The notes under the pieces were generated by a model. The model worked only from the letters and a program-made list of their open reading frames with translations, was not told the origin of the DNA and did no database searches. Positions 1 through 64,000 of a stretch of 64,000 nt of DNA are shown here, in pieces (within the stretch, counting starts at the first letter, position 1; every line of letters begins with the position of its first letter). The stretch is from a virus (Duplodnaviria; Caudoviricetes). Location of the stretch: the IMG/VR virus record IMGVR_UViG_3300034073_002120; one strand, given 5' to 3'. The position numbers were made by a program, and so were the translations under genes.

Positions 1-1320
1 AGATAAAGTTTTACACATATAAGCAGAATTCAATCCTTCTTCTTTACACATCCATTCTCTACCTTTTAAACCACGTTTTCTACGTTCTTCAACTGGAATA
101 TCATACCAATAACGGATTGCATCTGCAACTTCATATACATCAACTTTATCATCAATAATATATGGTGTTGGGACTGAACCTACAAGGGTTTGAACTCTAC
201 TGAATACCGGTTTAACCCATTCTCCATGTTTTACTTTATCACCCCATTCTCTCACATCATGTAATGAACCAATTTTCACATAATCATCTGCGGTAAATTC
301 TTTACCATCTAATGTAAATCCACATTGGTCTTGTAATCCACCTGTTACGTTTACAATAGTTGGAGTTCCCGCCATTACCGATTCTGCAGTTACTAATCCA
401 AATCCTTCATTACCTGCAATGTTGATTGTGACATCTACTAAATTATATATCCAATTTAATTGCTCTTGTGAAATTCTACTACCTGAAAATCTTACATCGT
501 AATCTGGACAAATAGTTTCTTTAACTGCATATAAATCAGTTCCATTTTCATCAATTGGTGCAGTGTGCATTAATAAACATACTTTATCTCTATCTTCTTC
601 TGGTAATCCATCGACAAAACGTTTGTATGCCCAAATAACATCAGATGGTTGTTTACGTCTGATATTACGATTCATCCAAAATAAAACAAATTTGTAATCT
701 TTATCACCTAAAATTTGTTTACGGAAATCAGCAGGAACTTCAATTGGTTTGTAAATTGTAGGGTCAATACCATGTGGTACATAACTTACTTGCCAATCTT
801 CTAATGGTTTAATCGTTGATGATTCAATTGCACCAACTCTTTTTACAATACCATATGTTTGTTTAGAAATACATCCCAACCAATCACAACTTTCGTAGTA
901 ATCTCTATTGTATTTTGGGTCTGGTAAATCATCCCAAATATGATAGAAGAAAATAGGAACATTTTGTCTAACCTCTGCTTCCATTTCATACAACCATCTC
1001 CAATAACGAGGGTCAGTAAAGTGTAGGATTGCATCTGGTTGATGTCTCATGATTAGTTCTCTAAGTATATTTGCATCTCCATAACCACTCCACGGAATGA
1101 TTTTAACTGATGCATCTGCAATACCTGATACTTTTCTAGCATCTTCACCTAAATCAATTTCCTTACCAGCCTCAGGATGTTGTACTGCTGCACCCAATTG
1201 AACCCAGTGGTATTTATCTAAGGTGCCGAAAATGAGTTGTTTTGATACTGTTGCTATACCAGATGACATTCTAAAATCATCCGATAATAAAAGAATTTTT
1301 TTCTTTTGTTGTTCTGCCAT
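1..1320 (-). CDS. GT-B (GT4-like) glycosyltransferase, 3' end runs off the window
   Basis: Absent from the ORF track because it is open at the edge. Translated by hand from ATG at 1320: MAEQQKKKILLLSDDFRMSSG..., with the GT4 signature NEGFGLVTAESVMAGTP in frame at 361-420. Confidence 0.85.
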   Translation of the reverse strand, partial: MAEQQKKKILLLSDDFRMSSGIATVSKQLIFGTLDKYHWVQLGAAVQHPEAGKEIDLGEDARKVSGIADASVKIIPWSGYGDANILRELIMRHQPDAILHFTDPRYWRWLYEMEAEVRQNVPIFFYHIWDDLPDPKYNRDYYESCDWLGCISKQTYGIVKRVGAIESSTIKPLEDWQVSYVPHGIDPTIYKPIEVPADFRKQILGDKDYKFVLFWMNRNIRRKQPSDVIWAYKRFVDGLPEEDRDKVCLLMHTAPIDENGTDLYAVKETICPDYDVRFSGSRISQEQLNWIYNLVDVTINIAGNEGFGLVTAESVMAGTPTIVNVTGGLQDQCGFTLDGKEFTADDYVKIGSLHDVREWGDKVKHGEWVKPVFSRVQTLVGSVPTPYIIDDKVDVYEVADAIRYWYDIPVEERRKRGLKGREWMCKEEGLNSAYMCKTLS

Positions 1321-1331
1321 TTAAAATAAAA

Positions 1332-1532
1332 TTAAAATTGTGAACCACTAGTATGTAGTTCGGAATATTCGTTGATTTCACTTCTAAAAGTTTCGTCCTC
1401 AATATATTTGTTTATGGAACGATTCACTAATTTTTGTAGTGTAATGTTAGAATCAAACGAAAGTTGTTTGAATTTTGAGTAAACATCTTTTACGATTTTT
1501 ACTGTTGTTAGTTTTGTGTTTGCATTTGTCAT
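1332..1532 (-). CDS. Small ribbon-helix-helix-like DNA-binding protein
   Basis: 66 aa; TTVKI strand followed by two helices (KDVYSKFKQLS, TLQKLVNRSINKY), the RHH pattern. Confidence 0.55.
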   Translation of the reverse strand: MTNANTKLTTVKIVKDVYSKFKQLSFDSNITLQKLVNRSINKYIEDETFRSEINEYSELHTSGSQF

Positions 1533-1595
1533 AACTCTTTCTCTCTCTATTTTGTTATGTATATAAATATATACAAATATAAAAAGAGTAAAAAA

Positions 1596-2453
1596 TTACT
1601 GCCAGATTGGACATATTTTTCGAGTCTTAAACTCACACCAATCACATGATTTAGATTTATTTGTAGGGAAATCTACTTGTTTTACTTTACCCTCTTCATC
1701 GTAAACACTATCTACGAATTCCATAAAACCTTTCCAAGCATTGTTTACTGATGGTTTACCATTTGGTGGAACAAATTTGGAAATACGTGGGATTGGGAAA
1801 TCAGCTTTCTCACTAATCTTACGTTTTAGAATTTGGTATTCTACTTTGATTTTATCTAAGGGAACGTTGTATTTTTCTGAATAGAATTTCTTATACAACA
1901 ACATTTGTGAAGTTTTTACTTTATCTGATTTTTGAGAATCAGACCATCCTCTTGTGGATGTTTTAAGGTCAATAATGATAATATCACCAGATGAAACATC
2001 TTTTAATACAATATCAATAAACCCAACAAAATTAACGCCTGGTCTTACCTCTGCGTTTAATGGTAATTCGATTGATACTAATTCAAATCCACTCTTAGTA
2101 TAAAGTTTATCTAATTTAGATTTAAAATATTGTAAAATCAATCTACCGTCACCGAAGAATTCTTCTAACTCTTCTTTTTCGCATGGAGTTCCTTCTGTCA
2201 TTTTAGCCTTCTCAGCAGTAAAATGTTCTACTAACTTATCTTTTAACATAAGTTCGAGGTCTAACTCCAATGCCTGTTTCTTTGTAACTCCGTACATAAC
2301 GGAAAGAAAATGTTGAATGGTTTCGTGCATTGCCGAACCAAATATGGTATGGATATTAGCGGAGGATTCTCCTAACTTATCTATATAACTTAGTTTGAAT
2401 TGTTGTTGACAACTTGTCCACATTCCATACTGACTATAACTTACTCTTGCCAT
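1596..2453 (-). CDS. PD-(D/E)XK exonuclease, Cas4/AddB-like with probable Fe-S cysteines
   Basis: GFIDIVL...IIDLKTS catalytic motif; one N-terminal Cys (WTSCQQ) plus C-terminal CDWC...C. Confidence 0.8.
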   Translation of the reverse strand: MARVSYSQYGMWTSCQQQFKLSYIDKLGESSANIHTIFGSAMHETIQHFLSVMYGVTKKQALELDLELMLKDKLVEHFTAEKAKMTEGTPCEKEELEEFFGDGRLILQYFKSKLDKLYTKSGFELVSIELPLNAEVRPGVNFVGFIDIVLKDVSSGDIIIIDLKTSTRGWSDSQKSDKVKTSQMLLYKKFYSEKYNVPLDKIKVEYQILKRKISEKADFPIPRISKFVPPNGKPSVNNAWKGFMEFVDSVYDEEGKVKQVDFPTNKSKSCDWCEFKTRKICPIWQ

Positions 2454-2472
2454 TTATTGTTGTTTTATATAA

Positions 2473-2504
2473 CAAATATACGAAAAATATATGATATTTC
2501 CAAA
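2473..2504 (-). promoter_or_regulatory. Bacteroidota sigma-A type promoter
   Basis: Minus strand TTTG-N20-TATATTTG upstream of the nuclease gene. Confidence 0.8.
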
Positions 2505-2507
2505 TTT

Positions 2508-3752
2508 TTAATTGAAAATCTCATCTCGCATTGCGTTAAAATCTACACCATTTAGGGTGGTTACATCGGTATTATGAATTTTATCCATATTATGTGTAAA
2601 TCCTACGATAGTTTCTACCGATTTTTCCATATTTGGTTCTGAATTGATAAAATTGATTAAATTAGTGATTTCATTAATGGTTTTTTCACTATCCAATTCT
2701 TTAATACCATTTTCTAAGAATTCAACAAGTCTTTTCTTTTCAGATTTACTAATATTATTTAGAGTAACATGAGATGGCACCCATGCGTAATAAAAATCTA
2801 TATGGTCTGATGAACCTATAAATTCATTTTCTTTCATAAATTTAATAAAATCAAATATATGATACACATTCCAAATTGTAGTTGTGTATTGAAAATTATA
2901 TTGCATCCCCATTCCACCTGCATATGGTGATTCTGCTCTGAAATATTTTTTTATAGTTTTTAAGTTTTCTATAAATCTTTCATGTTGAAATCCTACTCTT
3001 TGATATTCACCAACTTTATCGATTCCATCACATGAAATTGATAAAAATACTCTATCAAATCCTTTCCATAAATCAATCAAACTCTGTTCATCATATGTGA
3101 TTACTGATAAATTTGTGTTGTAGTGGATACTTAATCTTCGTTTATTTCCCCAATGCTGTTCTATAATTGGCATCGTATCATAAAGATATTTCAATACTTT
3201 ATAATGTTCTGGCATGATAAGAGGTTCACCTCCAGCGAAATAAAAACTTTTAACATTTTTAAGATGTGGAATTAAATCCTCTACAATTGTATCAGATACT
3301 TTCATCACTTTAGTTCTACCTTTTGTATAACCAGGTGCTATTTTCTCATTATCTTCAAACCAATTTGATGAAAAATCATGATTACACATTCTACATTTGA
3401 AATTACAAAGGTTAGAAAATCTAATATCAATATGCTGAAATTGGGTTTCTACTGAAAAATCTTCATTTACTTTTGGCATTTCCCACAATCGATTTGCATT
3501 AAAATCAGTACGAGGAGAAATGCCATTCAAATCTTCTTTTTTATAGCATACATCACATACTTTGTTACGTTTACCACTTAACATATCTTCACGCAATTCT
3601 TTCATTTGTGGTGAATTAAATGCATCATCGATAGACATAGTTTTCAAATCCAAAGGTGTATCAAATCCACCTGCAATACAACAAGGTTTCATTTCTCCTT
3701 TTGGTTCTGAATATAAATGTACGAATGGTAGTATGCAGATAGTATTACTCAT
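2508..3752 (-). CDS. Radical SAM protein with twitch/SPASM-like auxiliary cluster domain
   Basis: CNFKCRMC (CxxxCxxC), AGGEP motif, and N-terminal CILPF...PCC...CDVC. Confidence 0.85.
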   Translation of the reverse strand: MSNTICILPFVHLYSEPKGEMKPCCIAGGFDTPLDLKTMSIDDAFNSPQMKELREDMLSGKRNKVCDVCYKKEDLNGISPRTDFNANRLWEMPKVNEDFSVETQFQHIDIRFSNLCNFKCRMCNHDFSSNWFEDNEKIAPGYTKGRTKVMKVSDTIVEDLIPHLKNVKSFYFAGGEPLIMPEHYKVLKYLYDTMPIIEQHWGNKRRLSIHYNTNLSVITYDEQSLIDLWKGFDRVFLSISCDGIDKVGEYQRVGFQHERFIENLKTIKKYFRAESPYAGGMGMQYNFQYTTTIWNVYHIFDFIKFMKENEFIGSSDHIDFYYAWVPSHVTLNNISKSEKKRLVEFLENGIKELDSEKTINEITNLINFINSEPNMEKSVETIVGFTHNMDKIHNTDVTTLNGVDFNAMRDEIFN

Positions 3753-3754
3753 AT

Positions 3755-4450
3755 TTATTTTTTTATTGTTGGAAATGAAAGAATTGCATATCTACCAATA
3801 CCATCAACTACTTCGGATACACCATGTTTGATGTGATGGTTTGATAAATCCATAATAGCACATTTTCCAAATGTTGGAATTACTTCTTCATCATTTAATA
3901 ATAATAACCCACCATTATTTTTATCATAATTTTCATTTAGATATACCAGAATAGAACATAATTTTACAGCATATTCATCAACATGAGGTGTAAATTTACA
4001 TTTATTGTTATAGTATGTCAATTGAACTTCGCCTGTATAATCAATTTGTTGAGTTTCATCAAAATCATATAAATAACGAATTATGTTATTGAATCCTATT
4101 TCAATTTTAGTTTGTAATTCATTTGGTGATAATCCTAATTTAACACTTGCATCTTGTATATCATTTTTAAAAAACCAACATTGCGAAACATCAGAATTAC
4201 CATATTCATCAAATAATTGTTCTTTTCTGATATTGGCATCTTCATATCCAATTTCACTATTATAACGAGTTTCAATCGCATCAGAATCAAATCTAAATTG
4301 ATTAAATAAATGTTGAATATTTTTTTCTTCGTTACACTTTAAATTGGTATTAAGAAAATTATAAAAATCTAAATCTATTTCATTTACAAAGAATTCACAA
4401 TATCCCTTTTCTTTAAAATGCTGTTTAGCAGTTTGAAAATTTATATTCAT
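3755..4450 (-). CDS. 2OG-Fe(II) oxygenase (prolyl-hydroxylase-like)
   Basis: HVD...HGVSEV...RY facial-triad and 2OG-binding pattern. Confidence 0.8.
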   Translation of the reverse strand: MNINFQTAKQHFKEKGYCEFFVNEIDLDFYNFLNTNLKCNEEKNIQHLFNQFRFDSDAIETRYNSEIGYEDANIRKEQLFDEYGNSDVSQCWFFKNDIQDASVKLGLSPNELQTKIEIGFNNIIRYLYDFDETQQIDYTGEVQLTYYNNKCKFTPHVDEYAVKLCSILVYLNENYDKNNGGLLLLNDEEVIPTFGKCAIMDLSNHHIKHGVSEVVDGIGRYAILSFPTIKK

Positions 4451-4452
4451 AT

Positions 4453-4902
4453 TTAAATTTTTAATTTTAGTTTTGTAATTTCTTTGGATTCTATTCCATA
4501 TTTTTCACAAATATATTTGATATGTTCTCTACCTTCTTTAGTAGAATATAAAATTTCCAAATATTCTTCTGCTTGAAATTTAGAGCATTGGTAATCTTTA
4601 ATTACTAATTCTACTAACCATTTTTCATATGCATCTTCTTTCTTACCTTTAACGTATCTTAAATAGTATTTTCCCTTTGGCAAAATACCAATTAGAGCCA
4701 AATACAATTGTTTTGGCTCTAATGATTGTGTATATGGTTGTAATTCTGAAAGAAATTGTATCCAATCTGGGTTCATAGAAAGAAATCTATGTACCATATA
4801 ATTTGACCATGTCTTTTTATCAGCTTCATCTAACTTATCCCAATATTTAGGGTCTTGTTCAGATGTAATTGCTTTGATATGGTCGAATAGGGATTTAGCC
4901 AT
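4453..4902 (-). CDS. gp62: Clamp loader small subunit (T4 gp62-like)
   Basis: YMVHRFLS...LPKGKYYLRYVK pattern resembles gp62; gp44-like gene nearby. Confidence 0.7.
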   Translation of the reverse strand: MAKSLFDHIKAITSEQDPKYWDKLDEADKKTWSNYMVHRFLSMNPDWIQFLSELQPYTQSLEPKQLYLALIGILPKGKYYLRYVKGKKEDAYEKWLVELVIKDYQCSKFQAEEYLEILYSTKEGREHIKYICEKYGIESKEITKLKLKI

Positions 4903-5170
4903 TTTGTTCTTTACTTAATTTATCTTTATGTTCTAATGCCTGTAATTCTAATGCAGACATTTCGTGGTTCACTTCACCACATTCACCACAAACTAATACT
5001 TCAAATGGAATAACCATATCTTGTTCACCTCCAAACGCTAATTTAGATAGTTTACGGAATTTAGTTCCACTAATGAATACATCATATCCGCAATGAGGAC
5101 ATGTCATAGGAACGGAATTAGAAATATCTACTTTTTGTTTTGGTGGGTGTTGACCTAATATATTTGCCAT
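4895..5170 (-). CDS. Zinc-ribbon hypothetical protein
   Basis: CPHC...CGEC pairs; 8-nt overlap with the next gene. Confidence 0.7.
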   Translation of the reverse strand: MANILGQHPPKQKVDISNSVPMTCPHCGYDVFISGTKFRKLSKLAFGGEQDMVIPFEVLVCGECGEVNHEMSALELQALEHKDKLSKEQNG

Positions 5171-5176
5171 AATTTA

Positions 5177-5482
5177 TTATTTTATAATCATTTCTAAATC
5201 CATCTCTCTACAAAGATAGTATTCCTTTTCACCTAATTTGATTTTACGCAAACTCATTCCACCTGCAGGCAACATTACCTTGTCACCCACTTCTACTTCC
5301 ATAGGAATTTTAGTTCCACTTTGGGTATAAATACCATTACCTACTGAAACTACTACACCGATTTGATTTTCACCATCTCTGACAGTGTCTGGTATGATAA
5401 TTCCACCAACGGTCTTTTCTTTTACTTCTACTTCGATTAGGACTCTATCTCCTAATGGTTTTGCTAATTGTTCGTTTGACAT
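5177..5482 (-). CDS. groS: Co-chaperonin GroES
   Basis: KPLGDRVLI, TVGGIIIPD mobile loop, VEVGDKVML. Confidence 0.95.
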   Translation of the reverse strand: MSNEQLAKPLGDRVLIEVEVKEKTVGGIIIPDTVRDGENQIGVVVSVGNGIYTQSGTKIPMEVEVGDKVMLPAGGMSLRKIKLGEKEYYLCREMDLEMIIK

Positions 5483-5497
5483 ATGTTTATTTTAATT

Positions 5498-5707
5498 TTA
5501 ATCGAACCATTGTGAACGATTCGTTTTTAATTTTGTTACACCAGTTTTTCTTAATACATCTCTACCTTTTTCTTTCCAAGCACCAACTATTTTTGAATCC
5601 TTACGTTTATAGGCTGATAATTGGTCTAAATATGAAAAAAGGTCTTCCTCTGATAATCCTTTCAAATCATCATCAGTTAAGGGGTTTTTAGGGTCATATA
5701 CTATCAT
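5498..5707 (-). CDS. Hypothetical protein (start moved to MIVY)
   Basis: The track start at 5728 lies inside the promoter; the ATG at 5707 follows an A-rich leader. Confidence 0.6.
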   Translation of the reverse strand: MIVYDPKNPLTDDDLKGLSEEDLFSYLDQLSAYKRKDSKIVGAWKEKGRDVLRKTGVTKLKTNRSQWFD

Positions 5708-5725
5708 ATTATTTAGTTTTATAGT

Positions 5726-5757
5726 CAAATATACGAAATATATTCCATATTACCAAA
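5726..5757 (-). promoter_or_regulatory. Bacteroidota sigma-A type promoter
   Basis: TTTG-N20-TATATTTG on the minus strand. Confidence 0.8.
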
Positions 5758-5763
5758 TTTTTA

Positions 5764-6309
5764 TTAAGATATATTAAGTATTTTTAATATATCATCTACG
5801 GTCTTTTCACCAACTTCAACAATATGATATGATATATTATTTTTTACTAATACATTTTCGATTTCAGTATCTAAACGTATTGATTCTGAAAGAGTTTGGT
5901 AGCGTTCTTTTTCATTATATCCACCTTCCGTTCGTTTTAACACTATATTTACGGAATCATATTGATTATGTATATCCAATACCATTTTATCAAAAGACTC
6001 TCTATATAAGGTTGCTGGATACTCTAAACCAGTATAAGCAGAACGATAAACTAATGATAATAAAATTGGGGAATCCAAAATGATATAATCCACCTTACTA
6101 AAACTCTTTACAATCCCCCTATGTTGATTTGCTAAAACATATAATTGGTCTCTGATTGCCGAATGGTTTTCATCCCATGCTAATTGTTTTGGAAATTCAT
6201 ATGGATTATCACAAGTTATATGTTTCTTTTTAAGTTTATAGGTAAGGCCGGAGGCAATTGAGGATTTACCTATACCCGGCCCACCAAATAGATTTATGAT
6301 TTTACTCAT
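5764..6309 (-). CDS. NadR/AAA_28-like P-loop ATPase or kinase
   Basis: Walker A GGPGIGKS; YIILDSPILLS motif. Confidence 0.7.
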   Translation of the reverse strand: MSKIINLFGGPGIGKSSIASGLTYKLKKKHITCDNPYEFPKQLAWDENHSAIRDQLYVLANQHRGIVKSFSKVDYIILDSPILLSLVYRSAYTGLEYPATLYRESFDKMVLDIHNQYDSVNIVLKRTEGGYNEKERYQTLSESIRLDTEIENVLVKNNISYHIVEVGEKTVDDILKILNIS

Positions 6310-7263
6310 TTATAGAATTGCGTTTATACCGATTAAGGTTGCCATAAAACAAATTTCTTTATCTACTACCAACGCATCTTTGTGTTGTCCTTGTGCAAGT
6401 TCTAAAATAACTGCAGAAGTATTACCTTGTGCATATTCATCTACTTTTTCATAAAGATATGAATACAATTCAGTAAAATCTTGTACACGAGAATCTGCAA
6501 CTGCTTGTCTTAGATTCACATAACGATTTCGTTTATCATCTTTTGATTTTAGAATATCTAAAATCTTAACTTTAATATCAGAATTTACGATTGAACCAGT
6601 ATCAACTTTTAATACACCTTTAGATGAATTTAATTGACACGTATTGATAATTTTACGAATATCTGGGTATGATGAATCTACAATAGGAACTAAATCTTTT
6701 GGTTCAAATTCAACACCTTCAATTTTTAATATCTTACTAATTTGAACTGCAACATCTTTTTTAGTAGGTGGTACAATTTGAAACGTTTGACAACGAGATT
6801 GAATTGGCTCGATGATTTTTTCTAAATAATTACAAGTCAAAATAAAACGACAATGTTTTGAAAAAGTTTCCATTACGTTACGAAGAGCTGCTTGTCCATT
6901 TGGTGTTAGATAATCTGACTCATCTAAGATAATAACTTTCAAAGCCTTAAATCCAACTGTGGATGCAAATCCTTTGATTCTATCTCTAATCGTATCTACA
7001 CCATTTTCATCTGATGCATTGATGATGATAAAATCACAATTGATTGAATTTACAATTAGTTTGGCAAGGGTAGTTTTACCAGTACCTGCTCTACCATAGA
7101 AAAGTAAATGTGGTATATCATGATTTTTGATATAATCCCCAATTTTTTCTCTTAAATGGTCATTACCTATATAGGTTTCCAATTCATTTGGCCTATATTT
7201 TTCAACCCATAAAGTATTTGATGTTTTAACTGATTCTTTTGTTACTTCTTCAAAAAATGCCAT
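6310..7263 (-). CDS. gp44: Clamp loader large subunit (RFC / T4 gp44-like AAA+)
   Basis: WVEKYRP, GRAGTGKT, DESD and SRC motifs. Confidence 0.93.
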   Translation of the reverse strand: MAFFEEVTKESVKTSNTLWVEKYRPNELETYIGNDHLREKIGDYIKNHDIPHLLFYGRAGTGKTTLAKLIVNSINCDFIIINASDENGVDTIRDRIKGFASTVGFKALKVIILDESDYLTPNGQAALRNVMETFSKHCRFILTCNYLEKIIEPIQSRCQTFQIVPPTKKDVAVQISKILKIEGVEFEPKDLVPIVDSSYPDIRKIINTCQLNSSKGVLKVDTGSIVNSDIKVKILDILKSKDDKRNRYVNLRQAVADSRVQDFTELYSYLYEKVDEYAQGNTSAVILELAQGQHKDALVVDKEICFMATLIGINAIL

Positions 7264-7284
7264 ATTATTTATTTTTTATTTTAA

Positions 7285-8907
<1,623 letters not shown>

Positions 8908-8924
8908 TTATTTTTTTATTTTTA

Positions 8925-8956
8925 CAAAGATACAAAATATTTTTGAAATTACCAAA
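8925..8956 (-). promoter_or_regulatory. Bacteroidota sigma-A type promoter for groEL
   Basis: TTTG-N20-TATCTTTG. Confidence 0.8.
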
Positions 8957-8959
8957 CAA

Positions 8960-8984
8960 AAATGGGAGAATTTTTCTCCCATTT
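8960..8984 (-). terminator. Intrinsic terminator after the TonB-dependent transporter
   Basis: 11-bp stem AAATGGGAGAA/TTCTCCCATTT with a 3-nt loop, followed by T-rich sequence on the minus strand. Confidence 0.8.
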
Positions 8985-9005
8985 AAGTTTAGTTTTATTT
9001 TAGTA

Positions 9006-12000
9006 TTATCTACCAAAGATATAACGAATACCTAATTGTGCAGACCATACATCAAATACTGATGAATTGTACTGATAAGTATCTCTAGCTAAGATAGTAG
9101 AACCATCTGCTAATTTTTGAGTTGCTAACTTATAAACTGGTTCACCATTTGTTGTAGTTGAATAGTTTAAGATAGTTGGAATAGTTGCTCTTTGAGAAAC
9201 ACCCCACTCATTATTTAATAAATTACCAAAGTTCAAAATATCAGCTCTGATTTGAATTGTATTCTTTTTACCTTTAACATTTACATAAATATCTTGTACA
9301 ACTGATAAATCGAATCTATGTAACATCGGTAAGAATGAACCATTTCTTTCAGCATATTGACCTCTACGAGATGATAAATATTTATCTTGTCCGATGTAAG
9401 AATCAAATGCTGCTTGTTGTTCAGCTTCAGTATATGTTCTTCCACCTGCAGTTAATGGTGCGAATTTAATATCAGAACCTTTTGATGGAACGAAAATTAA
9501 ATCATTACCTGCTATTCTATCACCATTCATATCACCACCGATTGTGTAAGAGAATGGGTTACCCTGATTTCCTACATAACCTAATGTGAATGAAGTTGCA
9601 CCACCCATACCTTTACCATATTCTAATCTATATCCTAACAAACCAACTAAACGATTTGGAGATAAAAAATTTGAATTAGATAAAGATAAATCGTTATTAC
9701 CATTTACACTTCTTGCACCTGTCCAACTACCTGAAGCGATTGAACCTGCACTCATAAAGTCTTTAGCATCTGATACCGTCCAAGCAAATGAACCGAACAC
9801 ACCTTTTTGGTAAGGATATTCTAATTTCAAAGTTAATGAACTGAATGATGCATCATTTGAATTAGTTAATACAATTGCGTTTGAAACATTACTATTTACT
9901 CTAACACTTGCATCAGTTCTACCATACATCGCTCTTGTATCAACACCTGCGAATATACCAGTTGGAACACCAAAGTTTGCGTTATAATAATGAACTGCAT
10001 TTAAGTTTTTATTTGTAATAAATTCTGCAGTACCGATGAACCCAAATGGTAATTTTTGGTCAATTGCGATATTAGATTTCCAAACTTGTGGGAACTTATA
10101 GTTCTCATCTGTAAATGCCAAATCAAATGTAGATGGTAAAGTTGGAGTTGATGGAATAAAGTATTTGTTAGGGTCAGCAGTGAAACCATATTTAGCTGCT
10201 GCAGCACCACTAGCATCAATATATCCTGTCAATACACCATTATTACCTACTTGATTTGAAATGAATACATATGGAGGTCTACCAGTGAATACACCTGTAC
10301 CACCTCTTAATTGTGTTTTTCTATCACCAAATACATCGTAGTTAAATCCGAAACGAGGTTCGAAAAGTGTTTGTGTTTTTGGTAATTTACCAGTATTAAA
10401 CTTTTGTCCACCTGCAAATGTCATCGCCGTTACTGCTGGGTTTTCTAATGCAGTTTGTTCGAATGAAATTACTGCAGCTCTTAAACCCAAAGTAAACTTT
10501 AAGTTTTCAGTTGCCTGATATTCATCTTGTCCGTAAATATCTAATCTATCAGTTTTCAAAGTTTGTAATGGTTCTGCTGCTCCTGGTAATGCCGAATAAC
10601 GGAATTGGAAACGAGCGGGTGTCAACGTAGAAGGTGCTCCACCATTTGCTAATGATTGATTAGCTGCGGTGTAGAAATCTGCTAAACTATTGAAAATATA
10701 AACACCATTAGATGCTGGGAAAAATAAGTTATTAGATTGATATTTCTCATAGTTAAAACCTAATGTCAAAGTGTGTTTATCTGCATACTTTGTTAAGTTG
10801 TTTGTAATATGGAAAGTATTGTAATCTAATTTATTTCCAGGTGTGAATGGGTCAAAACCTACTGCCGTAAGAGTTGTTGCTCCTTCTTTAATATCCACAG
10901 TTGGGAATACATTAGAAAGATAAGCTCTATTTTCAATTTGTTTATCATAACCAACAATTAAGTTATTATGTAAAGTGTTTGATAATTTAGAGTTTAATTC
11001 TAACACATAAGAACGTGTATTATCCATAATACCATAACCACTATTCTTAAAACTCATTGCTAATGCTGATTGAGTTCTATTACCAAATCCTGCTGAAGAA
11101 GAGTTTGAAATGTTAATTTCTGCTTCAGAATCGTGATGAACATAACGTGCGGTTAATTTATGTTTATCGTTGATGTTCCAATCCATACGAACTAAGAATT
11201 TCTTAGATGCGTTTGTGTTAGAATACCCTTCAAATGGACCAGTTGTGTAATTAAACTTATCTTGCATAAATTTAGATAAGTCTGATAATTGTGTATAAGT
11301 TGGTCTGCTAACTTGCGAACCTGTTAATGGAGAACCTGTTGAAATCCAATTTGTTCCTGGTTCAGTTTTCTCAATTTGTTCGTAGTTTCCAAAGATGAAT
11401 AATTTATTCTTAATGATTGGAGCACCCAAACGGAAACCTTGTACCTTCTCATCAAATTTAGATGCGGTTACTTTTGTTCCTCTTGCATTATCACCAACAT
11501 ATGTAGATGAATTGTTTCTTTGTGTTTGATATACCGAACCTTCAATTTCGTTTGTACCAGAACGAGTTACTGCATTGATACCAGCACCAGTAAATCCACT
11601 CTGACGAATATCGAAAGGTGCGATGTTTACTTGTAATTGCTCAATCGCATCTAATGAAATTGCCGATGCTCCGGTTCTACCACCAGCTTGTGCAGATGAA
11701 CCTAAACCGAATCCATTATTGAATTGAGAACCATCGATTGTAAAGTTATTCAAACGAGAATCTTGTGCTCCGAATGAGTTTCCGTTTCCGTTTGGATTGT
11801 ATTTAGTAATACCATCGATTGTTCTTGCTCCCGTAATTGGAATGTTTTGTAAATCTCTACGAGTGAATTGTTGAGATGCACCAGTTCTTTCTCTTGATAT
11901 AAGATTATTTCTACCGGCACTTACTACCACTTCTTTTAATGTAGTAGTTTCATCAACTAAAACAAAATCAACGTTTGTAGTAATACCCAATTGAGTATTC

Positions 12001-12275
12001 ACATCTTTGATTTCATCTTTTTTGTATCCTACATAAGTAGTGTGTAATACATATGGACCACCTACTCTAATTGCAGGTAAAACATATGCACCATTTTTGT
12101 TGGTTACAGCATTATACTGCGTACCGGTTGGGGTATGTACTGCGTGAATCGTAGCACCTACCAACACTTCATTTTTCTCGTTTTTCACAACACCTGAAAT
12201 TGAGGAAGTAGTAATCTGACTAAATCCAAAAAATGAGGTCATTGCGAAAAGTAACGATAAAATTAGTTTTTTCAT
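9006..12275 (-). CDS. TonB-dependent outer-membrane transporter (Oar-like, N-terminal carboxypeptidase-regulatory-like domain)
   Basis: Signal peptide MKKLILSLLFAMTSFFGFSQ (start 12275), plug motif NNFTIDG...QSGFTGAGINAVTRSGTN, beta-barrel, C-terminal LGIRYIF; 1089 aa, uninterrupted. Confidence 0.9.
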   Translation of the reverse strand: MKKLILSLLFAMTSFFGFSQITTSSISGVVKNEKNEVLVGATIHAVHTPTGTQYNAVTNKNGAYVLPAIRVGGPYVLHTTYVGYKKDEIKDVNTQLGITTNVDFVLVDETTTLKEVVVSAGRNNLISRERTGASQQFTRRDLQNIPITGARTIDGITKYNPNGNGNSFGAQDSRLNNFTIDGSQFNNGFGLGSSAQAGGRTGASAISLDAIEQLQVNIAPFDIRQSGFTGAGINAVTRSGTNEIEGSVYQTQRNNSSTYVGDNARGTKVTASKFDEKVQGFRLGAPIIKNKLFIFGNYEQIEKTEPGTNWISTGSPLTGSQVSRPTYTQLSDLSKFMQDKFNYTTGPFEGYSNTNASKKFLVRMDWNINDKHKLTARYVHHDSEAEINISNSSSAGFGNRTQSALAMSFKNSGYGIMDNTRSYVLELNSKLSNTLHNNLIVGYDKQIENRAYLSNVFPTVDIKEGATTLTAVGFDPFTPGNKLDYNTFHITNNLTKYADKHTLTLGFNYEKYQSNNLFFPASNGVYIFNSLADFYTAANQSLANGGAPSTLTPARFQFRYSALPGAAEPLQTLKTDRLDIYGQDEYQATENLKFTLGLRAAVISFEQTALENPAVTAMTFAGGQKFNTGKLPKTQTLFEPRFGFNYDVFGDRKTQLRGGTGVFTGRPPYVFISNQVGNNGVLTGYIDASGAAAAKYGFTADPNKYFIPSTPTLPSTFDLAFTDENYKFPQVWKSNIAIDQKLPFGFIGTAEFITNKNLNAVHYYNANFGVPTGIFAGVDTRAMYGRTDASVRVNSNVSNAIVLTNSNDASFSSLTLKLEYPYQKGVFGSFAWTVSDAKDFMSAGSIASGSWTGARSVNGNNDLSLSNSNFLSPNRLVGLLGYRLEYGKGMGGATSFTLGYVGNQGNPFSYTIGGDMNGDRIAGNDLIFVPSKGSDIKFAPLTAGGRTYTEAEQQAAFDSYIGQDKYLSSRRGQYAERNGSFLPMLHRFDLSVVQDIYVNVKGKKNTIQIRADILNFGNLLNNEWGVSQRATIPTILNYSTTTNGEPVYKLATQKLADGSTILARDTYQYNSSVFDVWSAQLGIRYIFGR

Positions 12276-12312
12276 AATTGTCCTTTTTTTGTTGTTAAAA
12301 ATTAAATAAACT

Positions 12313-12331
12313 ATTTGAGACCGTCTCAAAT
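12313..12331. promoter_or_regulatory. Perfect interrupted palindrome upstream of the transporter (operator or hairpin)
   Basis: ATTTGAGAC-C-GTCTCAAAT, 37 nt upstream of the ATG. Confidence 0.5.
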
Positions 12332-12352
12332 TTTATAATAAAAAGGTTTCCC

Positions 12353-12595
12353 TTATTTATTCGAAAGTAATAATTCCTTATTAGGCACAAAGTCATCATC
12401 ACCACCAGTTGTATATGGTGGATTAAAATCATTTGTAAATGTAGGGGAATTAGTTCCATGTTCCGGTTTCCATTCACCGGTATCAACTTTGTTTAGGGTG
12501 TATTTGATAAACTCCCAATCTGATGGAGTTGGGATAGTATTTCCCAATCCTTGTGTAAAACCTCTCAACCAAAATATAAATTCGTTTGATGTCAT
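12353..12595 (-). CDS. Hypothetical protein
   Basis: 80-aa ORF co-oriented with its neighbours, filling the gap. Confidence 0.6.
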   Translation of the reverse strand: MTSNEFIFWLRGFTQGLGNTIPTPSDWEFIKYTLNKVDTGEWKPEHGTNSPTFTNDFNPPYTTGGDDDFVPNKELLLSNK

Positions 12596-12645
12596 TGTAG
12601 ATAAGTATTATATATATTTTATTTTTATATTACCAAATTGTTAAA

Positions 12646-14283
12646 TTATGGTTTATAGAAAACAAAGATTGGTTCAAACTTATATGCTTTACCATCATGT
12701 TTTACTGCGTTTTTAATACCTGTCTTAGTTGGGTCTAATCCCACCATTCTAGTCATCAACATCTTCAACTTACCTTTGTACTCACATCCCAATTCTTTAA
12801 GAATATCGATTGAATCTTGCTCTAATGCATAGTAAGTATCTTTACCGATTTTAATATCTGCAATATTCCAAAGAATGTATCTATCATTCTTCATATATTC
12901 GTAGATAGTTGTTAAAGTAGGACGTAAGAAATTATCTCTCCAATCATCATATTCACCATAAGCTTTGAAAGATTGATTCTCATCTTGTGAGTATTGTTCT
13001 CTATTAAAGTATGGAGGCGATGTGAAAGATATATCTAATTTACCTTTGTATTTTTGAAACTTAGGATTATGTTGAATTAACTCCGAACCATCTTGAAACA
13101 ACTCATATGTATTACCTTGTTTTTCTACATCAAAGAATTTGGTAAATGTTTCTGAAAAATCATCTACGCAATTATCATTATAGAATTTAGCTGCGTATTC
13201 ATAACGAGATATTCCCAACTCTTTAATAAAATTATCAGGGTTAGGGTCAGTTCCCACATAATGAGTTTTCTTTCTACTACTCATTGCACCTAAGATTCTA
13301 CCACCCCATCCACTTGATGAATCGTAAATATGAAGAGGTTCATCTTGTTCGATGTGTGATGTATAATTTTCGTAAATCCACTTAGCAGTTAATGCAGGGA
13401 AATTTACTGCAGGTTGTCCACAACTTAAACGAAATACTTGTAAGATTTTTGGGAATATACCAACTGTCTTATCATACCAACGAATTAGATAATAAAACTT
13501 TTTAGTTGTTTTACCATCTGCAAGTGTCATATGGTCTTCAATTGATTTAACGTTAGACATTTGAGTTGGGTTTAACCATCCCTTATCTACACATTCTTGT
13601 AATTGTTCTGCGTTTAAGTAAAGATTACCAAATCCAATATATTGTTCGTTAATAGTTCCGTAATTATCAATAGTATCTTCTTTTACTTTTGCAATTACAA
13701 TATCTAAATCAGAATGTTTACCTATAAAGATTTTACCTTCATATACTTTCTGAATGAACTCTACACCAGTTTCACCATCCCAAAATTCGTTCTCATCTTT
13801 TTTATTTACAATAGAACGTGACCAGGAATACATAGAATCTCTCTTAACTGCTCTACGCATGATTTTTACGAACACATCTTCTAAATTCGGGTCAGAAAAG
13901 TGGTCGTAAATAGATAATCCACCATCAGCAGATTTTCCAATTGAAATTTTAGTTTTCAACATCGTAGGGAAAAACTGATTGATTGCCGATGCATCCTTAT
14001 TAAAGTTTTGGATAATACCTAATGATTCTTCATCACCGGTTAAATCTTTTTGTAGGAAATCGCAATCATTTCCTTTTAATTTCTTAAAAGATTCGATAAT
14101 ACCATCCTTATCTTTACCGATAACAGGAGGTACACCATCTTCATCCCATTGCTTAGTTACTTCTTTACGCAATAACTTAGCCCAATTAATGAACTCATCA
14201 TCAGTCATTTGTAGTAACTGATGATAAGTTCTATTGGATTGGAATTCAGAAAATTTTGAACGTTCGTAATAGTATTTCGTCAT
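12646..14283 (-). CDS. SAM-dependent amino-methyltransferase-like protein (motif I then SPPY)
   Basis: YDSSSGWGGR SAM-binding motif followed by FTSPPYF; paralogue of 22929-24161. Confidence 0.8.
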   Translation of the reverse strand: MTKYYYERSKFSEFQSNRTYHQLLQMTDDEFINWAKLLRKEVTKQWDEDGVPPVIGKDKDGIIESFKKLKGNDCDFLQKDLTGDEESLGIIQNFNKDASAINQFFPTMLKTKISIGKSADGGLSIYDHFSDPNLEDVFVKIMRRAVKRDSMYSWSRSIVNKKDENEFWDGETGVEFIQKVYEGKIFIGKHSDLDIVIAKVKEDTIDNYGTINEQYIGFGNLYLNAEQLQECVDKGWLNPTQMSNVKSIEDHMTLADGKTTKKFYYLIRWYDKTVGIFPKILQVFRLSCGQPAVNFPALTAKWIYENYTSHIEQDEPLHIYDSSSGWGGRILGAMSSRKKTHYVGTDPNPDNFIKELGISRYEYAAKFYNDNCVDDFSETFTKFFDVEKQGNTYELFQDGSELIQHNPKFQKYKGKLDISFTSPPYFNREQYSQDENQSFKAYGEYDDWRDNFLRPTLTTIYEYMKNDRYILWNIADIKIGKDTYYALEQDSIDILKELGCEYKGKLKMLMTRMVGLDPTKTGIKNAVKHDGKAYKFEPIFVFYKP

Positions 14284-14286
14284 ATA

Positions 14287-15000
14287 TTAACTAGCAATCT
14301 CCACAAGATAATAATCCGATGTATATTCTCCTGCTTCGAAATGAATGTGAGATAATCCTTGTGATGAAATGTTTAAAGTAGCATCTTTTGCTTCTTTGTT
14401 TGCAACTAAGATTTCTTTTAAATAAGTTGCTGAGAATGAGATTGGTTCTACATCACCTGAAATTTCACCTTCAACATCGATTGAAATTCGGTTTGTATTG
14501 ATGTTAGAATGTCCCAATACGATTTGTGCTTTACCATTCTTTACAACAAATGTAAAGTTGTTTTCATCTGCTAACGCACTCTTAGCACGGATGAATTTAC
14601 TAATGAAGTTTTCATCCAATTTGATTTTGATATTAAAATCTGGTAACTTCTTCAAATCTGGTACGTTAGGAATAACCGAAAGGTCAGCCAACATATAGTT
14701 TACCGAAGTTGAACCATCTTTGAATTTCAAAGAAACTGGTTTACCATCTACATCAGAAATTTCAAAATCAACTGCTTCACCCAATACTCCTAACATTTTT
14801 GTTAGTTTAGATGTATCATATACACCAAATGTTGCATCGTTGAAATTGAACTCATTCAACGTTACTTTACCTAAAACTGATTTATCATCAGAAATAAATG
14901 AAGTTGTTAATGAGTTGTCTTTTGTTTCCCACTTAACTGATTCTACCAAACCAGCAAGATTGTACTTTTGTACGAAACGATTTAATTTACCTTTTTCCAT
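14287..15000 (-). CDS. gp45: Sliding clamp (T4 gp45-like)
   Basis: FGVYDTSKLTKML, DLSVIPNVP linker, two-domain size, adjacent to PolB. Confidence 0.8.
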   Translation of the reverse strand: MEKGKLNRFVQKYNLAGLVESVKWETKDNSLTTSFISDDKSVLGKVTLNEFNFNDATFGVYDTSKLTKMLGVLGEAVDFEISDVDGKPVSLKFKDGSTSVNYMLADLSVIPNVPDLKKLPDFNIKIKLDENFISKFIRAKSALADENNFTFVVKNGKAQIVLGHSNINTNRISIDVEGEISGDVEPISFSATYLKEILVANKEAKDATLNISSQGLSHIHFEAGEYTSDYYLVEIAS

Positions 15001-15033
15001 GTGTTTGTTTTTTATTATTTAATTTATTTGTTA

Positions 15034-15065
15034 CAAAGATACGAATAATTTTTGAATTATCCAAA
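15034..15065 (-). promoter_or_regulatory. Bacteroidota sigma-A type promoter
   Basis: TTTG-N20-TATCTTTG. Confidence 0.8.
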
Positions 15066-15071
15066 TTTATT

Positions 15072-15398
15072 TTAAAAATATATTTTACGAATTGAATAAA
15101 ATTGTCCATTTTCTGATGTAAAGGTGGCCAAATAGTTTTCAGCTTCAATCATCGTTTCAAATTTCATTATTTGTTGTGAATCTATTTTATTACCACCTTC
15201 ATATAATACTGGTATAGTTTGAGTATCTATAATTTCTATTTGTGGTAGATTTGGATTGTAATTGTAACTTTGACTGATTTGAATTGCATGTTTTGTACCT
15301 ATTGACATCTGATGTAAATCTCTATCATTTGCCCACATGATTCCATCATATAACCATTTATTTTGAGAACACTCATATATACAATAATACCCTTTCAT
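15072..15398 (-). CDS. Hypothetical protein
   Basis: 108-aa ORF abutting the PolB stop. Confidence 0.6.
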   Translation of the reverse strand: MKGYYCIYECSQNKWLYDGIMWANDRDLHQMSIGTKHAIQISQSYNYNPNLPQIEIIDTQTIPVLYEGGNKIDSQQIMKFETMIEAENYLATFTSENGQFYSIRKIYF

Positions 15399-15400
15399 AT

Positions 15401-17908
15401 TTAAAAGCTAAAGAATTTTTCTGCTGTTTTTTGTTCACTCATTACCTCACCCCAATCCAATGCGTTATAGAAATCTTGTAACTTACCTTTTAATTCAGCT
15501 TCAAAGATTCTATTGTGGTCTATATAAGTTGAAATGAATTTTGTAATTTCTTCGGGGTCATCATAACCTGTAAACGCCAATCCATCAATTCCTAATGGAT
15601 TATTTTTAAGATATACCCACTTTACTTTATCACCATCTTTCATAGGTGAATATTTGAATGGTGCGTTAAAATGTTTCAAACAATCATTATATAGGATTGC
15701 TGCTTTAACGTGGGCAGGAACACCTTTCTCCATTTGGAAAAGTTGTCTTTTCTTTGGAAGATATTTTGATAAGTTTTTTACTGCAGAGTTTTTAGCAATT
15801 TCAGTAATTGGTCTATCTACCATACTCTTTTTGAACGCAAGAACAAATGCTGTAATTTCTTCTTCTGGTTTACTTCGTAGAATATCAATTAAGACAGTTC
15901 CCATACACTCCTGAAATGCTTTTGGAAATGATGAACGTTTTACATCTAATCCTTTAACATCTAATTTATCTACCGCAATACCATTATTAGAAATAATCCA
16001 TTGTGCATATCGTTTCTTTGCAATCCAAATACCTGCTCTAGCAACGTATTCTTTTTTAATTTCTAGTCGATGATTTTGAACGTTAAAGAATTTATCGGAA
16101 AGTATATCGTAGAATTTATTAAGATAATCTTGCATTTCACCTGCGATACCATCTACCAATTGTGCAACTTCACTATCTGGTATTTCTTTCCAATTTGGAT
16201 GACGAAAATCTAATAGTGGAACTGCGGAAAAGAATACTGAATCGGTGTCAATATAAATGTTTGAATCTACATCTTTTGTTCCTAACTCTTTGTTGTATTT
16301 GATGTTCCCCATATTCGCCGAGTTCTTAATAACCGTCTGACCCGTAGTTGTAACTGCCTCCGCATTATCAACATCGTAAAACCGAAAGGCAGGAAGGCCA
16401 AGAACACCATAAAGAGAGTTAAGTAGAATTTTTTGAACCAACTGTCTTTTTCCGTAAAAGGCATATTTTTCTTTATCACCCTCTTGGCCGTACTTTTTTT
16501 CCAACTTTCTAAATTCAACCCTTTCATTAAACCAAATATCTAAAATTTCAGGAATACATCCCATTTTATCTTTACGATACAACACACCATTTGATGATAT
16601 TGTTAAATCTGCTTCTTTAATATATTTTTCTAAATTATCACGAGAAATTCTATCATCTCCCATTTGGTAATAATCTATTTCTTTTTTCATAAATGCTTGA
16701 ACATCCCAATCAGAAATCTTAGCAACCTTAGTTTCTGGACTGATATTCAATGTCATAATGATTGAAGGATATAGTGATGTTAAATCCAAGTCATACACCC
16801 AATCATATTTACCCACAATTGGGTCTTTTACATACGCACCGATGAATTTTTCTTCACCTGCCTCTGCCATTGCTGCTAACTTCTCTTTTCTATCTGCAGG
16901 TTTATTCGGTGCAACTAATCCTTTACGTTTAAGGAAACATAACAATGCACCCTCCAAGTATTTCGATGAATAAACGAAATCTTCATATGGAACGTGCCCT
17001 GCATGACAAATACCTCTACATAAATCTATGAATTGTAATTTCTTATCTAATTCTACAACAATCTCAACGTCCACTAAGTTATACTCAATAAACTTTTCAA
17101 TATCTTCGTTGAATAAATCATCTAATGAACCTTGATACTCAATTTTACCCTTACCTAATTCAATCGTACCAATAGTATCTAATCGATAGTTAGGTAATTC
17201 GTTGTAGTTAAATTTCTTATAAAGGGAAAGGTAATCTAAACAACTTACACCTGCTAAAAACCATCTCTGACGATATGGTGAATAGAATGCTTGACCAATA
17301 GGTGATAATCTTTTTGCTTGTGATTCACCTAAGATACGTTTCATTCGGTTGAATAGATACGGAATATCAAAATTATCAATATTCCAACCTGTTAGAATAT
17401 CTGGTTGAATTCCTTCGTATAACTCTAAGAACTTCATACACATATCTCTCTCATCTCTGAAAGGGATTACGATTGCCTTATCGGTTTTACGTTCAACCAT
17501 TTGACCTTTCTTATCCATTACCAATACCCAATATTGATTGGTTACACTATCTTGTAAACCGATAGCGGTAAGTTCGTTCTCTGCCTTTTCAGTATCAGGT
17601 AATCCACTTTCCATTTCCACCTCAATATCAAACGTCATCGTTACAATACCTTCGGATGGAATATCAGAATCGACATAAGTATCCACTAACACACGAGTTG
17701 TTTCAGGTACATCCGATTCAAACAAATCGGGGTCATCGTTTTTGAATTTATAAATTTTTGTTAGACGGTCACCATAGATGGAACGTGCTTCACCTCTCTC
17801 TGCTCTTTCATACGCATAACGTGTATATGGAAATGTTCTATAACCTAAATGGGAATCCCATAAGTGTATTAGATTGCGTTCTCTTTGGTAATATATGTTT
17901 TTATACAT
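15401..17908 (-). CDS. polB: Family B DNA polymerase (T4 gp43-like)
   Basis: Exo FDIE, motif A DLDLTSLYPS, motif B KILLNSLYG, motif C YIDTDS. Confidence 0.97.
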   Translation of the reverse strand: MYKNIYYQRERNLIHLWDSHLGYRTFPYTRYAYERAERGEARSIYGDRLTKIYKFKNDDPDLFESDVPETTRVLVDTYVDSDIPSEGIVTMTFDIEVEMESGLPDTEKAENELTAIGLQDSVTNQYWVLVMDKKGQMVERKTDKAIVIPFRDERDMCMKFLELYEGIQPDILTGWNIDNFDIPYLFNRMKRILGESQAKRLSPIGQAFYSPYRQRWFLAGVSCLDYLSLYKKFNYNELPNYRLDTIGTIELGKGKIEYQGSLDDLFNEDIEKFIEYNLVDVEIVVELDKKLQFIDLCRGICHAGHVPYEDFVYSSKYLEGALLCFLKRKGLVAPNKPADRKEKLAAMAEAGEEKFIGAYVKDPIVGKYDWVYDLDLTSLYPSIIMTLNISPETKVAKISDWDVQAFMKKEIDYYQMGDDRISRDNLEKYIKEADLTISSNGVLYRKDKMGCIPEILDIWFNERVEFRKLEKKYGQEGDKEKYAFYGKRQLVQKILLNSLYGVLGLPAFRFYDVDNAEAVTTTGQTVIKNSANMGNIKYNKELGTKDVDSNIYIDTDSVFFSAVPLLDFRHPNWKEIPDSEVAQLVDGIAGEMQDYLNKFYDILSDKFFNVQNHRLEIKKEYVARAGIWIAKKRYAQWIISNNGIAVDKLDVKGLDVKRSSFPKAFQECMGTVLIDILRSKPEEEITAFVLAFKKSMVDRPITEIAKNSAVKNLSKYLPKKRQLFQMEKGVPAHVKAAILYNDCLKHFNAPFKYSPMKDGDKVKWVYLKNNPLGIDGLAFTGYDDPEEITKFISTYIDHNRIFEAELKGKLQDFYNALDWGEVMSEQKTAEKFFSF

Positions 17909-17927
17909 TCAGTTGTAACTTGTTATT

Positions 17928-18875
17928 TTATGTAAATTTTAATATAGTGTTTTGTTTGGATATTTCAAATATTTCTTTACCCTTTTCATTCATATCAATT
18001 AAGGTATAAAATCGATTCGTATTTAAACATGCTCTACCTAATGTACCACTACCTGCAAATATATCCAAACAATTTGAGTTTTCGTTTGAATATAAATTTA
18101 CAATTCTTTCTAATAATGCTACTGGTTTTTGAGTAGCATAATCAAGTTTTTCGTTCATTTGTATCGTACTAATATCATTCCAGACATCTTTTAGTGGAAT
18201 CCCACCACTTTCATGTAAATAGCGTTTTATTCTTGGTATTCCTGCAGAATTATATTCCAATCTATTAGAATTATGTAATTCTTGCATTTTTTCAACGGAA
18301 ACCCACCATTGTTTCATATGACCGTTCCATTCATATCTCAAATTAGGTCTTTGTATTACATTAGGTTGTGAATTTACGGCAGCAGATGTGGTATATTTAC
18401 CATTTGAATCTTCTTTTGCTTTTTTTACATAATCAAGATTATATGGTAATAAAATTCTATTAAAAATAGCTTTATTTTTATTTTTAGAATAAATTAATAA
18501 TACATCATGTTGTCTCATTAATTTATTTTTAACTGATTTTTGATTTGAGGTAATCCATATCAATTCATTTCTAAAATTTTTTATACCAAAAATGGAATCT
18601 AATAAAATTTTAACATAATGTGATGCGATAGAATCAATATGGACTATTATATTACCAGATTCAGATAATTTTAAATATATTTCTTGTAATCTAGGTTTTA
18701 AAAAATCTAAAAAATGTTGCATACTTTCAAATGAATCTCCGAAATCACCAAAATCTCTGCCAGTATTATATGGAGGGTCTATGTAACATAAATCATAAGT
18801 ATGTGGTATATTTTTAAGTATTTCTAAATTATCACCAATTAAATATTGATTAATATATTCTATATTATTTTTCAT
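17928..18875 (-). CDS. Beta-class DNA amino-methyltransferase (N6A/N4C)
   Basis: DPPY precedes FAGSG; YATQKP motif. The likely start is MKNNIEY at 18875, overlapping the upstream stop by 11 nt. Confidence 0.9.
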   Translation of the reverse strand: MKNNIEYINQYLIGDNLEILKNIPHTYDLCYIDPPYNTGRDFGDFGDSFESMQHFLDFLKPRLQEIYLKLSESGNIIVHIDSIASHYVKILLDSIFGIKNFRNELIWITSNQKSVKNKLMRQHDVLLIYSKNKNKAIFNRILLPYNLDYVKKAKEDSNGKYTTSAAVNSQPNVIQRPNLRYEWNGHMKQWWVSVEKMQELHNSNRLEYNSAGIPRIKRYLHESGGIPLKDVWNDISTIQMNEKLDYATQKPVALLERIVNLYSNENSNCLDIFAGSGTLGRACLNTNRFYTLIDMNEKGKEIFEISKQNTILKFT

Positions 18876-19446
18876 TTTTTTGTTTGTATTCAGTTTCCAA
18901 TACCTCAATTGCTTTACCAACATATTTTTCCCATATTTTTTTAGGGACACGTGGTAATAAATATTTTGGATTTTTAGGGTCTATCAAAGCAGATTCAGGT
19001 ATAGCAATATATTGCCATTTTTGTATATTTAAATATTCATTAATATCAGGTTTTGAAAAAACATAAACATCGGCCTCACCTGCAGAATATCTTACATGTC
19101 CAGTATCTGAACTAAATTCATTTTTTTGTGATTTTCTACGAGTTTGTTCAAGATGTAATGTATTTGCTCTTAATTTTGATTGTATTTTTAATAAATTATC
19201 AGTTGTAATTAAATCATATCCAGATGCGTTTGAATCCGAACTAAAATCGTTTCGTTTAACTACATTTAAATTTGTATTCTCATTAATCCAATCACACTGT
19301 ATATGTTCATTAGGGTCAGCAAATAATTTACCTAAATCACGTAATTCAATATTTTTTGCCAAATCCTCTTGAGATAACCATAGATAATATACACTTGGTT
19401 CATTTAATTTTAAATAGTTTAGAACTTCATTTTTAGTAGGTATCAT
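18865..19446 (-). CDS. Putative type II restriction endonuclease (PD-(D/E)XK, D...QxK)
   Basis: SGYDLIT...KIQSKLR resembles the D-x(n)-QxK catalytic variant; translationally coupled to the MTase. Confidence 0.55.
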   Translation of the reverse strand: MIPTKNEVLNYLKLNEPSVYYLWLSQEDLAKNIELRDLGKLFADPNEHIQCDWINENTNLNVVKRNDFSSDSNASGYDLITTDNLLKIQSKLRANTLHLEQTRRKSQKNEFSSDTGHVRYSAGEADVYVFSKPDINEYLNIQKWQYIAIPESALIDPKNPKYLLPRVPKKIWEKYVGKAIEVLETEYKQKNEK

Positions 19447-19490
19447 AATTTTATTAATTTTAAAGTTTATTATCTCTTAATCTTATAAAG

Positions 19491-19522
19491 CTAATGTACG
19501 AACTTTTACTGATATATCCAAA
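19491..19522 (-). promoter_or_regulatory. Bacteroidota sigma-A type promoter (TTAG variant)
   Basis: TTTG-N20-TACATTAG. Confidence 0.7.
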
Positions 19523-19573
19523 TAATTTACCATTTATTTTTAAGTTTTTTTGCCCCTATTGATAATCAACCGC

Positions 19574-19870
19574 TTATGAATCCAAATCTGGAAACTCTTG
19601 TTCTGCTAATTCCTTACCTTCCTCAATTAGTAGGGTGATATAACGAAATGCTGCTAGACACCCACTATTAAATCCATGTTGCCAATCACCATCTTCATAT
19701 AATTTCTCCATTTCTTCTGGGTATTTCTCCGTAATTCGTTGGATATTTTCCCTCACCCCCTTTACATCGATATTATTGGGGTTACTTCTTGCATACCAAA
19801 CTAAATCAAAGTATTTTTCTTCTTTTTCATTTAGTTCAATCATTAAGTTTTGAAAATCTTCCGTTGTCAT
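19574..19870 (-). CDS. Hypothetical acidic protein
   Basis: 98-aa ORF, 11 nt after the PLP enzyme stop. Confidence 0.65.
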   Translation of the reverse strand: MTTEDFQNLMIELNEKEEKYFDLVWYARSNPNNIDVKGVRENIQRITEKYPEEMEKLYEDGDWQHGFNSGCLAAFRYITLLIEEGKELAEQEFPDLDS

Positions 19871-19881
19871 ATTATATTTTT

Positions 19882-20721
19882 TTAAAATTTGTAAATTCCA
19901 CCCACATTCCAGAATAAAATAGTACCCTCAATTTGGTCTATATTTTCTTCTAACCATTTCCATTGTTTTATATCCCAAAATTGGTTACAAGGGAATGGGG
20001 CTGAATATCCTTCTATTCTATCCTCAAAAAGATACTCCGATTTTCGTATGTTTATGGGAATTGGAATACCACTTTTTTTAAGGGTCTTTTTGATTGAACT
20101 TTCAGATGATACACAAGTTGTCCAAACCTTCTTTTTAACATCAGGAAAAAACTCTTTAAGTTCTTCTCTATAATATCCTCTCACAAGACCGGATAGGGTT
20201 ACTCCACTACCAGATGATACTACTAAATTATCAAAATGTGCAAATGGTTGAATTCTTTCTGCAAGATAATCTTTGTAAAAATCGTGGTCAAACGCATAAG
20301 GTAGCATTTGCCAACCATTTTCTCTTGCTTGACCTCTAAGTGAATTATACATAATCTGCATCATATTAGGTCTGATTGGATTTAGATGTGTTTTTGGATA
20401 CATCTCTTTAATCAAACCCAAATACTCTTGCGATATTTTTTTAGAATCTGGATGTGATACATAAAATTCAATATCTAATTCTTCACATATTGCTGCAAGT
20501 GCCCATCCAGTCCAACTGCCATCTACCGAAAGGTGGGTTAGTGGTTTTGAAGGGTCTACATATTTTTTAACCAATTCATATAATGCTGCTATCTTACCCC
20601 ACGGCGGTAATGTTATACCATCACCCATCAAATCATCTCTTTTTACCCAAACCTCTCTTCCTTTAATGTGATAAAGTTCTAAGGGAGTATCTTCATTTAA
20701 TCCTTTTAATCTTACATCCAT
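19882..20721 (-). CDS. PLP-dependent fold-type II enzyme (ACC deaminase / D-cysteine desulfhydrase-like)
   Basis: VWVKRDDL...PPWGK (Schiff-base Lys position), SSGSGVTLSG phosphate loop, C-terminal ILFWNVGG. Confidence 0.75.
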   Translation of the reverse strand: MDVRLKGLNEDTPLELYHIKGREVWVKRDDLMGDGITLPPWGKIAALYELVKKYVDPSKPLTHLSVDGSWTGWALAAICEELDIEFYVSHPDSKKISQEYLGLIKEMYPKTHLNPIRPNMMQIMYNSLRGQARENGWQMLPYAFDHDFYKDYLAERIQPFAHFDNLVVSSGSGVTLSGLVRGYYREELKEFFPDVKKKVWTTCVSSESSIKKTLKKSGIPIPINIRKSEYLFEDRIEGYSAPFPCNQFWDIKQWKWLEENIDQIEGTILFWNVGGIYKF

Positions 20722-22217
20722 TTTTGAAATCCTCCTCCATTTGATACTAATTCTCCTTTCATATTTCGGTGGGAGAACCCGTGAATTTTTTCGAAATTAT
20801 CACCGATTACATTTATCATCTTTTTTCTTTTTTTGAAATTGATGTTAGGGTCATTTAAAATAATTTCTTCAATATATTGTTTAAAATTTGTTCCTTTTTG
20901 GAATGCTCGTTTCTCTTGGTCTAATATCTCATCTGGTAACTTACCTCTAAATCCATCTGCAAGTGGTAATTTCCATTGTCCACCTTTACACAAATACTCA
21001 TCGGTAAGATTCGTAGTATAATTTAGAAAATCAGTATCAAAGAATGGACATCTTAATTCGATTGTTCCATAATTCATAAAGATTGTATTGCCTCTTAGTA
21101 AGTTTCCGTAATATTGTTTTTCAAATAATTTCTTACGAACATCACTCCAATCAGGTTTCTTACTAAACATACGGAAAGTTCCATATGAACCATAACTTTC
21201 ATCACTACCCTCACCACTAAATGCTACTTTGATTCCATCCAACGCCATTTGTTCTGCGATAAATGATTGTAGAATACCAACCTCCATTTGAACGGTCGAT
21301 GGATATTCGATTACTCTAATCGAATCTAAGAAACGTTGTTTGATGATTTCATCATTTTTGGGAACAAATACTTCAACCAATTCTACTCCCAAATACTTTG
21401 CACACACTCTTGCTTTTTGTAAATCTTTTGATGTTTCATCAAATGCAATTGTGTATGCTTTTAAGTTAGGGATTCGTTGGGATAGAAGATAAGTAATTAC
21501 AGCAGAATCAATACCACCACTAAGTGATGTTGCAATTGGTACATCGGATAATAATCTCTTATCTACTGCTCTTTCTAATAATTTGAATGTAGTTTCTGCT
21601 ACCTCTTCATGTGATGTAACCTTTGTTGGTTCTGATGAAAATTGAAAATAAAAGTTTTCGTTTATTGTAATCTTATCAGTATCCAAATCAATTTCAACCA
21701 AACTATTTTTAGGTACAAATTTAATTTCGGATGTTTTATGTTGTGTAGTGATTGATTTTAATTCACTTGCAACTATATAATTGTTTGAATTGTAAATATA
21801 AAGTGGTAATTTACCTACCCAATCTCTCGATAATAATAATTTGTTATTATCATAAATAATGAATGAAAACATACCATCTAACCTCTTCAATTCACCCTCT
21901 TTATATAAGAAAAGAATGATTTCAGAATCCGAATTTGATTTAAAGGTATAACCTCTTTCTTCGTATTCTTTACGCAATTGAGGATAATTCCATATCTCAC
22001 CATTTACTACTAATTGAATACCATCAAATTCCATCGGTTGATTACCTAATGGTGATGTATCGTTGATTGATAAACGATTGTGACCTAATATGATATGTTT
22101 ATCACCATATTGGAATTCTCTAATTCCTCTATTATCTCTTCCGCGATGTTCTATCGCTTCCAACATTTCATTTACTTCATCTCTTTTATATCCTATGGTT
22201 GCTACGATTCCACACAT
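20712..22217 (-). CDS. asnB: AsnB-family glutamine-dependent amidotransferase
   Basis: N-terminal MCGI Ntn nucleophile, HRGRD, HNRLSI, NGEIWNY, PP-loop SLSGGIDS, SGEGSDE, ELRCPFFD. Confidence 0.9.
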   Translation of the reverse strand: MCGIVATIGYKRDEVNEMLEAIEHRGRDNRGIREFQYGDKHIILGHNRLSINDTSPLGNQPMEFDGIQLVVNGEIWNYPQLRKEYEERGYTFKSNSDSEIILFLYKEGELKRLDGMFSFIIYDNNKLLLSRDWVGKLPLYIYNSNNYIVASELKSITTQHKTSEIKFVPKNSLVEIDLDTDKITINENFYFQFSSEPTKVTSHEEVAETTFKLLERAVDKRLLSDVPIATSLSGGIDSAVITYLLSQRIPNLKAYTIAFDETSKDLQKARVCAKYLGVELVEVFVPKNDEIIKQRFLDSIRVIEYPSTVQMEVGILQSFIAEQMALDGIKVAFSGEGSDESYGSYGTFRMFSKKPDWSDVRKKLFEKQYYGNLLRGNTIFMNYGTIELRCPFFDTDFLNYTTNLTDEYLCKGGQWKLPLADGFRGKLPDEILDQEKRAFQKGTNFKQYIEEIILNDPNINFKKRKKMINVIGDNFEKIHGFSHRNMKGELVSNGGGFQKWM

Positions 22218-22218
22218 A

Positions 22219-22917
22219 TTATCTATTTAATACTTCTAATAACTTATGAGTTTTTTTAGTTTCATCATTCATTTTACCGATATGACAAGAACAAGCTAAA
22301 ACTGATACTTTTTCTAATTCCATATCACTTTCTTTTGCTAAGAACTTACCCATCTCTACTAATGCAGTATAATCTGCATAACCTGATTTAGATACTCTAT
22401 TTGAACGAATGATTGATGTTAGGTAGATTTTACCATTACGAGGTTTAATATCGATTGCTAACATACAAGGTTGTGAATACGGATTTCGTGCATCTCTACT
22501 CGGGTCAAAGATAATCAATTCACATCTTTTAACTGCTTTACCAGTCTTTAAGATTTTGATTACATTCTCTACCTGATTGAAAGTTCCTTGCCACGAAACC
22601 ATTCTACCCCAATATGAATCGTGCCATTTATCTTTGATGAATTTATATTCTAACCCTTCCTCTGCTTGAAAGAATGGAGAATCCGAAACAAATGGTTGTG
22701 GTTCTAAGAATGTTACGGTCTTTGCGTAATCAATTCTATCATCACCCATAATCTCTCTAAAATGAGGGTCAAACCAATCATCAGATTCAAACTTTGTGAT
22801 TTCGGTCATCACATTTAATTCTTCGGTTAAATCACCTACTTTTACTCCGTTTTGGATAAGATGTTTAGATACTTTTACCCATGCATCGCCAGGAGATGTT
22901 GCTTCTATTACTGTCAT
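22219..22917 (-). CDS. Divergent thymidylate-synthase / dCMP-hydroxymethylase-fold protein
   Basis: SYWGR, NQVENVIKIL, QPC catalytic Cys, RSN...ADY with Asp at the dUMP/dCMP discriminator, CHI. Confidence 0.8.
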   Translation of the reverse strand: MTVIEATSPGDAWVKVSKHLIQNGVKVGDLTEELNVMTEITKFESDDWFDPHFREIMGDDRIDYAKTVTFLEPQPFVSDSPFFQAEEGLEYKFIKDKWHDSYWGRMVSWQGTFNQVENVIKILKTGKAVKRCELIIFDPSRDARNPYSQPCMLAIDIKPRNGKIYLTSIIRSNRVSKSGYADYTALVEMGKFLAKESDMELEKVSVLACSCHIGKMNDETKKTHKLLEVLNR

Positions 22918-22928
22918 ATTATTTAATT

Positions 22929-24161
22929 TTATAATTTACGAAAAATCCATATCGGTTCACAAAACGTTTTATCTTTTGCTTCTTCGTTCTTTTTCAGTTC
23001 TTCTTCGGAATATCTTTCTTCATCACCCTCTATAATCATTCCTGCCCCTGCAGAACCCGGTCTTTTCGCCATTTCCATACCCAAACATCCCTCGTAATGT
23101 GCACCTTCTAGAGTGGAAATAAAATCGTTCATAGGATTAGTGATTTCTTGTTGACCTTTACCATCACCTTTTGAGGATGCATATACATCTGCAATGTTCA
23201 CTGCTAAGTAACCACCTTTCTTAATAGTTGGCCATACATTAGCAATAGTTTTATGTAAGAAATTTTTATTCCAATCATCAATTGTTTTATATCGTATCCA
23301 ACTTTGAGTATCATCATATGAATACCTTTCTACGTTGAAATATGGTGGCGAACTGAATACAATATCAAAGTATTCGTTATACTCACTCAAATCCAAATCT
23401 TCTGCTGGTGATTCATAAAATGTTGATTTCTTTTCAGTTTCAAAGAATCCATTATTCTTTTCATAGAAATCCGCTTGTTGTCTATAAATTGGATGATTTT
23501 CTTTACGAGGGTCAATACCTACATAATGTTCTCCGTATTCTGATGCATAAAATCCACATAATCTATCACCCCATCCAGCTGAAATATCTAATACATTCTT
23601 TGCTTGAACGAAATCATATAATGCCTTTGCAACGTTTGGTTTAAATTGGGAACAAATGTATTTTCGCAAAGATAAACAAGTTCGTAATGTAGTATTACTA
23701 ACTTCATCGAATTTTAGAGTGTACATACCACCCATAAGTGAGAACATAAAATCAGGATTATTCCAAGTTCTATACGGCCCAGGTGAAACTGTGCCATCTA
23801 CACTCCATCGATTTGCTTGTTGAAAATAATTTGAGGCAGGATTACCAGTGTTTAATCTTCTAACGAATTGTTGTTTACCTTGAAACTCAAATGGATATCG
23901 AGATTCAGATGCCTTTCGTGGCACCCATGCTCCTTCGGTAAATAATTCATGCCAACGAATACCTTTTAGTTTAAGATATTCATTTCTTGCTTCTTCTTCG
24001 GAAATTGGAGCATATGGGATTTCGTATGTTGCTGCAACTTTTGCAAGAGATTCTTTTACATCTTCTCTATCGAAAGTTTTCTTAATATACTCCCATTCCT
24101 CATTACCGATAAAGAGATACGGAGTCATTCCGTAAAACTTATCAAAGTATTCTAAATACAT
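22929..24161 (-). CDS. SAM-dependent amino-methyltransferase-like protein (motif I then SPPY)
   Basis: LDISAGWGDR, HYVGIDP, FSSPPYF, NIAD. Confidence 0.8.
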   Translation of the reverse strand: MYLEYFDKFYGMTPYLFIGNEEWEYIKKTFDREDVKESLAKVAATYEIPYAPISEEEARNEYLKLKGIRWHELFTEGAWVPRKASESRYPFEFQGKQQFVRRLNTGNPASNYFQQANRWSVDGTVSPGPYRTWNNPDFMFSLMGGMYTLKFDEVSNTTLRTCLSLRKYICSQFKPNVAKALYDFVQAKNVLDISAGWGDRLCGFYASEYGEHYVGIDPRKENHPIYRQQADFYEKNNGFFETEKKSTFYESPAEDLDLSEYNEYFDIVFSSPPYFNVERYSYDDTQSWIRYKTIDDWNKNFLHKTIANVWPTIKKGGYLAVNIADVYASSKGDGKGQQEITNPMNDFISTLEGAHYEGCLGMEMAKRPGSAGAGMIIEGDEERYSEEELKKNEEAKDKTFCEPIWIFRKL

Positions 24162-24174
24162 AACCTTTTATATT

Positions 24175-24414
24175 TTATAATTTTTTTAATGGGACAAGTT
24201 TACCATCAACTATTTTATGAGGAACTCCATCTCTAATTATAAATTTAGGAGCTTTACTCATATCAATTCCTTCTTTACGCAATTCGTTTTTAATTTCCTT
24301 TTTACGAATTTCTTCTTCTCGTTTTGAAAACCATCTTTTAGATTTTTCACTACCTTCTTTTGGTAAAGATAAATTATGTTTCTTAAAACTTTTATTTTTT
24401 TTAATATCACCCAT
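24175..24414 (-). CDS. Hypothetical basic protein
   Basis: 79-aa Lys-rich ORF directly after a sigma-A promoter. Confidence 0.6.
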   Translation of the reverse strand: MGDIKKNKSFKKHNLSLPKEGSEKSKRWFSKREEEIRKKEIKNELRKEGIDMSKAPKFIIRDGVPHKIVDGKLVPLKKL

Positions 24415-24433
24415 TTTATTCTTTTATATTTTA

Positions 24434-24465
24434 CAAAGATACGAAAAATATTTCGTATTTCCAAA
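24434..24465 (-). promoter_or_regulatory. Bacteroidota sigma-A type promoter driving the modification cluster
   Basis: TTTG-N20-TATCTTTG. Confidence 0.8.
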
Positions 24466-24651
24466 TTAAATATGTGTCCATGTGTGACGTTTTACAATTT
24501 CCTCAACATTCCACTTACTAACTTTGAAATTTCTAGCAATAACGTTAGTAGAGAACCCTTGTTTAAAGAGTTCTCTTATTATCCTAACTTGTTCGTTTGT
24601 AAGTTTTGCCTTTGGATGATTTTCACCACACCTTTTATTTGATACACTCAT
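24466..24651 (-). CDS. Stand-alone HTH domain of the type found at HNH homing endonuclease C-termini
   Basis: GENHPKAKLT..QVRIIR...IARNFKVS...I...TWTH; no HNH catalytic domain. Confidence 0.65.
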   Translation of the reverse strand: MSVSNKRCGENHPKAKLTNEQVRIIRELFKQGFSTNVIARNFKVSKWNVEEIVKRHTWTHI

Positions 24652-24898
24652 TTAATGCGTTTACATAAGTCATTTTTGCTGCAGCTCCTGCGAACCTTTC
24701 GACTTCTTTACCATCTTTCTCAATTATAACTGTCGGTACTGAACGTATTCCGTATTGTGTTGCTTCATTAAATGCAACATCCACATCATAATCTATAAAA
24801 GTTACATTTGGGAATTGTCCCTTAATTTCATTTATTACCGGTGCCAATGCTCTACATGGACCACACCATGCTGCTGAGAATTTCTTAACTGTTACCAT
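24635..24898 (-). CDS. trxA: Thioredoxin
   Basis: WCGPC active site, SVPT cis-Pro motif. Confidence 0.95.
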   Translation of the reverse strand: MVTVKKFSAAWCGPCRALAPVINEIKGQFPNVTFIDYDVDVAFNEATQYGIRSVPTVIIEKDGKEVERFAGAAAKMTYVNALNECIK

Positions 24899-24917
24899 TT
24901 TCTTTTTCCTTTTTGTT

Positions 24918-26699
24918 TTATCCTTCGCAACTTAAACATTCAGGGTCCATTGCCTTTGTTGCAATATCACCTCTTAATACCGATTCGGTTCTCATATAAT
25001 ATAGAGTTTTTACACCTTGTTTCCAAGCCTCTAATGTTACTTGATTTATCCATTTTGGTTCTGCGATTGCAGGGAATGCTAAGTTTAACGAAACTGCTTG
25101 GTCAATATATTGTTGTCTAATACCTGCCTGTCTTACTAAATCTAATTGGTTGATTTCTTTAAATGTTTTGAATACATCTTTTACATTAAAGGTTTTATGT
25201 CTATCTTCTTCGGAAACCTCTGAACATAATACTACTTTACTATTTACAAAACACCAATTATCTAATTCAGCAATATCTTGTATTGAACCACCATCTGCAA
25301 GAATCTTATCCCACGTTTCTTTTGTGTTGATTCCGACTTTCTTCAATACTTTCTCCAATTCAGCGTTTCTACGAATGAATGTTCCTTTTGAAGTTTGTTC
25401 GGTGAATACGTTTGCTGCCCAAGGCTCGATACCAGAACTAACATCACCACTCAATTTAGAGTTAGATACTGTTGGTGCGATTGCACGTAAGTGAGTGTTA
25501 CGGAATCCACTATCTTTACACCATAATGGTTCACCTAATTCAGATGCCATATCTCTACTTGCTTGTTCTGATTCGATTTTCATTTGAGAGAAAATCTTAC
25601 GAGTTTCAAATTGAGCTGTCATACCTTCAAACGGAATACCTCTTTGTTGTAAGTAAGTGTGCCAACCTAATACACCTAATCCTAATGCCCTACCTTTTTC
25701 TGCTGCACGAACTGAATTTTCAAATCCTTTCATATTCTTAGCCTTTTGAATGAATTCTGAAAGAACTCCATCTAAGAACCAAGTTGATGTGTAAATTAAA
25801 TCCGTATCTTTCCACTCATCATATTTTGCTAAGTTTAAAGAACTTAAACAACAAACAAATGAATGTGATTCATCAGTATGTAAAACAATTTCAGAACAAA
25901 TGTTTGTCATAAACACTTTTAATCCATTTTGTTTATACATCGGTGGGTTTTGTTTGTTTACATTACCCTTAAACATAATATAAGGTTCTCCGGTTGCTTT
26001 TCTCTTTTGTAACAACTTACCCCATTTTCTTCTTGCCTCTTCATCACCATCTTGTAACTTTCTCATAAACTTATCACCAACCACTGCACATTGATGCATA
26101 TTCAAACATTGACGGTTTACATCACCTTTCGGTTCTCTAATTTCCAACCATTGTTCGAAATCTTTATGTTCGATGTTTAAGTTTACTGATGCTGCTCCTC
26201 TTCTTACTGAACCTTGATTTGTTGCAAGGATAGTAGAATCGTATATCTTAGCGAATGGTATTACACCATCAGATGTTCCATTACCTGTAATTGGTGAACC
26301 TGCTGGTCTGATTTGATTTATACCAATACCAACACCACCACCATGTTTTGCAAGTAACATCAACTCTAAGTTTTTATTACCAATATCAAAAATGGAATCC
26401 GCTACATCAATACCAAAGCAAGATATAGGTAAACCTCTATCAGTACCTGTATTTGATAATACCGGAGTTGCCAAACATAACCAACCACGCCAGATGTAAT
26501 CGAAAAATTTTGATGCTAATTGTGGTTTGTTTAATCTTTGTGCTACTTTCGTAGATACTCTCCAATATGCATCTTTGGGAGTTTCACCAGGAAGTAAGTA
26601 ACCTTTGGATATAGTTTTAACATATACCTCCGTATTACCCCACTCTGGGAAATCCACACCCAATTCCCAACCTAAGTCTTCTGCGTAATTTTTTGCCAT
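24918..26699 (-). CDS. nrdA: Class Ia ribonucleotide reductase alpha subunit (short, no ATP cone)
   Basis: LPISC, MTNICSEI, AIAPT, KTLYY, C-terminal CxxC; no intein. Confidence 0.95.
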   Translation of the reverse strand: MAKNYAEDLGWELGVDFPEWGNTEVYVKTISKGYLLPGETPKDAYWRVSTKVAQRLNKPQLASKFFDYIWRGWLCLATPVLSNTGTDRGLPISCFGIDVADSIFDIGNKNLELMLLAKHGGGVGIGINQIRPAGSPITGNGTSDGVIPFAKIYDSTILATNQGSVRRGAASVNLNIEHKDFEQWLEIREPKGDVNRQCLNMHQCAVVGDKFMRKLQDGDEEARRKWGKLLQKRKATGEPYIMFKGNVNKQNPPMYKQNGLKVFMTNICSEIVLHTDESHSFVCCLSSLNLAKYDEWKDTDLIYTSTWFLDGVLSEFIQKAKNMKGFENSVRAAEKGRALGLGVLGWHTYLQQRGIPFEGMTAQFETRKIFSQMKIESEQASRDMASELGEPLWCKDSGFRNTHLRAIAPTVSNSKLSGDVSSGIEPWAANVFTEQTSKGTFIRRNAELEKVLKKVGINTKETWDKILADGGSIQDIAELDNWCFVNSKVVLCSEVSEEDRHKTFNVKDVFKTFKEINQLDLVRQAGIRQQYIDQAVSLNLAFPAIAEPKWINQVTLEAWKQGVKTLYYMRTESVLRGDIATKAMDPECLSCEG

Positions 26700-26715
26700 A
26701 ATTTTTTTCTAATTT

Positions 26716-27729
26716 TTAAAATATATCACCCCAATCTTCACCTTCTCCTGCTTTTGAATAATCAGTTGGTCTGATTGCGAAGAAGTCGGTATGTGTAACA
26801 CCGCCTGTTAGGTGATAAAACCAATCCAATTCAGATGCTTTTGTATCATCAAATTCAAAGTAGTCATCTCCACCTTGTATTGGATTGTATCCCAATTCAG
26901 CTAATTTTTCATTTACTCTTTTTGTAATGAATTCTTTTAGGTCATCTTTTTTAAGATTCTCCAAATCACCCATTTCAAAAATCTTATCGATATATTTGTG
27001 TTCTAAATCAATAATGATTTTAGCTGCTTGGTAAATATCTTCTTTTGCTTCTTGTAATAATTCAGGAAATTCATCACACATATGTCTGAATAATTGACAT
27101 CCCATTTTTGAGTGTAGAGATTCATCTCTAACACTCCATTTCATTTGTTGTCCAATACCTTTCAATAGATTTCTCATTTGAAATGAATAAAGAACTGCAA
27201 ATGATGAATATAATGCAACTCCTTCTGCGAATGCAGAGAAGATTGCTAATGAACGTGCAACTTCAACTCTTGCTTTGTGATTTGTATCCAAATCTTTCGG
27301 AGTCCAATCGGCAGTTGTGTTAGTTAGAAGTTCGAAACGTGCTTTCATCGTTTCATCATGTAAGAACCCTTCGAAATTTTCTAATCCTAACGTTTCATTT
27401 AAATAAGAGTATGCGATTGAATGTATAGTTTCCTGCGAACCAAACGCCATAGCCATTTGTCTGATTTCATGTTTTGGAAACCATTTTGTAACCATACCAG
27501 TCCAATAATCGGAAACTGCACATTCCGTTTGAGCGAAACCTAAAAGAATGTTTCCTACTAAATGTTTTTCAGATTCAGTAAGATTTTCATTCCAATCCTT
27601 AACATCACCTTGCATTGGTATTTCAGTATGCAACCAGAATGCTTGCATTTGTTTCAACCAACCTTCCGTATAATAATCTGGATATTCAAATGGTTTGAAA
27701 GGGATTCTTTCAGTAAATAATTTGCTCAT
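26716..27729 (-). CDS. nrdB: Ribonucleotide reductase beta subunit
   Basis: ETIHSIAY, RDESLH di-iron motifs, TDFFA tail. Confidence 0.95.
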   Translation of the reverse strand: MSKLFTERIPFKPFEYPDYYTEGWLKQMQAFWLHTEIPMQGDVKDWNENLTESEKHLVGNILLGFAQTECAVSDYWTGMVTKWFPKHEIRQMAMAFGSQETIHSIAYSYLNETLGLENFEGFLHDETMKARFELLTNTTADWTPKDLDTNHKARVEVARSLAIFSAFAEGVALYSSFAVLYSFQMRNLLKGIGQQMKWSVRDESLHSKMGCQLFRHMCDEFPELLQEAKEDIYQAAKIIIDLEHKYIDKIFEMGDLENLKKDDLKEFITKRVNEKLAELGYNPIQGGDDYFEFDDTKASELDWFYHLTGGVTHTDFFAIRPTDYSKAGEGEDWGDIF

Positions 27730-27740
27730 AGTTCGTAACT

Positions 27741-27911
27741 TTATTTAGTTTCTTCTACTGATTGTTTTCTATATTCGGTAATTAATTTTTTCAATTCACC
27801 AATTGCTTTTCTTGCTCTTGATTTTGCTGCTTTTGTTGTTCCGTTGTGTTCTGCTTCAAATTGAGTAAATAAATCTTTCATTTGCTCAAATAATTCTTGT
27901 GAATTTGCCAT
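27741..27911 (-). CDS. Histone H1-like (Hc1 family) nucleoid protein, below the ORF-track cutoff
   Basis: Hand translation: MANSQELFEQMKDLFTQFEAEHNGTTKAAKSRARKAIGELKKLITEYRKQSVEETK. The KAA..RARKA..EL.KL..EYRK pattern matches Bacteroidota Hc1-like proteins. Confidence 0.75.
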   Translation of the reverse strand: MANSQELFEQMKDLFTQFEAEHNGTTKAAKSRARKAIGELKKLITEYRKQSVEETK

Positions 27912-28073
27912 AAATGTTTTTAGTTTAAAATGTTATACAATATACCAACTTTTAATGTTGTTGGTGAGTATAACTATCGTATATATTAAAAAACGAAATG
28001 GAAATTTGAAACTTTTTTTTTCTTTTTTCATTATCCCATACTAACCAAAAACCAACACTTTATTATAATATAT

Positions 28074-29432
28074 TTAGCCCATATTTTCCACATACTTTTT
28101 GTGGAGAAGTTGTTTCTGAACTAATTGTCCACTTGCTGCTTCTTTCGTTGCCATAATACCATCTGATGATTGGGCATCATAAACTTCTATGAAACCTGTG
28201 TTAGTATCCATCTTACAAGGGAATGTTAAACCATCTGGTCCAAATCGATTTTTCATAATATGAGCCCTTGCAGTGTTATTCAATTTATCTTTTGATTTTC
28301 TACTCCAACTCATAATGAAATCCGCATTCATAACTTTTGCATATGAATCTGCAATTTTATCAGCTTCAATTACATCAGAATCAATTGCCGAACGATTTGT
28401 TTGAGATGCAGTCCAGACAGGAATTCGTAATTCGCCACCCATACCTCTTAAATCAATATACACACCACCTTGTTCTGCATAAGTAGAATCGGTTTTATTT
28501 GAATGTGATAATAATAAATCGGCGTAATCAACAATAATCAAATCAGGTTTATTACCTGTTGCTATCATTTTTTCAATATGTAGTTGTAATTTTTTTACAC
28601 TTACACCTTTTGGTGGGTAGTATTTGATGAGAAGTTTTCCTTGTAAAGATTTGATTTTATGTCTAACCTCATCTCTTCTATCTTTTAAATCGGCAGAAGG
28701 AATATGTGAAAATACAGTATCATATCGAGCACCTACATAGTGTTCTGATAATTCCATAGTATAATGGACAACACTCAATCCTTGTTTTACTGCGGCTGCA
28801 CCTAATGCTGTTAAAATCCAAGTCTTACCAACGCCAGATGGTGCAACAACTACTCCCAATTCCCCTGGTCCTAATCCACCATCCATTAAATCGGTGATAG
28901 GTTTCCAATCCGTTGGGACAGTATCACGTTTAACATCCGTTGCACGGTCTTCGTAATCCAATATGTAATCGTGTCCTAAATCATTTTCAACCCCAACTTT
29001 CATTGCCTTATCAACCAAATCTTTGATTTTATCAAAGTTACCTGCCTTTAATAAATCAACTGATTGTAAGATTACTTGTTTTAAGTTTTGGTTTTTACAA
29101 AATGATGAAAATTCGTTTTTGATGTAATCGGAATCAATATTACCTACTTGAGTGTAAACGTGTCTTAATTGGTCTACAATAGTAGTTTCTAATCCCTTAT
29201 TTTCTAATTTGGATATTTTTACCTTAAACACATCTAATGATGGTGATTTTCGGTATTCACTATGGTAAGCTAAAATTTCACTTACTATCCATTTGTTTGC
29301 ATCAGATTCAAAAAATTTCGGTGTAACTATTTCCGAAATAGTATCTAAGAATTTTTCATCAGTTAATAACGCAGATACAACTTTTGATTGAAAGGATTGA
29401 CCATACTTCGCTAAGTTGTCTATCTCTTGCAT
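28074..29432 (-). CDS. gp41: Replicative DnaB-like helicase (T4 gp41-like)
   Basis: APSGVGKT, IIVDYADLL, WTASQTNR, KNRFG. Confidence 0.93.
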   Translation of the reverse strand: MQEIDNLAKYGQSFQSKVVSALLTDEKFLDTISEIVTPKFFESDANKWIVSEILAYHSEYRKSPSLDVFKVKISKLENKGLETTIVDQLRHVYTQVGNIDSDYIKNEFSSFCKNQNLKQVILQSVDLLKAGNFDKIKDLVDKAMKVGVENDLGHDYILDYEDRATDVKRDTVPTDWKPITDLMDGGLGPGELGVVVAPSGVGKTWILTALGAAAVKQGLSVVHYTMELSEHYVGARYDTVFSHIPSADLKDRRDEVRHKIKSLQGKLLIKYYPPKGVSVKKLQLHIEKMIATGNKPDLIIVDYADLLLSHSNKTDSTYAEQGGVYIDLRGMGGELRIPVWTASQTNRSAIDSDVIEADKIADSYAKVMNADFIMSWSRKSKDKLNNTARAHIMKNRFGPDGLTFPCKMDTNTGFIEVYDAQSSDGIMATKEAASGQLVQKQLLHKKYVENMG

Positions 29433-29605
29433 TATTTATCCTCTTTTACTACTTTTTGAACTCTTGTTGCTGATTTCCACTCTGATTTTGGACAGAACGC
29501 CCAAACACCTGTGCTTACTTTTGTATCCGCTTCAGTATCTGCTACTCTACGAATAGTTCCTACTTTATTGTCTTTTGTTTCTTTGATTACTTTAATACAC
29601 TTCAT
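29432..29605 (-). CDS. Hypothetical 57-aa protein, below the track cutoff
   Basis: MKCIKVIKETKDNKVGTIRRVADTEADTKVSTGVWAFCPKSEWK...; TAATG overlap with the helicase start. Confidence 0.65.
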   Translation of the reverse strand: MKCIKVIKETKDNKVGTIRRVADTEADTKVSTGVWAFCPKSEWKSATRVQKVVKEDK

Positions 29606-29628
29606 AGTTTTTCTCCATGTTTAAATTG

Positions 29629-30672
29629 TTACTTAATAATAATATTACCGAACGTTCCTTTTAACCAATCATTCAAATCACCAAATGCGTTTGTTACTTT
29701 GTATTTCAAACAAACTTTCATAAAATCTAATTTGTTAAGTGGTTTTAGAGGTTCGTTAAATTTTTCTAATATTTGCATCTTAATGATTCCACTAATATCG
29801 GGGTCTTTCAACTGCATTAATTCGTGGTTCATTATGATTTGGTCTTTCGATTCTAAAATATCGTTGTATATTTTGATTTTACCCTTCTTTTCCTCACATA
29901 GTCGTAACAAATCATCAACTGATAATTCTACCTCCTCAGCGAGTTCAGGAAACCTCTTTACAAGGGTTTTTATACCACACCCATTAACTCCCGGTATATT
30001 ATCTGATTTATCACCATCTAATATACGATACATTAATAAGTTTTTAGATTCTAAACCAAATTCTTCTTTAATAGCTTTTTTATTGTAAATTTTCTTCTTA
30101 GTAGGTGACCAAACGATGGTCTTATCATTAACCAATTGTAGGAAATCCTTATCGGTTGACATTACCACCGCTTGTTCATCCTCTTTAAGAAGTTGAGTGG
30201 CGATATAAGCCATAACATCATCTGCTTCAACACCATCATAAATCATAGTGGTTACCGGTAGTTGATGTAACATTTCTGCTAACCAAACGAATTGTCTCTT
30301 CATCGATTCACGCTCATCTTCAACGTTCATCATTTCAGCATATTGACGATTCACTCTTAATTTGTTAGGGTCTCTGTCTGCCTTATATCCACTAAATCGT
30401 TTTTTACGATTAGCAGAACCACCCTTACCATCGAAAACTACAATAACACGAGTAGGTTGAGTTTGACGTATTGCGTAACCTATTGATTTTAATACACCCG
30501 TTACACCAGCAACGTGGTCGCCATCTTCATTCATAGTTGGAATAGATGACCAGCAACGGATGAATGTGTTTAATCCATCAATTATAAGAACTCGCGAGTT
30601 TTTCGTTTTGGTAGAATTACTCGTATGTTCTTGCTCTACCGATTCTAAAATGTTTTTGTATATTGCTTTCAA
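29629..30672 (-). CDS. rnh: 5'-3' exonuclease / RNase H (T4 rnh, FEN-like)
   Basis: IIDGLN, EADD, STDKD, GDKSDNIPG. Confidence 0.92.
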   Translation of the reverse strand: MKAIYKNILESVEQEHTSNSTKTKNSRVLIIDGLNTFIRCWSSIPTMNEDGDHVAGVTGVLKSIGYAIRQTQPTRVIVVFDGKGGSANRKKRFSGYKADRDPNKLRVNRQYAEMMNVEDERESMKRQFVWLAEMLHQLPVTTMIYDGVEADDVMAYIATQLLKEDEQAVVMSTDKDFLQLVNDKTIVWSPTKKKIYNKKAIKEEFGLESKNLLMYRILDGDKSDNIPGVNGCGIKTLVKRFPELAEEVELSVDDLLRLCEEKKGKIKIYNDILESKDQIIMNHELMQLKDPDISGIIKMQILEKFNEPLKPLNKLDFMKVCLKYKVTNAFGDLNDWLKGTFGNIIIK

Positions 30673-30683
30673 TGCCTTTCTTT

Positions 30684-31808
30684 TTAATCATCCATGCCAG
30701 GACCTGAAACATCTATTTCTAAATCTTCCATATCAATACCATCGGATTTATATTGTAAAATTGTAGATTCACAAATCTTTTTATAAATTTGTTCTCTAAC
30801 CTCTTCTCTTTCCGTCATCAAAGGAATGAAATCCTTAGATTGGAATTTGATGATTTCACCAGTATCAGTATCAGTATATTCATACCATGCACCGGCTTGT
30901 TTTACGATTTTATTGTCTTTCATTACGGACAACCATGAACCATAATTATCAATACCTCTATCGAAGAAAATATCAAAATCTGCTGCTCTCAATGGTGGGC
31001 CCATTCGGTTTTTCACAACTTGTGCTCTAACCTTCATTCCAACAATTCTATCATTACCACCAATTTTAGATTTAATCTGTCCCATTCCTTTCAAACGTAA
31101 TCTTACGGATGCGTGGAATGCCAATGCCTTACCACCACTTGTTGTCCAAGGGTCACCGAACGGCATTGCGTTCATCTTTTGTCTTAATTGGTTGGTATAT
31201 ACTAATAAGATTTTTTGTCTACCAATCATATTAGTAATCTTTCTCATCGCCTTAGAAATGATGATTGCTTTATCGGTTGCATAACCATCCTTACCATAAT
31301 CTGCTGCTAACTCCGTTTTTGTTGATGCGGCTGCAACTGAATCGGTTACAATTGTTACTAATCGATTTTTGTCAGTTTGTCTAACTTTCTCAATAATGGT
31401 TTCAGTAAAATCAAAGATTTGTTCTACTGAATCTGCTGATACATAAAGTAATTTTTTCACATCCACACCGATTGCTTCTAAAAATTCTCTACTTACTGCA
31501 GTTTCAGTATCAATCAATACTGCAACACCACCTTGTTTCTGCGTTTCCGCAAGTAAGTGTGCCGAAAGTAATGATTTACCACTTTGTTCTAATCCCGTTA
31601 CTTCTACAATTCTACCCACTGGCAATCCACCATAAGGACGATTTGAAATCGCTACATCTAGCATTGCACATCCGGTTGAAACCCAACCCTCAACGTTTGT
31701 AGGGGTCGAATCATCATCCAAAAAGAATGCTACCTTTTGGTCTTTTGATTGTTTATTTAGCTCACCCGCTAGGATATCGGCTAAATCCAATTCTTCTTTT
31801 TTTGCCAT
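30684..31808 (-). CDS. recA: RecA/UvsX recombinase
   Basis: GLEQSGKS, IDTE, NQLRQK, SGGKALAFHASVRL, KNRMGPP. Confidence 0.95.
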   Translation of the reverse strand: MAKKEELDLADILAGELNKQSKDQKVAFFLDDDSTPTNVEGWVSTGCAMLDVAISNRPYGGLPVGRIVEVTGLEQSGKSLLSAHLLAETQKQGGVAVLIDTETAVSREFLEAIGVDVKKLLYVSADSVEQIFDFTETIIEKVRQTDKNRLVTIVTDSVAAASTKTELAADYGKDGYATDKAIIISKAMRKITNMIGRQKILLVYTNQLRQKMNAMPFGDPWTTSGGKALAFHASVRLRLKGMGQIKSKIGGNDRIVGMKVRAQVVKNRMGPPLRAADFDIFFDRGIDNYGSWLSVMKDNKIVKQAGAWYEYTDTDTGEIIKFQSKDFIPLMTEREEVREQIYKKICESTILQYKSDGIDMEDLEIDVSGPGMDD

Positions 31809-31821
31809 AAAATGGGTTTAA

Positions 31822-32658
31822 TTAATTGTTGAATAAATCATCAAATGCTGCTGCAACATCATCGGTTTTCTTAGATACTGCTGGAGCTGATTGAGATGGA
31901 GTTTCTACTGACCCACCCATATCATGAGATACTGATGGTGTTGGTTTTGCTGATGATAAAGTTTCTGCTGCTACTGAACTTTCGGTTTCATCTTCATCAG
32001 ATGTTGCTGATGGGTTCAACCAACCTTCCAATACATTTTTCAATTCTGCATAAGATAATTCTTGATACAATTCAGTAATTTCAGTTTGATTCTCTAAGAA
32101 TTTTGCAATATCACCACCTTCTGCTAATGGTGTTTGATTTGGTTTTACTCTAAGAGTAGTTGTTGGATATGAAGTTCCAGCATCTTCTGCTGAAATATAT
32201 TCAACGGTCAAATCTCTACCTGCCATTGGGTCAGTAATATCACCATAATCGGGGTCAGCAATGTACCCTAAGATTTCTTGATAAACTGTCTTACCGAATC
32301 CCCAAAATTTAACACCTTCGTTTTCTTGACCACGAACGATTACAGGAACAAAGGTTCTCAACTTAGGCTCCATTGCCTTTGCTGCTTTCCAATCTTCCTT
32401 ATCGCCCATTCTTTTAAGTTTATCTGCAAACTCAACAATTGGGTCAGGTCTACCGAATGATGCCGGAGATAGATAAGTTTTGTTATTTACGTTGTAATGA
32501 AAATACAATTCAATGAACGGATTGTCTTTATTGAATTTGTAAGGTACGATACGGACTTGTGATTTACCAGGAGTTGGTTTCCATAATGCATCCGTTTTCT
32601 TTTGTGTGTTTTGTAGTTTGTTTAGTCTACCTCTAATTGCGTTAATGTCTAATGCCAT
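31822..32658 (-). CDS. gp32: Single-stranded DNA-binding protein (T4 gp32-like)
   Basis: Aromatic-rich core (FWGFGKTVY, DITD...GRD), acidic tail ending FDDLFNN. Confidence 0.85.
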   Translation of the reverse strand: MALDINAIRGRLNKLQNTQKKTDALWKPTPGKSQVRIVPYKFNKDNPFIELYFHYNVNNKTYLSPASFGRPDPIVEFADKLKRMGDKEDWKAAKAMEPKLRTFVPVIVRGQENEGVKFWGFGKTVYQEILGYIADPDYGDITDPMAGRDLTVEYISAEDAGTSYPTTTLRVKPNQTPLAEGGDIAKFLENQTEITELYQELSYAELKNVLEGWLNPSATSDEDETESSVAAETLSSAKPTPSVSHDMGGSVETPSQSAPAVSKKTDDVAAAFDDLFNN

Positions 32659-32778
32659 TGTTTTTTCCTTTTAAGTTTAATAATTAATTTGTTTTATGGT
32701 TTTATTTACGAGTCTTTCCTACTCGCGGTGTGTAAGTATAAATATACGAATTTCCGATTTTCGTATATTAATTTTTTA

Positions 32779-33240
32779 TTATTTTGCCCACTTTCCGTTG
32801 GAAACAATTTGAGCTATAATGCCATATACTGATAGGTCTTGAAACGTATCTTCTACTGCTTCACCAACATTATCTTCTTTACCTAAAACTACCAATTGTT
32901 TTAATCTCTGAATTTTATCATTAATTCTAAACCACAAACCTGTTAGGGATAATTTCTTATCATCATCAGTTTCTAATGATGTTCCTACTGCAATGTTTCC
33001 TGGTCCATAATTGGATTGTTTTAGACAGAATAATTCATATTGAGTAAACATAATACGTTTGAACTCATCAGTCATTTCTGGGTATTGTTTTTCGATTTCT
33101 TCTACGATTTTAGGATTATCGTATTTGATGAACGCAACCTCATCTTCGGTTTGTTCTATTTTGGGAGCAATATTGAGTTCTAATTTGTTCTTAGCCTCTT
33201 GCTTAATGATACGAGGAGTTTGTGTTGTGCTCTTTGACAT
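32779..33240 (-). CDS. DUF1599 / nucleotide-modification-associated (Nmad1-like) protein
   Basis: KQSNYG...FRINDKIQRL...EDTFQDLSVYGII pattern. Confidence 0.7.
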   Translation of the reverse strand: MSKSTTQTPRIIKQEAKNKLELNIAPKIEQTEDEVAFIKYDNPKIVEEIEKQYPEMTDEFKRIMFTQYELFCLKQSNYGPGNIAVGTSLETDDDKKLSLTGLWFRINDKIQRLKQLVVLGKEDNVGEAVEDTFQDLSVYGIIAQIVSNGKWAK

Positions 33241-33264
33241 ATAACCTTTATTATTTTTACTTTA

Positions 33265-33296
33265 CAAATATACGAAATATATCTGATAATACCAAA
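33265..33296 (-). promoter_or_regulatory. Bacteroidota sigma-A type promoter
   Basis: TTTG-N20-TATATTTG. Confidence 0.8.
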
Positions 33297-33329
33297 TATA
33301 AAGGGGTGATAAAATACCACCCCCTATAT
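33297..33329 (-). terminator. Terminator-like hairpin after the small lipoprotein
   Basis: ATATAAGGGGTG / CACCCCCTATAT inverted repeat with one G-U pair. Confidence 0.55.
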
Positions 33330-33333
33330 AATT

Positions 33334-33498
33334 TTACTTTACTTCTGCAGAATCTACTTTTACTGCTGCTGAATCAGATGCAACTACTGCTGTGTCTACT
33401 GCCACTACTGTTGAATCTGATGCTACTTCTGATTGTGATTTTGAACCACATGATGTAATCGTTAAAGCGATTACTGCTACTGCGAATAATTTTTTCAT
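33334..33498 (-). CDS. Small lipoprotein (54 aa), below the track cutoff
   Basis: MKKLFAVAVIALTITS-CGSKSQSEVASDSTVVAVDTAVVASDSAAVKVDSAEVK: signal peptide II lipobox, own promoter and terminator. Confidence 0.85.
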   Translation of the reverse strand: MKKLFAVAVIALTITSCGSKSQSEVASDSTVVAVDTAVVASDSAAVKVDSAEVK

Positions 33499-33534
33499 TT
33501 GTTTGTGTTTTTTTATTTATTAATTTATTGAATA

Positions 33535-33566
33535 CAAATATACGAAAAAAATCCGAACTTTCCAAA
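33535..33566 (-). promoter_or_regulatory. Bacteroidota sigma-A type promoter for the lipoprotein
   Basis: TTTG-N20-TATATTTG. Confidence 0.8.
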
Positions 33567-33567
33567 T

Positions 33568-33969
33568 TTATTTTTGAGAATATTCAATTACTTCAAAAAT
33601 TCTTGTACTAATCTTCTTAGTTCCTTCGGTATTTGTAACAATTATAGTGTTACGGAACTTATCCCAATCTACCATAAAGTCCTTATCGGCTTTACCACCA
33701 TTTTCCTCTTTAACCAATTCGTTTAATGCATTGATTGTATAAAGAGTATTCGATTGTTTCTTTCTATGAACCAAAATAGTATCCTTTAATGGAATAGTTG
33801 GTTTGTATTGAGTATCTATATTATATGTAATATATAATTCTTCCAAATTAGCCTTATTTTGTAAGACGTAAATATAGTTATAAACAATATAATATGTTTG
33901 TTTTATTTGTTCTAATGTAGTTTGTAACTCATCTTTTGTTGTAAATGTGCACAATAGTTGTGTCTGCAT
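33568..33969 (-). CDS. Conserved-looking hypothetical phage protein
   Basis: 133 aa, GAGGAG RBS-like element 5 nt upstream. Confidence 0.7.
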   Translation of the reverse strand: MQTQLLCTFTTKDELQTTLEQIKQTYYIVYNYIYVLQNKANLEELYITYNIDTQYKPTIPLKDTILVHRKKQSNTLYTINALNELVKEENGGKADKDFMVDWDKFRNTIIVTNTEGTKKISTRIFEVIEYSQK

Positions 33970-34033
33970 TCTTTCTCCTCTTATTTTATACCTAATAATA
34001 AGTATAAAAAATGAAATCGAAAGACTTATTTTA

Positions 34034-36274
34034 CTAATCTACGGATTCACCTGTTTCAGAATCATACGAATTACCCGAATCATCTAACTCATAATCTGGA
34101 ATATCACCATCATCAGAAAATGAATATTGTGGACCACCACCTGCACGACCAGGTGTTCTTTTTGTTCTATATGTAATGGAATATGAGTTAGGGTCATTAT
34201 TTCCTTTGACAGTTACAAATTGTGGGTCTCCCTTAGTATCGTAATATTGTTTATTATGTGATAATCCAAATCCATCGGATGTTCTGATACTATTGGCATC
34301 ATTTATCATACATAACGCAACTTCTACTGGTACATTTCCAGTTCTACTACTTTTTGCATTACCAACATTATTTTTACCAATTAATGCTGTAATCTTATCT
34401 TCCGTCATAATCTTACCCATTTTTGCTGAGTAATCTTTTTCAGATTGTGCTAAACGTTTATTGAACTCTTCCCAATATTTTGCCTGATTTGGAAAATTAA
34501 CAGATTTTAATTCTTCTTTAAGATTTTGGATTATTTCAGTATATTCTGCTACTAATGTAGAATATTCATTCAACTCAGCAGTAGTAAATACATTAGTCAA
34601 TTCAATTTCAGTCAATGAACGTAATACAAATTCTTTAGTTTTAGCAATTGTTTCTTCCTTAGTAGTACCTTTGTATAAATCATCTTTCAATACTAATAAA
34701 TGGTCTTTCTCACCCAAATATTGACCAGTCATTTCTCTTTTATTCGGGTCAGGATGAATTGATTGGATTGCTTTTGCATTTGCAGGACATCCATATGTTC
34801 TACCTGATTTACCAAATTTAACACTAATTAATGATACACCAGTAGTATTTCCTCTATGAATTACATCACCTGCAGGGAATGAACCATTTGATGGTAAATA
34901 AACTTCTTCACCTCTAGCCAACATAGTTTCATATAATCTATTTTCGGCAAGTTGTTTCATTACTGCCCCTGCTGCATCTGAATCTGCTATATGTAAATCG
35001 GTCATCATTTTATTATATGATTCATCGATTTCTTTAGCTAATTCTTCATTAGGTGCTGTATATTTTTCTATAAGGTCTCTTTGTCTTTTTTGGTGTTCTT
35101 CTAACGCACTTACAAATTTAGGGTCTAATTCACCATTCTTCACCAATTCCTTGCTAGTTTCGATTGTTCTATTTAACGCAGGATTATTAAAACTTTGTTG
35201 TAAATATTCTTGTGAATATTCATTTGATGGCATTTTTGGATTACCATTCTCATCCATTACAGCAAAAAATCCCCACATCGATTCCTTAACTCTACTAAGG
35301 ATTGGATTTTTTTGGAAAAATTCTTTTACCTTTGGATGTTTTTTTGGACTAGCTTCATTCTCTTTACCTAAATCAGGTTTTGCTGCTGCAGCTAATTTAT
35401 CTTTAATACCCTTTGCATTAAATTCTTTTACTTCACCATATTGTTTAATCTTATTAACCAAATTTTCAGAACTATTTGTACCTTGTGTTCCAGAAATAAT
35501 TTTTCTATTGCCACCTAATACGTTAAAATATGCTTTTCTGCCATTTTCATTAGTAGAGAATTTCATATTATCAATAATCCATTGTGCAGATTCTGCTCTT
35601 AATTCTTCCGATGAATTTTCATCATATAAATCTCTAATGTGGTCTAACGCATCAGATACTAATTGATATTGTTCTGGTGTTAAAAATTCTTGTGTTTCTG
35701 CTACCTTAGTTTCAAAACTACTAATAACTTTTTTATCTTCCTTCGAATATGTTCTATTCTCTTCTCTATTTATTTTATCTACAGCTTCTTTTTCTTTTTT
35801 ATATCTTTCTTGAGTTTCAGGTGTTTGTAATGATGTTCCCTTTGGTGGTTCTTGTTGAGGTTGTCCACCACCTACTCCACTTTGTTCTCCATCTTGTGGA
35901 GTATCTTGTTTAGGTTTTGCGTTTGGATTATTAGTTGGACCTCCCTCTTCACCTGCTTTGGCCTTTTGTTTTTCGTACTCATCTTGTGATACTACATTAT
36001 ATTTACCAGAATCATCTTTGGTAAATTTTTGTGCATCTTCTTTTTCTTCTTCACCTTTTTTAACATAATAACCCTGACCAACGTGAGTATATTTCTCATC
36101 ATCAGGTCCTTCTGTTAAATTTTTTAGTAATTCCGTTTGAATTTCACTTAACCCCCATTCGGTAAGAATATCTGAAATTATTTGAATATGTTCTTTCTTA
36201 GACAAGATAGGATAGCCCTCTTTACTTCGATAAGAAAGTTCTCTCAATAATTTGTTAATAAATCTCTTTTGCAT
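34034..36274 (-). CDS. Large hypothetical protein, possible C-terminal nuclease-fold segment
   Basis: 746-aa ORF; low-complexity linker near the N-terminus; FPAGDVI...ISVK motif. Confidence 0.6.
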   Translation of the reverse strand: MQKRFINKLLRELSYRSKEGYPILSKKEHIQIISDILTEWGLSEIQTELLKNLTEGPDDEKYTHVGQGYYVKKGEEEKEDAQKFTKDDSGKYNVVSQDEYEKQKAKAGEEGGPTNNPNAKPKQDTPQDGEQSGVGGGQPQQEPPKGTSLQTPETQERYKKEKEAVDKINREENRTYSKEDKKVISSFETKVAETQEFLTPEQYQLVSDALDHIRDLYDENSSEELRAESAQWIIDNMKFSTNENGRKAYFNVLGGNRKIISGTQGTNSSENLVNKIKQYGEVKEFNAKGIKDKLAAAAKPDLGKENEASPKKHPKVKEFFQKNPILSRVKESMWGFFAVMDENGNPKMPSNEYSQEYLQQSFNNPALNRTIETSKELVKNGELDPKFVSALEEHQKRQRDLIEKYTAPNEELAKEIDESYNKMMTDLHIADSDAAGAVMKQLAENRLYETMLARGEEVYLPSNGSFPAGDVIHRGNTTGVSLISVKFGKSGRTYGCPANAKAIQSIHPDPNKREMTGQYLGEKDHLLVLKDDLYKGTTKEETIAKTKEFVLRSLTEIELTNVFTTAELNEYSTLVAEYTEIIQNLKEELKSVNFPNQAKYWEEFNKRLAQSEKDYSAKMGKIMTEDKITALIGKNNVGNAKSSRTGNVPVEVALCMINDANSIRTSDGFGLSHNKQYYDTKGDPQFVTVKGNNDPNSYSITYRTKRTPGRAGGGPQYSFSDDGDIPDYELDDSGNSYDSETGESVD

Positions 36275-36296
36275 TTCTTTACTAATTTATGTTTTA

Positions 36297-36328
36297 CAAA
36301 TATACGAAATATATTTGAATTATCCAAA
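36297..36328 (-). promoter_or_regulatory. Bacteroidota sigma-A type promoter
   Basis: TTTG-N20-TATATTTG. Confidence 0.8.
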
Positions 36329-36349
36329 TTTTAACAAAACTATTTCTGA

Positions 36350-36988
36350 TTAATGGCCGTGATTTTGAGTTCTTTGAATAAAGAATATCACATTTGCTAT
36401 ACTGACAGTATTCCCAAATGCTTCAACATTCCATCGGTTTCCATTTGTTATAAAATCTTCATCGGCATAATACTGAAATACTTCATGGAATTCATGCCAT
36501 ACATCATTTCCTTTTCCGAAAAATAAATCTTTACCAACTCTTTCATATGGAGTTCCGGTTGTATTATCTAACTGAATTCTCATAGATGTTCCGTTTGTAT
36601 TTGCAGTTTTTGCATCAAATACGACCGTGCACATATAAACATCTCCCTCATTTTCTACTTGAATTTTATTAGAACTACTATCATAGAATGAAATTGAAGA
36701 ATGTAAATGAGTTTCTATTGTATTACCGGCATTGTTAGGTAAAGGTTGTTCTCCTGCTGCAACTGTTACAGTAAATACCGATGCGGTTGTGTATTGAGTA
36801 TCATCGTATCTTGCCCAACCTAATCCACTTCCACCCAAACCAGGAGGAATTGAACCCGTTACATTATTTATCAAATTACCATATGTAACTTTTTTAGTAG
36901 TTTCTTCACTAATATCTACACATACAAACACATCATCGTTTGATAAGGTTTCTAAGTTTGGTAATTCGGTTATAGTTTTATCTGCCAT
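36350..36988 (-). CDS. Virion accessory / fibre-associated protein
   Basis: N-terminal MADKTITEL...TKKVTY segment shared with 37977-39551. Confidence 0.55.
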   Translation of the reverse strand: MADKTITELPNLETLSNDDVFVCVDISEETTKKVTYGNLINNVTGSIPPGLGGSGLGWARYDDTQYTTASVFTVTVAAGEQPLPNNAGNTIETHLHSSISFYDSSSNKIQVENEGDVYMCTVVFDAKTANTNGTSMRIQLDNTTGTPYERVGKDLFFGKGNDVWHEFHEVFQYYADEDFITNGNRWNVEAFGNTVSIANVIFFIQRTQNHGH

Positions 36989-37197
36989 ACTAATCTAAAT
37001 CCATTTTGTTGTAAAATATCGTTTCTATCTTGTTGAAGTATATATCTTGTTTCGCTTCCTAATTTTCTTAAACAATATTCGTATTGTTCGTAAGTTTCGT
37101 ATTGATAGATAAAACAATTGTAATCAGATGTAATCTCATTCAAAGGTTTTTTATCCTTCCATTTACTATACCAATCTTGCCAACTTATATACTGCAT
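36970..37197 (-). CDS. Hypothetical protein
   Basis: 75 aa, overlaps the next start by 19 nt. Confidence 0.5.
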   Translation of the reverse strand: MQYISWQDWYSKWKDKKPLNEITSDYNCFIYQYETYEQYEYCLRKLGSETRYILQQDRNDILQQNGFRLVWQIKL

Positions 37198-37210
37198 ATG
37201 TATAAATATC

Positions 37211-37975
37211 TTATTTTATATAAACTGCTAATGTGTTAAAGTTTGATGTTACTGCATTTTGAAGTGTTGTTACATTTGCTAAACCATATACAGTATTATT
37301 TAATCGGTTTGTCCAACCTCCAGTTCCCAATGCGTTTCCACTTCTACCATAAGGTGTATCTGGATAAGCATTTGTAGGACCGTTTGTAGTCCACCAGTTT
37401 GCAGTATCATATAACCAATCACACGGTGCTGCAACAGGCAATGAACCTGTCATAGATGTATATCCTTTTAATGCAGTCCAACTACCTGTTAGGGGTGCTG
37501 AAAGTTTTAAGATTTGTGTTGCTCTCGTATCAATATCCAAAGCATTCGGATTGTTATACACTGTCTGATGTGCAATACTACAATTTGATAAATGGGGTTG
37601 AACCGATGCAGTTGATGCCATTCTCATTACTGAATTACATTGTGCAGAACCAGATGTTGAATACCAAAGATTTTCTGCATTTCTATAATGTTTTATGAAT
37701 GATGGAGTTGATAAACTACCACTATCTGCATTTGGATATGGGTAGCCCAATTGAGTTGAACCAGATGGATTATATGAAACTAACATCCAACCACCACCAT
37801 TATCGGTTTGATTACAATAAACTTGTACCGAACCTGTCATCATTCCAGTCTTTATCCAATACCAACCATTTGTTCTAACTCCAGCATTGTATAATTGAAC
37901 GGCAGAAAGGGCAGGATTTGAGATTGTTCCCAAATTTGCACCAATAGTTACTCCGTTTCTAAATTCTATTGCCAT
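37211..37975 (-). CDS. Fibrinogen-C-like (YC...GGGW) virion protein
   Basis: NGWYWI...VYCNQTDNGGGWMLV. Confidence 0.65.
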   Translation of the reverse strand: MAIEFRNGVTIGANLGTISNPALSAVQLYNAGVRTNGWYWIKTGMMTGSVQVYCNQTDNGGGWMLVSYNPSGSTQLGYPYPNADSGSLSTPSFIKHYRNAENLWYSTSGSAQCNSVMRMASTASVQPHLSNCSIAHQTVYNNPNALDIDTRATQILKLSAPLTGSWTALKGYTSMTGSLPVAAPCDWLYDTANWWTTNGPTNAYPDTPYGRSGNALGTGGWTNRLNNTVYGLANVTTLQNAVTSNFNTLAVYIK

Positions 37976-37976
37976 A

Positions 37977-39551
37977 TTAGTATAATCTCTCTATTGAAAT
38001 GAAGTTACTGATGTATGATACACCTATCATTAATGTGATACGATAAAATCTATTATTCGTTTTATCTCGCATCTGATATATCGCAGTATCACCATGTGCT
38101 GCAAAGTTCCAACCAAATGCAGAAGTAGATGCAGTTGTAGTATATGTAATATTATTAGTTGAACCACCACCAGTTGCTCCAGGAACAGAATATACTCCAC
38201 TTATATCTGCTTCAAACGATGTTGATACTGCAGCTATACTCAAACCTCTATTACCACTGGCAGTAACTGTACATTTAAGATTATCTAAAGTTACGAATGT
38301 TCCTACTGCTACCATTCCACTTGATTTCCATATCAATTCACCACCATTTAAATTTGTAGAACCACTAATTACTAATGAACCTGTAATTTCTACTATTCCA
38401 TTATTTTGAACATATAAGTTACTTCCACTTGTCAAATAAAGTGATGAAGTGTTTGCAAGTATTTGAGAACCAATAAATGAACCAGTTGTTATTATCAACG
38501 AACCTGTAATTGTTTGTGTTCCGTTGAATGAGTTTGAACCCGTTGTTATAGTTTGTGCTGATGCGGTAAATGCATTGAATGATGAAGTTGTTGTATAACT
38601 ACCACTAACAAATCCAAATGCACTTATTTGTGCAGAACCACTAATAGTTCCAGCAGGAGTTGTTCCATTTACTACACTACCACTTAATGTATAACGAGTA
38701 TCGTATGAAGATGTTAATTGTGATGAACCGGATACAATACCATTACCCTTTGTTTCATATGAAGATGTTACACTTTCTAATGAACTGATTCGAGCATTGG
38801 ATGATGTGTAGTATGTTGCAAATGCAGTATCATTTGTTAAATCTACTGAATTAATTAAACTAACGATTTCAGCGAATGAATCTTTATCCGCAGTTGATGC
38901 TGATAATATTGCATCTATCCTTCCTTTTTCGGTTGTAATTCTACTATCAAACGATGAACTATCGGTAAAATAAGATGCAGTAAATGAGTTTAAAGATGAT
39001 ATATCAGTAGATTGTGAAACTAACCCAATCGGTTTCCCACTAATATTATCCCAAGTTGTTTGTGTAATAGAACCACTTAAAACGTATCTACTATCATATG
39101 AACTTGTTAATTGTGATGAACCACTAATTGCTCCATTCAACGATGTTAAATAAGAACCTGTATGACTTTCTAAATCATCTAATCTATCTACTAAACTTGC
39201 AGTTGAAATACTTGCAGTATATTCATTGAAAGATGAGGTAGAAACCAAACCTGTATTTTGGGAAACTATACCAATTGTTGCTGCTACTGAACTACTTACA
39301 ATTGAAACTTGTAAATCTGTTGCGAATGTAGAATCTAATGATGAACTCCAACTTTCTAAATTATCGACTCTGGTATCGATACTTTCGGTAAATATATTTA
39401 GGGCACTAATATTAGGTTGAGACCCTGTGATTGCAGAACTTAAATCAGCATAAGTAATCTTTTTAGTTTCGTTATTATTTACGATTACTAAAATATCACT
39501 TCCACTTGGTGATGTATGTGAGTTAAGTTGGGAAATTCTTTTATCCGCCAT
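37977..39551 (-). CDS. Ser/Thr-rich tail fibre-like protein
   Basis: MADKRISQL N-terminus, repeated GxxSGSxQ motifs, heptad-like segments. Confidence 0.65.
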   Translation of the reverse strand: MADKRISQLNSHTSPSGSDILVIVNNNETKKITYADLSSAITGSQPNISALNIFTESIDTRVDNLESWSSSLDSTFATDLQVSIVSSSVAATIGIVSQNTGLVSTSSFNEYTASISTASLVDRLDDLESHTGSYLTSLNGAISGSSQLTSSYDSRYVLSGSITQTTWDNISGKPIGLVSQSTDISSLNSFTASYFTDSSSFDSRITTEKGRIDAILSASTADKDSFAEIVSLINSVDLTNDTAFATYYTSSNARISSLESVTSSYETKGNGIVSGSSQLTSSYDTRYTLSGSVVNGTTPAGTISGSAQISAFGFVSGSYTTTSSFNAFTASAQTITTGSNSFNGTQTITGSLIITTGSFIGSQILANTSSLYLTSGSNLYVQNNGIVEITGSLVISGSTNLNGGELIWKSSGMVAVGTFVTLDNLKCTVTASGNRGLSIAAVSTSFEADISGVYSVPGATGGGSTNNITYTTTASTSAFGWNFAAHGDTAIYQMRDKTNNRFYRITLMIGVSYISNFISIERLY

Positions 39552-39568
39552 AATATTATCCTTCGAAA

Positions 39569-40210
39569 TTATTTAAATTTCAATCCTGTTAATTTTTCAA
39601 TATCCGAAACTAATACTTTGTTATTGTTTATTCCATCTGGTTTAGATAAATCATTCTGAAATAAATACGCGAACCATTCTTTTGTTTTTACTATATAAAC
39701 CACTTTCCAGCATTGTGTCGGAACTGCAACTTTATTTACACCTATTGTTTTAGCAACTCCAATATTTCCAGCCCAGATATGAACTGAATCTTGTTTCACT
39801 GCCCAATTTCGTGTAAGTGTTTCTAATGATTTCCAATCTCCGGCATTTAATCTATGATATTGTGCAGCCATATTAGAATAATAGAAACACTCATCTTGTA
39901 CCGCAGGAGTTTGACATTGATTTGATTTTGCAGGCATTAAATGACCTCTATCCGTTCCACTATTTACATAATCTGCACCAATATTTGTTTCTTTTGGTAA
40001 TAAAGGGTCGGGCTTGAATTTATCTTTACGAGGTAAAGGATTTGGACACCCAACTTTTGCTTTGGTTTCCCACCATTCTACCAATACCGGATATTTTTTT
40101 GATTTTGAAAAGTGTGATGTGTAATTTGTATGTTTTAGAACTACCACATCTTGTGCCTTAAGACCTAAGGCGAAACATAACACTAAAATTAGTGTAAAAA
40201 ATTTTTTCAT
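39569..40210 (-). CDS. Secreted DNA/RNA non-specific endonuclease (NucA / Endonuclease_NS)
   Basis: Signal peptide MKKFFTLILVLCFALGLKA, DRGHLMP active site, FYYSNMAAQ...LN...W. Confidence 0.9.
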   Translation of the reverse strand: MKKFFTLILVLCFALGLKAQDVVVLKHTNYTSHFSKSKKYPVLVEWWETKAKVGCPNPLPRKDKFKPDPLLPKETNIGADYVNSGTDRGHLMPAKSNQCQTPAVQDECFYYSNMAAQYHRLNAGDWKSLETLTRNWAVKQDSVHIWAGNIGVAKTIGVNKVAVPTQCWKVVYIVKTKEWFAYLFQNDLSKPDGINNNKVLVSDIEKLTGLKFK

Positions 40211-40241
40211 ATACTAAATCCTCTCGTTTAGTATATAAATA

Positions 40242-41519
40242 TTAAATTTTTGAGTAATCCATACCCCAACTTGCCTTAATTGGAAATCCAAAACTTTCGA
40301 GCACGGATTTAATCTCCTTTGCCCTCTCCATATCCCAGCTCAAATGGTATTCAAATAAAAATGAATCGTAGGTATACAAGATTGGCAACTCCATCCCACT
40401 TCCTTTTAACTTTTTCAGAACTTCCATATTGAACTCCGTTTCTGTCGCTTGTAAAAGATAGTTGAACACCTTTTGGGGATTCTCACCTTCAATCCAACTT
40501 AGAGGTATTTTTCTTCCCTTTGGGGTTAGGATGTATCCTCTTTGTTGGGATTCGGTATAGACCCGTTGTATGAACTCATCAACCTCCTTAAAGAACGGAA
40601 TTTCTTTATCTTCATCACTCACACCACCATAAAGGATTCGGAATGTTCTTCCTTTAGATTCATCATAAGGACATCCGTATTGGTCTGCTAGCCATTGGTG
40701 TACGGAGGTCTTCGGTAAATCATATCCAATCAACTTACCGATAATACGAACGTGGTATGCATCATAATCGAATTGTAAGAACATCGTACCATCTCGAGGA
40801 ATGAATACTTCTCTCGAACCATCCTTTTTATTCAATGCACCAAAGTTGATACCGCCATGGCGATTGGAGGGACGTGATGTAAGGGTATATGGGTTATACT
40901 CTGTCCAAATAATATCGTTGTGTAGGTGTTTGGAGTTGTGTGGCCATCTATCAAAAAATTTTTCGGTGTCGACGTGGAGGCCCTTTCGTTCCATTTCTGA
41001 AAGGATAGGAATCATCGTTTCATCAATCCACTCCATTTTACCACTTTTCTCTAATAATGGTAAAAATGAGTATTTCTTAATAATACCATTTAATACCTCA
41101 ATCCACTTCATTATAGGGAGTGATTTACCTAAATTATCTCGTAACCCCAAACGAGTATAAAAGTTCGTTATGGGTTCAATTTCGGTGTTTAAATCGATTA
41201 AAGTATTGTATATAAAGAATGATTCCGCTTGTATATCTCTAACGGATTGTAATCCTAAGTTTGTTTGTAAAATTCCTTTTTTATTCCATACCCATTTTGT
41301 TTGTGTAGATTGGGAAAGGTCTATTTGAATGTTCTCGCAATCATTATGGTCAAATGGGATAATATAATCACCATCTTTGAAATGGACATAGAGAAATGAT
41401 AAATGAGTATTCATCGGATGTAAATCCAAATCAGCCCAAATAGGAATGACCATTGAGGATTGATTACCCCAACGGTCTATAAAATCATTTATCTCTTTTT
41501 GAGATTCTACTATAATCAT
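40242..41519 (-). CDS. Minimal family A DNA polymerase-like protein
   Basis: TLTSRPSN, motif A FDYDAYHVR, motif B K...F..LYG, motif C TYDS; only 425 aa. Confidence 0.75.
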   Translation of the reverse strand: MIIVESQKEINDFIDRWGNQSSMVIPIWADLDLHPMNTHLSFLYVHFKDGDYIIPFDHNDCENIQIDLSQSTQTKWVWNKKGILQTNLGLQSVRDIQAESFFIYNTLIDLNTEIEPITNFYTRLGLRDNLGKSLPIMKWIEVLNGIIKKYSFLPLLEKSGKMEWIDETMIPILSEMERKGLHVDTEKFFDRWPHNSKHLHNDIIWTEYNPYTLTSRPSNRHGGINFGALNKKDGSREVFIPRDGTMFLQFDYDAYHVRIIGKLIGYDLPKTSVHQWLADQYGCPYDESKGRTFRILYGGVSDEDKEIPFFKEVDEFIQRVYTESQQRGYILTPKGRKIPLSWIEGENPQKVFNYLLQATETEFNMEVLKKLKGSGMELPILYTYDSFLFEYHLSWDMERAKEIKSVLESFGFPIKASWGMDYSKI

Positions 41520-41523
41520 TCTA

Positions 41524-41555
41524 CAAAGATACGAAATTTATTTTGTATTTCCAAA
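41524..41555 (-). promoter_or_regulatory. Bacteroidota sigma-A type promoter, 4 nt from the ATG
   Basis: TTTG-N20-TATCTTTG-TAGA-ATG. Confidence 0.75.
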
Positions 41556-41936
41556 TTAAAATTGAGCACTACCCGATAAGATATTAGTCTTAATTGAATG
41601 TAATAACTCTACTTCATTTTGAAAGACGGTTTCTTCGAATTCGTTTCGATTTTTTTCAATCGATTCTTCTACCATTTTTAATAACATTTGATGATAGGTG
41701 GTAGTAAATGAATTACTAAGAGTAAATTTGTGATTTGTAATTGTTACTCCAAATTCATCTAAACGAACCCAATACAATAATCTCTTATTTACCATAAAGT
41801 ATTTATGACTAAGAGGTGCAACTTTTAAATCAGTATCTTCTTGTGCACATAAGTTTTTTACAACATCATAGATAAGTTGTTCTTTCTCATTCATCTCATA
41901 CTCTGGAAAGAATTTCTTTTTAATTGCTTTGAACAT
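41556..41936 (-). CDS. Hypothetical protein
   Basis: 126-aa ORF. Confidence 0.65.
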   Translation of the reverse strand: MFKAIKKKFFPEYEMNEKEQLIYDVVKNLCAQEDTDLKVAPLSHKYFMVNKRLLYWVRLDEFGVTITNHKFTLSNSFTTTYHQMLLKMVEESIEKNRNEFEETVFQNEVELLHSIKTNILSGSAQF

Positions 41937-42099
41937 TTTCGTCTTGTTTATCGTTTATCACTAAATATTTATATCCTTTTTCAGTTTCTTTAATTGTACC
42001 CGAATCAATTAGTTTTTGAACTTCCATCACAGCATCTTCTCCTTTCTCCATTGCTTGATGAAACATTAATCCAATTGTATGTTCTATGTAAATTACCAT
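41920..42099 (-). CDS. Hypothetical 59-aa protein, below the track cutoff
   Basis: MVIYIEHTIGLMFHQAMEKGEDAVMEVQKLIDSG...; fills the gap and overlaps both neighbours. Confidence 0.45.
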   Translation of the reverse strand: MVIYIEHTIGLMFHQAMEKGEDAVMEVQKLIDSGTIKETEKGYKYLVINDKQDENVQSN

Positions 42100-42572
42100 A
42101 TTTCAAATCCTCCACAATTTCGTAAGAATTCAATAAATTGTTTGATTCTACCAACTGATGTGGAATGTGATGATTCAACTAACATACCACTTTCAGTTAC
42201 GATTGGTGTATAGTGAATACTTCCATATTCATATTGTTGGTTTAAACTCATATCAACTTCACTACTAATCATTTTACCAGTTCCTGCTTCACACCAACTA
42301 CCTAAACATAGATACACTCTATCATCATCTTGTTTTGCATCAATTTCATTACCTAACAATTCTTCTAATGCATCAGCAAGATTATTACATTCTTCTGCGG
42401 TTTCTAATCCTTTACCATCATTAGACCCCCAATAATCAGTATTGTAATCTAATTTAGAATCGTAGATTGCCATTTGACAAAGATGGTTAATAGGTCTCCA
42501 TCCCCACCAATTAGAACCGAAATAATCACCTGTTTCATTTATTGGGTTTTTACCCGAAATATCTACTCCCAT
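42093..42572 (-). CDS. Hypothetical protein
   Basis: 159 aa, MGVDI...WWGWRP early-gene type sequence. Confidence 0.65.
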   Translation of the reverse strand: MGVDISGKNPINETGDYFGSNWWGWRPINHLCQMAIYDSKLDYNTDYWGSNDGKGLETAEECNNLADALEELLGNEIDAKQDDDRVYLCLGSWCEAGTGKMISSEVDMSLNQQYEYGSIHYTPIVTESGMLVESSHSTSVGRIKQFIEFLRNCGGFEIW

Positions 42573-42820
42573 TATTGTATAATTTTATTGGTGATTCGTA
42601 AAATTGTTGCTTCATCTTCTTTGGATAATCTCCAACTATTTCCTAATAATTTTCTAACTTCATCATCAAAATCAGAACCATTACCTTCATCTCCATAACG
42701 AGAATCTTTTTTAGCTACAATTCCTTCATCATAAAGGTCATCTACTAATTCTTGTTTTTCATAATCGGACATTCCCCATAGAATATCTTCAATGTCTACA
42801 TCAACTGAAATACTACTCAT
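42572..42820 (-). CDS. Hypothetical acidic protein
   Basis: 82 aa, TAATG coupling. Confidence 0.65.
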   Translation of the reverse strand: MSSISVDVDIEDILWGMSDYEKQELVDDLYDEGIVAKKDSRYGDEGNGSDFDDEVRKLLGNSWRLSKEDEATILRITNKIIQ

Positions 42821-42825
42821 AATTT

Positions 42826-43179
42826 TTAATTTTTAGTTTTTAATTCTTTTATATGTTTACAATCTTTTCCTCTACTAAATCCGTATGCCGGACATGAACA
42901 ACTCCATCTACCATTTATATTCGTTACTTCATAAATCTTACCTTTACTACCTTCTACTGAAAAGGTTTGTTTTTCTGATTTTATTGGTAGTGATACTACT
43001 ACTTCTTCGGTTTTTTTAAACTTAGTAATAGTTTTTGTCCACATTTTTTCTAACTCAGCCCAACTATATTTTCTATCTACTTTAACCCAACCTAATTTAG
43101 GGTCGGTTGTTACAATATACCATTGACCGGATATTACTGATTGAAACGATGTTGGTGGTAAAAGTGATTCAATTTTCAT
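42826..43179 (-). CDS. SWIM zinc-finger protein
   Basis: WSCSCP...DCKH. Confidence 0.75.
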   Translation of the reverse strand: MKIESLLPPTSFQSVISGQWYIVTTDPKLGWVKVDRKYSWAELEKMWTKTITKFKKTEEVVVSLPIKSEKQTFSVEGSKGKIYEVTNINGRWSCSCPAYGFSRGKDCKHIKELKTKN

Positions 43180-43181
43180 AA

Positions 43182-43553
43182 TTATACCATTTGAAACCCA
43201 ACTACTGAATTTGTTGTTGAACGAAAGGGTTTAGATGCCTGAGCAAATCTACCATAACTTCGAACCATTTGTGAAGGTGAAGTGATTGAATCCCAAGCAG
43301 ATTCCCATTTATCAGGTATCTTACCATCTTTGAGTACCAATAACCCAATTGCGTTAAAATACTCCTCAATATCACTATATTTTATCTTAAAGAAGGTATT
43401 TACCCTATTAGGTTTATCAACGTGAATAAAGAGAACTGAGCGGGGTTTAACCTTACATATTTTAAGGTTACGGGTCTTAACCTTTCCGTTAAGTGAAACG
43501 GTCACATCTAAGAACGAACCCGCGGGGAGATTATCAAAAATTGAAGAATTCAT
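43182..43553 (-). CDS. Hypothetical protein
   Basis: 123 aa, own promoter. Confidence 0.6.
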   Translation of the reverse strand: MNSSIFDNLPAGSFLDVTVSLNGKVKTRNLKICKVKPRSVLFIHVDKPNRVNTFFKIKYSDIEEYFNAIGLLVLKDGKIPDKWESAWDSITSPSQMVRSYGRFAQASKPFRSTTNSVVGFQMV

Positions 43554-43584
43554 ATCGTTTATAGTTTAATCATTTATTATACAG

Positions 43585-43616
43585 CTAATATAGGAAATAT
43601 TTTTCACATTTCCAAA
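43585..43616 (-). promoter_or_regulatory. Bacteroidota sigma-A type promoter (TTAG variant)
   Basis: TTTG-N20-TATATTAG. Confidence 0.75.
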
Positions 43617-43618
43617 TT

Positions 43619-43831
43619 TTATCGGTATAAAGTTACAAAATCTCCGAAATAAGTATCAAAGGTCTGAACCAAATGTTCGTAATCACCTTCTTTCATTTTC
43701 CCACAAACCTCTTCGGAATTTAATCCCAATTGTCTTGCAAGATTCACTGCAGTTCCCAATAAAAAGAATGCGTTACCTTGTGGACCGGTTAAATCAATTT
43801 CAATACCTGTATTTTTCTTAGTCTTTATCAT
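43619..43831 (-). CDS. Hypothetical small phage protein
   Basis: GPQGNAFFLLG...GDYEHL pattern, 70 aa. Confidence 0.65.
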   Translation of the reverse strand: MIKTKKNTGIEIDLTGPQGNAFFLLGTAVNLARQLGLNSEEVCGKMKEGDYEHLVQTFDTYFGDFVTLYR

Positions 43832-43848
43832 ATCTTTTATATTTTAAA

Positions 43849-44208
43849 TTAAAGTCCTTGTTCTCTACGCAAATCATAATCTTCTTTATCAATCTCCGAA
43901 TACTCAACCACTTTTAAATAAGGTTTGAAATCGGTTTGATAATAACCTCTAAGATTAGCAATATCAATCATCGTATCAATAAATGATTTACGAACATACG
44001 TCATATCTGAACTACCAAACCCCTGGTCTTCTGGCCAATCTGAATAATATTCAGCAACCTCATCTAATGCATCGTAAACTGCATCCATATAAGTAATAAC
44101 TCGTTTTACATACTTACCCTCAACTGGAAAAGCGTTTTTAATAACATCATAACCTTCGATTAACGAAGCGGAAGCAAGAACTGAATTAACATTAAATGGT
44201 AAGCTCAT
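43849..44208 (-). CDS. Hypothetical protein (start moved to MSLPF)
   Basis: The ATG at 44208 follows a promoter-leader cassette. Confidence 0.65.
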   Translation of the reverse strand: MSLPFNVNSVLASASLIEGYDVIKNAFPVEGKYVKRVITYMDAVYDALDEVAEYYSDWPEDQGFGSSDMTYVRKSFIDTMIDIANLRGYYQTDFKPYLKVVEYSEIDKEDYDLRREQGL

Positions 44209-44251
44209 AATTTTATATTTTAAAGGTTTATTATCTCTCAATCTTATACAG

Positions 44252-44283
44252 CTAATATAGGTCTTTTTATTGGATTTTCCAAA
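44252..44283 (-). promoter_or_regulatory. Bacteroidota sigma-A type promoter (TTAG variant)
   Basis: TTTG-N20-TATATTAG. Confidence 0.75.
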
Positions 44284-44292
44284 TTTTTTAAC

Positions 44293-44583
44293 TTATATTT
44301 TTGGATATTTTTCAACTATTTTTACTACCGATTCTAATCGGCCGGATAACTCTGAATTTAGGAGTTTTTTACCCAAAACTAACAAATCATCGTATAAATA
44401 CCCATCGTATAACCCATATAACTCATTTATTAGGTTAAATCCATCTTCGGAACGTCTATCTACACCATCATCACCATTTGGACCAAATTGAACCATATCG
44501 ATAAGAGAACCAATTTCTCTTAGAGTTTCACCACTCATATTTTGGTGGCGATTAAAATTTGAATAACCTAACATATTTTCCAT
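44293..44583 (-). CDS. Hypothetical protein (start moved to MENML)
   Basis: ATG at 44583 after an A-rich leader. Confidence 0.6.
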   Translation of the reverse strand: MENMLGYSNFNRHQNMSGETLREIGSLIDMVQFGPNGDDGVDRRSEDGFNLINELYGLYDGYLYDDLLVLGKKLLNSELSGRLESVVKIVEKYPKI

Positions 44584-44594
44584 ATTTTTAAAGT

Positions 44595-44660
44595 TTAATA
44601 TCCTAATACTTTTAAGACCCTCATTCCGAACCAAATAATCTCTATAATGTTTAATTTCAT
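44595..44660 (-). CDS. 21-aa micro-ORF
   Basis: MKLNIIEIIWFGMRVLKVLGY; first ORF after the promoter at 44680-44711. Confidence 0.4.
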   Translation of the reverse strand: MKLNIIEIIWFGMRVLKVLGY

Positions 44661-44679
44661 ATCTCTCTCAATTACAAAG

Positions 44680-44711
44680 CTAACATACGAAGAATTTTCC
44701 ACATTTCCAAA
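44680..44711 (-). promoter_or_regulatory. Bacteroidota sigma-A type promoter (TTAG variant)
   Basis: TTTG-N20-TATGTTAG. Confidence 0.75.
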
Positions 44712-44740
44712 CATTTTATCAATTATTTTTTGACAAAAAA

Positions 44741-44767
44741 ATAACCCGTTGGGTTTTAACGGGTTAT
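44741..44767 (-). terminator. Intrinsic terminator separating late and early transcription
   Basis: ATAACCCGTT / AACGGGTTAT 10-bp stem, followed by a T-run on the minus strand. Confidence 0.85.
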
Positions 44768-44788
44768 AAAATATTGATTTTTAATGGG

Positions 44789-45562
44789 TTATTCTCCCCA
44801 ATATTTATTTCTTAAATCATATAATTCAATCGCTTCTCTCTTCATTTGATTACCTGGATGAAAATATGCTCCTTTTTTCAAATATCCACCTAAGAAATTT
44901 CTTCTCATTCTATTAGGGTCTCTATTTGGTTCTGAACCATGTACAACGTGTGAGTGTAAAAGTGCAACTTGTCCTTTTTTCAAATATCCCTCTACCTTAC
45001 GGAAATCATGGCCATCTGGCATTACACAACTTTTACCTCTTTCGCTTCTCCAGTTATCGGTATTAGTTGCTTTTCTTTCTTCATTATCTTCGATTGGTAA
45101 TACAGGTAATCTATGTGAACCTTCGTAGTTCCACACCGCTCCGTTTTCAGGGTCGTGATTATCTAATGCTAATGCAGTATTGATAATTTCATTATGTCCA
45201 CAACCGGTGTAGAATGCATTTTGATGTTGGTCACGTCCTAATTCACCTTTTGGTTTGTAGTATCCCCAAGTTTGTAAACCAACCACATCACCTTCCATAA
45301 GGAACTCACATGCTTCTAAAATTTTTGGATGGACAAATAATTTTTCAATTAATTCTGATTCTCTATGTGGATACATAATTGGTTCGAATTCTTGCCATTT
45401 TCCTGGTTCTTTTTCGTTTCGTTCTAAACGCAATCTATCTAATTCTGCGTTTACTTTATCAACTTCTTCTTCGGTAAGTAATTCTAATACAGTGAATCCG
45501 CGGTATCTCCAATCAAATGACATTTGTTGAAGTTCTTCTTGTGTAAGATGTTTGTAAGCCAT
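44789..45562 (-). CDS. PhyH (phytanoyl-CoA dioxygenase family) 2OG-Fe(II) oxygenase
   Basis: YYKPKG...HQN...ALD...NGA...GSH...HGSEPN...RR. Confidence 0.8.
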   Translation of the reverse strand: MAYKHLTQEELQQMSFDWRYRGFTVLELLTEEEVDKVNAELDRLRLERNEKEPGKWQEFEPIMYPHRESELIEKLFVHPKILEACEFLMEGDVVGLQTWGYYKPKGELGRDQHQNAFYTGCGHNEIINTALALDNHDPENGAVWNYEGSHRLPVLPIEDNEERKATNTDNWRSERGKSCVMPDGHDFRKVEGYLKKGQVALLHSHVVHGSEPNRDPNRMRRNFLGGYLKKGAYFHPGNQMKREAIELYDLRNKYWGE

Positions 45563-45592
45563 AACTTTTTGTTTGTTTTATATAAATATATA

Positions 45593-45982
45593 TTATTTGT
45601 AAAATTGTAAAAGATTTGGTAAATATAATTTTAGATTTGGTATTTTATCATAATGCAATAAAATAGCTCTTCGATTTGACTCCGATACACTCATATCTAA
45701 TAATTGTCCATCTTCTCTATATTGAGTTTCTTTTGGACCAGTTATTCTCCATTTTATAGATACTGAAACAAATATTGCATTATTTTGTAATCTAGTGAAT
45801 GTGTTTGCATTTATCTCATATATAGGTGATGTTGAATCATTTACCTGTTGTGTAAAATATCTAGCAATATACCCTCTTTTATAATCCAAATCAGTTGGAG
45901 TAGGTATATGTGTAGATATTGACGAATATGGTATTACATTCGATGACATCAATTTATTATATGAATCTAATATACTACTCAT
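45593..45982 (-). CDS. Hypothetical baseplate-region protein
   Basis: 129 aa, coupled to the upstream gene. Confidence 0.55.
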   Translation of the reverse strand: MSSILDSYNKLMSSNVIPYSSISTHIPTPTDLDYKRGYIARYFTQQVNDSTSPIYEINANTFTRLQNNAIFVSVSIKWRITGPKETQYREDGQLLDMSVSESNRRAILLHYDKIPNLKLYLPNLLQFYK

Positions 45983-48456
45983 TATTTTTCATTTCCTATT
46001 ATTCGTAATTCACCTTTAACATCAGTAAACCAATTCATACCTTCAATCGAATGGTCAACTTTAACTATTTGAAAGAAATTTGGTGCACCGAATTTACCCG
46101 GTAACCCATCAATTCTAAATTTATCACCAACCTTAAAACCACTAACACCATGTACTCTAAAATTAAATGATGCTAATCCAAATGGTGGATTTTGTTTATT
46201 ATTTTCAGCACGAGATTGCGAACCTTTTACTGTTTTTATAAGACCTTTATCAATTAAAAATACTTGTCTTAATGCAGAAGTATCATTCCATGCACCCACC
46301 ATTAATAATGACTCAAGCGTTCCATCATTTGATTTATTAAAATCAAGAAATGTTTTTGTTATATCCAATTTACCATTTCTATCTTGTACTTTCGGTAATA
46401 CTGCACCAGTTTTTGTATAATATTCAAAATTTAAAGCTCTAGCTTCTTGTTCTAATTCATCAGCAGATTTTTTAGATTCTACTGGTTGATTATTATCCGT
46501 AGGTTGCTCTGTTTTCTTTTCTGTTTCTTCTAATGTTTTAAGTCCTTGTAAGTAGGTCCCAACTACATCTTCATTTCTACTAAATACATTTCCCAACATT
46601 GGGCGTGGGTTTAATTCAGGACTATGTTCTATATTAGAATTAAGTTTTTTCTGTACTTGAGATGAAATCATTGCACCTGGAGTATCTACACTAAAATCAC
46701 AACTTATAAAAGGAGAATCAACTCCTCTTGCTTGAAATGAAAATATATCTGTAACATCAACTTGACCTGAAAAATTTAAATCCACTACTGAAACTTGTAA
46801 ATCACCAGTTTTTGGATTTATTGTTTCCATAATTTGAAAACGCCAAATAGAATTACACGCAGATGACATACCATTTAACATTTCATACATTACATCTCTA
46901 ACAACAAAATTTGGTTTAGATATACATTCAACGAAAAAATCAAAATTTATATATAGATTTTTTAAATGACCCCAAAACCCAGCTTTTTCTTTTATAGTTT
47001 TAAAAGATTTATCAACATTAGCAAATTCCATCTCTAAATTATATCTAGCAGGAAATGCATATGGAACTGGTCTGGTTGGCCCGTTTGGAAAATCTTGGCT
47101 TGAATTATTCGATGTATCTGCAGGAGTTTCTGGCCCTCCAATTGGATGTAAATTAGCTAAATTGGCCGGTTGATTTAGTTCATTAAATGTAATAAAATTA
47201 GTAACTTCACTTGTAGAAGATAATGCGGTTACTAAATTAAAATTAGGTGCAGTAGTATTTGGTATAAATAATTTAGTTTTATCGGTTGAAAACATATGTG
47301 GAAATCCCGAACATATTGTATTTTCAATTTGTATTCGTTGGTCTCTAGATTGTTTACCACATAATTTATTATCTTGTGGTTTCAAATCTACAGGATAACT
47401 ATTTATAATTTGCCAAGCCAATTCAAAACGAATATATCTATCAGTTGTAATGATAGGAATATCTTTTGGAATTTTAGCAGTTTTACTAGAATCTTCCGAT
47501 TTCAATTCTGCACCATCACTCATAGCATCAGCAAGAGATTCTCTAACCACCTTATCCATATTTACAAAATTAGCCGCATCTGCCCATTTTGTATCATATG
47601 CCATATTCTTAACTTTATCTGTTCTTTTTTGACCAGGAAGTTCATTGAACATTTGCATAAAAAGTGCTTTTCCCAATTCTTTTGCCTCTGCAGCTGCATC
47701 AATTTGATTTGCATTAAATGTATTACTTGAATCCTTTATTGCACTATCCGTTTTATTAGCATCTCTATGTGTTTGCATGTATTCTGCAACATTACCAACA
47801 CCTGTTAATTTTACTTCTAATTCATATGTTTCATTATCACCAAATGTCATTCCACCACCAACTACAATTCCTAATACAGCATCATAAGTGTAACCAGAGT
47901 TTTCTCTTTTTTGTTTTATGTTTGTCCATTTATCATACTCAGCCATTGCACATGCTGTTACCTTACCATTTTTATCTCCACATTTTTGTGCTATTGATTT
48001 TTGCACATTCCAACCCCATTCACATAATATATGAAATCCTGGTTCTAAAAAATATGATGCTAATAAATTTGCTTGTTCAGATGTAAATGCTGTAATTTTC
48101 ACAGTGGTAATTCTAGAACCACCTTCAGCAGTTTCATCAACACTTACACTTGTTATAACAGGTGATGGTCTTAAACCTCTACCACCGACTTGAAGAGGTG
48201 TATTATCAAAAGTATAACCAACTACACCTGATTTAGAATCTCCTCCATAATTTGTATTAAAATCACCTGATGGTTTTCCGATTGTTTGTAATATAAAACC
48301 ATCCTTTACACTTTTAACTCCGCTAATCATTCTAAACCACACACTAAGTCCACTCACTCCACCTTGTTGGATTGGACGATTATTACCTGCTCTACTTTTT
48401 ATAAGTTTAGCTAATTCAGGATATATTTGTGAATATTGTGGAAAAGAACCTGGCAT
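45982..48456 (-). CDS. Baseplate hub / tail-associated protein
   Basis: Position after the LysM-like gene; C-terminal FKVGDKF.I.GLP...F.I.KV.HSI.G.NW.T beta-hub pattern. Confidence 0.55.
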   Translation of the reverse strand: MPGSFPQYSQIYPELAKLIKSRAGNNRPIQQGGVSGLSVWFRMISGVKSVKDGFILQTIGKPSGDFNTNYGGDSKSGVVGYTFDNTPLQVGGRGLRPSPVITSVSVDETAEGGSRITTVKITAFTSEQANLLASYFLEPGFHILCEWGWNVQKSIAQKCGDKNGKVTACAMAEYDKWTNIKQKRENSGYTYDAVLGIVVGGGMTFGDNETYELEVKLTGVGNVAEYMQTHRDANKTDSAIKDSSNTFNANQIDAAAEAKELGKALFMQMFNELPGQKRTDKVKNMAYDTKWADAANFVNMDKVVRESLADAMSDGAELKSEDSSKTAKIPKDIPIITTDRYIRFELAWQIINSYPVDLKPQDNKLCGKQSRDQRIQIENTICSGFPHMFSTDKTKLFIPNTTAPNFNLVTALSSTSEVTNFITFNELNQPANLANLHPIGGPETPADTSNNSSQDFPNGPTRPVPYAFPARYNLEMEFANVDKSFKTIKEKAGFWGHLKNLYINFDFFVECISKPNFVVRDVMYEMLNGMSSACNSIWRFQIMETINPKTGDLQVSVVDLNFSGQVDVTDIFSFQARGVDSPFISCDFSVDTPGAMISSQVQKKLNSNIEHSPELNPRPMLGNVFSRNEDVVGTYLQGLKTLEETEKKTEQPTDNNQPVESKKSADELEQEARALNFEYYTKTGAVLPKVQDRNGKLDITKTFLDFNKSNDGTLESLLMVGAWNDTSALRQVFLIDKGLIKTVKGSQSRAENNKQNPPFGLASFNFRVHGVSGFKVGDKFRIDGLPGKFGAPNFFQIVKVDHSIEGMNWFTDVKGELRIIGNEK

Positions 48457-48459
48457 TTG

Positions 48460-48750
48460 TTATTGTATAAATTTATTTACGATTTCAGTATAGTTTTGTG
48501 GAATTCTTAAAATTGTTCCATCCGCAATTGCAAATGGTGCATCGTGAATGTTATTAGCAGTTGCTATAATCCACCATAACGATGCATCTCCAAAGAATTG
48601 ATATGCAAGTGTATCCAATCTATCACCCGTCTGAGTCACTGCATAAATATCATTATCCGAAAGTGGTATATTTGGGTATATTTTTGTTCTATATACCTCT
48701 CTACCATCTTTCAGTTTTTGAGTTTTATTGTTTGTATATCTACTTGTCAT
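48460..48750 (-). CDS. LysM-like baseplate glue protein (gp53 / gpX-like)
   Basis: GDRLDTLAYQFFGDASLWWIIA.AN. Confidence 0.8.
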   Translation of the reverse strand: MTSRYTNNKTQKLKDGREVYRTKIYPNIPLSDNDIYAVTQTGDRLDTLAYQFFGDASLWWIIATANNIHDAPFAIADGTILRIPQNYTEIVNKFIQ

Positions 48751-48773
48751 ACTATATTAAATATCTAAATTTA

Positions 48774-51131
48774 TTAAAATGGTGTTGCGGTTTGTAATTT
48801 ACCACTTGATGAATTTGTTTTAAAAAATTTATTCATCGGGTCTTTACCATCATGCTTAGTAACCCACTTCTCATAACTCATTAAACTAACTGCATTTCCG
48901 TTTTTATAATGAACTTGTTCATAAAGTCCATCATCTTCATACTCTTTATCCATATAATATGCATTTTCATCTATTTTTGTAATATTAGATATTTTAGTTC
49001 CTGATGCTTCATTATTAGCTAAAACACTACATAACCAATCTGGATATCCCTTTCCAACATATTTCTTCTCTGCTTTTTCTTTATCCTCTGCGAATTTAGT
49101 TTGTGAAGATATAGCAATTGCAGTTAATGTTGCAGGGTCACTAGCTTGTTTAGGTGTTTCTGCAGGTTTTCCCGTATCTAATGATTTAGGTGCGGTTGTT
49201 TGTGTTGGTTGAGTTGGTGGTGTAGTTTGTTCTACTCCCTTACTATCAATCTTAACTACTGGTGTAGATGGTGTGGTTGCAGGCGTTGTTGTATTTGATG
49301 TAGTTGCTGTTGCAGGTGTTGTTACTGGGTCTTGACTTACCATTTGTGTAGAACCTGCACGTTTATTATTTATTGCTTTAGTTGCTTCTTTAGAAAGGTT
49401 TTCACCATATAATTTATCTTCATTACCAACCCACTCTACTATTTTAAATTCAAGTTGAACATCTACAATTTTAGGTAACCAGTGATTAGCTGCAGTTTCC
49501 CATGTAATATCATCTGCAATGGTATAACTTAATGAATTGATAAATCCAACTTTATCTTGATAAATGCTACCTAATGTTAATTTTATAAATGGAGCATTTA
49601 CTAATCTATTTGCACTAATTGTTGGGTATGCTTTTTTACTTAACCAATTTATTTTTTTCCACATTATATCTAATTCAGCAACATTCATGCAATAAAATTT
49701 TAAACTAAAATTTGCACTTCGTTCCACTCCACTATATGTGTAATAGTTATATGGATTACCTACAAATTTAGAACCATCCCAAGAAGGTGAAATTGTTTCA
49801 GTAAATCCTGTCATTATTGCTCTAAAAGCAACCCATTCCGATGTTTTATCACTTATACCTTTCATCTGAATTGGTATGAGGTCTCTATTTTTAGTATTAG
49901 GTCCTGCATCAAATATACCATTTACACTATCACCTTTATTAGATGTTAAACCATATTTATTTTCCAACGTTCCAAACGAACGATTAGATGTGTATGTTCT
50001 AGTAGGGTCGTTTGGCATTACTGCACCTGTTGGATTTTTTACATCAAAAAATGCATATTCTGATTTACCAAATACACCCTTTGTTTCTTTTCTATCAATT
50101 CCTTTAATTGGTGATACGAGAGATAAATCAATACGTTCGGTTACATCTTCGGTTCTATATCCATCTAATTTCTCACTATATGTAGATGCAGTTGCAGTTG
50201 TTTTCTTTGTTTTAGATTCAACAACTTTATCAATCTCAGCAGTAGATTCAGTTCCTTTTAAATTCTTTTTTAATAACGCAGTTGCATTCGATGCTGCTTG
50301 ACCTAATTTCTTTTTAGCATCTAATTGAACTTGCGTTATTTTTTTAGTAATATTAGTAGATGCACTTTCTTCAATTCCATTTACCGTCTTACTATTAAAT
50401 TTAACATTACTAATTTGTTTTGAATATGGTAAGGTAGAACTATATTCCCATGTAACACTAGCTTGTGCACCATTAGCACCTAATGAATTAGGATTACCAA
50501 AAAGTGTAGTTCTTAATTTATCTTTAACTAATGATATACCTTGTCCTAATATTTGAGTTCCCAAAGTTTTAGGATTACCACCACCAGTTTGTTTTAGGAA
50601 TTTACCAACTAATGTTCCCTTATTATCATTTTTGATTTTACTAAGGGTAATCATCGTATCTGGTTCTAATCCTTTTTGTAAATCACCAGTATTATATACG
50701 TTTGTTGGTATTAAATTAGGTGGAATACCCAATCTACTATTTACACCATCTCTTGCCTGATTTAATGACGTTACTTTACCACCAAATACAAATTTACCAA
50801 ATTTACCTTCGGTTATTTTTCCTAATCCCTTACCAATCAATCCACCATCTCCAGCAGAACCACCAGTTGCATCTTTCATCTTTTCAACTGATGATGTTGA
50901 ACGTGTTGCAATACGAATTGCTTGATTACCATATATTAAAGGATTATTAAGTTCAACTCCACTACGGAAACGAACACCCTTAAACTCTTGTTCTACCTTA
51001 GATAATTGGTCTGATTTTACACTCTTTTCTTGCGTAGAACCTTTGAATTTATCTTCAACAGGAGTTTGGTCCAATATCTTTGGATTTATATCTTTGTTTG
51101 AACCTTTAAATAATTCTAATATTGTTGGCAT
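48774..51131 (-). CDS. Tail tube initiator / baseplate protein with long extensions
   Basis: Central FRAIMTGFTETISPSW...G...YTYSGVERSANFSLKFY domain; Thr/Pro-rich linker. Confidence 0.6.
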   Translation of the reverse strand: MPTILELFKGSNKDINPKILDQTPVEDKFKGSTQEKSVKSDQLSKVEQEFKGVRFRSGVELNNPLIYGNQAIRIATRSTSSVEKMKDATGGSAGDGGLIGKGLGKITEGKFGKFVFGGKVTSLNQARDGVNSRLGIPPNLIPTNVYNTGDLQKGLEPDTMITLSKIKNDNKGTLVGKFLKQTGGGNPKTLGTQILGQGISLVKDKLRTTLFGNPNSLGANGAQASVTWEYSSTLPYSKQISNVKFNSKTVNGIEESASTNITKKITQVQLDAKKKLGQAASNATALLKKNLKGTESTAEIDKVVESKTKKTTATASTYSEKLDGYRTEDVTERIDLSLVSPIKGIDRKETKGVFGKSEYAFFDVKNPTGAVMPNDPTRTYTSNRSFGTLENKYGLTSNKGDSVNGIFDAGPNTKNRDLIPIQMKGISDKTSEWVAFRAIMTGFTETISPSWDGSKFVGNPYNYYTYSGVERSANFSLKFYCMNVAELDIMWKKINWLSKKAYPTISANRLVNAPFIKLTLGSIYQDKVGFINSLSYTIADDITWETAANHWLPKIVDVQLEFKIVEWVGNEDKLYGENLSKEATKAINNKRAGSTQMVSQDPVTTPATATTSNTTTPATTPSTPVVKIDSKGVEQTTPPTQPTQTTAPKSLDTGKPAETPKQASDPATLTAIAISSQTKFAEDKEKAEKKYVGKGYPDWLCSVLANNEASGTKISNITKIDENAYYMDKEYEDDGLYEQVHYKNGNAVSLMSYEKWVTKHDGKDPMNKFFKTNSSSGKLQTATPF

Positions 51132-51133
51132 AT

Positions 51134-53623
51134 TTACGCTCCTAATAATCCAAATCTATTTTGTGAACTTTTTTCTGATGTTTTTACTACTGCAGATGAA
51201 ACTTTTTCTCTATCCATATATACATCTCTATTTTGAGATACTGCCTGTATCATTTCATCCATTTTATTTACTAATGCAGAAATATCAATTCCACCACCAC
51301 CTCCTACTGCATTTGCTAATCCTTGAGGGTTTTTAGTTGCTATTAAATAATCTTCGGGTGATGTAGAAATTACACTACCATTTTGCATTACACCATCGTT
51401 TACACTTTGGGTAGGAGTTTGACCTGCTGATTCCGGTGCACCTCCACCGAAAATTGAACCAACACTTTGAATGACACTACCAATTCCACCTACAAAATTA
51501 TTTATAGGGTCTATTAAATTTTCATGCATCCATTGACCTAAACTTTCAAATATAGTAAAGAATCCTTCTACATAATCCATTATGGTATTAAACATTGCTA
51601 CAAATGGTTTATACATAAATGATAATATACCATCACCTATTTGTGTTAATCCACCTATAAAATCACCTTTAAATAATTTTACAACTCCACCAATTATATC
51701 AAAAACTCCACTAAGTGCGGCAACAACTGTTTCTATTGCAAGAACTACTGGACCATAAAATAATGATGTAATAAATCCAATTACCTCACCAATCTGTTCA
51801 AATATATCAAATAATCCAGTAGATGGGCCCATCAATTTAGATATTGGTGCGAATGCTTTAGATATATGGTCAAATATACTATTTATGATTGTCATAAATG
51901 GTTTTAAGAATCCAACAATTAATCCACCAACTATTTGCATAATTGGTCCTAATGCTTTCATTATTGTCATTCCAATTGGCATGAAAGACATTAATATATC
52001 ATTTCCAATAGCTGCAAGTTGATTACCTGCATTATCGAATTCTGATTGCATTTCTTTTTGTTTTGCTAATTTTTCAGTTTGTACTGCTAAATCTGCGGAA
52101 TTCATTTTACTTATATCACCACCGGTCTTAAGCACTTCCATTGCAGTTGCCAATTCCTTTTCAGATAATTTACCAAATCGTTCTCTAATTCTTTGTTGAT
52201 TTACCAAATCATCATATGACATACCTGTTGCTTTTGCAAGTGCTTCTTGCTCATAGGTATTTAATTTAGATATATCACCAATTGCTGCAACTTCATCTAA
52301 AACTGCTTGCTGTGATTCCAATATCTTTCCATTGGCTGCTAAATAACGTGCCTGACCTAAATTAATATTAGTTCCTAATAATGCACTTGCTTCTAATTCT
52401 GCAGTAATACTATTTTGAAAATCTAATAACCCATCTGCAACTTTACCAGCTTGACCAATTGATGTTCCTAATTTTGCTGCTTGAACTGCTGCTTTAGCAA
52501 GTGCTTCAGGCGAACCATTAAAGTATTTATATGCATATTCGGAATTTTCCGCCATATCTTTAATAACTTGTTGTGGTGCAACATTAGCAAGTTTTGCCAT
52601 TGATACTGTCTGACCAACTAAGTATTGAGATTGTTCTGCGGATAACCCACCTATATTTTGAAATATTTTATTTAATTTAGCACCTTCTTGAACACCTATA
52701 CCAAAGTTTTTATTCAGAGTCATCATAGATGTCAATACTTCATCTGAAGCCATCTCTATACCACCGAATTCATTAGTGAATGTTGCTGCACTTTTTGAAA
52801 TATCTTCTAATGATGCACCCAATGCAGAAGTTTTACCCAACACACTAACCATTTGTTTATCTAATCCAGCAGTTTGTGAATTTAATAAACCAGTTTCTTC
52901 TCTAAATGCTTTTGCTGCTGAGGCTACTTTGTAAAAAGCAAGAACTCCTACTGCTGCTACTGCTGCTATAGCAATTGCTGCTGCTGTATATGGGTTTGAT
53001 AATAATGGACCTAATGTTTTTGATAATTGACCAAATCCGGCAGTCATACCAGATGAAAATGATTTTATAAACCCTTTTTTTTGTTGTAAATTTCTAGTAA
53101 ACATTACACTAAATCCACGTGTAAAATCATTACCCATTTTAGTAATACCACCTTTTATACTATCGTATGGTATTAAACTATCAAATACTTTACCTAATAC
53201 TGGTATTTCCGAAATAGATGATTTTAATGAATCTATAGCATCATTAATACCTTCGGTTACATTTTCTGCAGATGCTGCTACTTGTTTCACAATATCACGT
53301 CTACGCATTTCTATTTGTAGAGCTTGTTGTGCAAATTTATTTTGTTCTAATAATTCTTGTTTTATATCAGAATTAATTCCCCAATTCTGTTTTAATATAG
53401 TACCTTCTCTATTTTTAAGTTTATTTAACGCACCTTGAATATCACCAGTTTCTTCGGTAGTCTTTAAAATAGCAGTTGTTAAATCAACTTCTTTATTTAA
53501 TGCATCAAAATGTCTTTCAGATTGGAGTGCAATAGTATCCATAGCCTTACCAATTGATTTGGTAAGGTATTCCATTTCTTTTAACTCTTGGTTCTGAATT
53601 GAAAATTCTGGTCTTTTTGCCAT
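51134..53623 (-). CDS. Tape measure protein
   Basis: 829 aa, Ala-rich helical with periodic aromatic repeats; located between the chaperone genes and the baseplate. Confidence 0.85.
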   Translation of the reverse strand: MAKRPEFSIQNQELKEMEYLTKSIGKAMDTIALQSERHFDALNKEVDLTTAILKTTEETGDIQGALNKLKNREGTILKQNWGINSDIKQELLEQNKFAQQALQIEMRRRDIVKQVAASAENVTEGINDAIDSLKSSISEIPVLGKVFDSLIPYDSIKGGITKMGNDFTRGFSVMFTRNLQQKKGFIKSFSSGMTAGFGQLSKTLGPLLSNPYTAAAIAIAAVAAVGVLAFYKVASAAKAFREETGLLNSQTAGLDKQMVSVLGKTSALGASLEDISKSAATFTNEFGGIEMASDEVLTSMMTLNKNFGIGVQEGAKLNKIFQNIGGLSAEQSQYLVGQTVSMAKLANVAPQQVIKDMAENSEYAYKYFNGSPEALAKAAVQAAKLGTSIGQAGKVADGLLDFQNSITAELEASALLGTNINLGQARYLAANGKILESQQAVLDEVAAIGDISKLNTYEQEALAKATGMSYDDLVNQQRIRERFGKLSEKELATAMEVLKTGGDISKMNSADLAVQTEKLAKQKEMQSEFDNAGNQLAAIGNDILMSFMPIGMTIMKALGPIMQIVGGLIVGFLKPFMTIINSIFDHISKAFAPISKLMGPSTGLFDIFEQIGEVIGFITSLFYGPVVLAIETVVAALSGVFDIIGGVVKLFKGDFIGGLTQIGDGILSFMYKPFVAMFNTIMDYVEGFFTIFESLGQWMHENLIDPINNFVGGIGSVIQSVGSIFGGGAPESAGQTPTQSVNDGVMQNGSVISTSPEDYLIATKNPQGLANAVGGGGGIDISALVNKMDEMIQAVSQNRDVYMDREKVSSAVVKTSEKSSQNRFGLLGA

Positions 53624-53626
53624 TTA

Positions 53627-53869
53627 TTATAAATACCTCTTTAAATATTGCGGAACTTCAACACCTCGTTCTTCTGCTTTTTTTGCAAAATCTCGAATCT
53701 TATCTAACTCAACATCGGCTGATTTTAAAGCACTTAATAAATTAGTATTATTACTTAATTTATTTTTTAATATTTTTTTAAAAATTGTAGCTAAAAATCC
53801 AACTTCTACTAACTTATGTTTTTTTTGAATTTCTTTAAATAATTTTTTACTATTTTCGGTTATTTTCAT
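53627..53869 (-). CDS. Hypothetical protein (start moved to MKITEN)
   Basis: GGAG 5 nt upstream of the ATG at 53869; late motif at 53890. Confidence 0.65.
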   Translation of the reverse strand: MKITENSKKLFKEIQKKHKLVEVGFLATIFKKILKNKLSNNTNLLSALKSADVELDKIRDFAKKAEERGVEVPQYLKRYL

Positions 53870-53912
53870 GTATTCTCCAATTATACTACTATAAATATAG
53901 AGCATAAAAAAA

Positions 53913-53933
53913 GTGAGGAAATTATTTCCTCAC
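53913..53933 (-). terminator. Intrinsic terminator
   Basis: GTGAGGAAA / TTTCCTCAC stem, followed by a T7 run on the minus strand. Confidence 0.8.
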
Positions 53934-54119
53934 ATTTATATTTGGTCCTCTTGCTTGAGTTGTAGGTTTTTGTGCTTTTTTATTATTTTCTACTTCTTTC
54001 TTTTTGGCCTCTATTAACTCATTATAATAAAAGTTTCTTAAATGAACTGGTAATCTATATACATCCATTTGTGTAAATCCATTGCCATAATAACATAATT
54101 CAAAAATTTGTTTATGCAA
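53922..54119 (-). CDS. Tail assembly chaperone C-terminal (T-like) frame, probably reached by frameshift
   Basis: Only a TTG start; the frame is open back to the GGG-T7 run at 54147-54156. Confidence 0.65.
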   Translation of the reverse strand: MHKQIFELCYYGNGFTQMDVYRLPVHLRNFYYNELIEAKKKEVENNKKAQKPTTQARGPNINVRK

Positions 54120-54132
54120 GATGACGGAGTAA

Positions 54133-54891
54133 TTACTCGGCAGGCCAAAAAAACCCTACACCCATCGTAATTGGGCGTACCTCCGTTTCTCCCGTTATTG
54201 GGTTTTCATAATCAAATTCCATCTTAACATCAGGAGTTAAATCTTTTAAATATTCTCTAAAAGCCTTAGTATCTCTAGTTAAGAAACGATTGTTGATAAA
54301 ATCTACAATAGTACGAGAATCAGATTTACCATCTACTGATGTAATCATATAACGATAACGAGTAGTCAATTCAGATGAACCTGCATTTTTATTTAGACGT
54401 TGCATTGCTTTAACATCTGCATCAATTGCTTTCTCATCACCATGTGTAAGTATTTTGAATTCAATTTCCGTATTTGTAGTTGGTGTTTTAAACTTATAAC
54501 GATTATCTCTATTTAATTTATTTACATCAACTTCCTTCGTTTGAACTTTTGATAAATCTACTGAAATTTCTTCGGTTTCACCATCATCGGTTGTAAGTTC
54601 AAATTTATATTGTGAACCATATCCTAAAATACGTGTTGCTAACATAATAGCGTTTTTATCACCTAAAATAATATCATCTACATTAATTGATTTATCAACT
54701 ATGATAGATTCAAATAATTTATCTAATACAATACCTTTTTTAATCAAATTTTGTGAAGTAAGGATTTCTTCTTCCTTAGCTGTCATATATTTGATTTCAA
54801 TTGTACCTTTTGATAATGGATTTGATTCTGGATAGCATTTACCTTCCGATGGTAATGTTATAACTTCTGTTGGAAATGTATTTTCACTCAT
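54133..54891 (-). CDS. Tail assembly chaperone / gp26-like baseplate hub assembly protein
   Basis: EVITLPSEG..YP, YMTAKEEEIL, GD.NAI..A.RILGYG; directly after the tail tube; ends GFFWP. Confidence 0.75.
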   Translation of the reverse strand: MSENTFPTEVITLPSEGKCYPESNPLSKGTIEIKYMTAKEEEILTSQNLIKKGIVLDKLFESIIVDKSINVDDIILGDKNAIMLATRILGYGSQYKFELTTDDGETEEISVDLSKVQTKEVDVNKLNRDNRYKFKTPTTNTEIEFKILTHGDEKAIDADVKAMQRLNKNAGSSELTTRYRYMITSVDGKSDSRTIVDFINNRFLTRDTKAFREYLKDLTPDVKMEFDYENPITGETEVRPITMGVGFFWPAE

Positions 54892-54919
54892 ATTATTAAC
54901 CTTTATTTTGTTATTTGTA

Positions 54920-54928
54920 TATAAATAT
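54920..54928 (-). promoter_or_regulatory. Putative phage late promoter motif ATAYTTATW (representative copy)
   Basis: The same motif lies 15-40 nt upstream of many structural genes: 32737, 40234, 45581, 53890, 55515, 57953, 58314, 59635, 63068, 63738. Confidence 0.55.
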
Positions 54929-54951
54929 ATAATTTACAAAAAGTTATAAAA

Positions 54952-54975
54952 AAAGGAGATATTTCTATCTCCTTT
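54952..54975 (-). terminator. Intrinsic terminator after the tail tube
   Basis: AAAGGAGATA / TATCTCCTTT stem with a 4-nt loop and a T-run. Confidence 0.8.
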
Positions 54976-54999
54976 CTTATTTTTATTCTTAACTTTATA

Positions 55000-55491
55000 T
55001 TAGAATTCTAAGATTGCATAATCATATGCCAACGTTAATGTAATATCAGCAGGGTCTGTTGCATTTGACCAATCTAAATCGTTGAAAGTTGCGTTTAAGA
55101 TAAATGCACCTTTGATTTTCCATTGCTCAATTTTATCACCTACTGGTCCTAACATATAGATGTCAACATCTTTTTTGTAGAAATCGGCATATCCATCACG
55201 ACCTGTTAAAGATTCATGTGATAAACGAACCCACTCCATCACCGCTTGTGCACCAGATGGAACAATTGGGTCAAATAAAGTGATTTCAATATCTTGCCAA
55301 GTCCCTTTTCCTTTTAACTTTCTTTTTACGTTAATATGGTTTAATTCAACTGCTTCGAATTGAATTGAAGGTCTATTTGCTGTTTTGATAAGATATGAAG
55401 GAATACCATCGATTTCCATGATGAAACGATGTTTCATCTTTGGTTCGAAATTGGTGTAGAACATCTCGTTAAATTCTAATACTTCTGCCAT
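55000..55491 (-). CDS. gp19: Tail tube protein (T4 gp19-like)
   Basis: KGKGTWQDIEITLFDP, W...G.YK.D..I..LGP.G...W...GAF. Confidence 0.9.
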   Translation of the reverse strand: MAEVLEFNEMFYTNFEPKMKHRFIMEIDGIPSYLIKTANRPSIQFEAVELNHINVKRKLKGKGTWQDIEITLFDPIVPSGAQAVMEWVRLSHESLTGRDGYADFYKKDVDIYMLGPVGDKIEQWKIKGAFILNATFNDLDWSNATDPADITLTLAYDYAILEF

Positions 55492-55547
55492 TTTTATTTT
55501 TCTCCTATTATACTAATAAATATAATGTTTCTCTTTTTTTTAATTTT

Positions 55548-57914
55548 TTACGCTGAGAATGATGCTCCTGTTGGTAAGATGTTGAAATCTAATACGATAA
55601 ATTCAGCTGTTTTAGTAGGTTGTAAGAAAATTTGACCTGCTAAGATGTTTCTATCGATTACATCAGGAGTGTTGTTTGATTCATCCATCACTACTCTAAA
55701 TGCATATAAACCTTGTCTTTGTTGGATTCCCTCCAAATATGGATTTACAGTATTTAAGAATCTTGAACGTGTTGTTGCTGTATTTTGTTCGAACACTAAG
55801 TATCTTGATGTAGAAGCGATATACTTCTTAACTTTGATAAGTAATCTTCTTACGTTAATTCTATCTAATGCAGATGATTTTTCTTGTAAGGTTTTCTGTC
55901 CGAATGCCACAATACCCTCACCAGGGAAAGAAGCGATTGGATTTACTTTACCTTCATATAATTCATCTCTTTCAGAATGTGTTAATCTATTCAATACTGA
56001 AACTGCTCCAACGATTCCACCTCTATTCAAACCTGCTGGTGCGAACCATTCTGCTGCAACTGCATCGTTTGCTGCGTATATACCTGGCATCAATACTGAT
56101 GGTGGTACTGCAGTTAATTTATTGGTGTTTCTATCGATTGTTTTAACCCACGGGTAGTAAGTACCAACATAGTTAGAATCAACGTTTCCTGCCTGCTCTA
56201 CTGCCTGAGAAATAGTATCGTTTACTGATGTTACATCACCGATGAAGAATACATCTTCTCTATTCTCACACATTTCAGAAATATAATCGAATACATAAGA
56301 GTGTAATCTACGAACTACACCAGGTGCTGCGATTAAGTTAATATCGAAATCATCTGGATTAGAAATAGCATCGATTGCTTTTTTGTATGCAACTGAACCA
56401 CTTGCGATTGAAGTAGCTAAATCAAATCCTTGTGAGTTTCCTTCACTTAAATCAGTTCCTTTGTCAATTGTTCTTGTTGGAGTTACACCATCAAATCCAC
56501 CTTGAAAACCTACTATAAATTGTCTTTTAGCGATATCAGTTGAGCTTGAACCAGTCAATTCATATCCTAAGTTAATTGTAGATACTGAACCACTTACTAT
56601 TGCAGTTACTGCTGCATCAAATGCGAAGATACTATCTGCAGATGCGTTAGCAGGAATTGGTTTTAAGTATTGGTTGTTGTTTATCTTAATTGTTGTAGAT
56701 TCTAAATCAATACCAGAAAACTTAGTTGTAGATGAAGAAGTATTTACTGCAGAACCAGTTGAATAAATCACTGCAGGGATATTTGAACCTTCAATTGGTG
56801 TATCATATCCAGCGTGACCAAATGGACCAGCGATGATTGGGAATGAACCTTCTTCTTTTACTTCTACTCTAATGAACTTAGAACGATTTGCATAATCACC
56901 AGTTTCGTTTTGTTTACCATTTGCATCTATTGTTACATCTCTATCACCAATTACTTTAGCGATATAGTTTGGAGATGCCGGGTCTAAGTTTACATTATTA
57001 TATGTTTCTAATACCGTCTTCTTCTTATCAGTATCTGCAAAACCACGAACTGTCACAGTAAATGTAGCGTAATCAGTTGCTGCAGATTCACCTGCTGCTT
57101 TTACGTTTGAAATACCGATTTTGTATTCAGTATTGTATGGGTTACCATCACCTAATGTGTGGAAACGGAATAAATCATGTCTTTCACCACTAATCAATTG
57201 AGATTTGATGAATGGAGTAGATGCATACGATGGGCCATCAGTAGCAGAGAATTCTTGTGTATTCAATTGAACTAATGATAAAGATGCAGAACCTGCACTT
57301 AAATAAGCCGCTAAATCCGTTGCTGTTTTCTCAAAGTATGTGTAAGTGTATGCTTTTTTAGTTCCGAATGGTGATTCACCAAATACATCACTAATATCAT
57401 TACCATCTGCAGGTGCAATAGAAACCGAACCACTATATGCGATTGATGAACCACTAATAGTGAATAATGAATCTGTACCACTTCCTTCGGTGAATACTAA
57501 TGATGCCGTTGCAAATCCAATATCGATTGAACCAGATTTTGTAGCATGTAAAGTAGCAATTAAGTGTGAACTACCACTAGCGTATATTCCAGATGCTGAA
57601 CCTGATATTAAAGTTGCTTTAATACCAATCGGTGCAACTTGAGAATATCCACCAACGTGTCCAACACGAACAATAGTCACTGTCCCTGCTTCTCTTAAAT
57701 AATTTTGAACTGCATATCCTGTATAGTATGTTCCATCAGGTGTGCCGAATATTTCCTCAAATTCTGATTGTGTATTAACCACAGTTGGTAAGAACGCCGG
57801 TCCTTTAGCAAAAGGTCCTACTATTGCTGCTCCTATTTCTCCAATTCCCTGTGCTAAGAATGAAAGGTCATTTTCTCTTGTGAATACACCAGGTGATACA
57901 ATCTTTTCTGCCAT
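55548..57914 (-). CDS. gp18: Contractile tail sheath protein (T4 gp18-like)
   Basis: SPGVFTREND, YYPWV, WFAPAGLNRG, GQKTL...RINVRRL, PTKTAEFI. Confidence 0.95.
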   Translation of the reverse strand: MAEKIVSPGVFTRENDLSFLAQGIGEIGAAIVGPFAKGPAFLPTVVNTQSEFEEIFGTPDGTYYTGYAVQNYLREAGTVTIVRVGHVGGYSQVAPIGIKATLISGSASGIYASGSSHLIATLHATKSGSIDIGFATASLVFTEGSGTDSLFTISGSSIAYSGSVSIAPADGNDISDVFGESPFGTKKAYTYTYFEKTATDLAAYLSAGSASLSLVQLNTQEFSATDGPSYASTPFIKSQLISGERHDLFRFHTLGDGNPYNTEYKIGISNVKAAGESAATDYATFTVTVRGFADTDKKKTVLETYNNVNLDPASPNYIAKVIGDRDVTIDANGKQNETGDYANRSKFIRVEVKEEGSFPIIAGPFGHAGYDTPIEGSNIPAVIYSTGSAVNTSSSTTKFSGIDLESTTIKINNNQYLKPIPANASADSIFAFDAAVTAIVSGSVSTINLGYELTGSSSTDIAKRQFIVGFQGGFDGVTPTRTIDKGTDLSEGNSQGFDLATSIASGSVAYKKAIDAISNPDDFDINLIAAPGVVRRLHSYVFDYISEMCENREDVFFIGDVTSVNDTISQAVEQAGNVDSNYVGTYYPWVKTIDRNTNKLTAVPPSVLMPGIYAANDAVAAEWFAPAGLNRGGIVGAVSVLNRLTHSERDELYEGKVNPIASFPGEGIVAFGQKTLQEKSSALDRINVRRLLIKVKKYIASTSRYLVFEQNTATTRSRFLNTVNPYLEGIQQRQGLYAFRVVMDESNNTPDVIDRNILAGQIFLQPTKTAEFIVLDFNILPTGASFSA

Positions 57915-58009
57915 TTTATTTACTCCTAATTAAAGTTTTGTAATGATACACATATAAGTATAAATTACTTTTTGTAAAGTGTTATTTTTTAATACGCGTA
58001 ACTATGATA

Positions 58010-58279
58010 TTATTTTTGAATTGGGGTGAATATTCCAGTATTTGGGTCATAATCACCATCTCCATATTTTTCGTTTAACCCTTTGAATAGGGAATCTTCT
58101 TTTGCAACTAATTCAGTATATTTGTTTAATAAGTCAGTTTCGTTTTGTTCTAACTCTTCTAAACGTTTCTTTTTTTCAATCTGAATTTGTCCTAATTGAG
58201 TGAAAACTGAACCAACTTCAAATCTTAAATTGTTGATTTCTTTGATTTCCTCTTCCGTAAACTTAATTTGTTCTTCCAT
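58010..58279 (-). CDS. Small coiled-coil hypothetical protein
   Basis: 89 aa, acidic heptads. Confidence 0.65.
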   Translation of the reverse strand: MEEQIKFTEEEIKEINNLRFEVGSVFTQLGQIQIEKKKRLEELEQNETDLLNKYTELVAKEDSLFKGLNEKYGDGDYDPNTGIFTPIQK

Positions 58280-58348
58280 TTTGATATATTATTTTGATTT
58301 TAATAATTGTATATATAAATATATCAAAAGTTCGGAAACGTAATTTTA

Positions 58349-59617
58349 TTATCTAGTAAATGTTAAACTTGCCCATGTACCTTTAAGACCTTGGTCAATT
58401 GCTCTTACTCTAATATACCATGTACCAGCAGATAATAATGTGTTTACTTCAATATTAGCTTCACTCCATTCAGTATAATCATAAGTAGGAGAACTAAAAT
58501 CAGAATTATTATCTATTTGTATATCGTAAGCAGTAATACCACCAGTTCCTACCGATGATGGTGCAACCCAAGTCACAAACGGAGTTGAATATGTTAAAGA
58601 TGTAGGTGCACCAGGTGCTGCTAAATCAGTATGAGAGTTTCCTCCTTTATTGTGAGTTACATACCCATTTACTAAATAAGTATCTTCTTCTTCAACGTCT
58701 ATCGATATAATTTCAGTTGTTTTAACAATCATTTCATTACTAATAACATCTTTTTCTACCAATACACCACTTTCTTCTCTAATTAATTTATCGTCAGTAG
58801 TAATTCTAAAAATTTCTTTGAATTTATATAACCCATCTTCACCATCTTTTACTAATAATGGGTGTTCTGATGTTGCTGTTATTTCTCCATCGTTTATATC
58901 ATAATATTTAGACGAGAATGAATATATAATATTTTTTATAGTTACATCTTTTTCAGATGCTGATAAAGTTTCGGTATTCCAATTATAAAAATTACCATCA
59001 GAATCCGTAGATAATCCATTTAATGAATATCCTTTTAAAACATCACCTTCATTCAAATCACCTGCTTCAACAATTGTTCCATCTGCTAAAATTACAGGCG
59101 AATCAATTGTCAGACACAATGCAGTAGAGTTTCCATCATATGAATCTACTGAATAAACTGTCTTATCTTTATTTGTATTATATCCTGTTGCATGGTCATT
59201 AAATCCATCATTAAATACAACACGTAATGTATGTGATTGAGCTGCCATTAAAGATGTTTGTGCTGATGGAGATTGTGGATTCATCGTTCCTACTGAAAAA
59301 GTACAACTAATACCACTATTTGTTCCTAATGTAATATATGAACCTGCTGCTACACTCCATGTAAAGTTTGCTGCTCTACTACTAATTCTACCAAAGTTAG
59401 CACCATCTCCACTAAATCCTAATGTATATGTTTCAGTTGTACCCTCTACTGCGTAAGTATAACCACTAATTGAACCAACCGAATCAATAGCAAATGATGA
59501 CATTGCGATTGGACCAGTTGTATTACCTTTTGCTGCAGAAAGAGATTTGGTAGATTGACCAGTAGCAGATGCTAATGAATTTAAACTTAATGTATTTCCG
59601 GATGTTAGTGTTGCCAT
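58349..59617 (-). CDS. Virion protein with a Hint (intein-like) domain and C-terminal FN3 domain
   Basis: CLTIDSPV (block A), TSEHP (block B), YLVNGYVTHN (blocks F/G) at 59116-58649, then PGAPTSL...W...Y.I...WYIRVRA. Confidence 0.8.
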   Translation of the reverse strand: MATLTSGNTLSLNSLASATGQSTKSLSAAKGNTTGPIAMSSFAIDSVGSISGYTYAVEGTTETYTLGFSGDGANFGRISSRAANFTWSVAAGSYITLGTNSGISCTFSVGTMNPQSPSAQTSLMAAQSHTLRVVFNDGFNDHATGYNTNKDKTVYSVDSYDGNSTALCLTIDSPVILADGTIVEAGDLNEGDVLKGYSLNGLSTDSDGNFYNWNTETLSASEKDVTIKNIIYSFSSKYYDINDGEITATSEHPLLVKDGEDGLYKFKEIFRITTDDKLIREESGVLVEKDVISNEMIVKTTEIISIDVEEEDTYLVNGYVTHNKGGNSHTDLAAPGAPTSLTYSTPFVTWVAPSSVGTGGITAYDIQIDNNSDFSSPTYDYTEWSEANIEVNTLLSAGTWYIRVRAIDQGLKGTWASLTFTR

Positions 59618-59626
59618 ATTTTTTTC

Positions 59627-60625
59627 CTATATGTTATAAATATCTAATAAAGATTTAATCCATTTATCTTTATCAGTATAACATTCTTTCATATATTCTT
59701 TTATCTTATTAAACCAAAATAATTTTGTTTCGTAAGATTGCGTTATAATCTCACTATAAATATCATTAAATTCCTTTTTAGATGATACACGATATGGATA
59801 TTCTAAATTAGGACACCAATCTATGTGTATTATAGGTAATTTACCCCTATCTACTGCTTCAAATATAGAATACCCAAATGGTTCTGCTGTAAATGCAGAA
59901 TGTGATATTCCCCAATCCATATCATAAAATTTATCTTTAAATTCTGAATTATAATGATACATCTTAGATTTAGATAAATCTATTTTTACTCCGTTTTTCC
60001 ATAAAATATTAAATTCAAACGAATTTGTAAAAATATATGAAGGCAATTTATCTAAATAATGTGGATTTTTTCTACCTTCACTTCTAGCTGCAAATCCGAT
60101 ACGATTCGATTCTGAAAGTGGTTTGTTATAACAAAATTCATAAAAATTTGGTATATTGGTAGTGGTATATGGAATATTATATAATCCAACCCATATATTA
60201 TAATTAGTCCATTCAGTAACTTGCTGTTCCCATTCAGAACTCATCCACGGATGCCAACCAACCGGAACATCACTCAATACTTGCGATGTTAAAACTCTAT
60301 CTACGGAATTATGAAGTACGTTAGAATGGATTTTATTACTATTATCCACAATTGGTTTCATAGGTGTATAATGACCATGTAAAATGTTAATTCTACGAGC
60401 ACCATTACATAATTCTTCAAATTTTTGAATATCATCACCATGCCAATAAGTTTCAATTGGAAATTGGTAATCTTCGTGGCCTTTTGGTTTGTTTCTATGA
60501 ATTAAAAGAATTGGTTTGACCTCTAATTTAGGTGCAATCAATTCCATCCATAAATTTACCCACATATCAGAACCTGCATTTACCCAAGGTCCACCACCAG
60601 TGGTGTAATAAACATCATAAACCAT
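59627..60625 (-). CDS. GT-B glycosyltransferase within the structural module
   Basis: RKNP and EPFGYSIFEA GT4-like motifs. Confidence 0.7.
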   Translation of the reverse strand: MVYDVYYTTGGGPWVNAGSDMWVNLWMELIAPKLEVKPILLIHRNKPKGHEDYQFPIETYWHGDDIQKFEELCNGARRINILHGHYTPMKPIVDNSNKIHSNVLHNSVDRVLTSQVLSDVPVGWHPWMSSEWEQQVTEWTNYNIWVGLYNIPYTTTNIPNFYEFCYNKPLSESNRIGFAARSEGRKNPHYLDKLPSYIFTNSFEFNILWKNGVKIDLSKSKMYHYNSEFKDKFYDMDWGISHSAFTAEPFGYSIFEAVDRGKLPIIHIDWCPNLEYPYRVSSKKEFNDIYSEIITQSYETKLFWFNKIKEYMKECYTDKDKWIKSLLDIYNI

Positions 60626-60630
60626 TTATT

Positions 60631-61365
60631 TTATTTTTTAACTATAATTTGTCCTGTAAAGTTTGTAGAAAATGTTACTGATAATACATTTACCGATGTA
60701 GATTCTATTATCGATGGTAATTCTTGTCTTTTATTTGTAGTGTTCCATGCTTGAACTAATGGATATTCTTCATTTAAGTTATGAGTAATTGTATATACCG
60801 AATTACCAGTCACTGTCGTTTTATATGTGGTTAGTTCTACAATTTTTTCTTCTAATCCACTAATATTATTTGAATCTACTGAACCACTAACTATATGACC
60901 ACCTTTTGCTACAACTACATATCCACTATGTGTAGATGCTAAACCGATTGTTGCAGTATTATTGTCAGTAAGTGTTATTGATGATGGTATAATTTGTGAA
61001 TCATTCGAACCATACACCGAAACTATTACATTTTTTGTTGCGAAATTATGAGATACTGAAATTGATGATTGATTGTCAAACGAAGCAGTAACTGTTGCTA
61101 TTTGTGAAACGTTAGCTTGAACGTTTGTAATTTGTGAACCATCACCTTTGAAATATGAAGCTGTTACGGCACCGAATAAATTAATCGAACCAGTTATTAA
61201 GGCATCAGTAACTACTACTGATTGGATTGATGGTGTTCCATTATCTTTCTCAAAAAATATTCGACCATCATAAGTATTTACCGCCAACTCACCTAATTCT
61301 AATGAGCTGGTTGTAGGTACTTTACCTTGAACTGCGGTTCTTTTTAACTTTACTACTTGTGCCAT
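60631..61365 (-). CDS. Fibre adaptor / virion protein, paralogue of 63084-63722
   Basis: MAQVVKLKR...LELGELAVN..DGRIFF N-terminal module plus HN(L/F) beta domains. Confidence 0.65.
   Translation of the reverse strand: MAQVVKLKRTAVQGKVPTTSSLELGELAVNTYDGRIFFEKDNGTPSIQSVVVTDALITGSINLFGAVTASYFKGDGSQITNVQANVSQIATVTASFDNQSSISVSHNFATKNVIVSVYGSNDSQIIPSSITLTDNNTATIGLASTHSGYVVVAKGGHIVSGSVDSNNISGLEEKIVELTTYKTTVTGNSVYTITHNLNEEYPLVQAWNTTNKRQELPSIIESTSVNVLSVTFSTNFTGQIIVKK
60851..60927. repeat. 77-bp direct repeat, copy 1
   Basis: 74/77 identical to 63214-63290; 48-bp exact core at 60880-60927. Confidence 0.9.
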
Positions 61366-61409
61366 ATGTATGACTTATCGATTTCATTATATAATTACTT
61401 AAATTAGAA

Positions 61410-61427
61410 ACTCCTTATATAAGGAGT
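61410..61427. promoter_or_regulatory. Perfect 18-bp intergenic palindrome
   Basis: ACTCCTTATATAAGGAGT between two fibre genes. Confidence 0.5.
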
Positions 61428-61433
61428 GTTGGA

Positions 61434-63038
61434 TTATAATCCGTTTTCTAATTTATTAATTCTGTTTGTTAATTCTTCTATTTGTGATTGTTGTTCTTTT
61501 ATACCTTCAATCAATAAAGCAACTAACTTATCATATTTAACTGCTTTATATCCACTCTCACGAGTTTGAACTAATTGTGGAAGAACCTCTTCGATTTCCT
61601 GAGCAATTACACCTACATCATTTCCTTCATATCCGTGCTCAATTTTATTTTCTTCTTTCCAATCATATGTGTAACCACCAATTTTAGTAATTTTATTTAA
61701 TGGTGATTCAATTGGTTTGATATTATCTTTAAATCTTCTATCAGATGATGAGTATGCAACGATGTCGTTTGTAGCATCAATTCTACCAGATGTACCACTT
61801 GCAGCCATTCCAATTCCTAATGAACCAAATTGTACGTTTGCTGATGTACCACCACCAGTTGTAGATGATAATACCACTTGAGATGAACCACTAATTGTAC
61901 CAGATGGTAAAATAGCAGTTACACTACCAGCAGTGACTGTTCCTATTGTTGTAATCGAATCATCACCACTATATGTTCCACCTGCAACTGCAGCTAATGT
62001 AGAGTTGTATGCTTGAACGTTAGTACCGATAGCAAGACCTAAATTAGTTCTAGCTGCTGATACATCAGTTAAATCTGATAAATTAGATGCTTTTGATAAT
62101 TTACCATCAACTAATGTAGTTAATGTAGAATCACCACTTGCAAGTGAAGCTGAAATTTCTAATAAAGTATCAAACGCAGCACTAGCACCACCAATCAAAT
62201 CAGTTAATTCTTGTTGAACGTATGCAGTTGTTGCAATTTGTGTTGAATTCGTATTTGCAGTTGCGGTTGGTGCAGTTGGTGTTCCTGTCAACTCAGCATT
62301 GGTAAACATAGTTGCCTTACTCTCATTTGTAACATTACCTAAACCTACTTGAGTAGCAGTTACAGAGTGTGGGTTTGATGTGTTAGAAATGTGAGAAGAT
62401 ATTGTTGAATAATTTGTAGTTGCAGTTACATCAATTTGTGATGAACCAGAAACTACACCTAATGAATTATTGTATGCTAAAACATTCAAGTCAAAGTTTG
62501 TAATAGTATCTGCGTTTACTTGAGTAGAACCACTAATTACACCTAATGAGTTGTTATATGCTAAAACGTTAGAATCAAAATTAGTAATTGAATCTGCGTT
62601 TATTTGTGATGAACCCGAAACAATACCACTACCATTTGTAATCGTTGCTAATGTAATAGAACCACCTAATGAGGTAGATGTTCCTGCGATTGTTATTGAT
62701 TTATTAGTAATTGCAGTTCCGTCTACTTGTGACGAACCACTAATAGTTCCGATTGGTAAAAGAGATGTTACTTGTGCAGAAGATGATACAATACCATCAC
62801 CACCAGTATTTAAGTATCTAGCATCAAAATCGGTTGTAAGTTGAGATGAACCTGAGATAATTCCAGTTCCACCAAATGTCAATCCACTACCATTACCACT
62901 AAATGTTCCACCTGTAAATGATGCACCTTGATATGAACCACTAAATGACCCACTATATACACTACCTTGTGGTAAAGTAATTGTTGCACCATTTGCGAAC
63001 GTTAGTGAACCTGAAACTATTGGACTATGTATTATCAT
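61434..63038 (-). CDS. Tail fibre with C-terminal peptidase S74 intramolecular chaperone
   Basis: SSDRRFKDNI...GVIAQEIEEVLP...VKYDKL..LLIEGIKE; GxxSGSSQ repeats. Confidence 0.88.
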   Translation of the reverse strand: MIIHSPIVSGSLTFANGATITLPQGSVYSGSFSGSYQGASFTGGTFSGNGSGLTFGGTGIISGSSQLTTDFDARYLNTGGDGIVSSSAQVTSLLPIGTISGSSQVDGTAITNKSITIAGTSTSLGGSITLATITNGSGIVSGSSQINADSITNFDSNVLAYNNSLGVISGSTQVNADTITNFDLNVLAYNNSLGVVSGSSQIDVTATTNYSTISSHISNTSNPHSVTATQVGLGNVTNESKATMFTNAELTGTPTAPTATANTNSTQIATTAYVQQELTDLIGGASAAFDTLLEISASLASGDSTLTTLVDGKLSKASNLSDLTDVSAARTNLGLAIGTNVQAYNSTLAAVAGGTYSGDDSITTIGTVTAGSVTAILPSGTISGSSQVVLSSTTGGGTSANVQFGSLGIGMAASGTSGRIDATNDIVAYSSSDRRFKDNIKPIESPLNKITKIGGYTYDWKEENKIEHGYEGNDVGVIAQEIEEVLPQLVQTRESGYKAVKYDKLVALLIEGIKEQQSQIEELTNRINKLENGL

Positions 63039-63083
63039 CTCTTTTTTCCTTAATTATTTTAACTTATAATAAATATATATTTT

Positions 63084-63722
63084 TTAAATAGAACCTCCGT
63101 CTATTTGTGTTATTGTTGTTGCGTTTGCAGTTCCTGTCACATCACCATTTAATGTAATTTGTGCAGAACCACTAAATACTCCTAAAACATTCACTTGATT
63201 TGTTACAGCAGTATCTAATCCACTAATGTTATTTGAATCAATTGAACCACTAACTATATGACCACCTTTTGCTACAACTACATATCCACTTTGAGCAGAT
63301 GATAATGTAATTGTTATGGTATTATCATCAGTATGTCTTAGTGATGTTGGAATAATTTGATACCCGTCTGAATCATAAACTTGTGCAATTGCGTTTGGAG
63401 TATCTAAATTATGATTTACAACCCATGTAGATGAATTGGTAAATGAACGTTGAACTGTTGCATTTTGAGATACTGATATACCAGTCAATCTACTACCATC
63501 ACCTACAAATGCAGATGCAGTAATAGCACCACTTAAATTTATCGAACCAGTTATTGGATTAGAGGTGTTAGTTGCAACTAATTCTTGTATAGTATCGTTT
63601 CCTTTTTTGAAAAAAACTTTACCATCAGTAACGTTCATAGCAATTTCACCATATTCCAACGAACCAGTAGCGGGAACTGCCCCACTTGTAGTGGAACGTT
63701 TAAATTTAATGATTTGTGCCAT
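63084..63722 (-). CDS. Fibre adaptor / virion protein, paralogue of 60631-61365
   Basis: MAQIIKFKR...LEYGEIAMN..DGKVFF; NHNL domain. Confidence 0.65.
   Translation of the reverse strand: MAQIIKFKRSTTSGAVPATGSLEYGEIAMNVTDGKVFFKKGNDTIQELVATNTSNPITGSINLSGAITASAFVGDGSRLTGISVSQNATVQRSFTNSSTWVVNHNLDTPNAIAQVYDSDGYQIIPTSLRHTDDNTITITLSSAQSGYVVVAKGGHIVSGSIDSNNISGLDTAVTNQVNVLGVFSGSAQITLNGDVTGTANATTITQIDGGSI
63214..63290. repeat. 77-bp direct repeat, copy 2
   Basis: Matches 60851-60927. Confidence 0.9.
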
Positions 63723-63746
63723 AATCTATGTGTTTACTATAAGTAT

Positions 63747-64000
63747 TTATTTGTTTTCCAATTCACTTACTTTTGCAGAAAGTTCTTTTACAGCTTGAAT
63801 TAATACTGAAACTAACTTATCATATTTAACTGCTTTATACCCATTCTCACGAGTTTGAACTAATTCGGGTGCGATTGCTTCAATTTCTTGTGCGATTACT
63901 CCTAAATCATGTCCTTCGTATCCATGTTCAATTTTATTTTCTTCTTTCCAATCAAATTCATATCCACCGATTTGATTAATCTTATCTAATGCATTTTCGA
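63747..64000 (-). CDS. C-terminal S74 chaperone domain of another fibre protein (5' part outside the window)
   Basis: Hand translation: ENALDKINQIGGYEFDWKEENKIEHGYEGHDLGVIAQEIEAIAPELVQTRENGYKAVKYDKL...ELENK-stop. Confidence 0.88.
   Translation of the reverse strand, partial: ENALDKINQIGGYEFDWKEENKIEHGYEGHDLGVIAQEIEAIAPELVQTRENGYKAVKYDKLVSVLIQAVKELSAKVSELENK

Follow-up and report, generated by a model that had tools for sequence, protein, structure and literature searches.

Genes and promoter-like signals of the window

The analyzed stretch of 64,000 nucleotides (hereafter, the window) belongs to a T4-like freshwater myovirus of Bacteroidota with a genome of roughly 290 kb, and every gene in the window lies on a single coding strand. 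Judged by their motifs, two promoter-like signals are in use: a rigid sigma-A-type pattern of the Bacteroidota type, TTTGG-N20-TATNTTTG, and ATAYTTAT, a phage-specific AT-rich octamer preceding virion genes. Our term "late" for the second, putative signal is taken from the genes it precedes. In the window, the sense strand has nine strict sigma-A-type promoters, all of them intergenic, and the antisense strand three chance matches. ATAYTTAT occurs 26 times in sense versus 5 times in antisense orientation in the window, and 75 versus 25 times in G001, which together with G002 represents the complete close relatives of the window phage.

The terminator that follows the tail tube gene limits the tube unit to that one gene, and a further terminator (53913-53933) precedes the 80-aa ORF. 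An RNA contig of one relative ends at about 57951 in the sheath leader, a weak hint of a transcription start. At the 425-aa gene, the ATG lies 4 nt past the sigma-A-type promoter, so the mRNA is probably leaderless.

Table. Features of the window, with the Shine-Dalgarno (SD) site or its absence and the share of relatives that carry an SD
Feature	Coordinates	Strand	Elements and annotation	SD in relatives
Tail sheath gene, 788 aa	55548..57914	-	PHROG 23 tail sheath, E 1.6e-72	
Sheath leader	57915..57963	-	late core ATACTTAT 57954-57961; AGGAG 57923-57927, spacer 8	89% of 46 unique
Tail tube gene, 163 aa	55000..55491	-	PHROG 4542 tail tube, E 4e-28	
Tube leader	55492..55525	-	late core ATATTTAT 55516-55523; AGGAG 55502-55506, spacer 10	96% of 51 unique
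Hairpin and T-run terminator, 3' of tube gene	54949..54978	-		
80-aa ORF, start 53869	53627..53898	-	GGAG 53875-53878, spacer 5; late core 53891-53898	83%; 15/15 family members
133-aa ORF, function unassigned, start 33969	33568..34005	-	GAGGAG 33975-33980, spacer 5; late core ATACTTAT 33998-34005	80% of 25 unique
422-aa virion protein gene, start 59617	58349..59643	-	AGGA 59625-59628, spacer 7; late core 59636-59643	TAGGA(A/G) kept; -4.5 reached in 52% of 21
Tail-fibre/baseplate gene, 534 aa, start 63038	61434..63076	-	AGGA 63047-63050, spacer 8; late core 63069-63076	4/4
Endonuclease_NS gene, start 40210	39569..40242	-	Pfam PF01223, E 2.8e-37; N-terminus signal-peptide-like; GAGG 40220-40223, spacer 9; late core 40235-40242	71%
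89-aa ORF, start 58279	58010..58322	-	late core 58315-58322; SD-less exception among late-type genes	0/32 unique
Baseplate-hub-like gene, start 54891	54133..54928	-	PHROG 150; late core 54921-54928; no SD	0/40
257-aa ORF, start 45562	44789..45589	-	late core 45582-45589; no SD	0/6
524-aa ORF, start 39551	37977..39563	-	AAGGA 39559-39563, spacer 7; promoter motif absent	67% of 6
gp32-like ssb gene, start 32658	31822..32670	-	PHROG 1192; AAGGA 32666-32670, spacer 7	32% of 40 unique (not conserved)
Thioredoxin gene, start 24898, after RNR genes	24635..24911	-	Pfam PF00085; AAGGA 24907-24911, spacer 8	90% of 30, as AAGGA, TAGGAG or AGGAGG
57-aa ORF before DnaB, start 29605	29432..29616	-	GGAG 29613-29616, spacer 7	9/9
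59-aa ORF, start 42099	41920..42113	-	GGAGG 42109-42113, spacer 9	4/4
PLP-fold enzyme gene	19882..20738	-	GGAGGAGGA 20730-20738, within end of upstream gene	7/7
785-aa tail-module ORF	48774..51143	-	AGGAG 51139-51143, spacer 7, at upstream gene's end	47% of 17
Sigma-A-type promoter (TTTGG-N20-TATCTTTG)	41524..41555	-	before 425-aa gene	
Sigma-A-type promoter	36297..36328	-	before 746-aa gene (start 36274); leader A-rich, SD absent	
Sigma-A-type promoter	33535..33566	-	before 54-aa lipoprotein-like ORF (start 33498); SD absent	
Sigma-A-type promoter	33265..33296	-	before 153-aa DUF1599 gene (start 33240); just AAAGG (-3.8)	
Sigma-A-type promoter	24434..24465	-	before 79-aa ORF (start 24414); SD absent	
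Sigma-A-type promoter	15034..15065	-	before 237-aa gene (start 15000); SD absent	
Sigma-A-type promoter	8925..8956	-	before GroEL (7285-8904); leader A-rich, SD absent	SD-like in just 15% of 53
Sigma-A-type promoter	5726..5757	-	before 69-aa ORF (start 5707); SD absent	
Sigma-A-type promoter	2473..2504	-	before PD-(D/E)XK (Cas4-like) nuclease gene (1596-2453); SD absent	

Shine-Dalgarno elements and their distribution

SD sites were called at an SD:anti-SD pairing of -4.5 kcal/mol or stronger, chance expectation was obtained from shuffles of the same leaders, and conservation was scored over unique upstream sequences of relatives. All nine SD-like sites named in the preliminary description are present on the minus strand, and the spacers it gave are exact. 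The threshold is reached at 17 of 71 starts, where leader shuffles predict 7.2 (a roughly 2.4-fold excess, P < 0.001), with a sharp peak for 8-mers starting at -16 to -11 and depletion on both flanks. Spacing from the SD core to the ATG is 8.1 +/- 2.6 nt (88% within 5-10 nt); the distance from promoter to SD varies from 1 to 26 nt and is longer still at the sheath gene.

Purine-rich, A-rich leaders might throw up AGGA and GGAG accidentally. The raw SD frequency at starts (24%) equals that at random coding positions (20%), which makes the signal a positional one, relative to G-poor leaders, and the weaker sites (ssb, DnaB, 12275, and 14283) show no conservation among relatives. However, the excess over shuffled leaders, the peak with empty flanks, the 80-96% conservation at the sheath, tube, and 33969 genes, and the lack of sites in sister lineages of equal leader composition leave chance an extremely improbable source. 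It is refuted for the 13 genes at which the SD is kept across diverged relatives while the flanks change, as at the sheath gene, where (A)AGGAG is held at 8-9 nt amid variable flanks; for unconserved sites, chance still stands. Conservation of this kind marks (A)AGGAG located 5-10 nt before the ATG as a genuine Shine-Dalgarno element on a defined subset of genes, maintained by selection.

SDs cluster on genes that immediately follow the late-type signal, chiefly those for abundant virion proteins (in the window, sheath and tube). In G001, the genes for the major capsid protein, prohead protease, and adaptor have TAAGGAGAG-type sites. First genes with an SD number 6 of 12 behind late-type signals versus 0 of 9 behind sigma-A-type promoters in the window (p = 0.019), the latter count bearing out the earlier claim that genes behind host promoters carry none. 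The corresponding counts in G001 are 15/36 and 0/15 (Fisher, p = 0.002), and SD presence also separates its late first genes from all other genes (p = 0.001). Across G001 and G002, the SD share is 42-44% behind ATAYTTAT and 0-5% behind sigma-A-type promoters. When SD strength was split by promoter class in a composition-ranked Mann-Whitney test, the difference held (p = 0.005 in G001 and 0.0005 in G002). Shuffling predicts an SD on 3.45 late and 0.61 sigma-A first genes of G001; with 0 observed against 0.61 expected, sigma-A first genes show no depletion once their own composition is considered, and the contrast arises from enrichment in the late class. Over whole transcription units, late exceeds sigma-A in G001 (47/191 versus 19/146, p = 0.0085), with p = 0.001 in G002, and SD-like sites in the window do not differ between the two kinds of unit (9/36 versus 7/33).

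The proposed two-tier arrangement stands in that SDs are enriched behind the late-type promoter and absent from sigma-A-proximal genes after composition control. It does not amount to a division of late from early genes. The majority of late-type first genes lack an SD, an absence that is itself conserved (58279 and 54891); grouped into families, 10 of the 33 late ones are led by an SD and 20 are without it. Conserved SDs also occur on genes lacking the late signal (thioredoxin at 24898, 29605, 42099, and 39551), and sigma-A units in the window match late units. The SD motif of the PLP-fold gene lies within coding sequence, which makes its conservation ambiguous.

SD use across lineages and the phage bS21

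Orthologs of the window phage's relatives differ sharply in SD use: of 33 orthologous genes that are SD-led in G001, only 3 are SD-led in G003 too. Paired ortholog tests gave 1.4e-6 for G001/G003, 0.0015 for G001/G010, 0.013 for G007/G004, and 1e-4 for G009/G008, and the G001/G002 comparison is symmetric. Late-type first genes with an SD number 6-19 per genome in G001, G002, G007, and G009 and 0-2 in G003, G004, G006, G008, and G010. By these comparisons, the sister-lineage orthologs either lost SD sites or never had them, and SD use is a trait that marks a lineage throughout its genome. In G009, SDs occur on 40% of genes, including 9 of 13 behind sigma-A-type promoters; the window lineage has them on only about 18% of genes, with sigma-A-proximal counts of 0/9, 0/15, and 1/19. 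Because sister lineages with the same gene order and promoters have SD use either on or off across the whole genome, the determinant acts in trans. This implicates something acting on the ribosome, possibly the phage's own bS21; in Bacteroidota, ribosomes ordinarily disregard SD sites.

The bS21 gene lies outside the window and was read in relatives. It is encoded in G001, G002, G007, and G009, and all four SD-rich complete genomes have it; it is absent from the complete genomes G003, G006, G008, and G010, all four of which are SD-poor. In the close relatives, the phage bS21, whose tail is long and very basic, has an Arg at the anti-SD-locking position, where the host has Tyr54. The bS21 gene is preceded by a late core, lacks an SD of its own, and lies 1.3 kb before the capsid gene. 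Median tails are 47 aa with a charge of +11 at SD-rich loci and 20 aa with +6 at SD-poor loci. In F. johnsoniae, the Y54A change in bS21 frees the anti-SD, and Y54A and tail-deleted forms of bS21 raise translation of SD-led reporters 3-5 fold in viable cells (PMC9976891). Exceptions occur in both directions: G004 lacks SDs although its bS21 has Arg at the position equivalent to Tyr54, and the distant SD-rich loci L408, L435, and L439 retain Tyr54, so bS21 sequence type predicts SD use imperfectly. On the capsid tree, bS21 type changes about 7 times and SD regime 9 times, and an independent-pairs sign test of bS21 type against SD use on this tree is not significant (p about 1). The apparent link between bS21 and SDs, with its exceptions, thus rests on few independent evolutionary events.

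Possible routes to SD-led translation

The best explanation, held tentatively and a little short of probable, is a late exchange of bS21 that unmasks the anti-SD for SD-led late messages. Host ribosomes with the anti-SD hidden under bS21, bS18, and bS6 would translate the SD-less early messages. Phage bS21, produced late in infection, may then swap into 30S subunits and leave the anti-SD free, a release that we liken to that in the Y54A and tail-deletion mutants of F. johnsoniae. SD-led, high-demand late messages would subsequently beat host and early messages, and the SD-less late genes would specify low-copy products that need no such boost.

It is also conceivable, if unlikely, that the host decides: SD-rich lineages would infect hosts (Bacteroidota or other) with ribosomes that read SDs at least in part, their SD-poor sisters would infect strictly SD-blind hosts, and phage bS21 would merely co-vary, since it is fitted to each host's ribosome. 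Genome-wide flips in SD use between lineages are as expected of a host shift, and the sigma-A-proximal SDs of G009 and the phylogenetically nonsignificant bS21 correlation point the same way. The nearest cellular relatives of the phage GroEL belong to Cytophagales, Sphingobacteriales, and Flavobacteriales; Cytophagales and Flavobacteriales are indicated equally, so GroEL does not pin the host down. Nevertheless, strong SDs are found on <2% of genes in each Bacteroidetes class (PMC7797042), and the modest SD share of the window lineage, missing at sigma-A-proximal early genes, is unlike that of a phage of an SD-using host. Another rather improbable route is that SD-led messages take advantage of ribosomes devoid of bS21, with the features of the phage bS21 not being the unlocking part. 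Host shut-off, or a targeted loss of the host's bS21, could lead to a build-up of immature or bS21-depleted 30S subunits, a situation that we liken to the host's own rpsU autoregulation. F. johnsoniae ribosomes free of bS21 do initiate faster on SD-led mRNA (PMC9976891), and G004 and the distant Tyr54 loci make bS21 type an imperfect predictor. If loss of host bS21 were enough, however, bS21-free phages could use SDs, whereas the four complete genomes of this kind are SD-poor and the four SD-rich ones all encode bS21; moreover, late bS21 production would refill ribosomes rather than empty them, unless the phage's own version leaves the anti-SD unmasked.

A further alternative takes the AGGAG-type element as a signal of late transcripts that ribosomes do not recognize: a component of the late promoter or initiation region, a determinant of RNA stability, or a sequence bound by a phage regulator. 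The motif does co-occur with the late signal, and at the tube, 53869, and 33969 genes TAGGAG stands 1-10 nt past the late core and a TATAAT-like box. We nonetheless consider such a role very unlikely, given that the element keeps a fixed distance to the ATG rather than to the promoter, also stands before the promoter-less internal genes at 24898, 29605, and 42099, and matches the anti-SD core.

Shine–Dalgarno sites and two promoter-like signals

Family searches identify the window as a T4-like myovirus, with all real genes on the minus strand and a GC content of 31–33%. Beyond the genes tabulated below, these searches recovered tail fibres and baseplate parts, gp32-like ssb, UvsX, a DnaB-like helicase, a family-B DNA polymerase, a clamp loader, ribonucleotide reductase (RNR), thioredoxin, and a PD-(D/E)XK nuclease. 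Neither tRNA genes nor Rfam families were found in the window, and megablast over 20 kb gave no near match among GenBank phages. IMG/VR holds hundreds of relatives, including a complete 287-kb genome (G001) whose DnaB is 96% identical to that of the window. Genes without a name are designated here by the position of their start.

Coordinates of genes and signals in the window
Feature	Position	Strand	Basis
Tail sheath gene	55548-57914	-	family search
Tail tube gene	55000-55491	-	family search
GroEL gene	7285-8904	-	family search
Secreted-type Endonuclease_NS (PF01223)	39569-40242	-	Pfam
Hairpin terminator	54949-54978		
Hairpin terminator	53913-53933		
Sigma-A-type promoter close to ATG	41519-41555		
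Tandem boxes of the 66-aa ORF	1532-1590		
ssb leader	32670-32760		
Gap before RNR operon	27930-28074		

Two promoter-like signals precede genes in the window. Nine sense-strand copies of TTTGG-N20-TATNTTTG, of the form TTTGG-N20-TAT(A/C)TTTG, are all intergenic and lie 4–45 nt before an ATG; three matches on the antisense strand were taken as chance. We take this motif to be the Bacteroidota sigma-A promoter, with its −33 TTTG and −7 TAnnTTTG elements spaced ~19–21 nt apart. An alignment of 76 sheath loci shows a second conserved element, TTATAYTTATAT, about 40–50 nt before the ATG. In the same alignment, (A)AGGAG is kept 8–9 nt before the ATG, and the sequence between the two elements varies. 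The core ATAYTTAT has 26 sense-strand copies in the window versus 5 antisense ones and is found 24–47 nt before 13 starts, including those of sheath, tube, hub, and fibres, where it is conserved in relatives. We call this signal late because of the genes downstream of it. Hairpin terminators bracket short late units. Logan contigs from relatives, 85–95% identical to the sheath/tube region (53600–58400), are present in four freshwater metatranscriptomes from four studies; such contigs show sequence presence only, and gaps in their cover carry no meaning. One relative's RNA contig ends at ~57951, just after the late core, which is a weak hint only.

Individual leaders showed further arrangements. 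At one sigma-A-type promoter, the ATG follows the −7 box by only 4 nt, as it does at positions 17781, 65915, and 127948 of G001. This spacing is conserved in relatives, and messages from such promoters probably have little or no leader. The 66-aa ORF has a −7-like box, TATATTTG, in tandem with the late core and a purine-rich GAGAGAGAAAGAG leader, with no TTTG −33 element at the standard spacing. The ssb leader, ~90 nt long, contains a hybrid box, GTATATTTATAC, that can be read as a sigma-A −7 box with a G→A change or as a late core and is followed by a small hairpin; this box may represent a third, "middle" promoter class. Neither promoter motif is present in the 160-nt gap before the RNR operon.

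We scored 71 curated starts in the window by duplex energy against the 16S tail, calling a Shine–Dalgarno (SD) site at −4.5 kcal/mol or stronger. Energies of −4.5 to −11 kcal/mol were obtained at 17 of the 71 starts and of −6 or stronger at 11, with cores (AGGAG, GAGGAG, and GGAGG) complementary to CCUCC of the 16S rRNA 3′ tail. All nine SD-like sites listed in the preliminary description were recovered, with exactly the spacers it gave. A chance origin of the SD signal as a whole is extremely unlikely, as leader shuffles lead one to expect 7.2 sites at −4.5 and 3.3 at −6, against the 17 and 11 observed (P < 0.001), and 13 genes conserve the SD across relatives. By position, the signal forms a sharp peak of 8-mers that start between −16 and −11; the flanks on either side are empty. 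Because the raw SD rate at window starts is not above that at random coding positions (20%), the signal is positional, relative to very G-poor leaders, rather than a bulk excess. Over 157 unique leaders, the spacing between SD core and ATG is 8.1 ± 2.6 nt (88% within 5–10 nt), whereas that between SD core and late core varies between 1 and 26 nt. The element thus keeps its register with the start codon and not with the promoter, which makes a non-ribosomal role for an AGGAG-type motif very improbable.

Conservation was assessed at orthologous starts from 251 loci, gene by gene and with unique upstream sequences only. The resulting distribution has two modes, with the SD conserved at the 13 genes while the flanks diverge. 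The site is kept at tube (96% of 51), sheath (89% of 46), thioredoxin (90% of 30), and 33969 (80% of 25), and in 83%, 71%, 67%, 52%, and 47% of relatives at 53869, 40210, 39551, 59617, and 51131, respectively. All relatives' copies of 63038, 29605, 42099, and 20721 carry it, the last inside upstream coding sequence, so that its conservation is ambiguous. SD-like sites at ssb (32%), DnaB (14%), 53623, 14283, and 12275 are not kept. No SD is present in relatives at 58279 (0/32), 54891 (0/40), UvsX, or either RNR subunit, and GroEL, with one in 15% of relatives, falls with this group. Column-wise conservation profiles, blurred by 1-nt spacing shifts, gave nothing beyond the energy-based test. These results confirm that the SD sites are real and far from chance.

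SD use by promoter class

The preliminary description had assigned SD sites to late genes and none to genes behind sigma-A promoters. The latter point was borne out in the window, where none of the nine sigma-A first genes has an SD, compared to 6/12 late promoter-proximal genes (p = 0.019). In G001, 15/36 late first genes are SD-led versus 0/15 sigma-A genes (p = 0.002) and 52/322 of all other genes (p = 0.001), with shuffle expectations of 3.45, 0.61, and 27.8 for late, sigma-A, and other genes, respectively. Ranking each start against shuffles of its own leader still separates the two classes (p = 0.005 in G001 and 0.0005 in a second relative, G002), and the difference proposed at the outset thus persists after control for composition. 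Since late genes lie above their shuffles and the sigma-A class sits at the neutral median of this ranking, the contrast is one of late enrichment and not of sigma-A depletion.

The division into two tiers by promoter holds for the first genes of the window, G001, and G002 but is incomplete, as of 33 late-proximal families only 10 are led by an SD and 20 have none. When class is carried down whole transcription units, no difference is seen in the window (9/36 vs 7/33), and there is an approximately two-fold difference in G001 (p = 0.0085) and G002 (p = 0.001). The strongest SD sites of G001 belong to the capsid protein, the prohead protease, an adaptor, and neighbouring head genes. The late genes of the window without an SD are a hub-like gene, one resembling a tail-fibre gene (63722), and small ORFs of unknown function. 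The literature we searched contains no account of SD partitioning in Bacteroidota phages.

Lineage contrasts and phage bS21

We applied the same analysis to nine relatives whose genomes are complete or almost so. Late-proximal genes are frequently SD-led in G001 (15/36), G002 (19/43), G007 (6/31), and G009 (10/29) and rarely or never so in G003 (1/32), G004 (0/31), G006 (2/29), G008 (0/9), and G010 (0/44). A 22-protein tree has the topology ((G010,(G001,G002)),(G007,(G004,(G003,G006)))) plus (G008,G009), and each SD-rich lineage therefore has an SD-poor sister. Among orthologues with the same N-terminus, 33 are SD-led in G001, only 3 of which are SD-led in G003 as well. Paired orthologue tests are significant for G001/G003, G001/G010, G007/G004, and G009/G008, and the G001/G002 comparison is symmetric. 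Sister lineages share gene order and both promoter signals, so the cause of the switch acts in trans.

Among ribosomal proteins encoded by viruses, that of phages, bS21, is the most common. The search for rpsU (bS21) proposed for the genome of the window was made in close relatives, and a copy is present in G001 at 267613–267915, with the capsid gene 1.3 kb on, at 269237. Its position beside capsid, protease, and portal genes matches the layout of Chen et al. 2022 (PMC9723584). A Pfam model found bS21 in G001, G002, G004, G007, and G009 and did not find it in the complete genomes G003, G006, G008, and G010. Among complete genomes one pattern is solid: each of the four that are rich in SDs encodes bS21, and the four in which bS21 is missing are poor in SDs. 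The bS21 leaders of G001 and G002 have the late core and no SD, and so are without the strong extended SD of rpsU-type autoregulation. In all five genomes with bS21, an Arg aligns with Tyr54, the anti-SD-locking residue, of a solved Bacteroidota-type bS21 (chain 9i5v_9), and those of G001, G002, G007, and G009 have no aromatic residue at positions 52–62.

Across 136 capsid loci with enough upstream sequence, SD-rich loci make up 27/30 of those with a non-aromatic bS21 (positions 52–62), 9/58 of those with an aromatic one, and 8/48 of those in which none was found; bS21 tails at SD-rich loci are long and more basic. Presence or absence of bS21 near the capsid gene is uninformative over these loci, where absence from a fragment is a soft call, as the phmmer screen overlooked divergent copies that were recovered with Pfam. 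On the capsid tree, bS21 type changes only ~7 times and SD regime ~9 times, and an independent-pairs sign test gave p about 1, having no power. An aromatic residue at 52–62 was rejected as a predictor of SD use: its raw Fisher value is 1e-12, but the association does not survive the test on phylogenetically independent pairs, nor does it extend to distant clades. The correlation of bS21 type with SD use is thus not yet phylogenetically supported and should be read with caution. Exceptions to it are G004 (Arg, no SDs), distant SD-rich loci that retain Tyr54, and G009, with SDs behind sigma-A-type promoters.

Two relatives deserve separate description. G009 (IMGVR_UViG_3300028394_000036, loci L318–L326) has SD-like sites at 40% of all starts, including 9/13 behind sigma-A-type promoters, and its short bS21 has Arg in place of Tyr54; a switch acting only late does not explain this relative. 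G004 (IMGVR_UViG_3300043395_000996, loci L356–L364) encodes a short, host-like bS21, with Arg at the Tyr54-equivalent position and aromatic residues near the C-terminus, yet shows no SD enrichment at all. In its nearest sisters, G003 and G006, bS21 has been lost at the same site.

Proposed change in ribosome preference, known systems, and host

The preliminary description had suggested that the phage unmasks the anti-SD late in infection. The interpretation offered there is partly supported: SDs are enriched behind the late signal after composition control, but the pattern is not clean, with many late families SD-free. The likeliest explanation, to which we give somewhat under an even chance, is that the phage alters ribosome preference to the benefit of SD-led late messages in high demand, and the variant bS21 is the leading candidate for the agent. 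We hold a little more tentatively to a specific form of it. Here, a non-masking phage bS21 with Arg for Tyr54 and a long basic tail would leave the anti-SD unmasked, converting SD-blind Bacteroidota ribosomes into SD-reading ones late in infection. Messages for the most abundant virion proteins would thereby have a translation route of their own, and this route, SD sites together with bS21, would have appeared or vanished as one unit on several occasions in sister lineages.

To our knowledge, the hidden anti-SD of the Bacteroidota ribosome, a recent discovery, has only one known physiological use, rpsU autoregulation. In F. johnsoniae, this autoregulation operates via bS21-free ribosomes (PMC7797042, PMC9976891), and the Y54A substitution or deletion of the bS21 tail suffices to unlock the anti-SD and raises SD-led reporter translation 3–5 fold (McNutt et al. 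2023, PMC9976891). The proposed phage system would resemble it in having SD-blind ribosomes and a minority pool with a free anti-SD that prefers rare SD-led messages. F. johnsoniae, however, has one target gene (rpsU) and bS21 loss as the signal, whereas the phages have dozens of SD-led genes, a bS21 gene without an SD, and, as proposed here, gain of a variant bS21 as the trigger. Use of bS21-free ribosomes, as in F. johnsoniae but with no special phage bS21, is an unlikely explanation in our estimation; G004, with bS21 and no SDs, and the distant SD-rich loci with Tyr54 speak for it, and the four SD-rich complete genomes, which all encode bS21, speak against it. We judge it similarly improbable that the trans-acting cause is an SD regime determined by the host. 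Strong SDs have a frequency of <2% in every Bacteroidetes class (Jha et al. 2021, PMC7797042). Were the host responsible, the SD content of uncultured phages would become an inexpensive genomic indicator of the ribosome type of their hosts.

T4 late genes have gp55-dependent TATAAATA promoters, and T4 places SDs on all gene classes, since its host reads SDs; we know of no translational tier tied to promoter class in T4. The window shares with T4 a single AT-rich element without a −35 box before virion genes, as well as UvsX, gp32, a gp43-type polymerase, and a clamp loader, although ATAYTTAT does not match the T4 late consensus TATAAATA.

Closer in gene layout are the large freshwater Bacteroidetes myoviruses of Chen et al. 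2022 (PMC9723584), in which bS21 lies beside the capsid protein, prohead protease, and portal genes, as in the window's relatives, and is expressed with late structural genes. Those authors propose that phage bS21 is incorporated into host ribosomes, to the advantage of phage messages. They describe Tyr54 or a different aromatic residue in each of 61 phage bS21 proteins and conclude that these work in a host-like manner; SD usage lay outside their analysis (PMC9723584). In contrast, the bS21 of close relatives of the window has a long basic tail and carries Arg in place of Tyr54, and the phages here have a class-specific and lineage-specific SD regime. In Francisella, bS21 paralogues alter mRNA selection by otherwise identical ribosomes (PMC9578407). 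These paralogues are cellular and chromosomal and are not known to involve anti-SD sequestration or a virus. The present analysis adds the late-type signal, a test of SD conservation across orthologous starts, a comparison of promoter classes controlled for composition, contrasts between sister lineages at the level of orthologues, and the caution on the bS21-type correlation. A conserved, class-specific, lineage-switchable SD set provides the missing cis-element for the idea that phage bS21 reprograms ribosomes, which is now directly testable with existing F. johnsoniae reporters and mutants. If true, this would be a clear case of a virus making specialised ribosomes to privilege late messages.

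The promoter type of the window is Bacteroidota-like, and the closest cellular relatives of its GroEL (66–74%) belong to Cytophagales (Flexithrix, Algoriphagus, and Aquirufa), Sphingobacteriales, and Flavobacteriales. The earlier designation "Flavobacterium-type" is too specific, but the SD-poor character is common to all these classes (PMC7797042). The GroEL tree conflicts with the genome tree, as the GroEL of G001 is 83% identical to that of G003 and 59% to that of G002, and other core proteins show the reverse; from these sequences, GroEL seems to have been exchanged among phage lineages. Finally, the Endonuclease_NS gene, sited in the replication region, encodes a signal-peptide or lipoprotein-like N-terminus and has both a late-type signal and an SD, and its product may be a late, exported nuclease.
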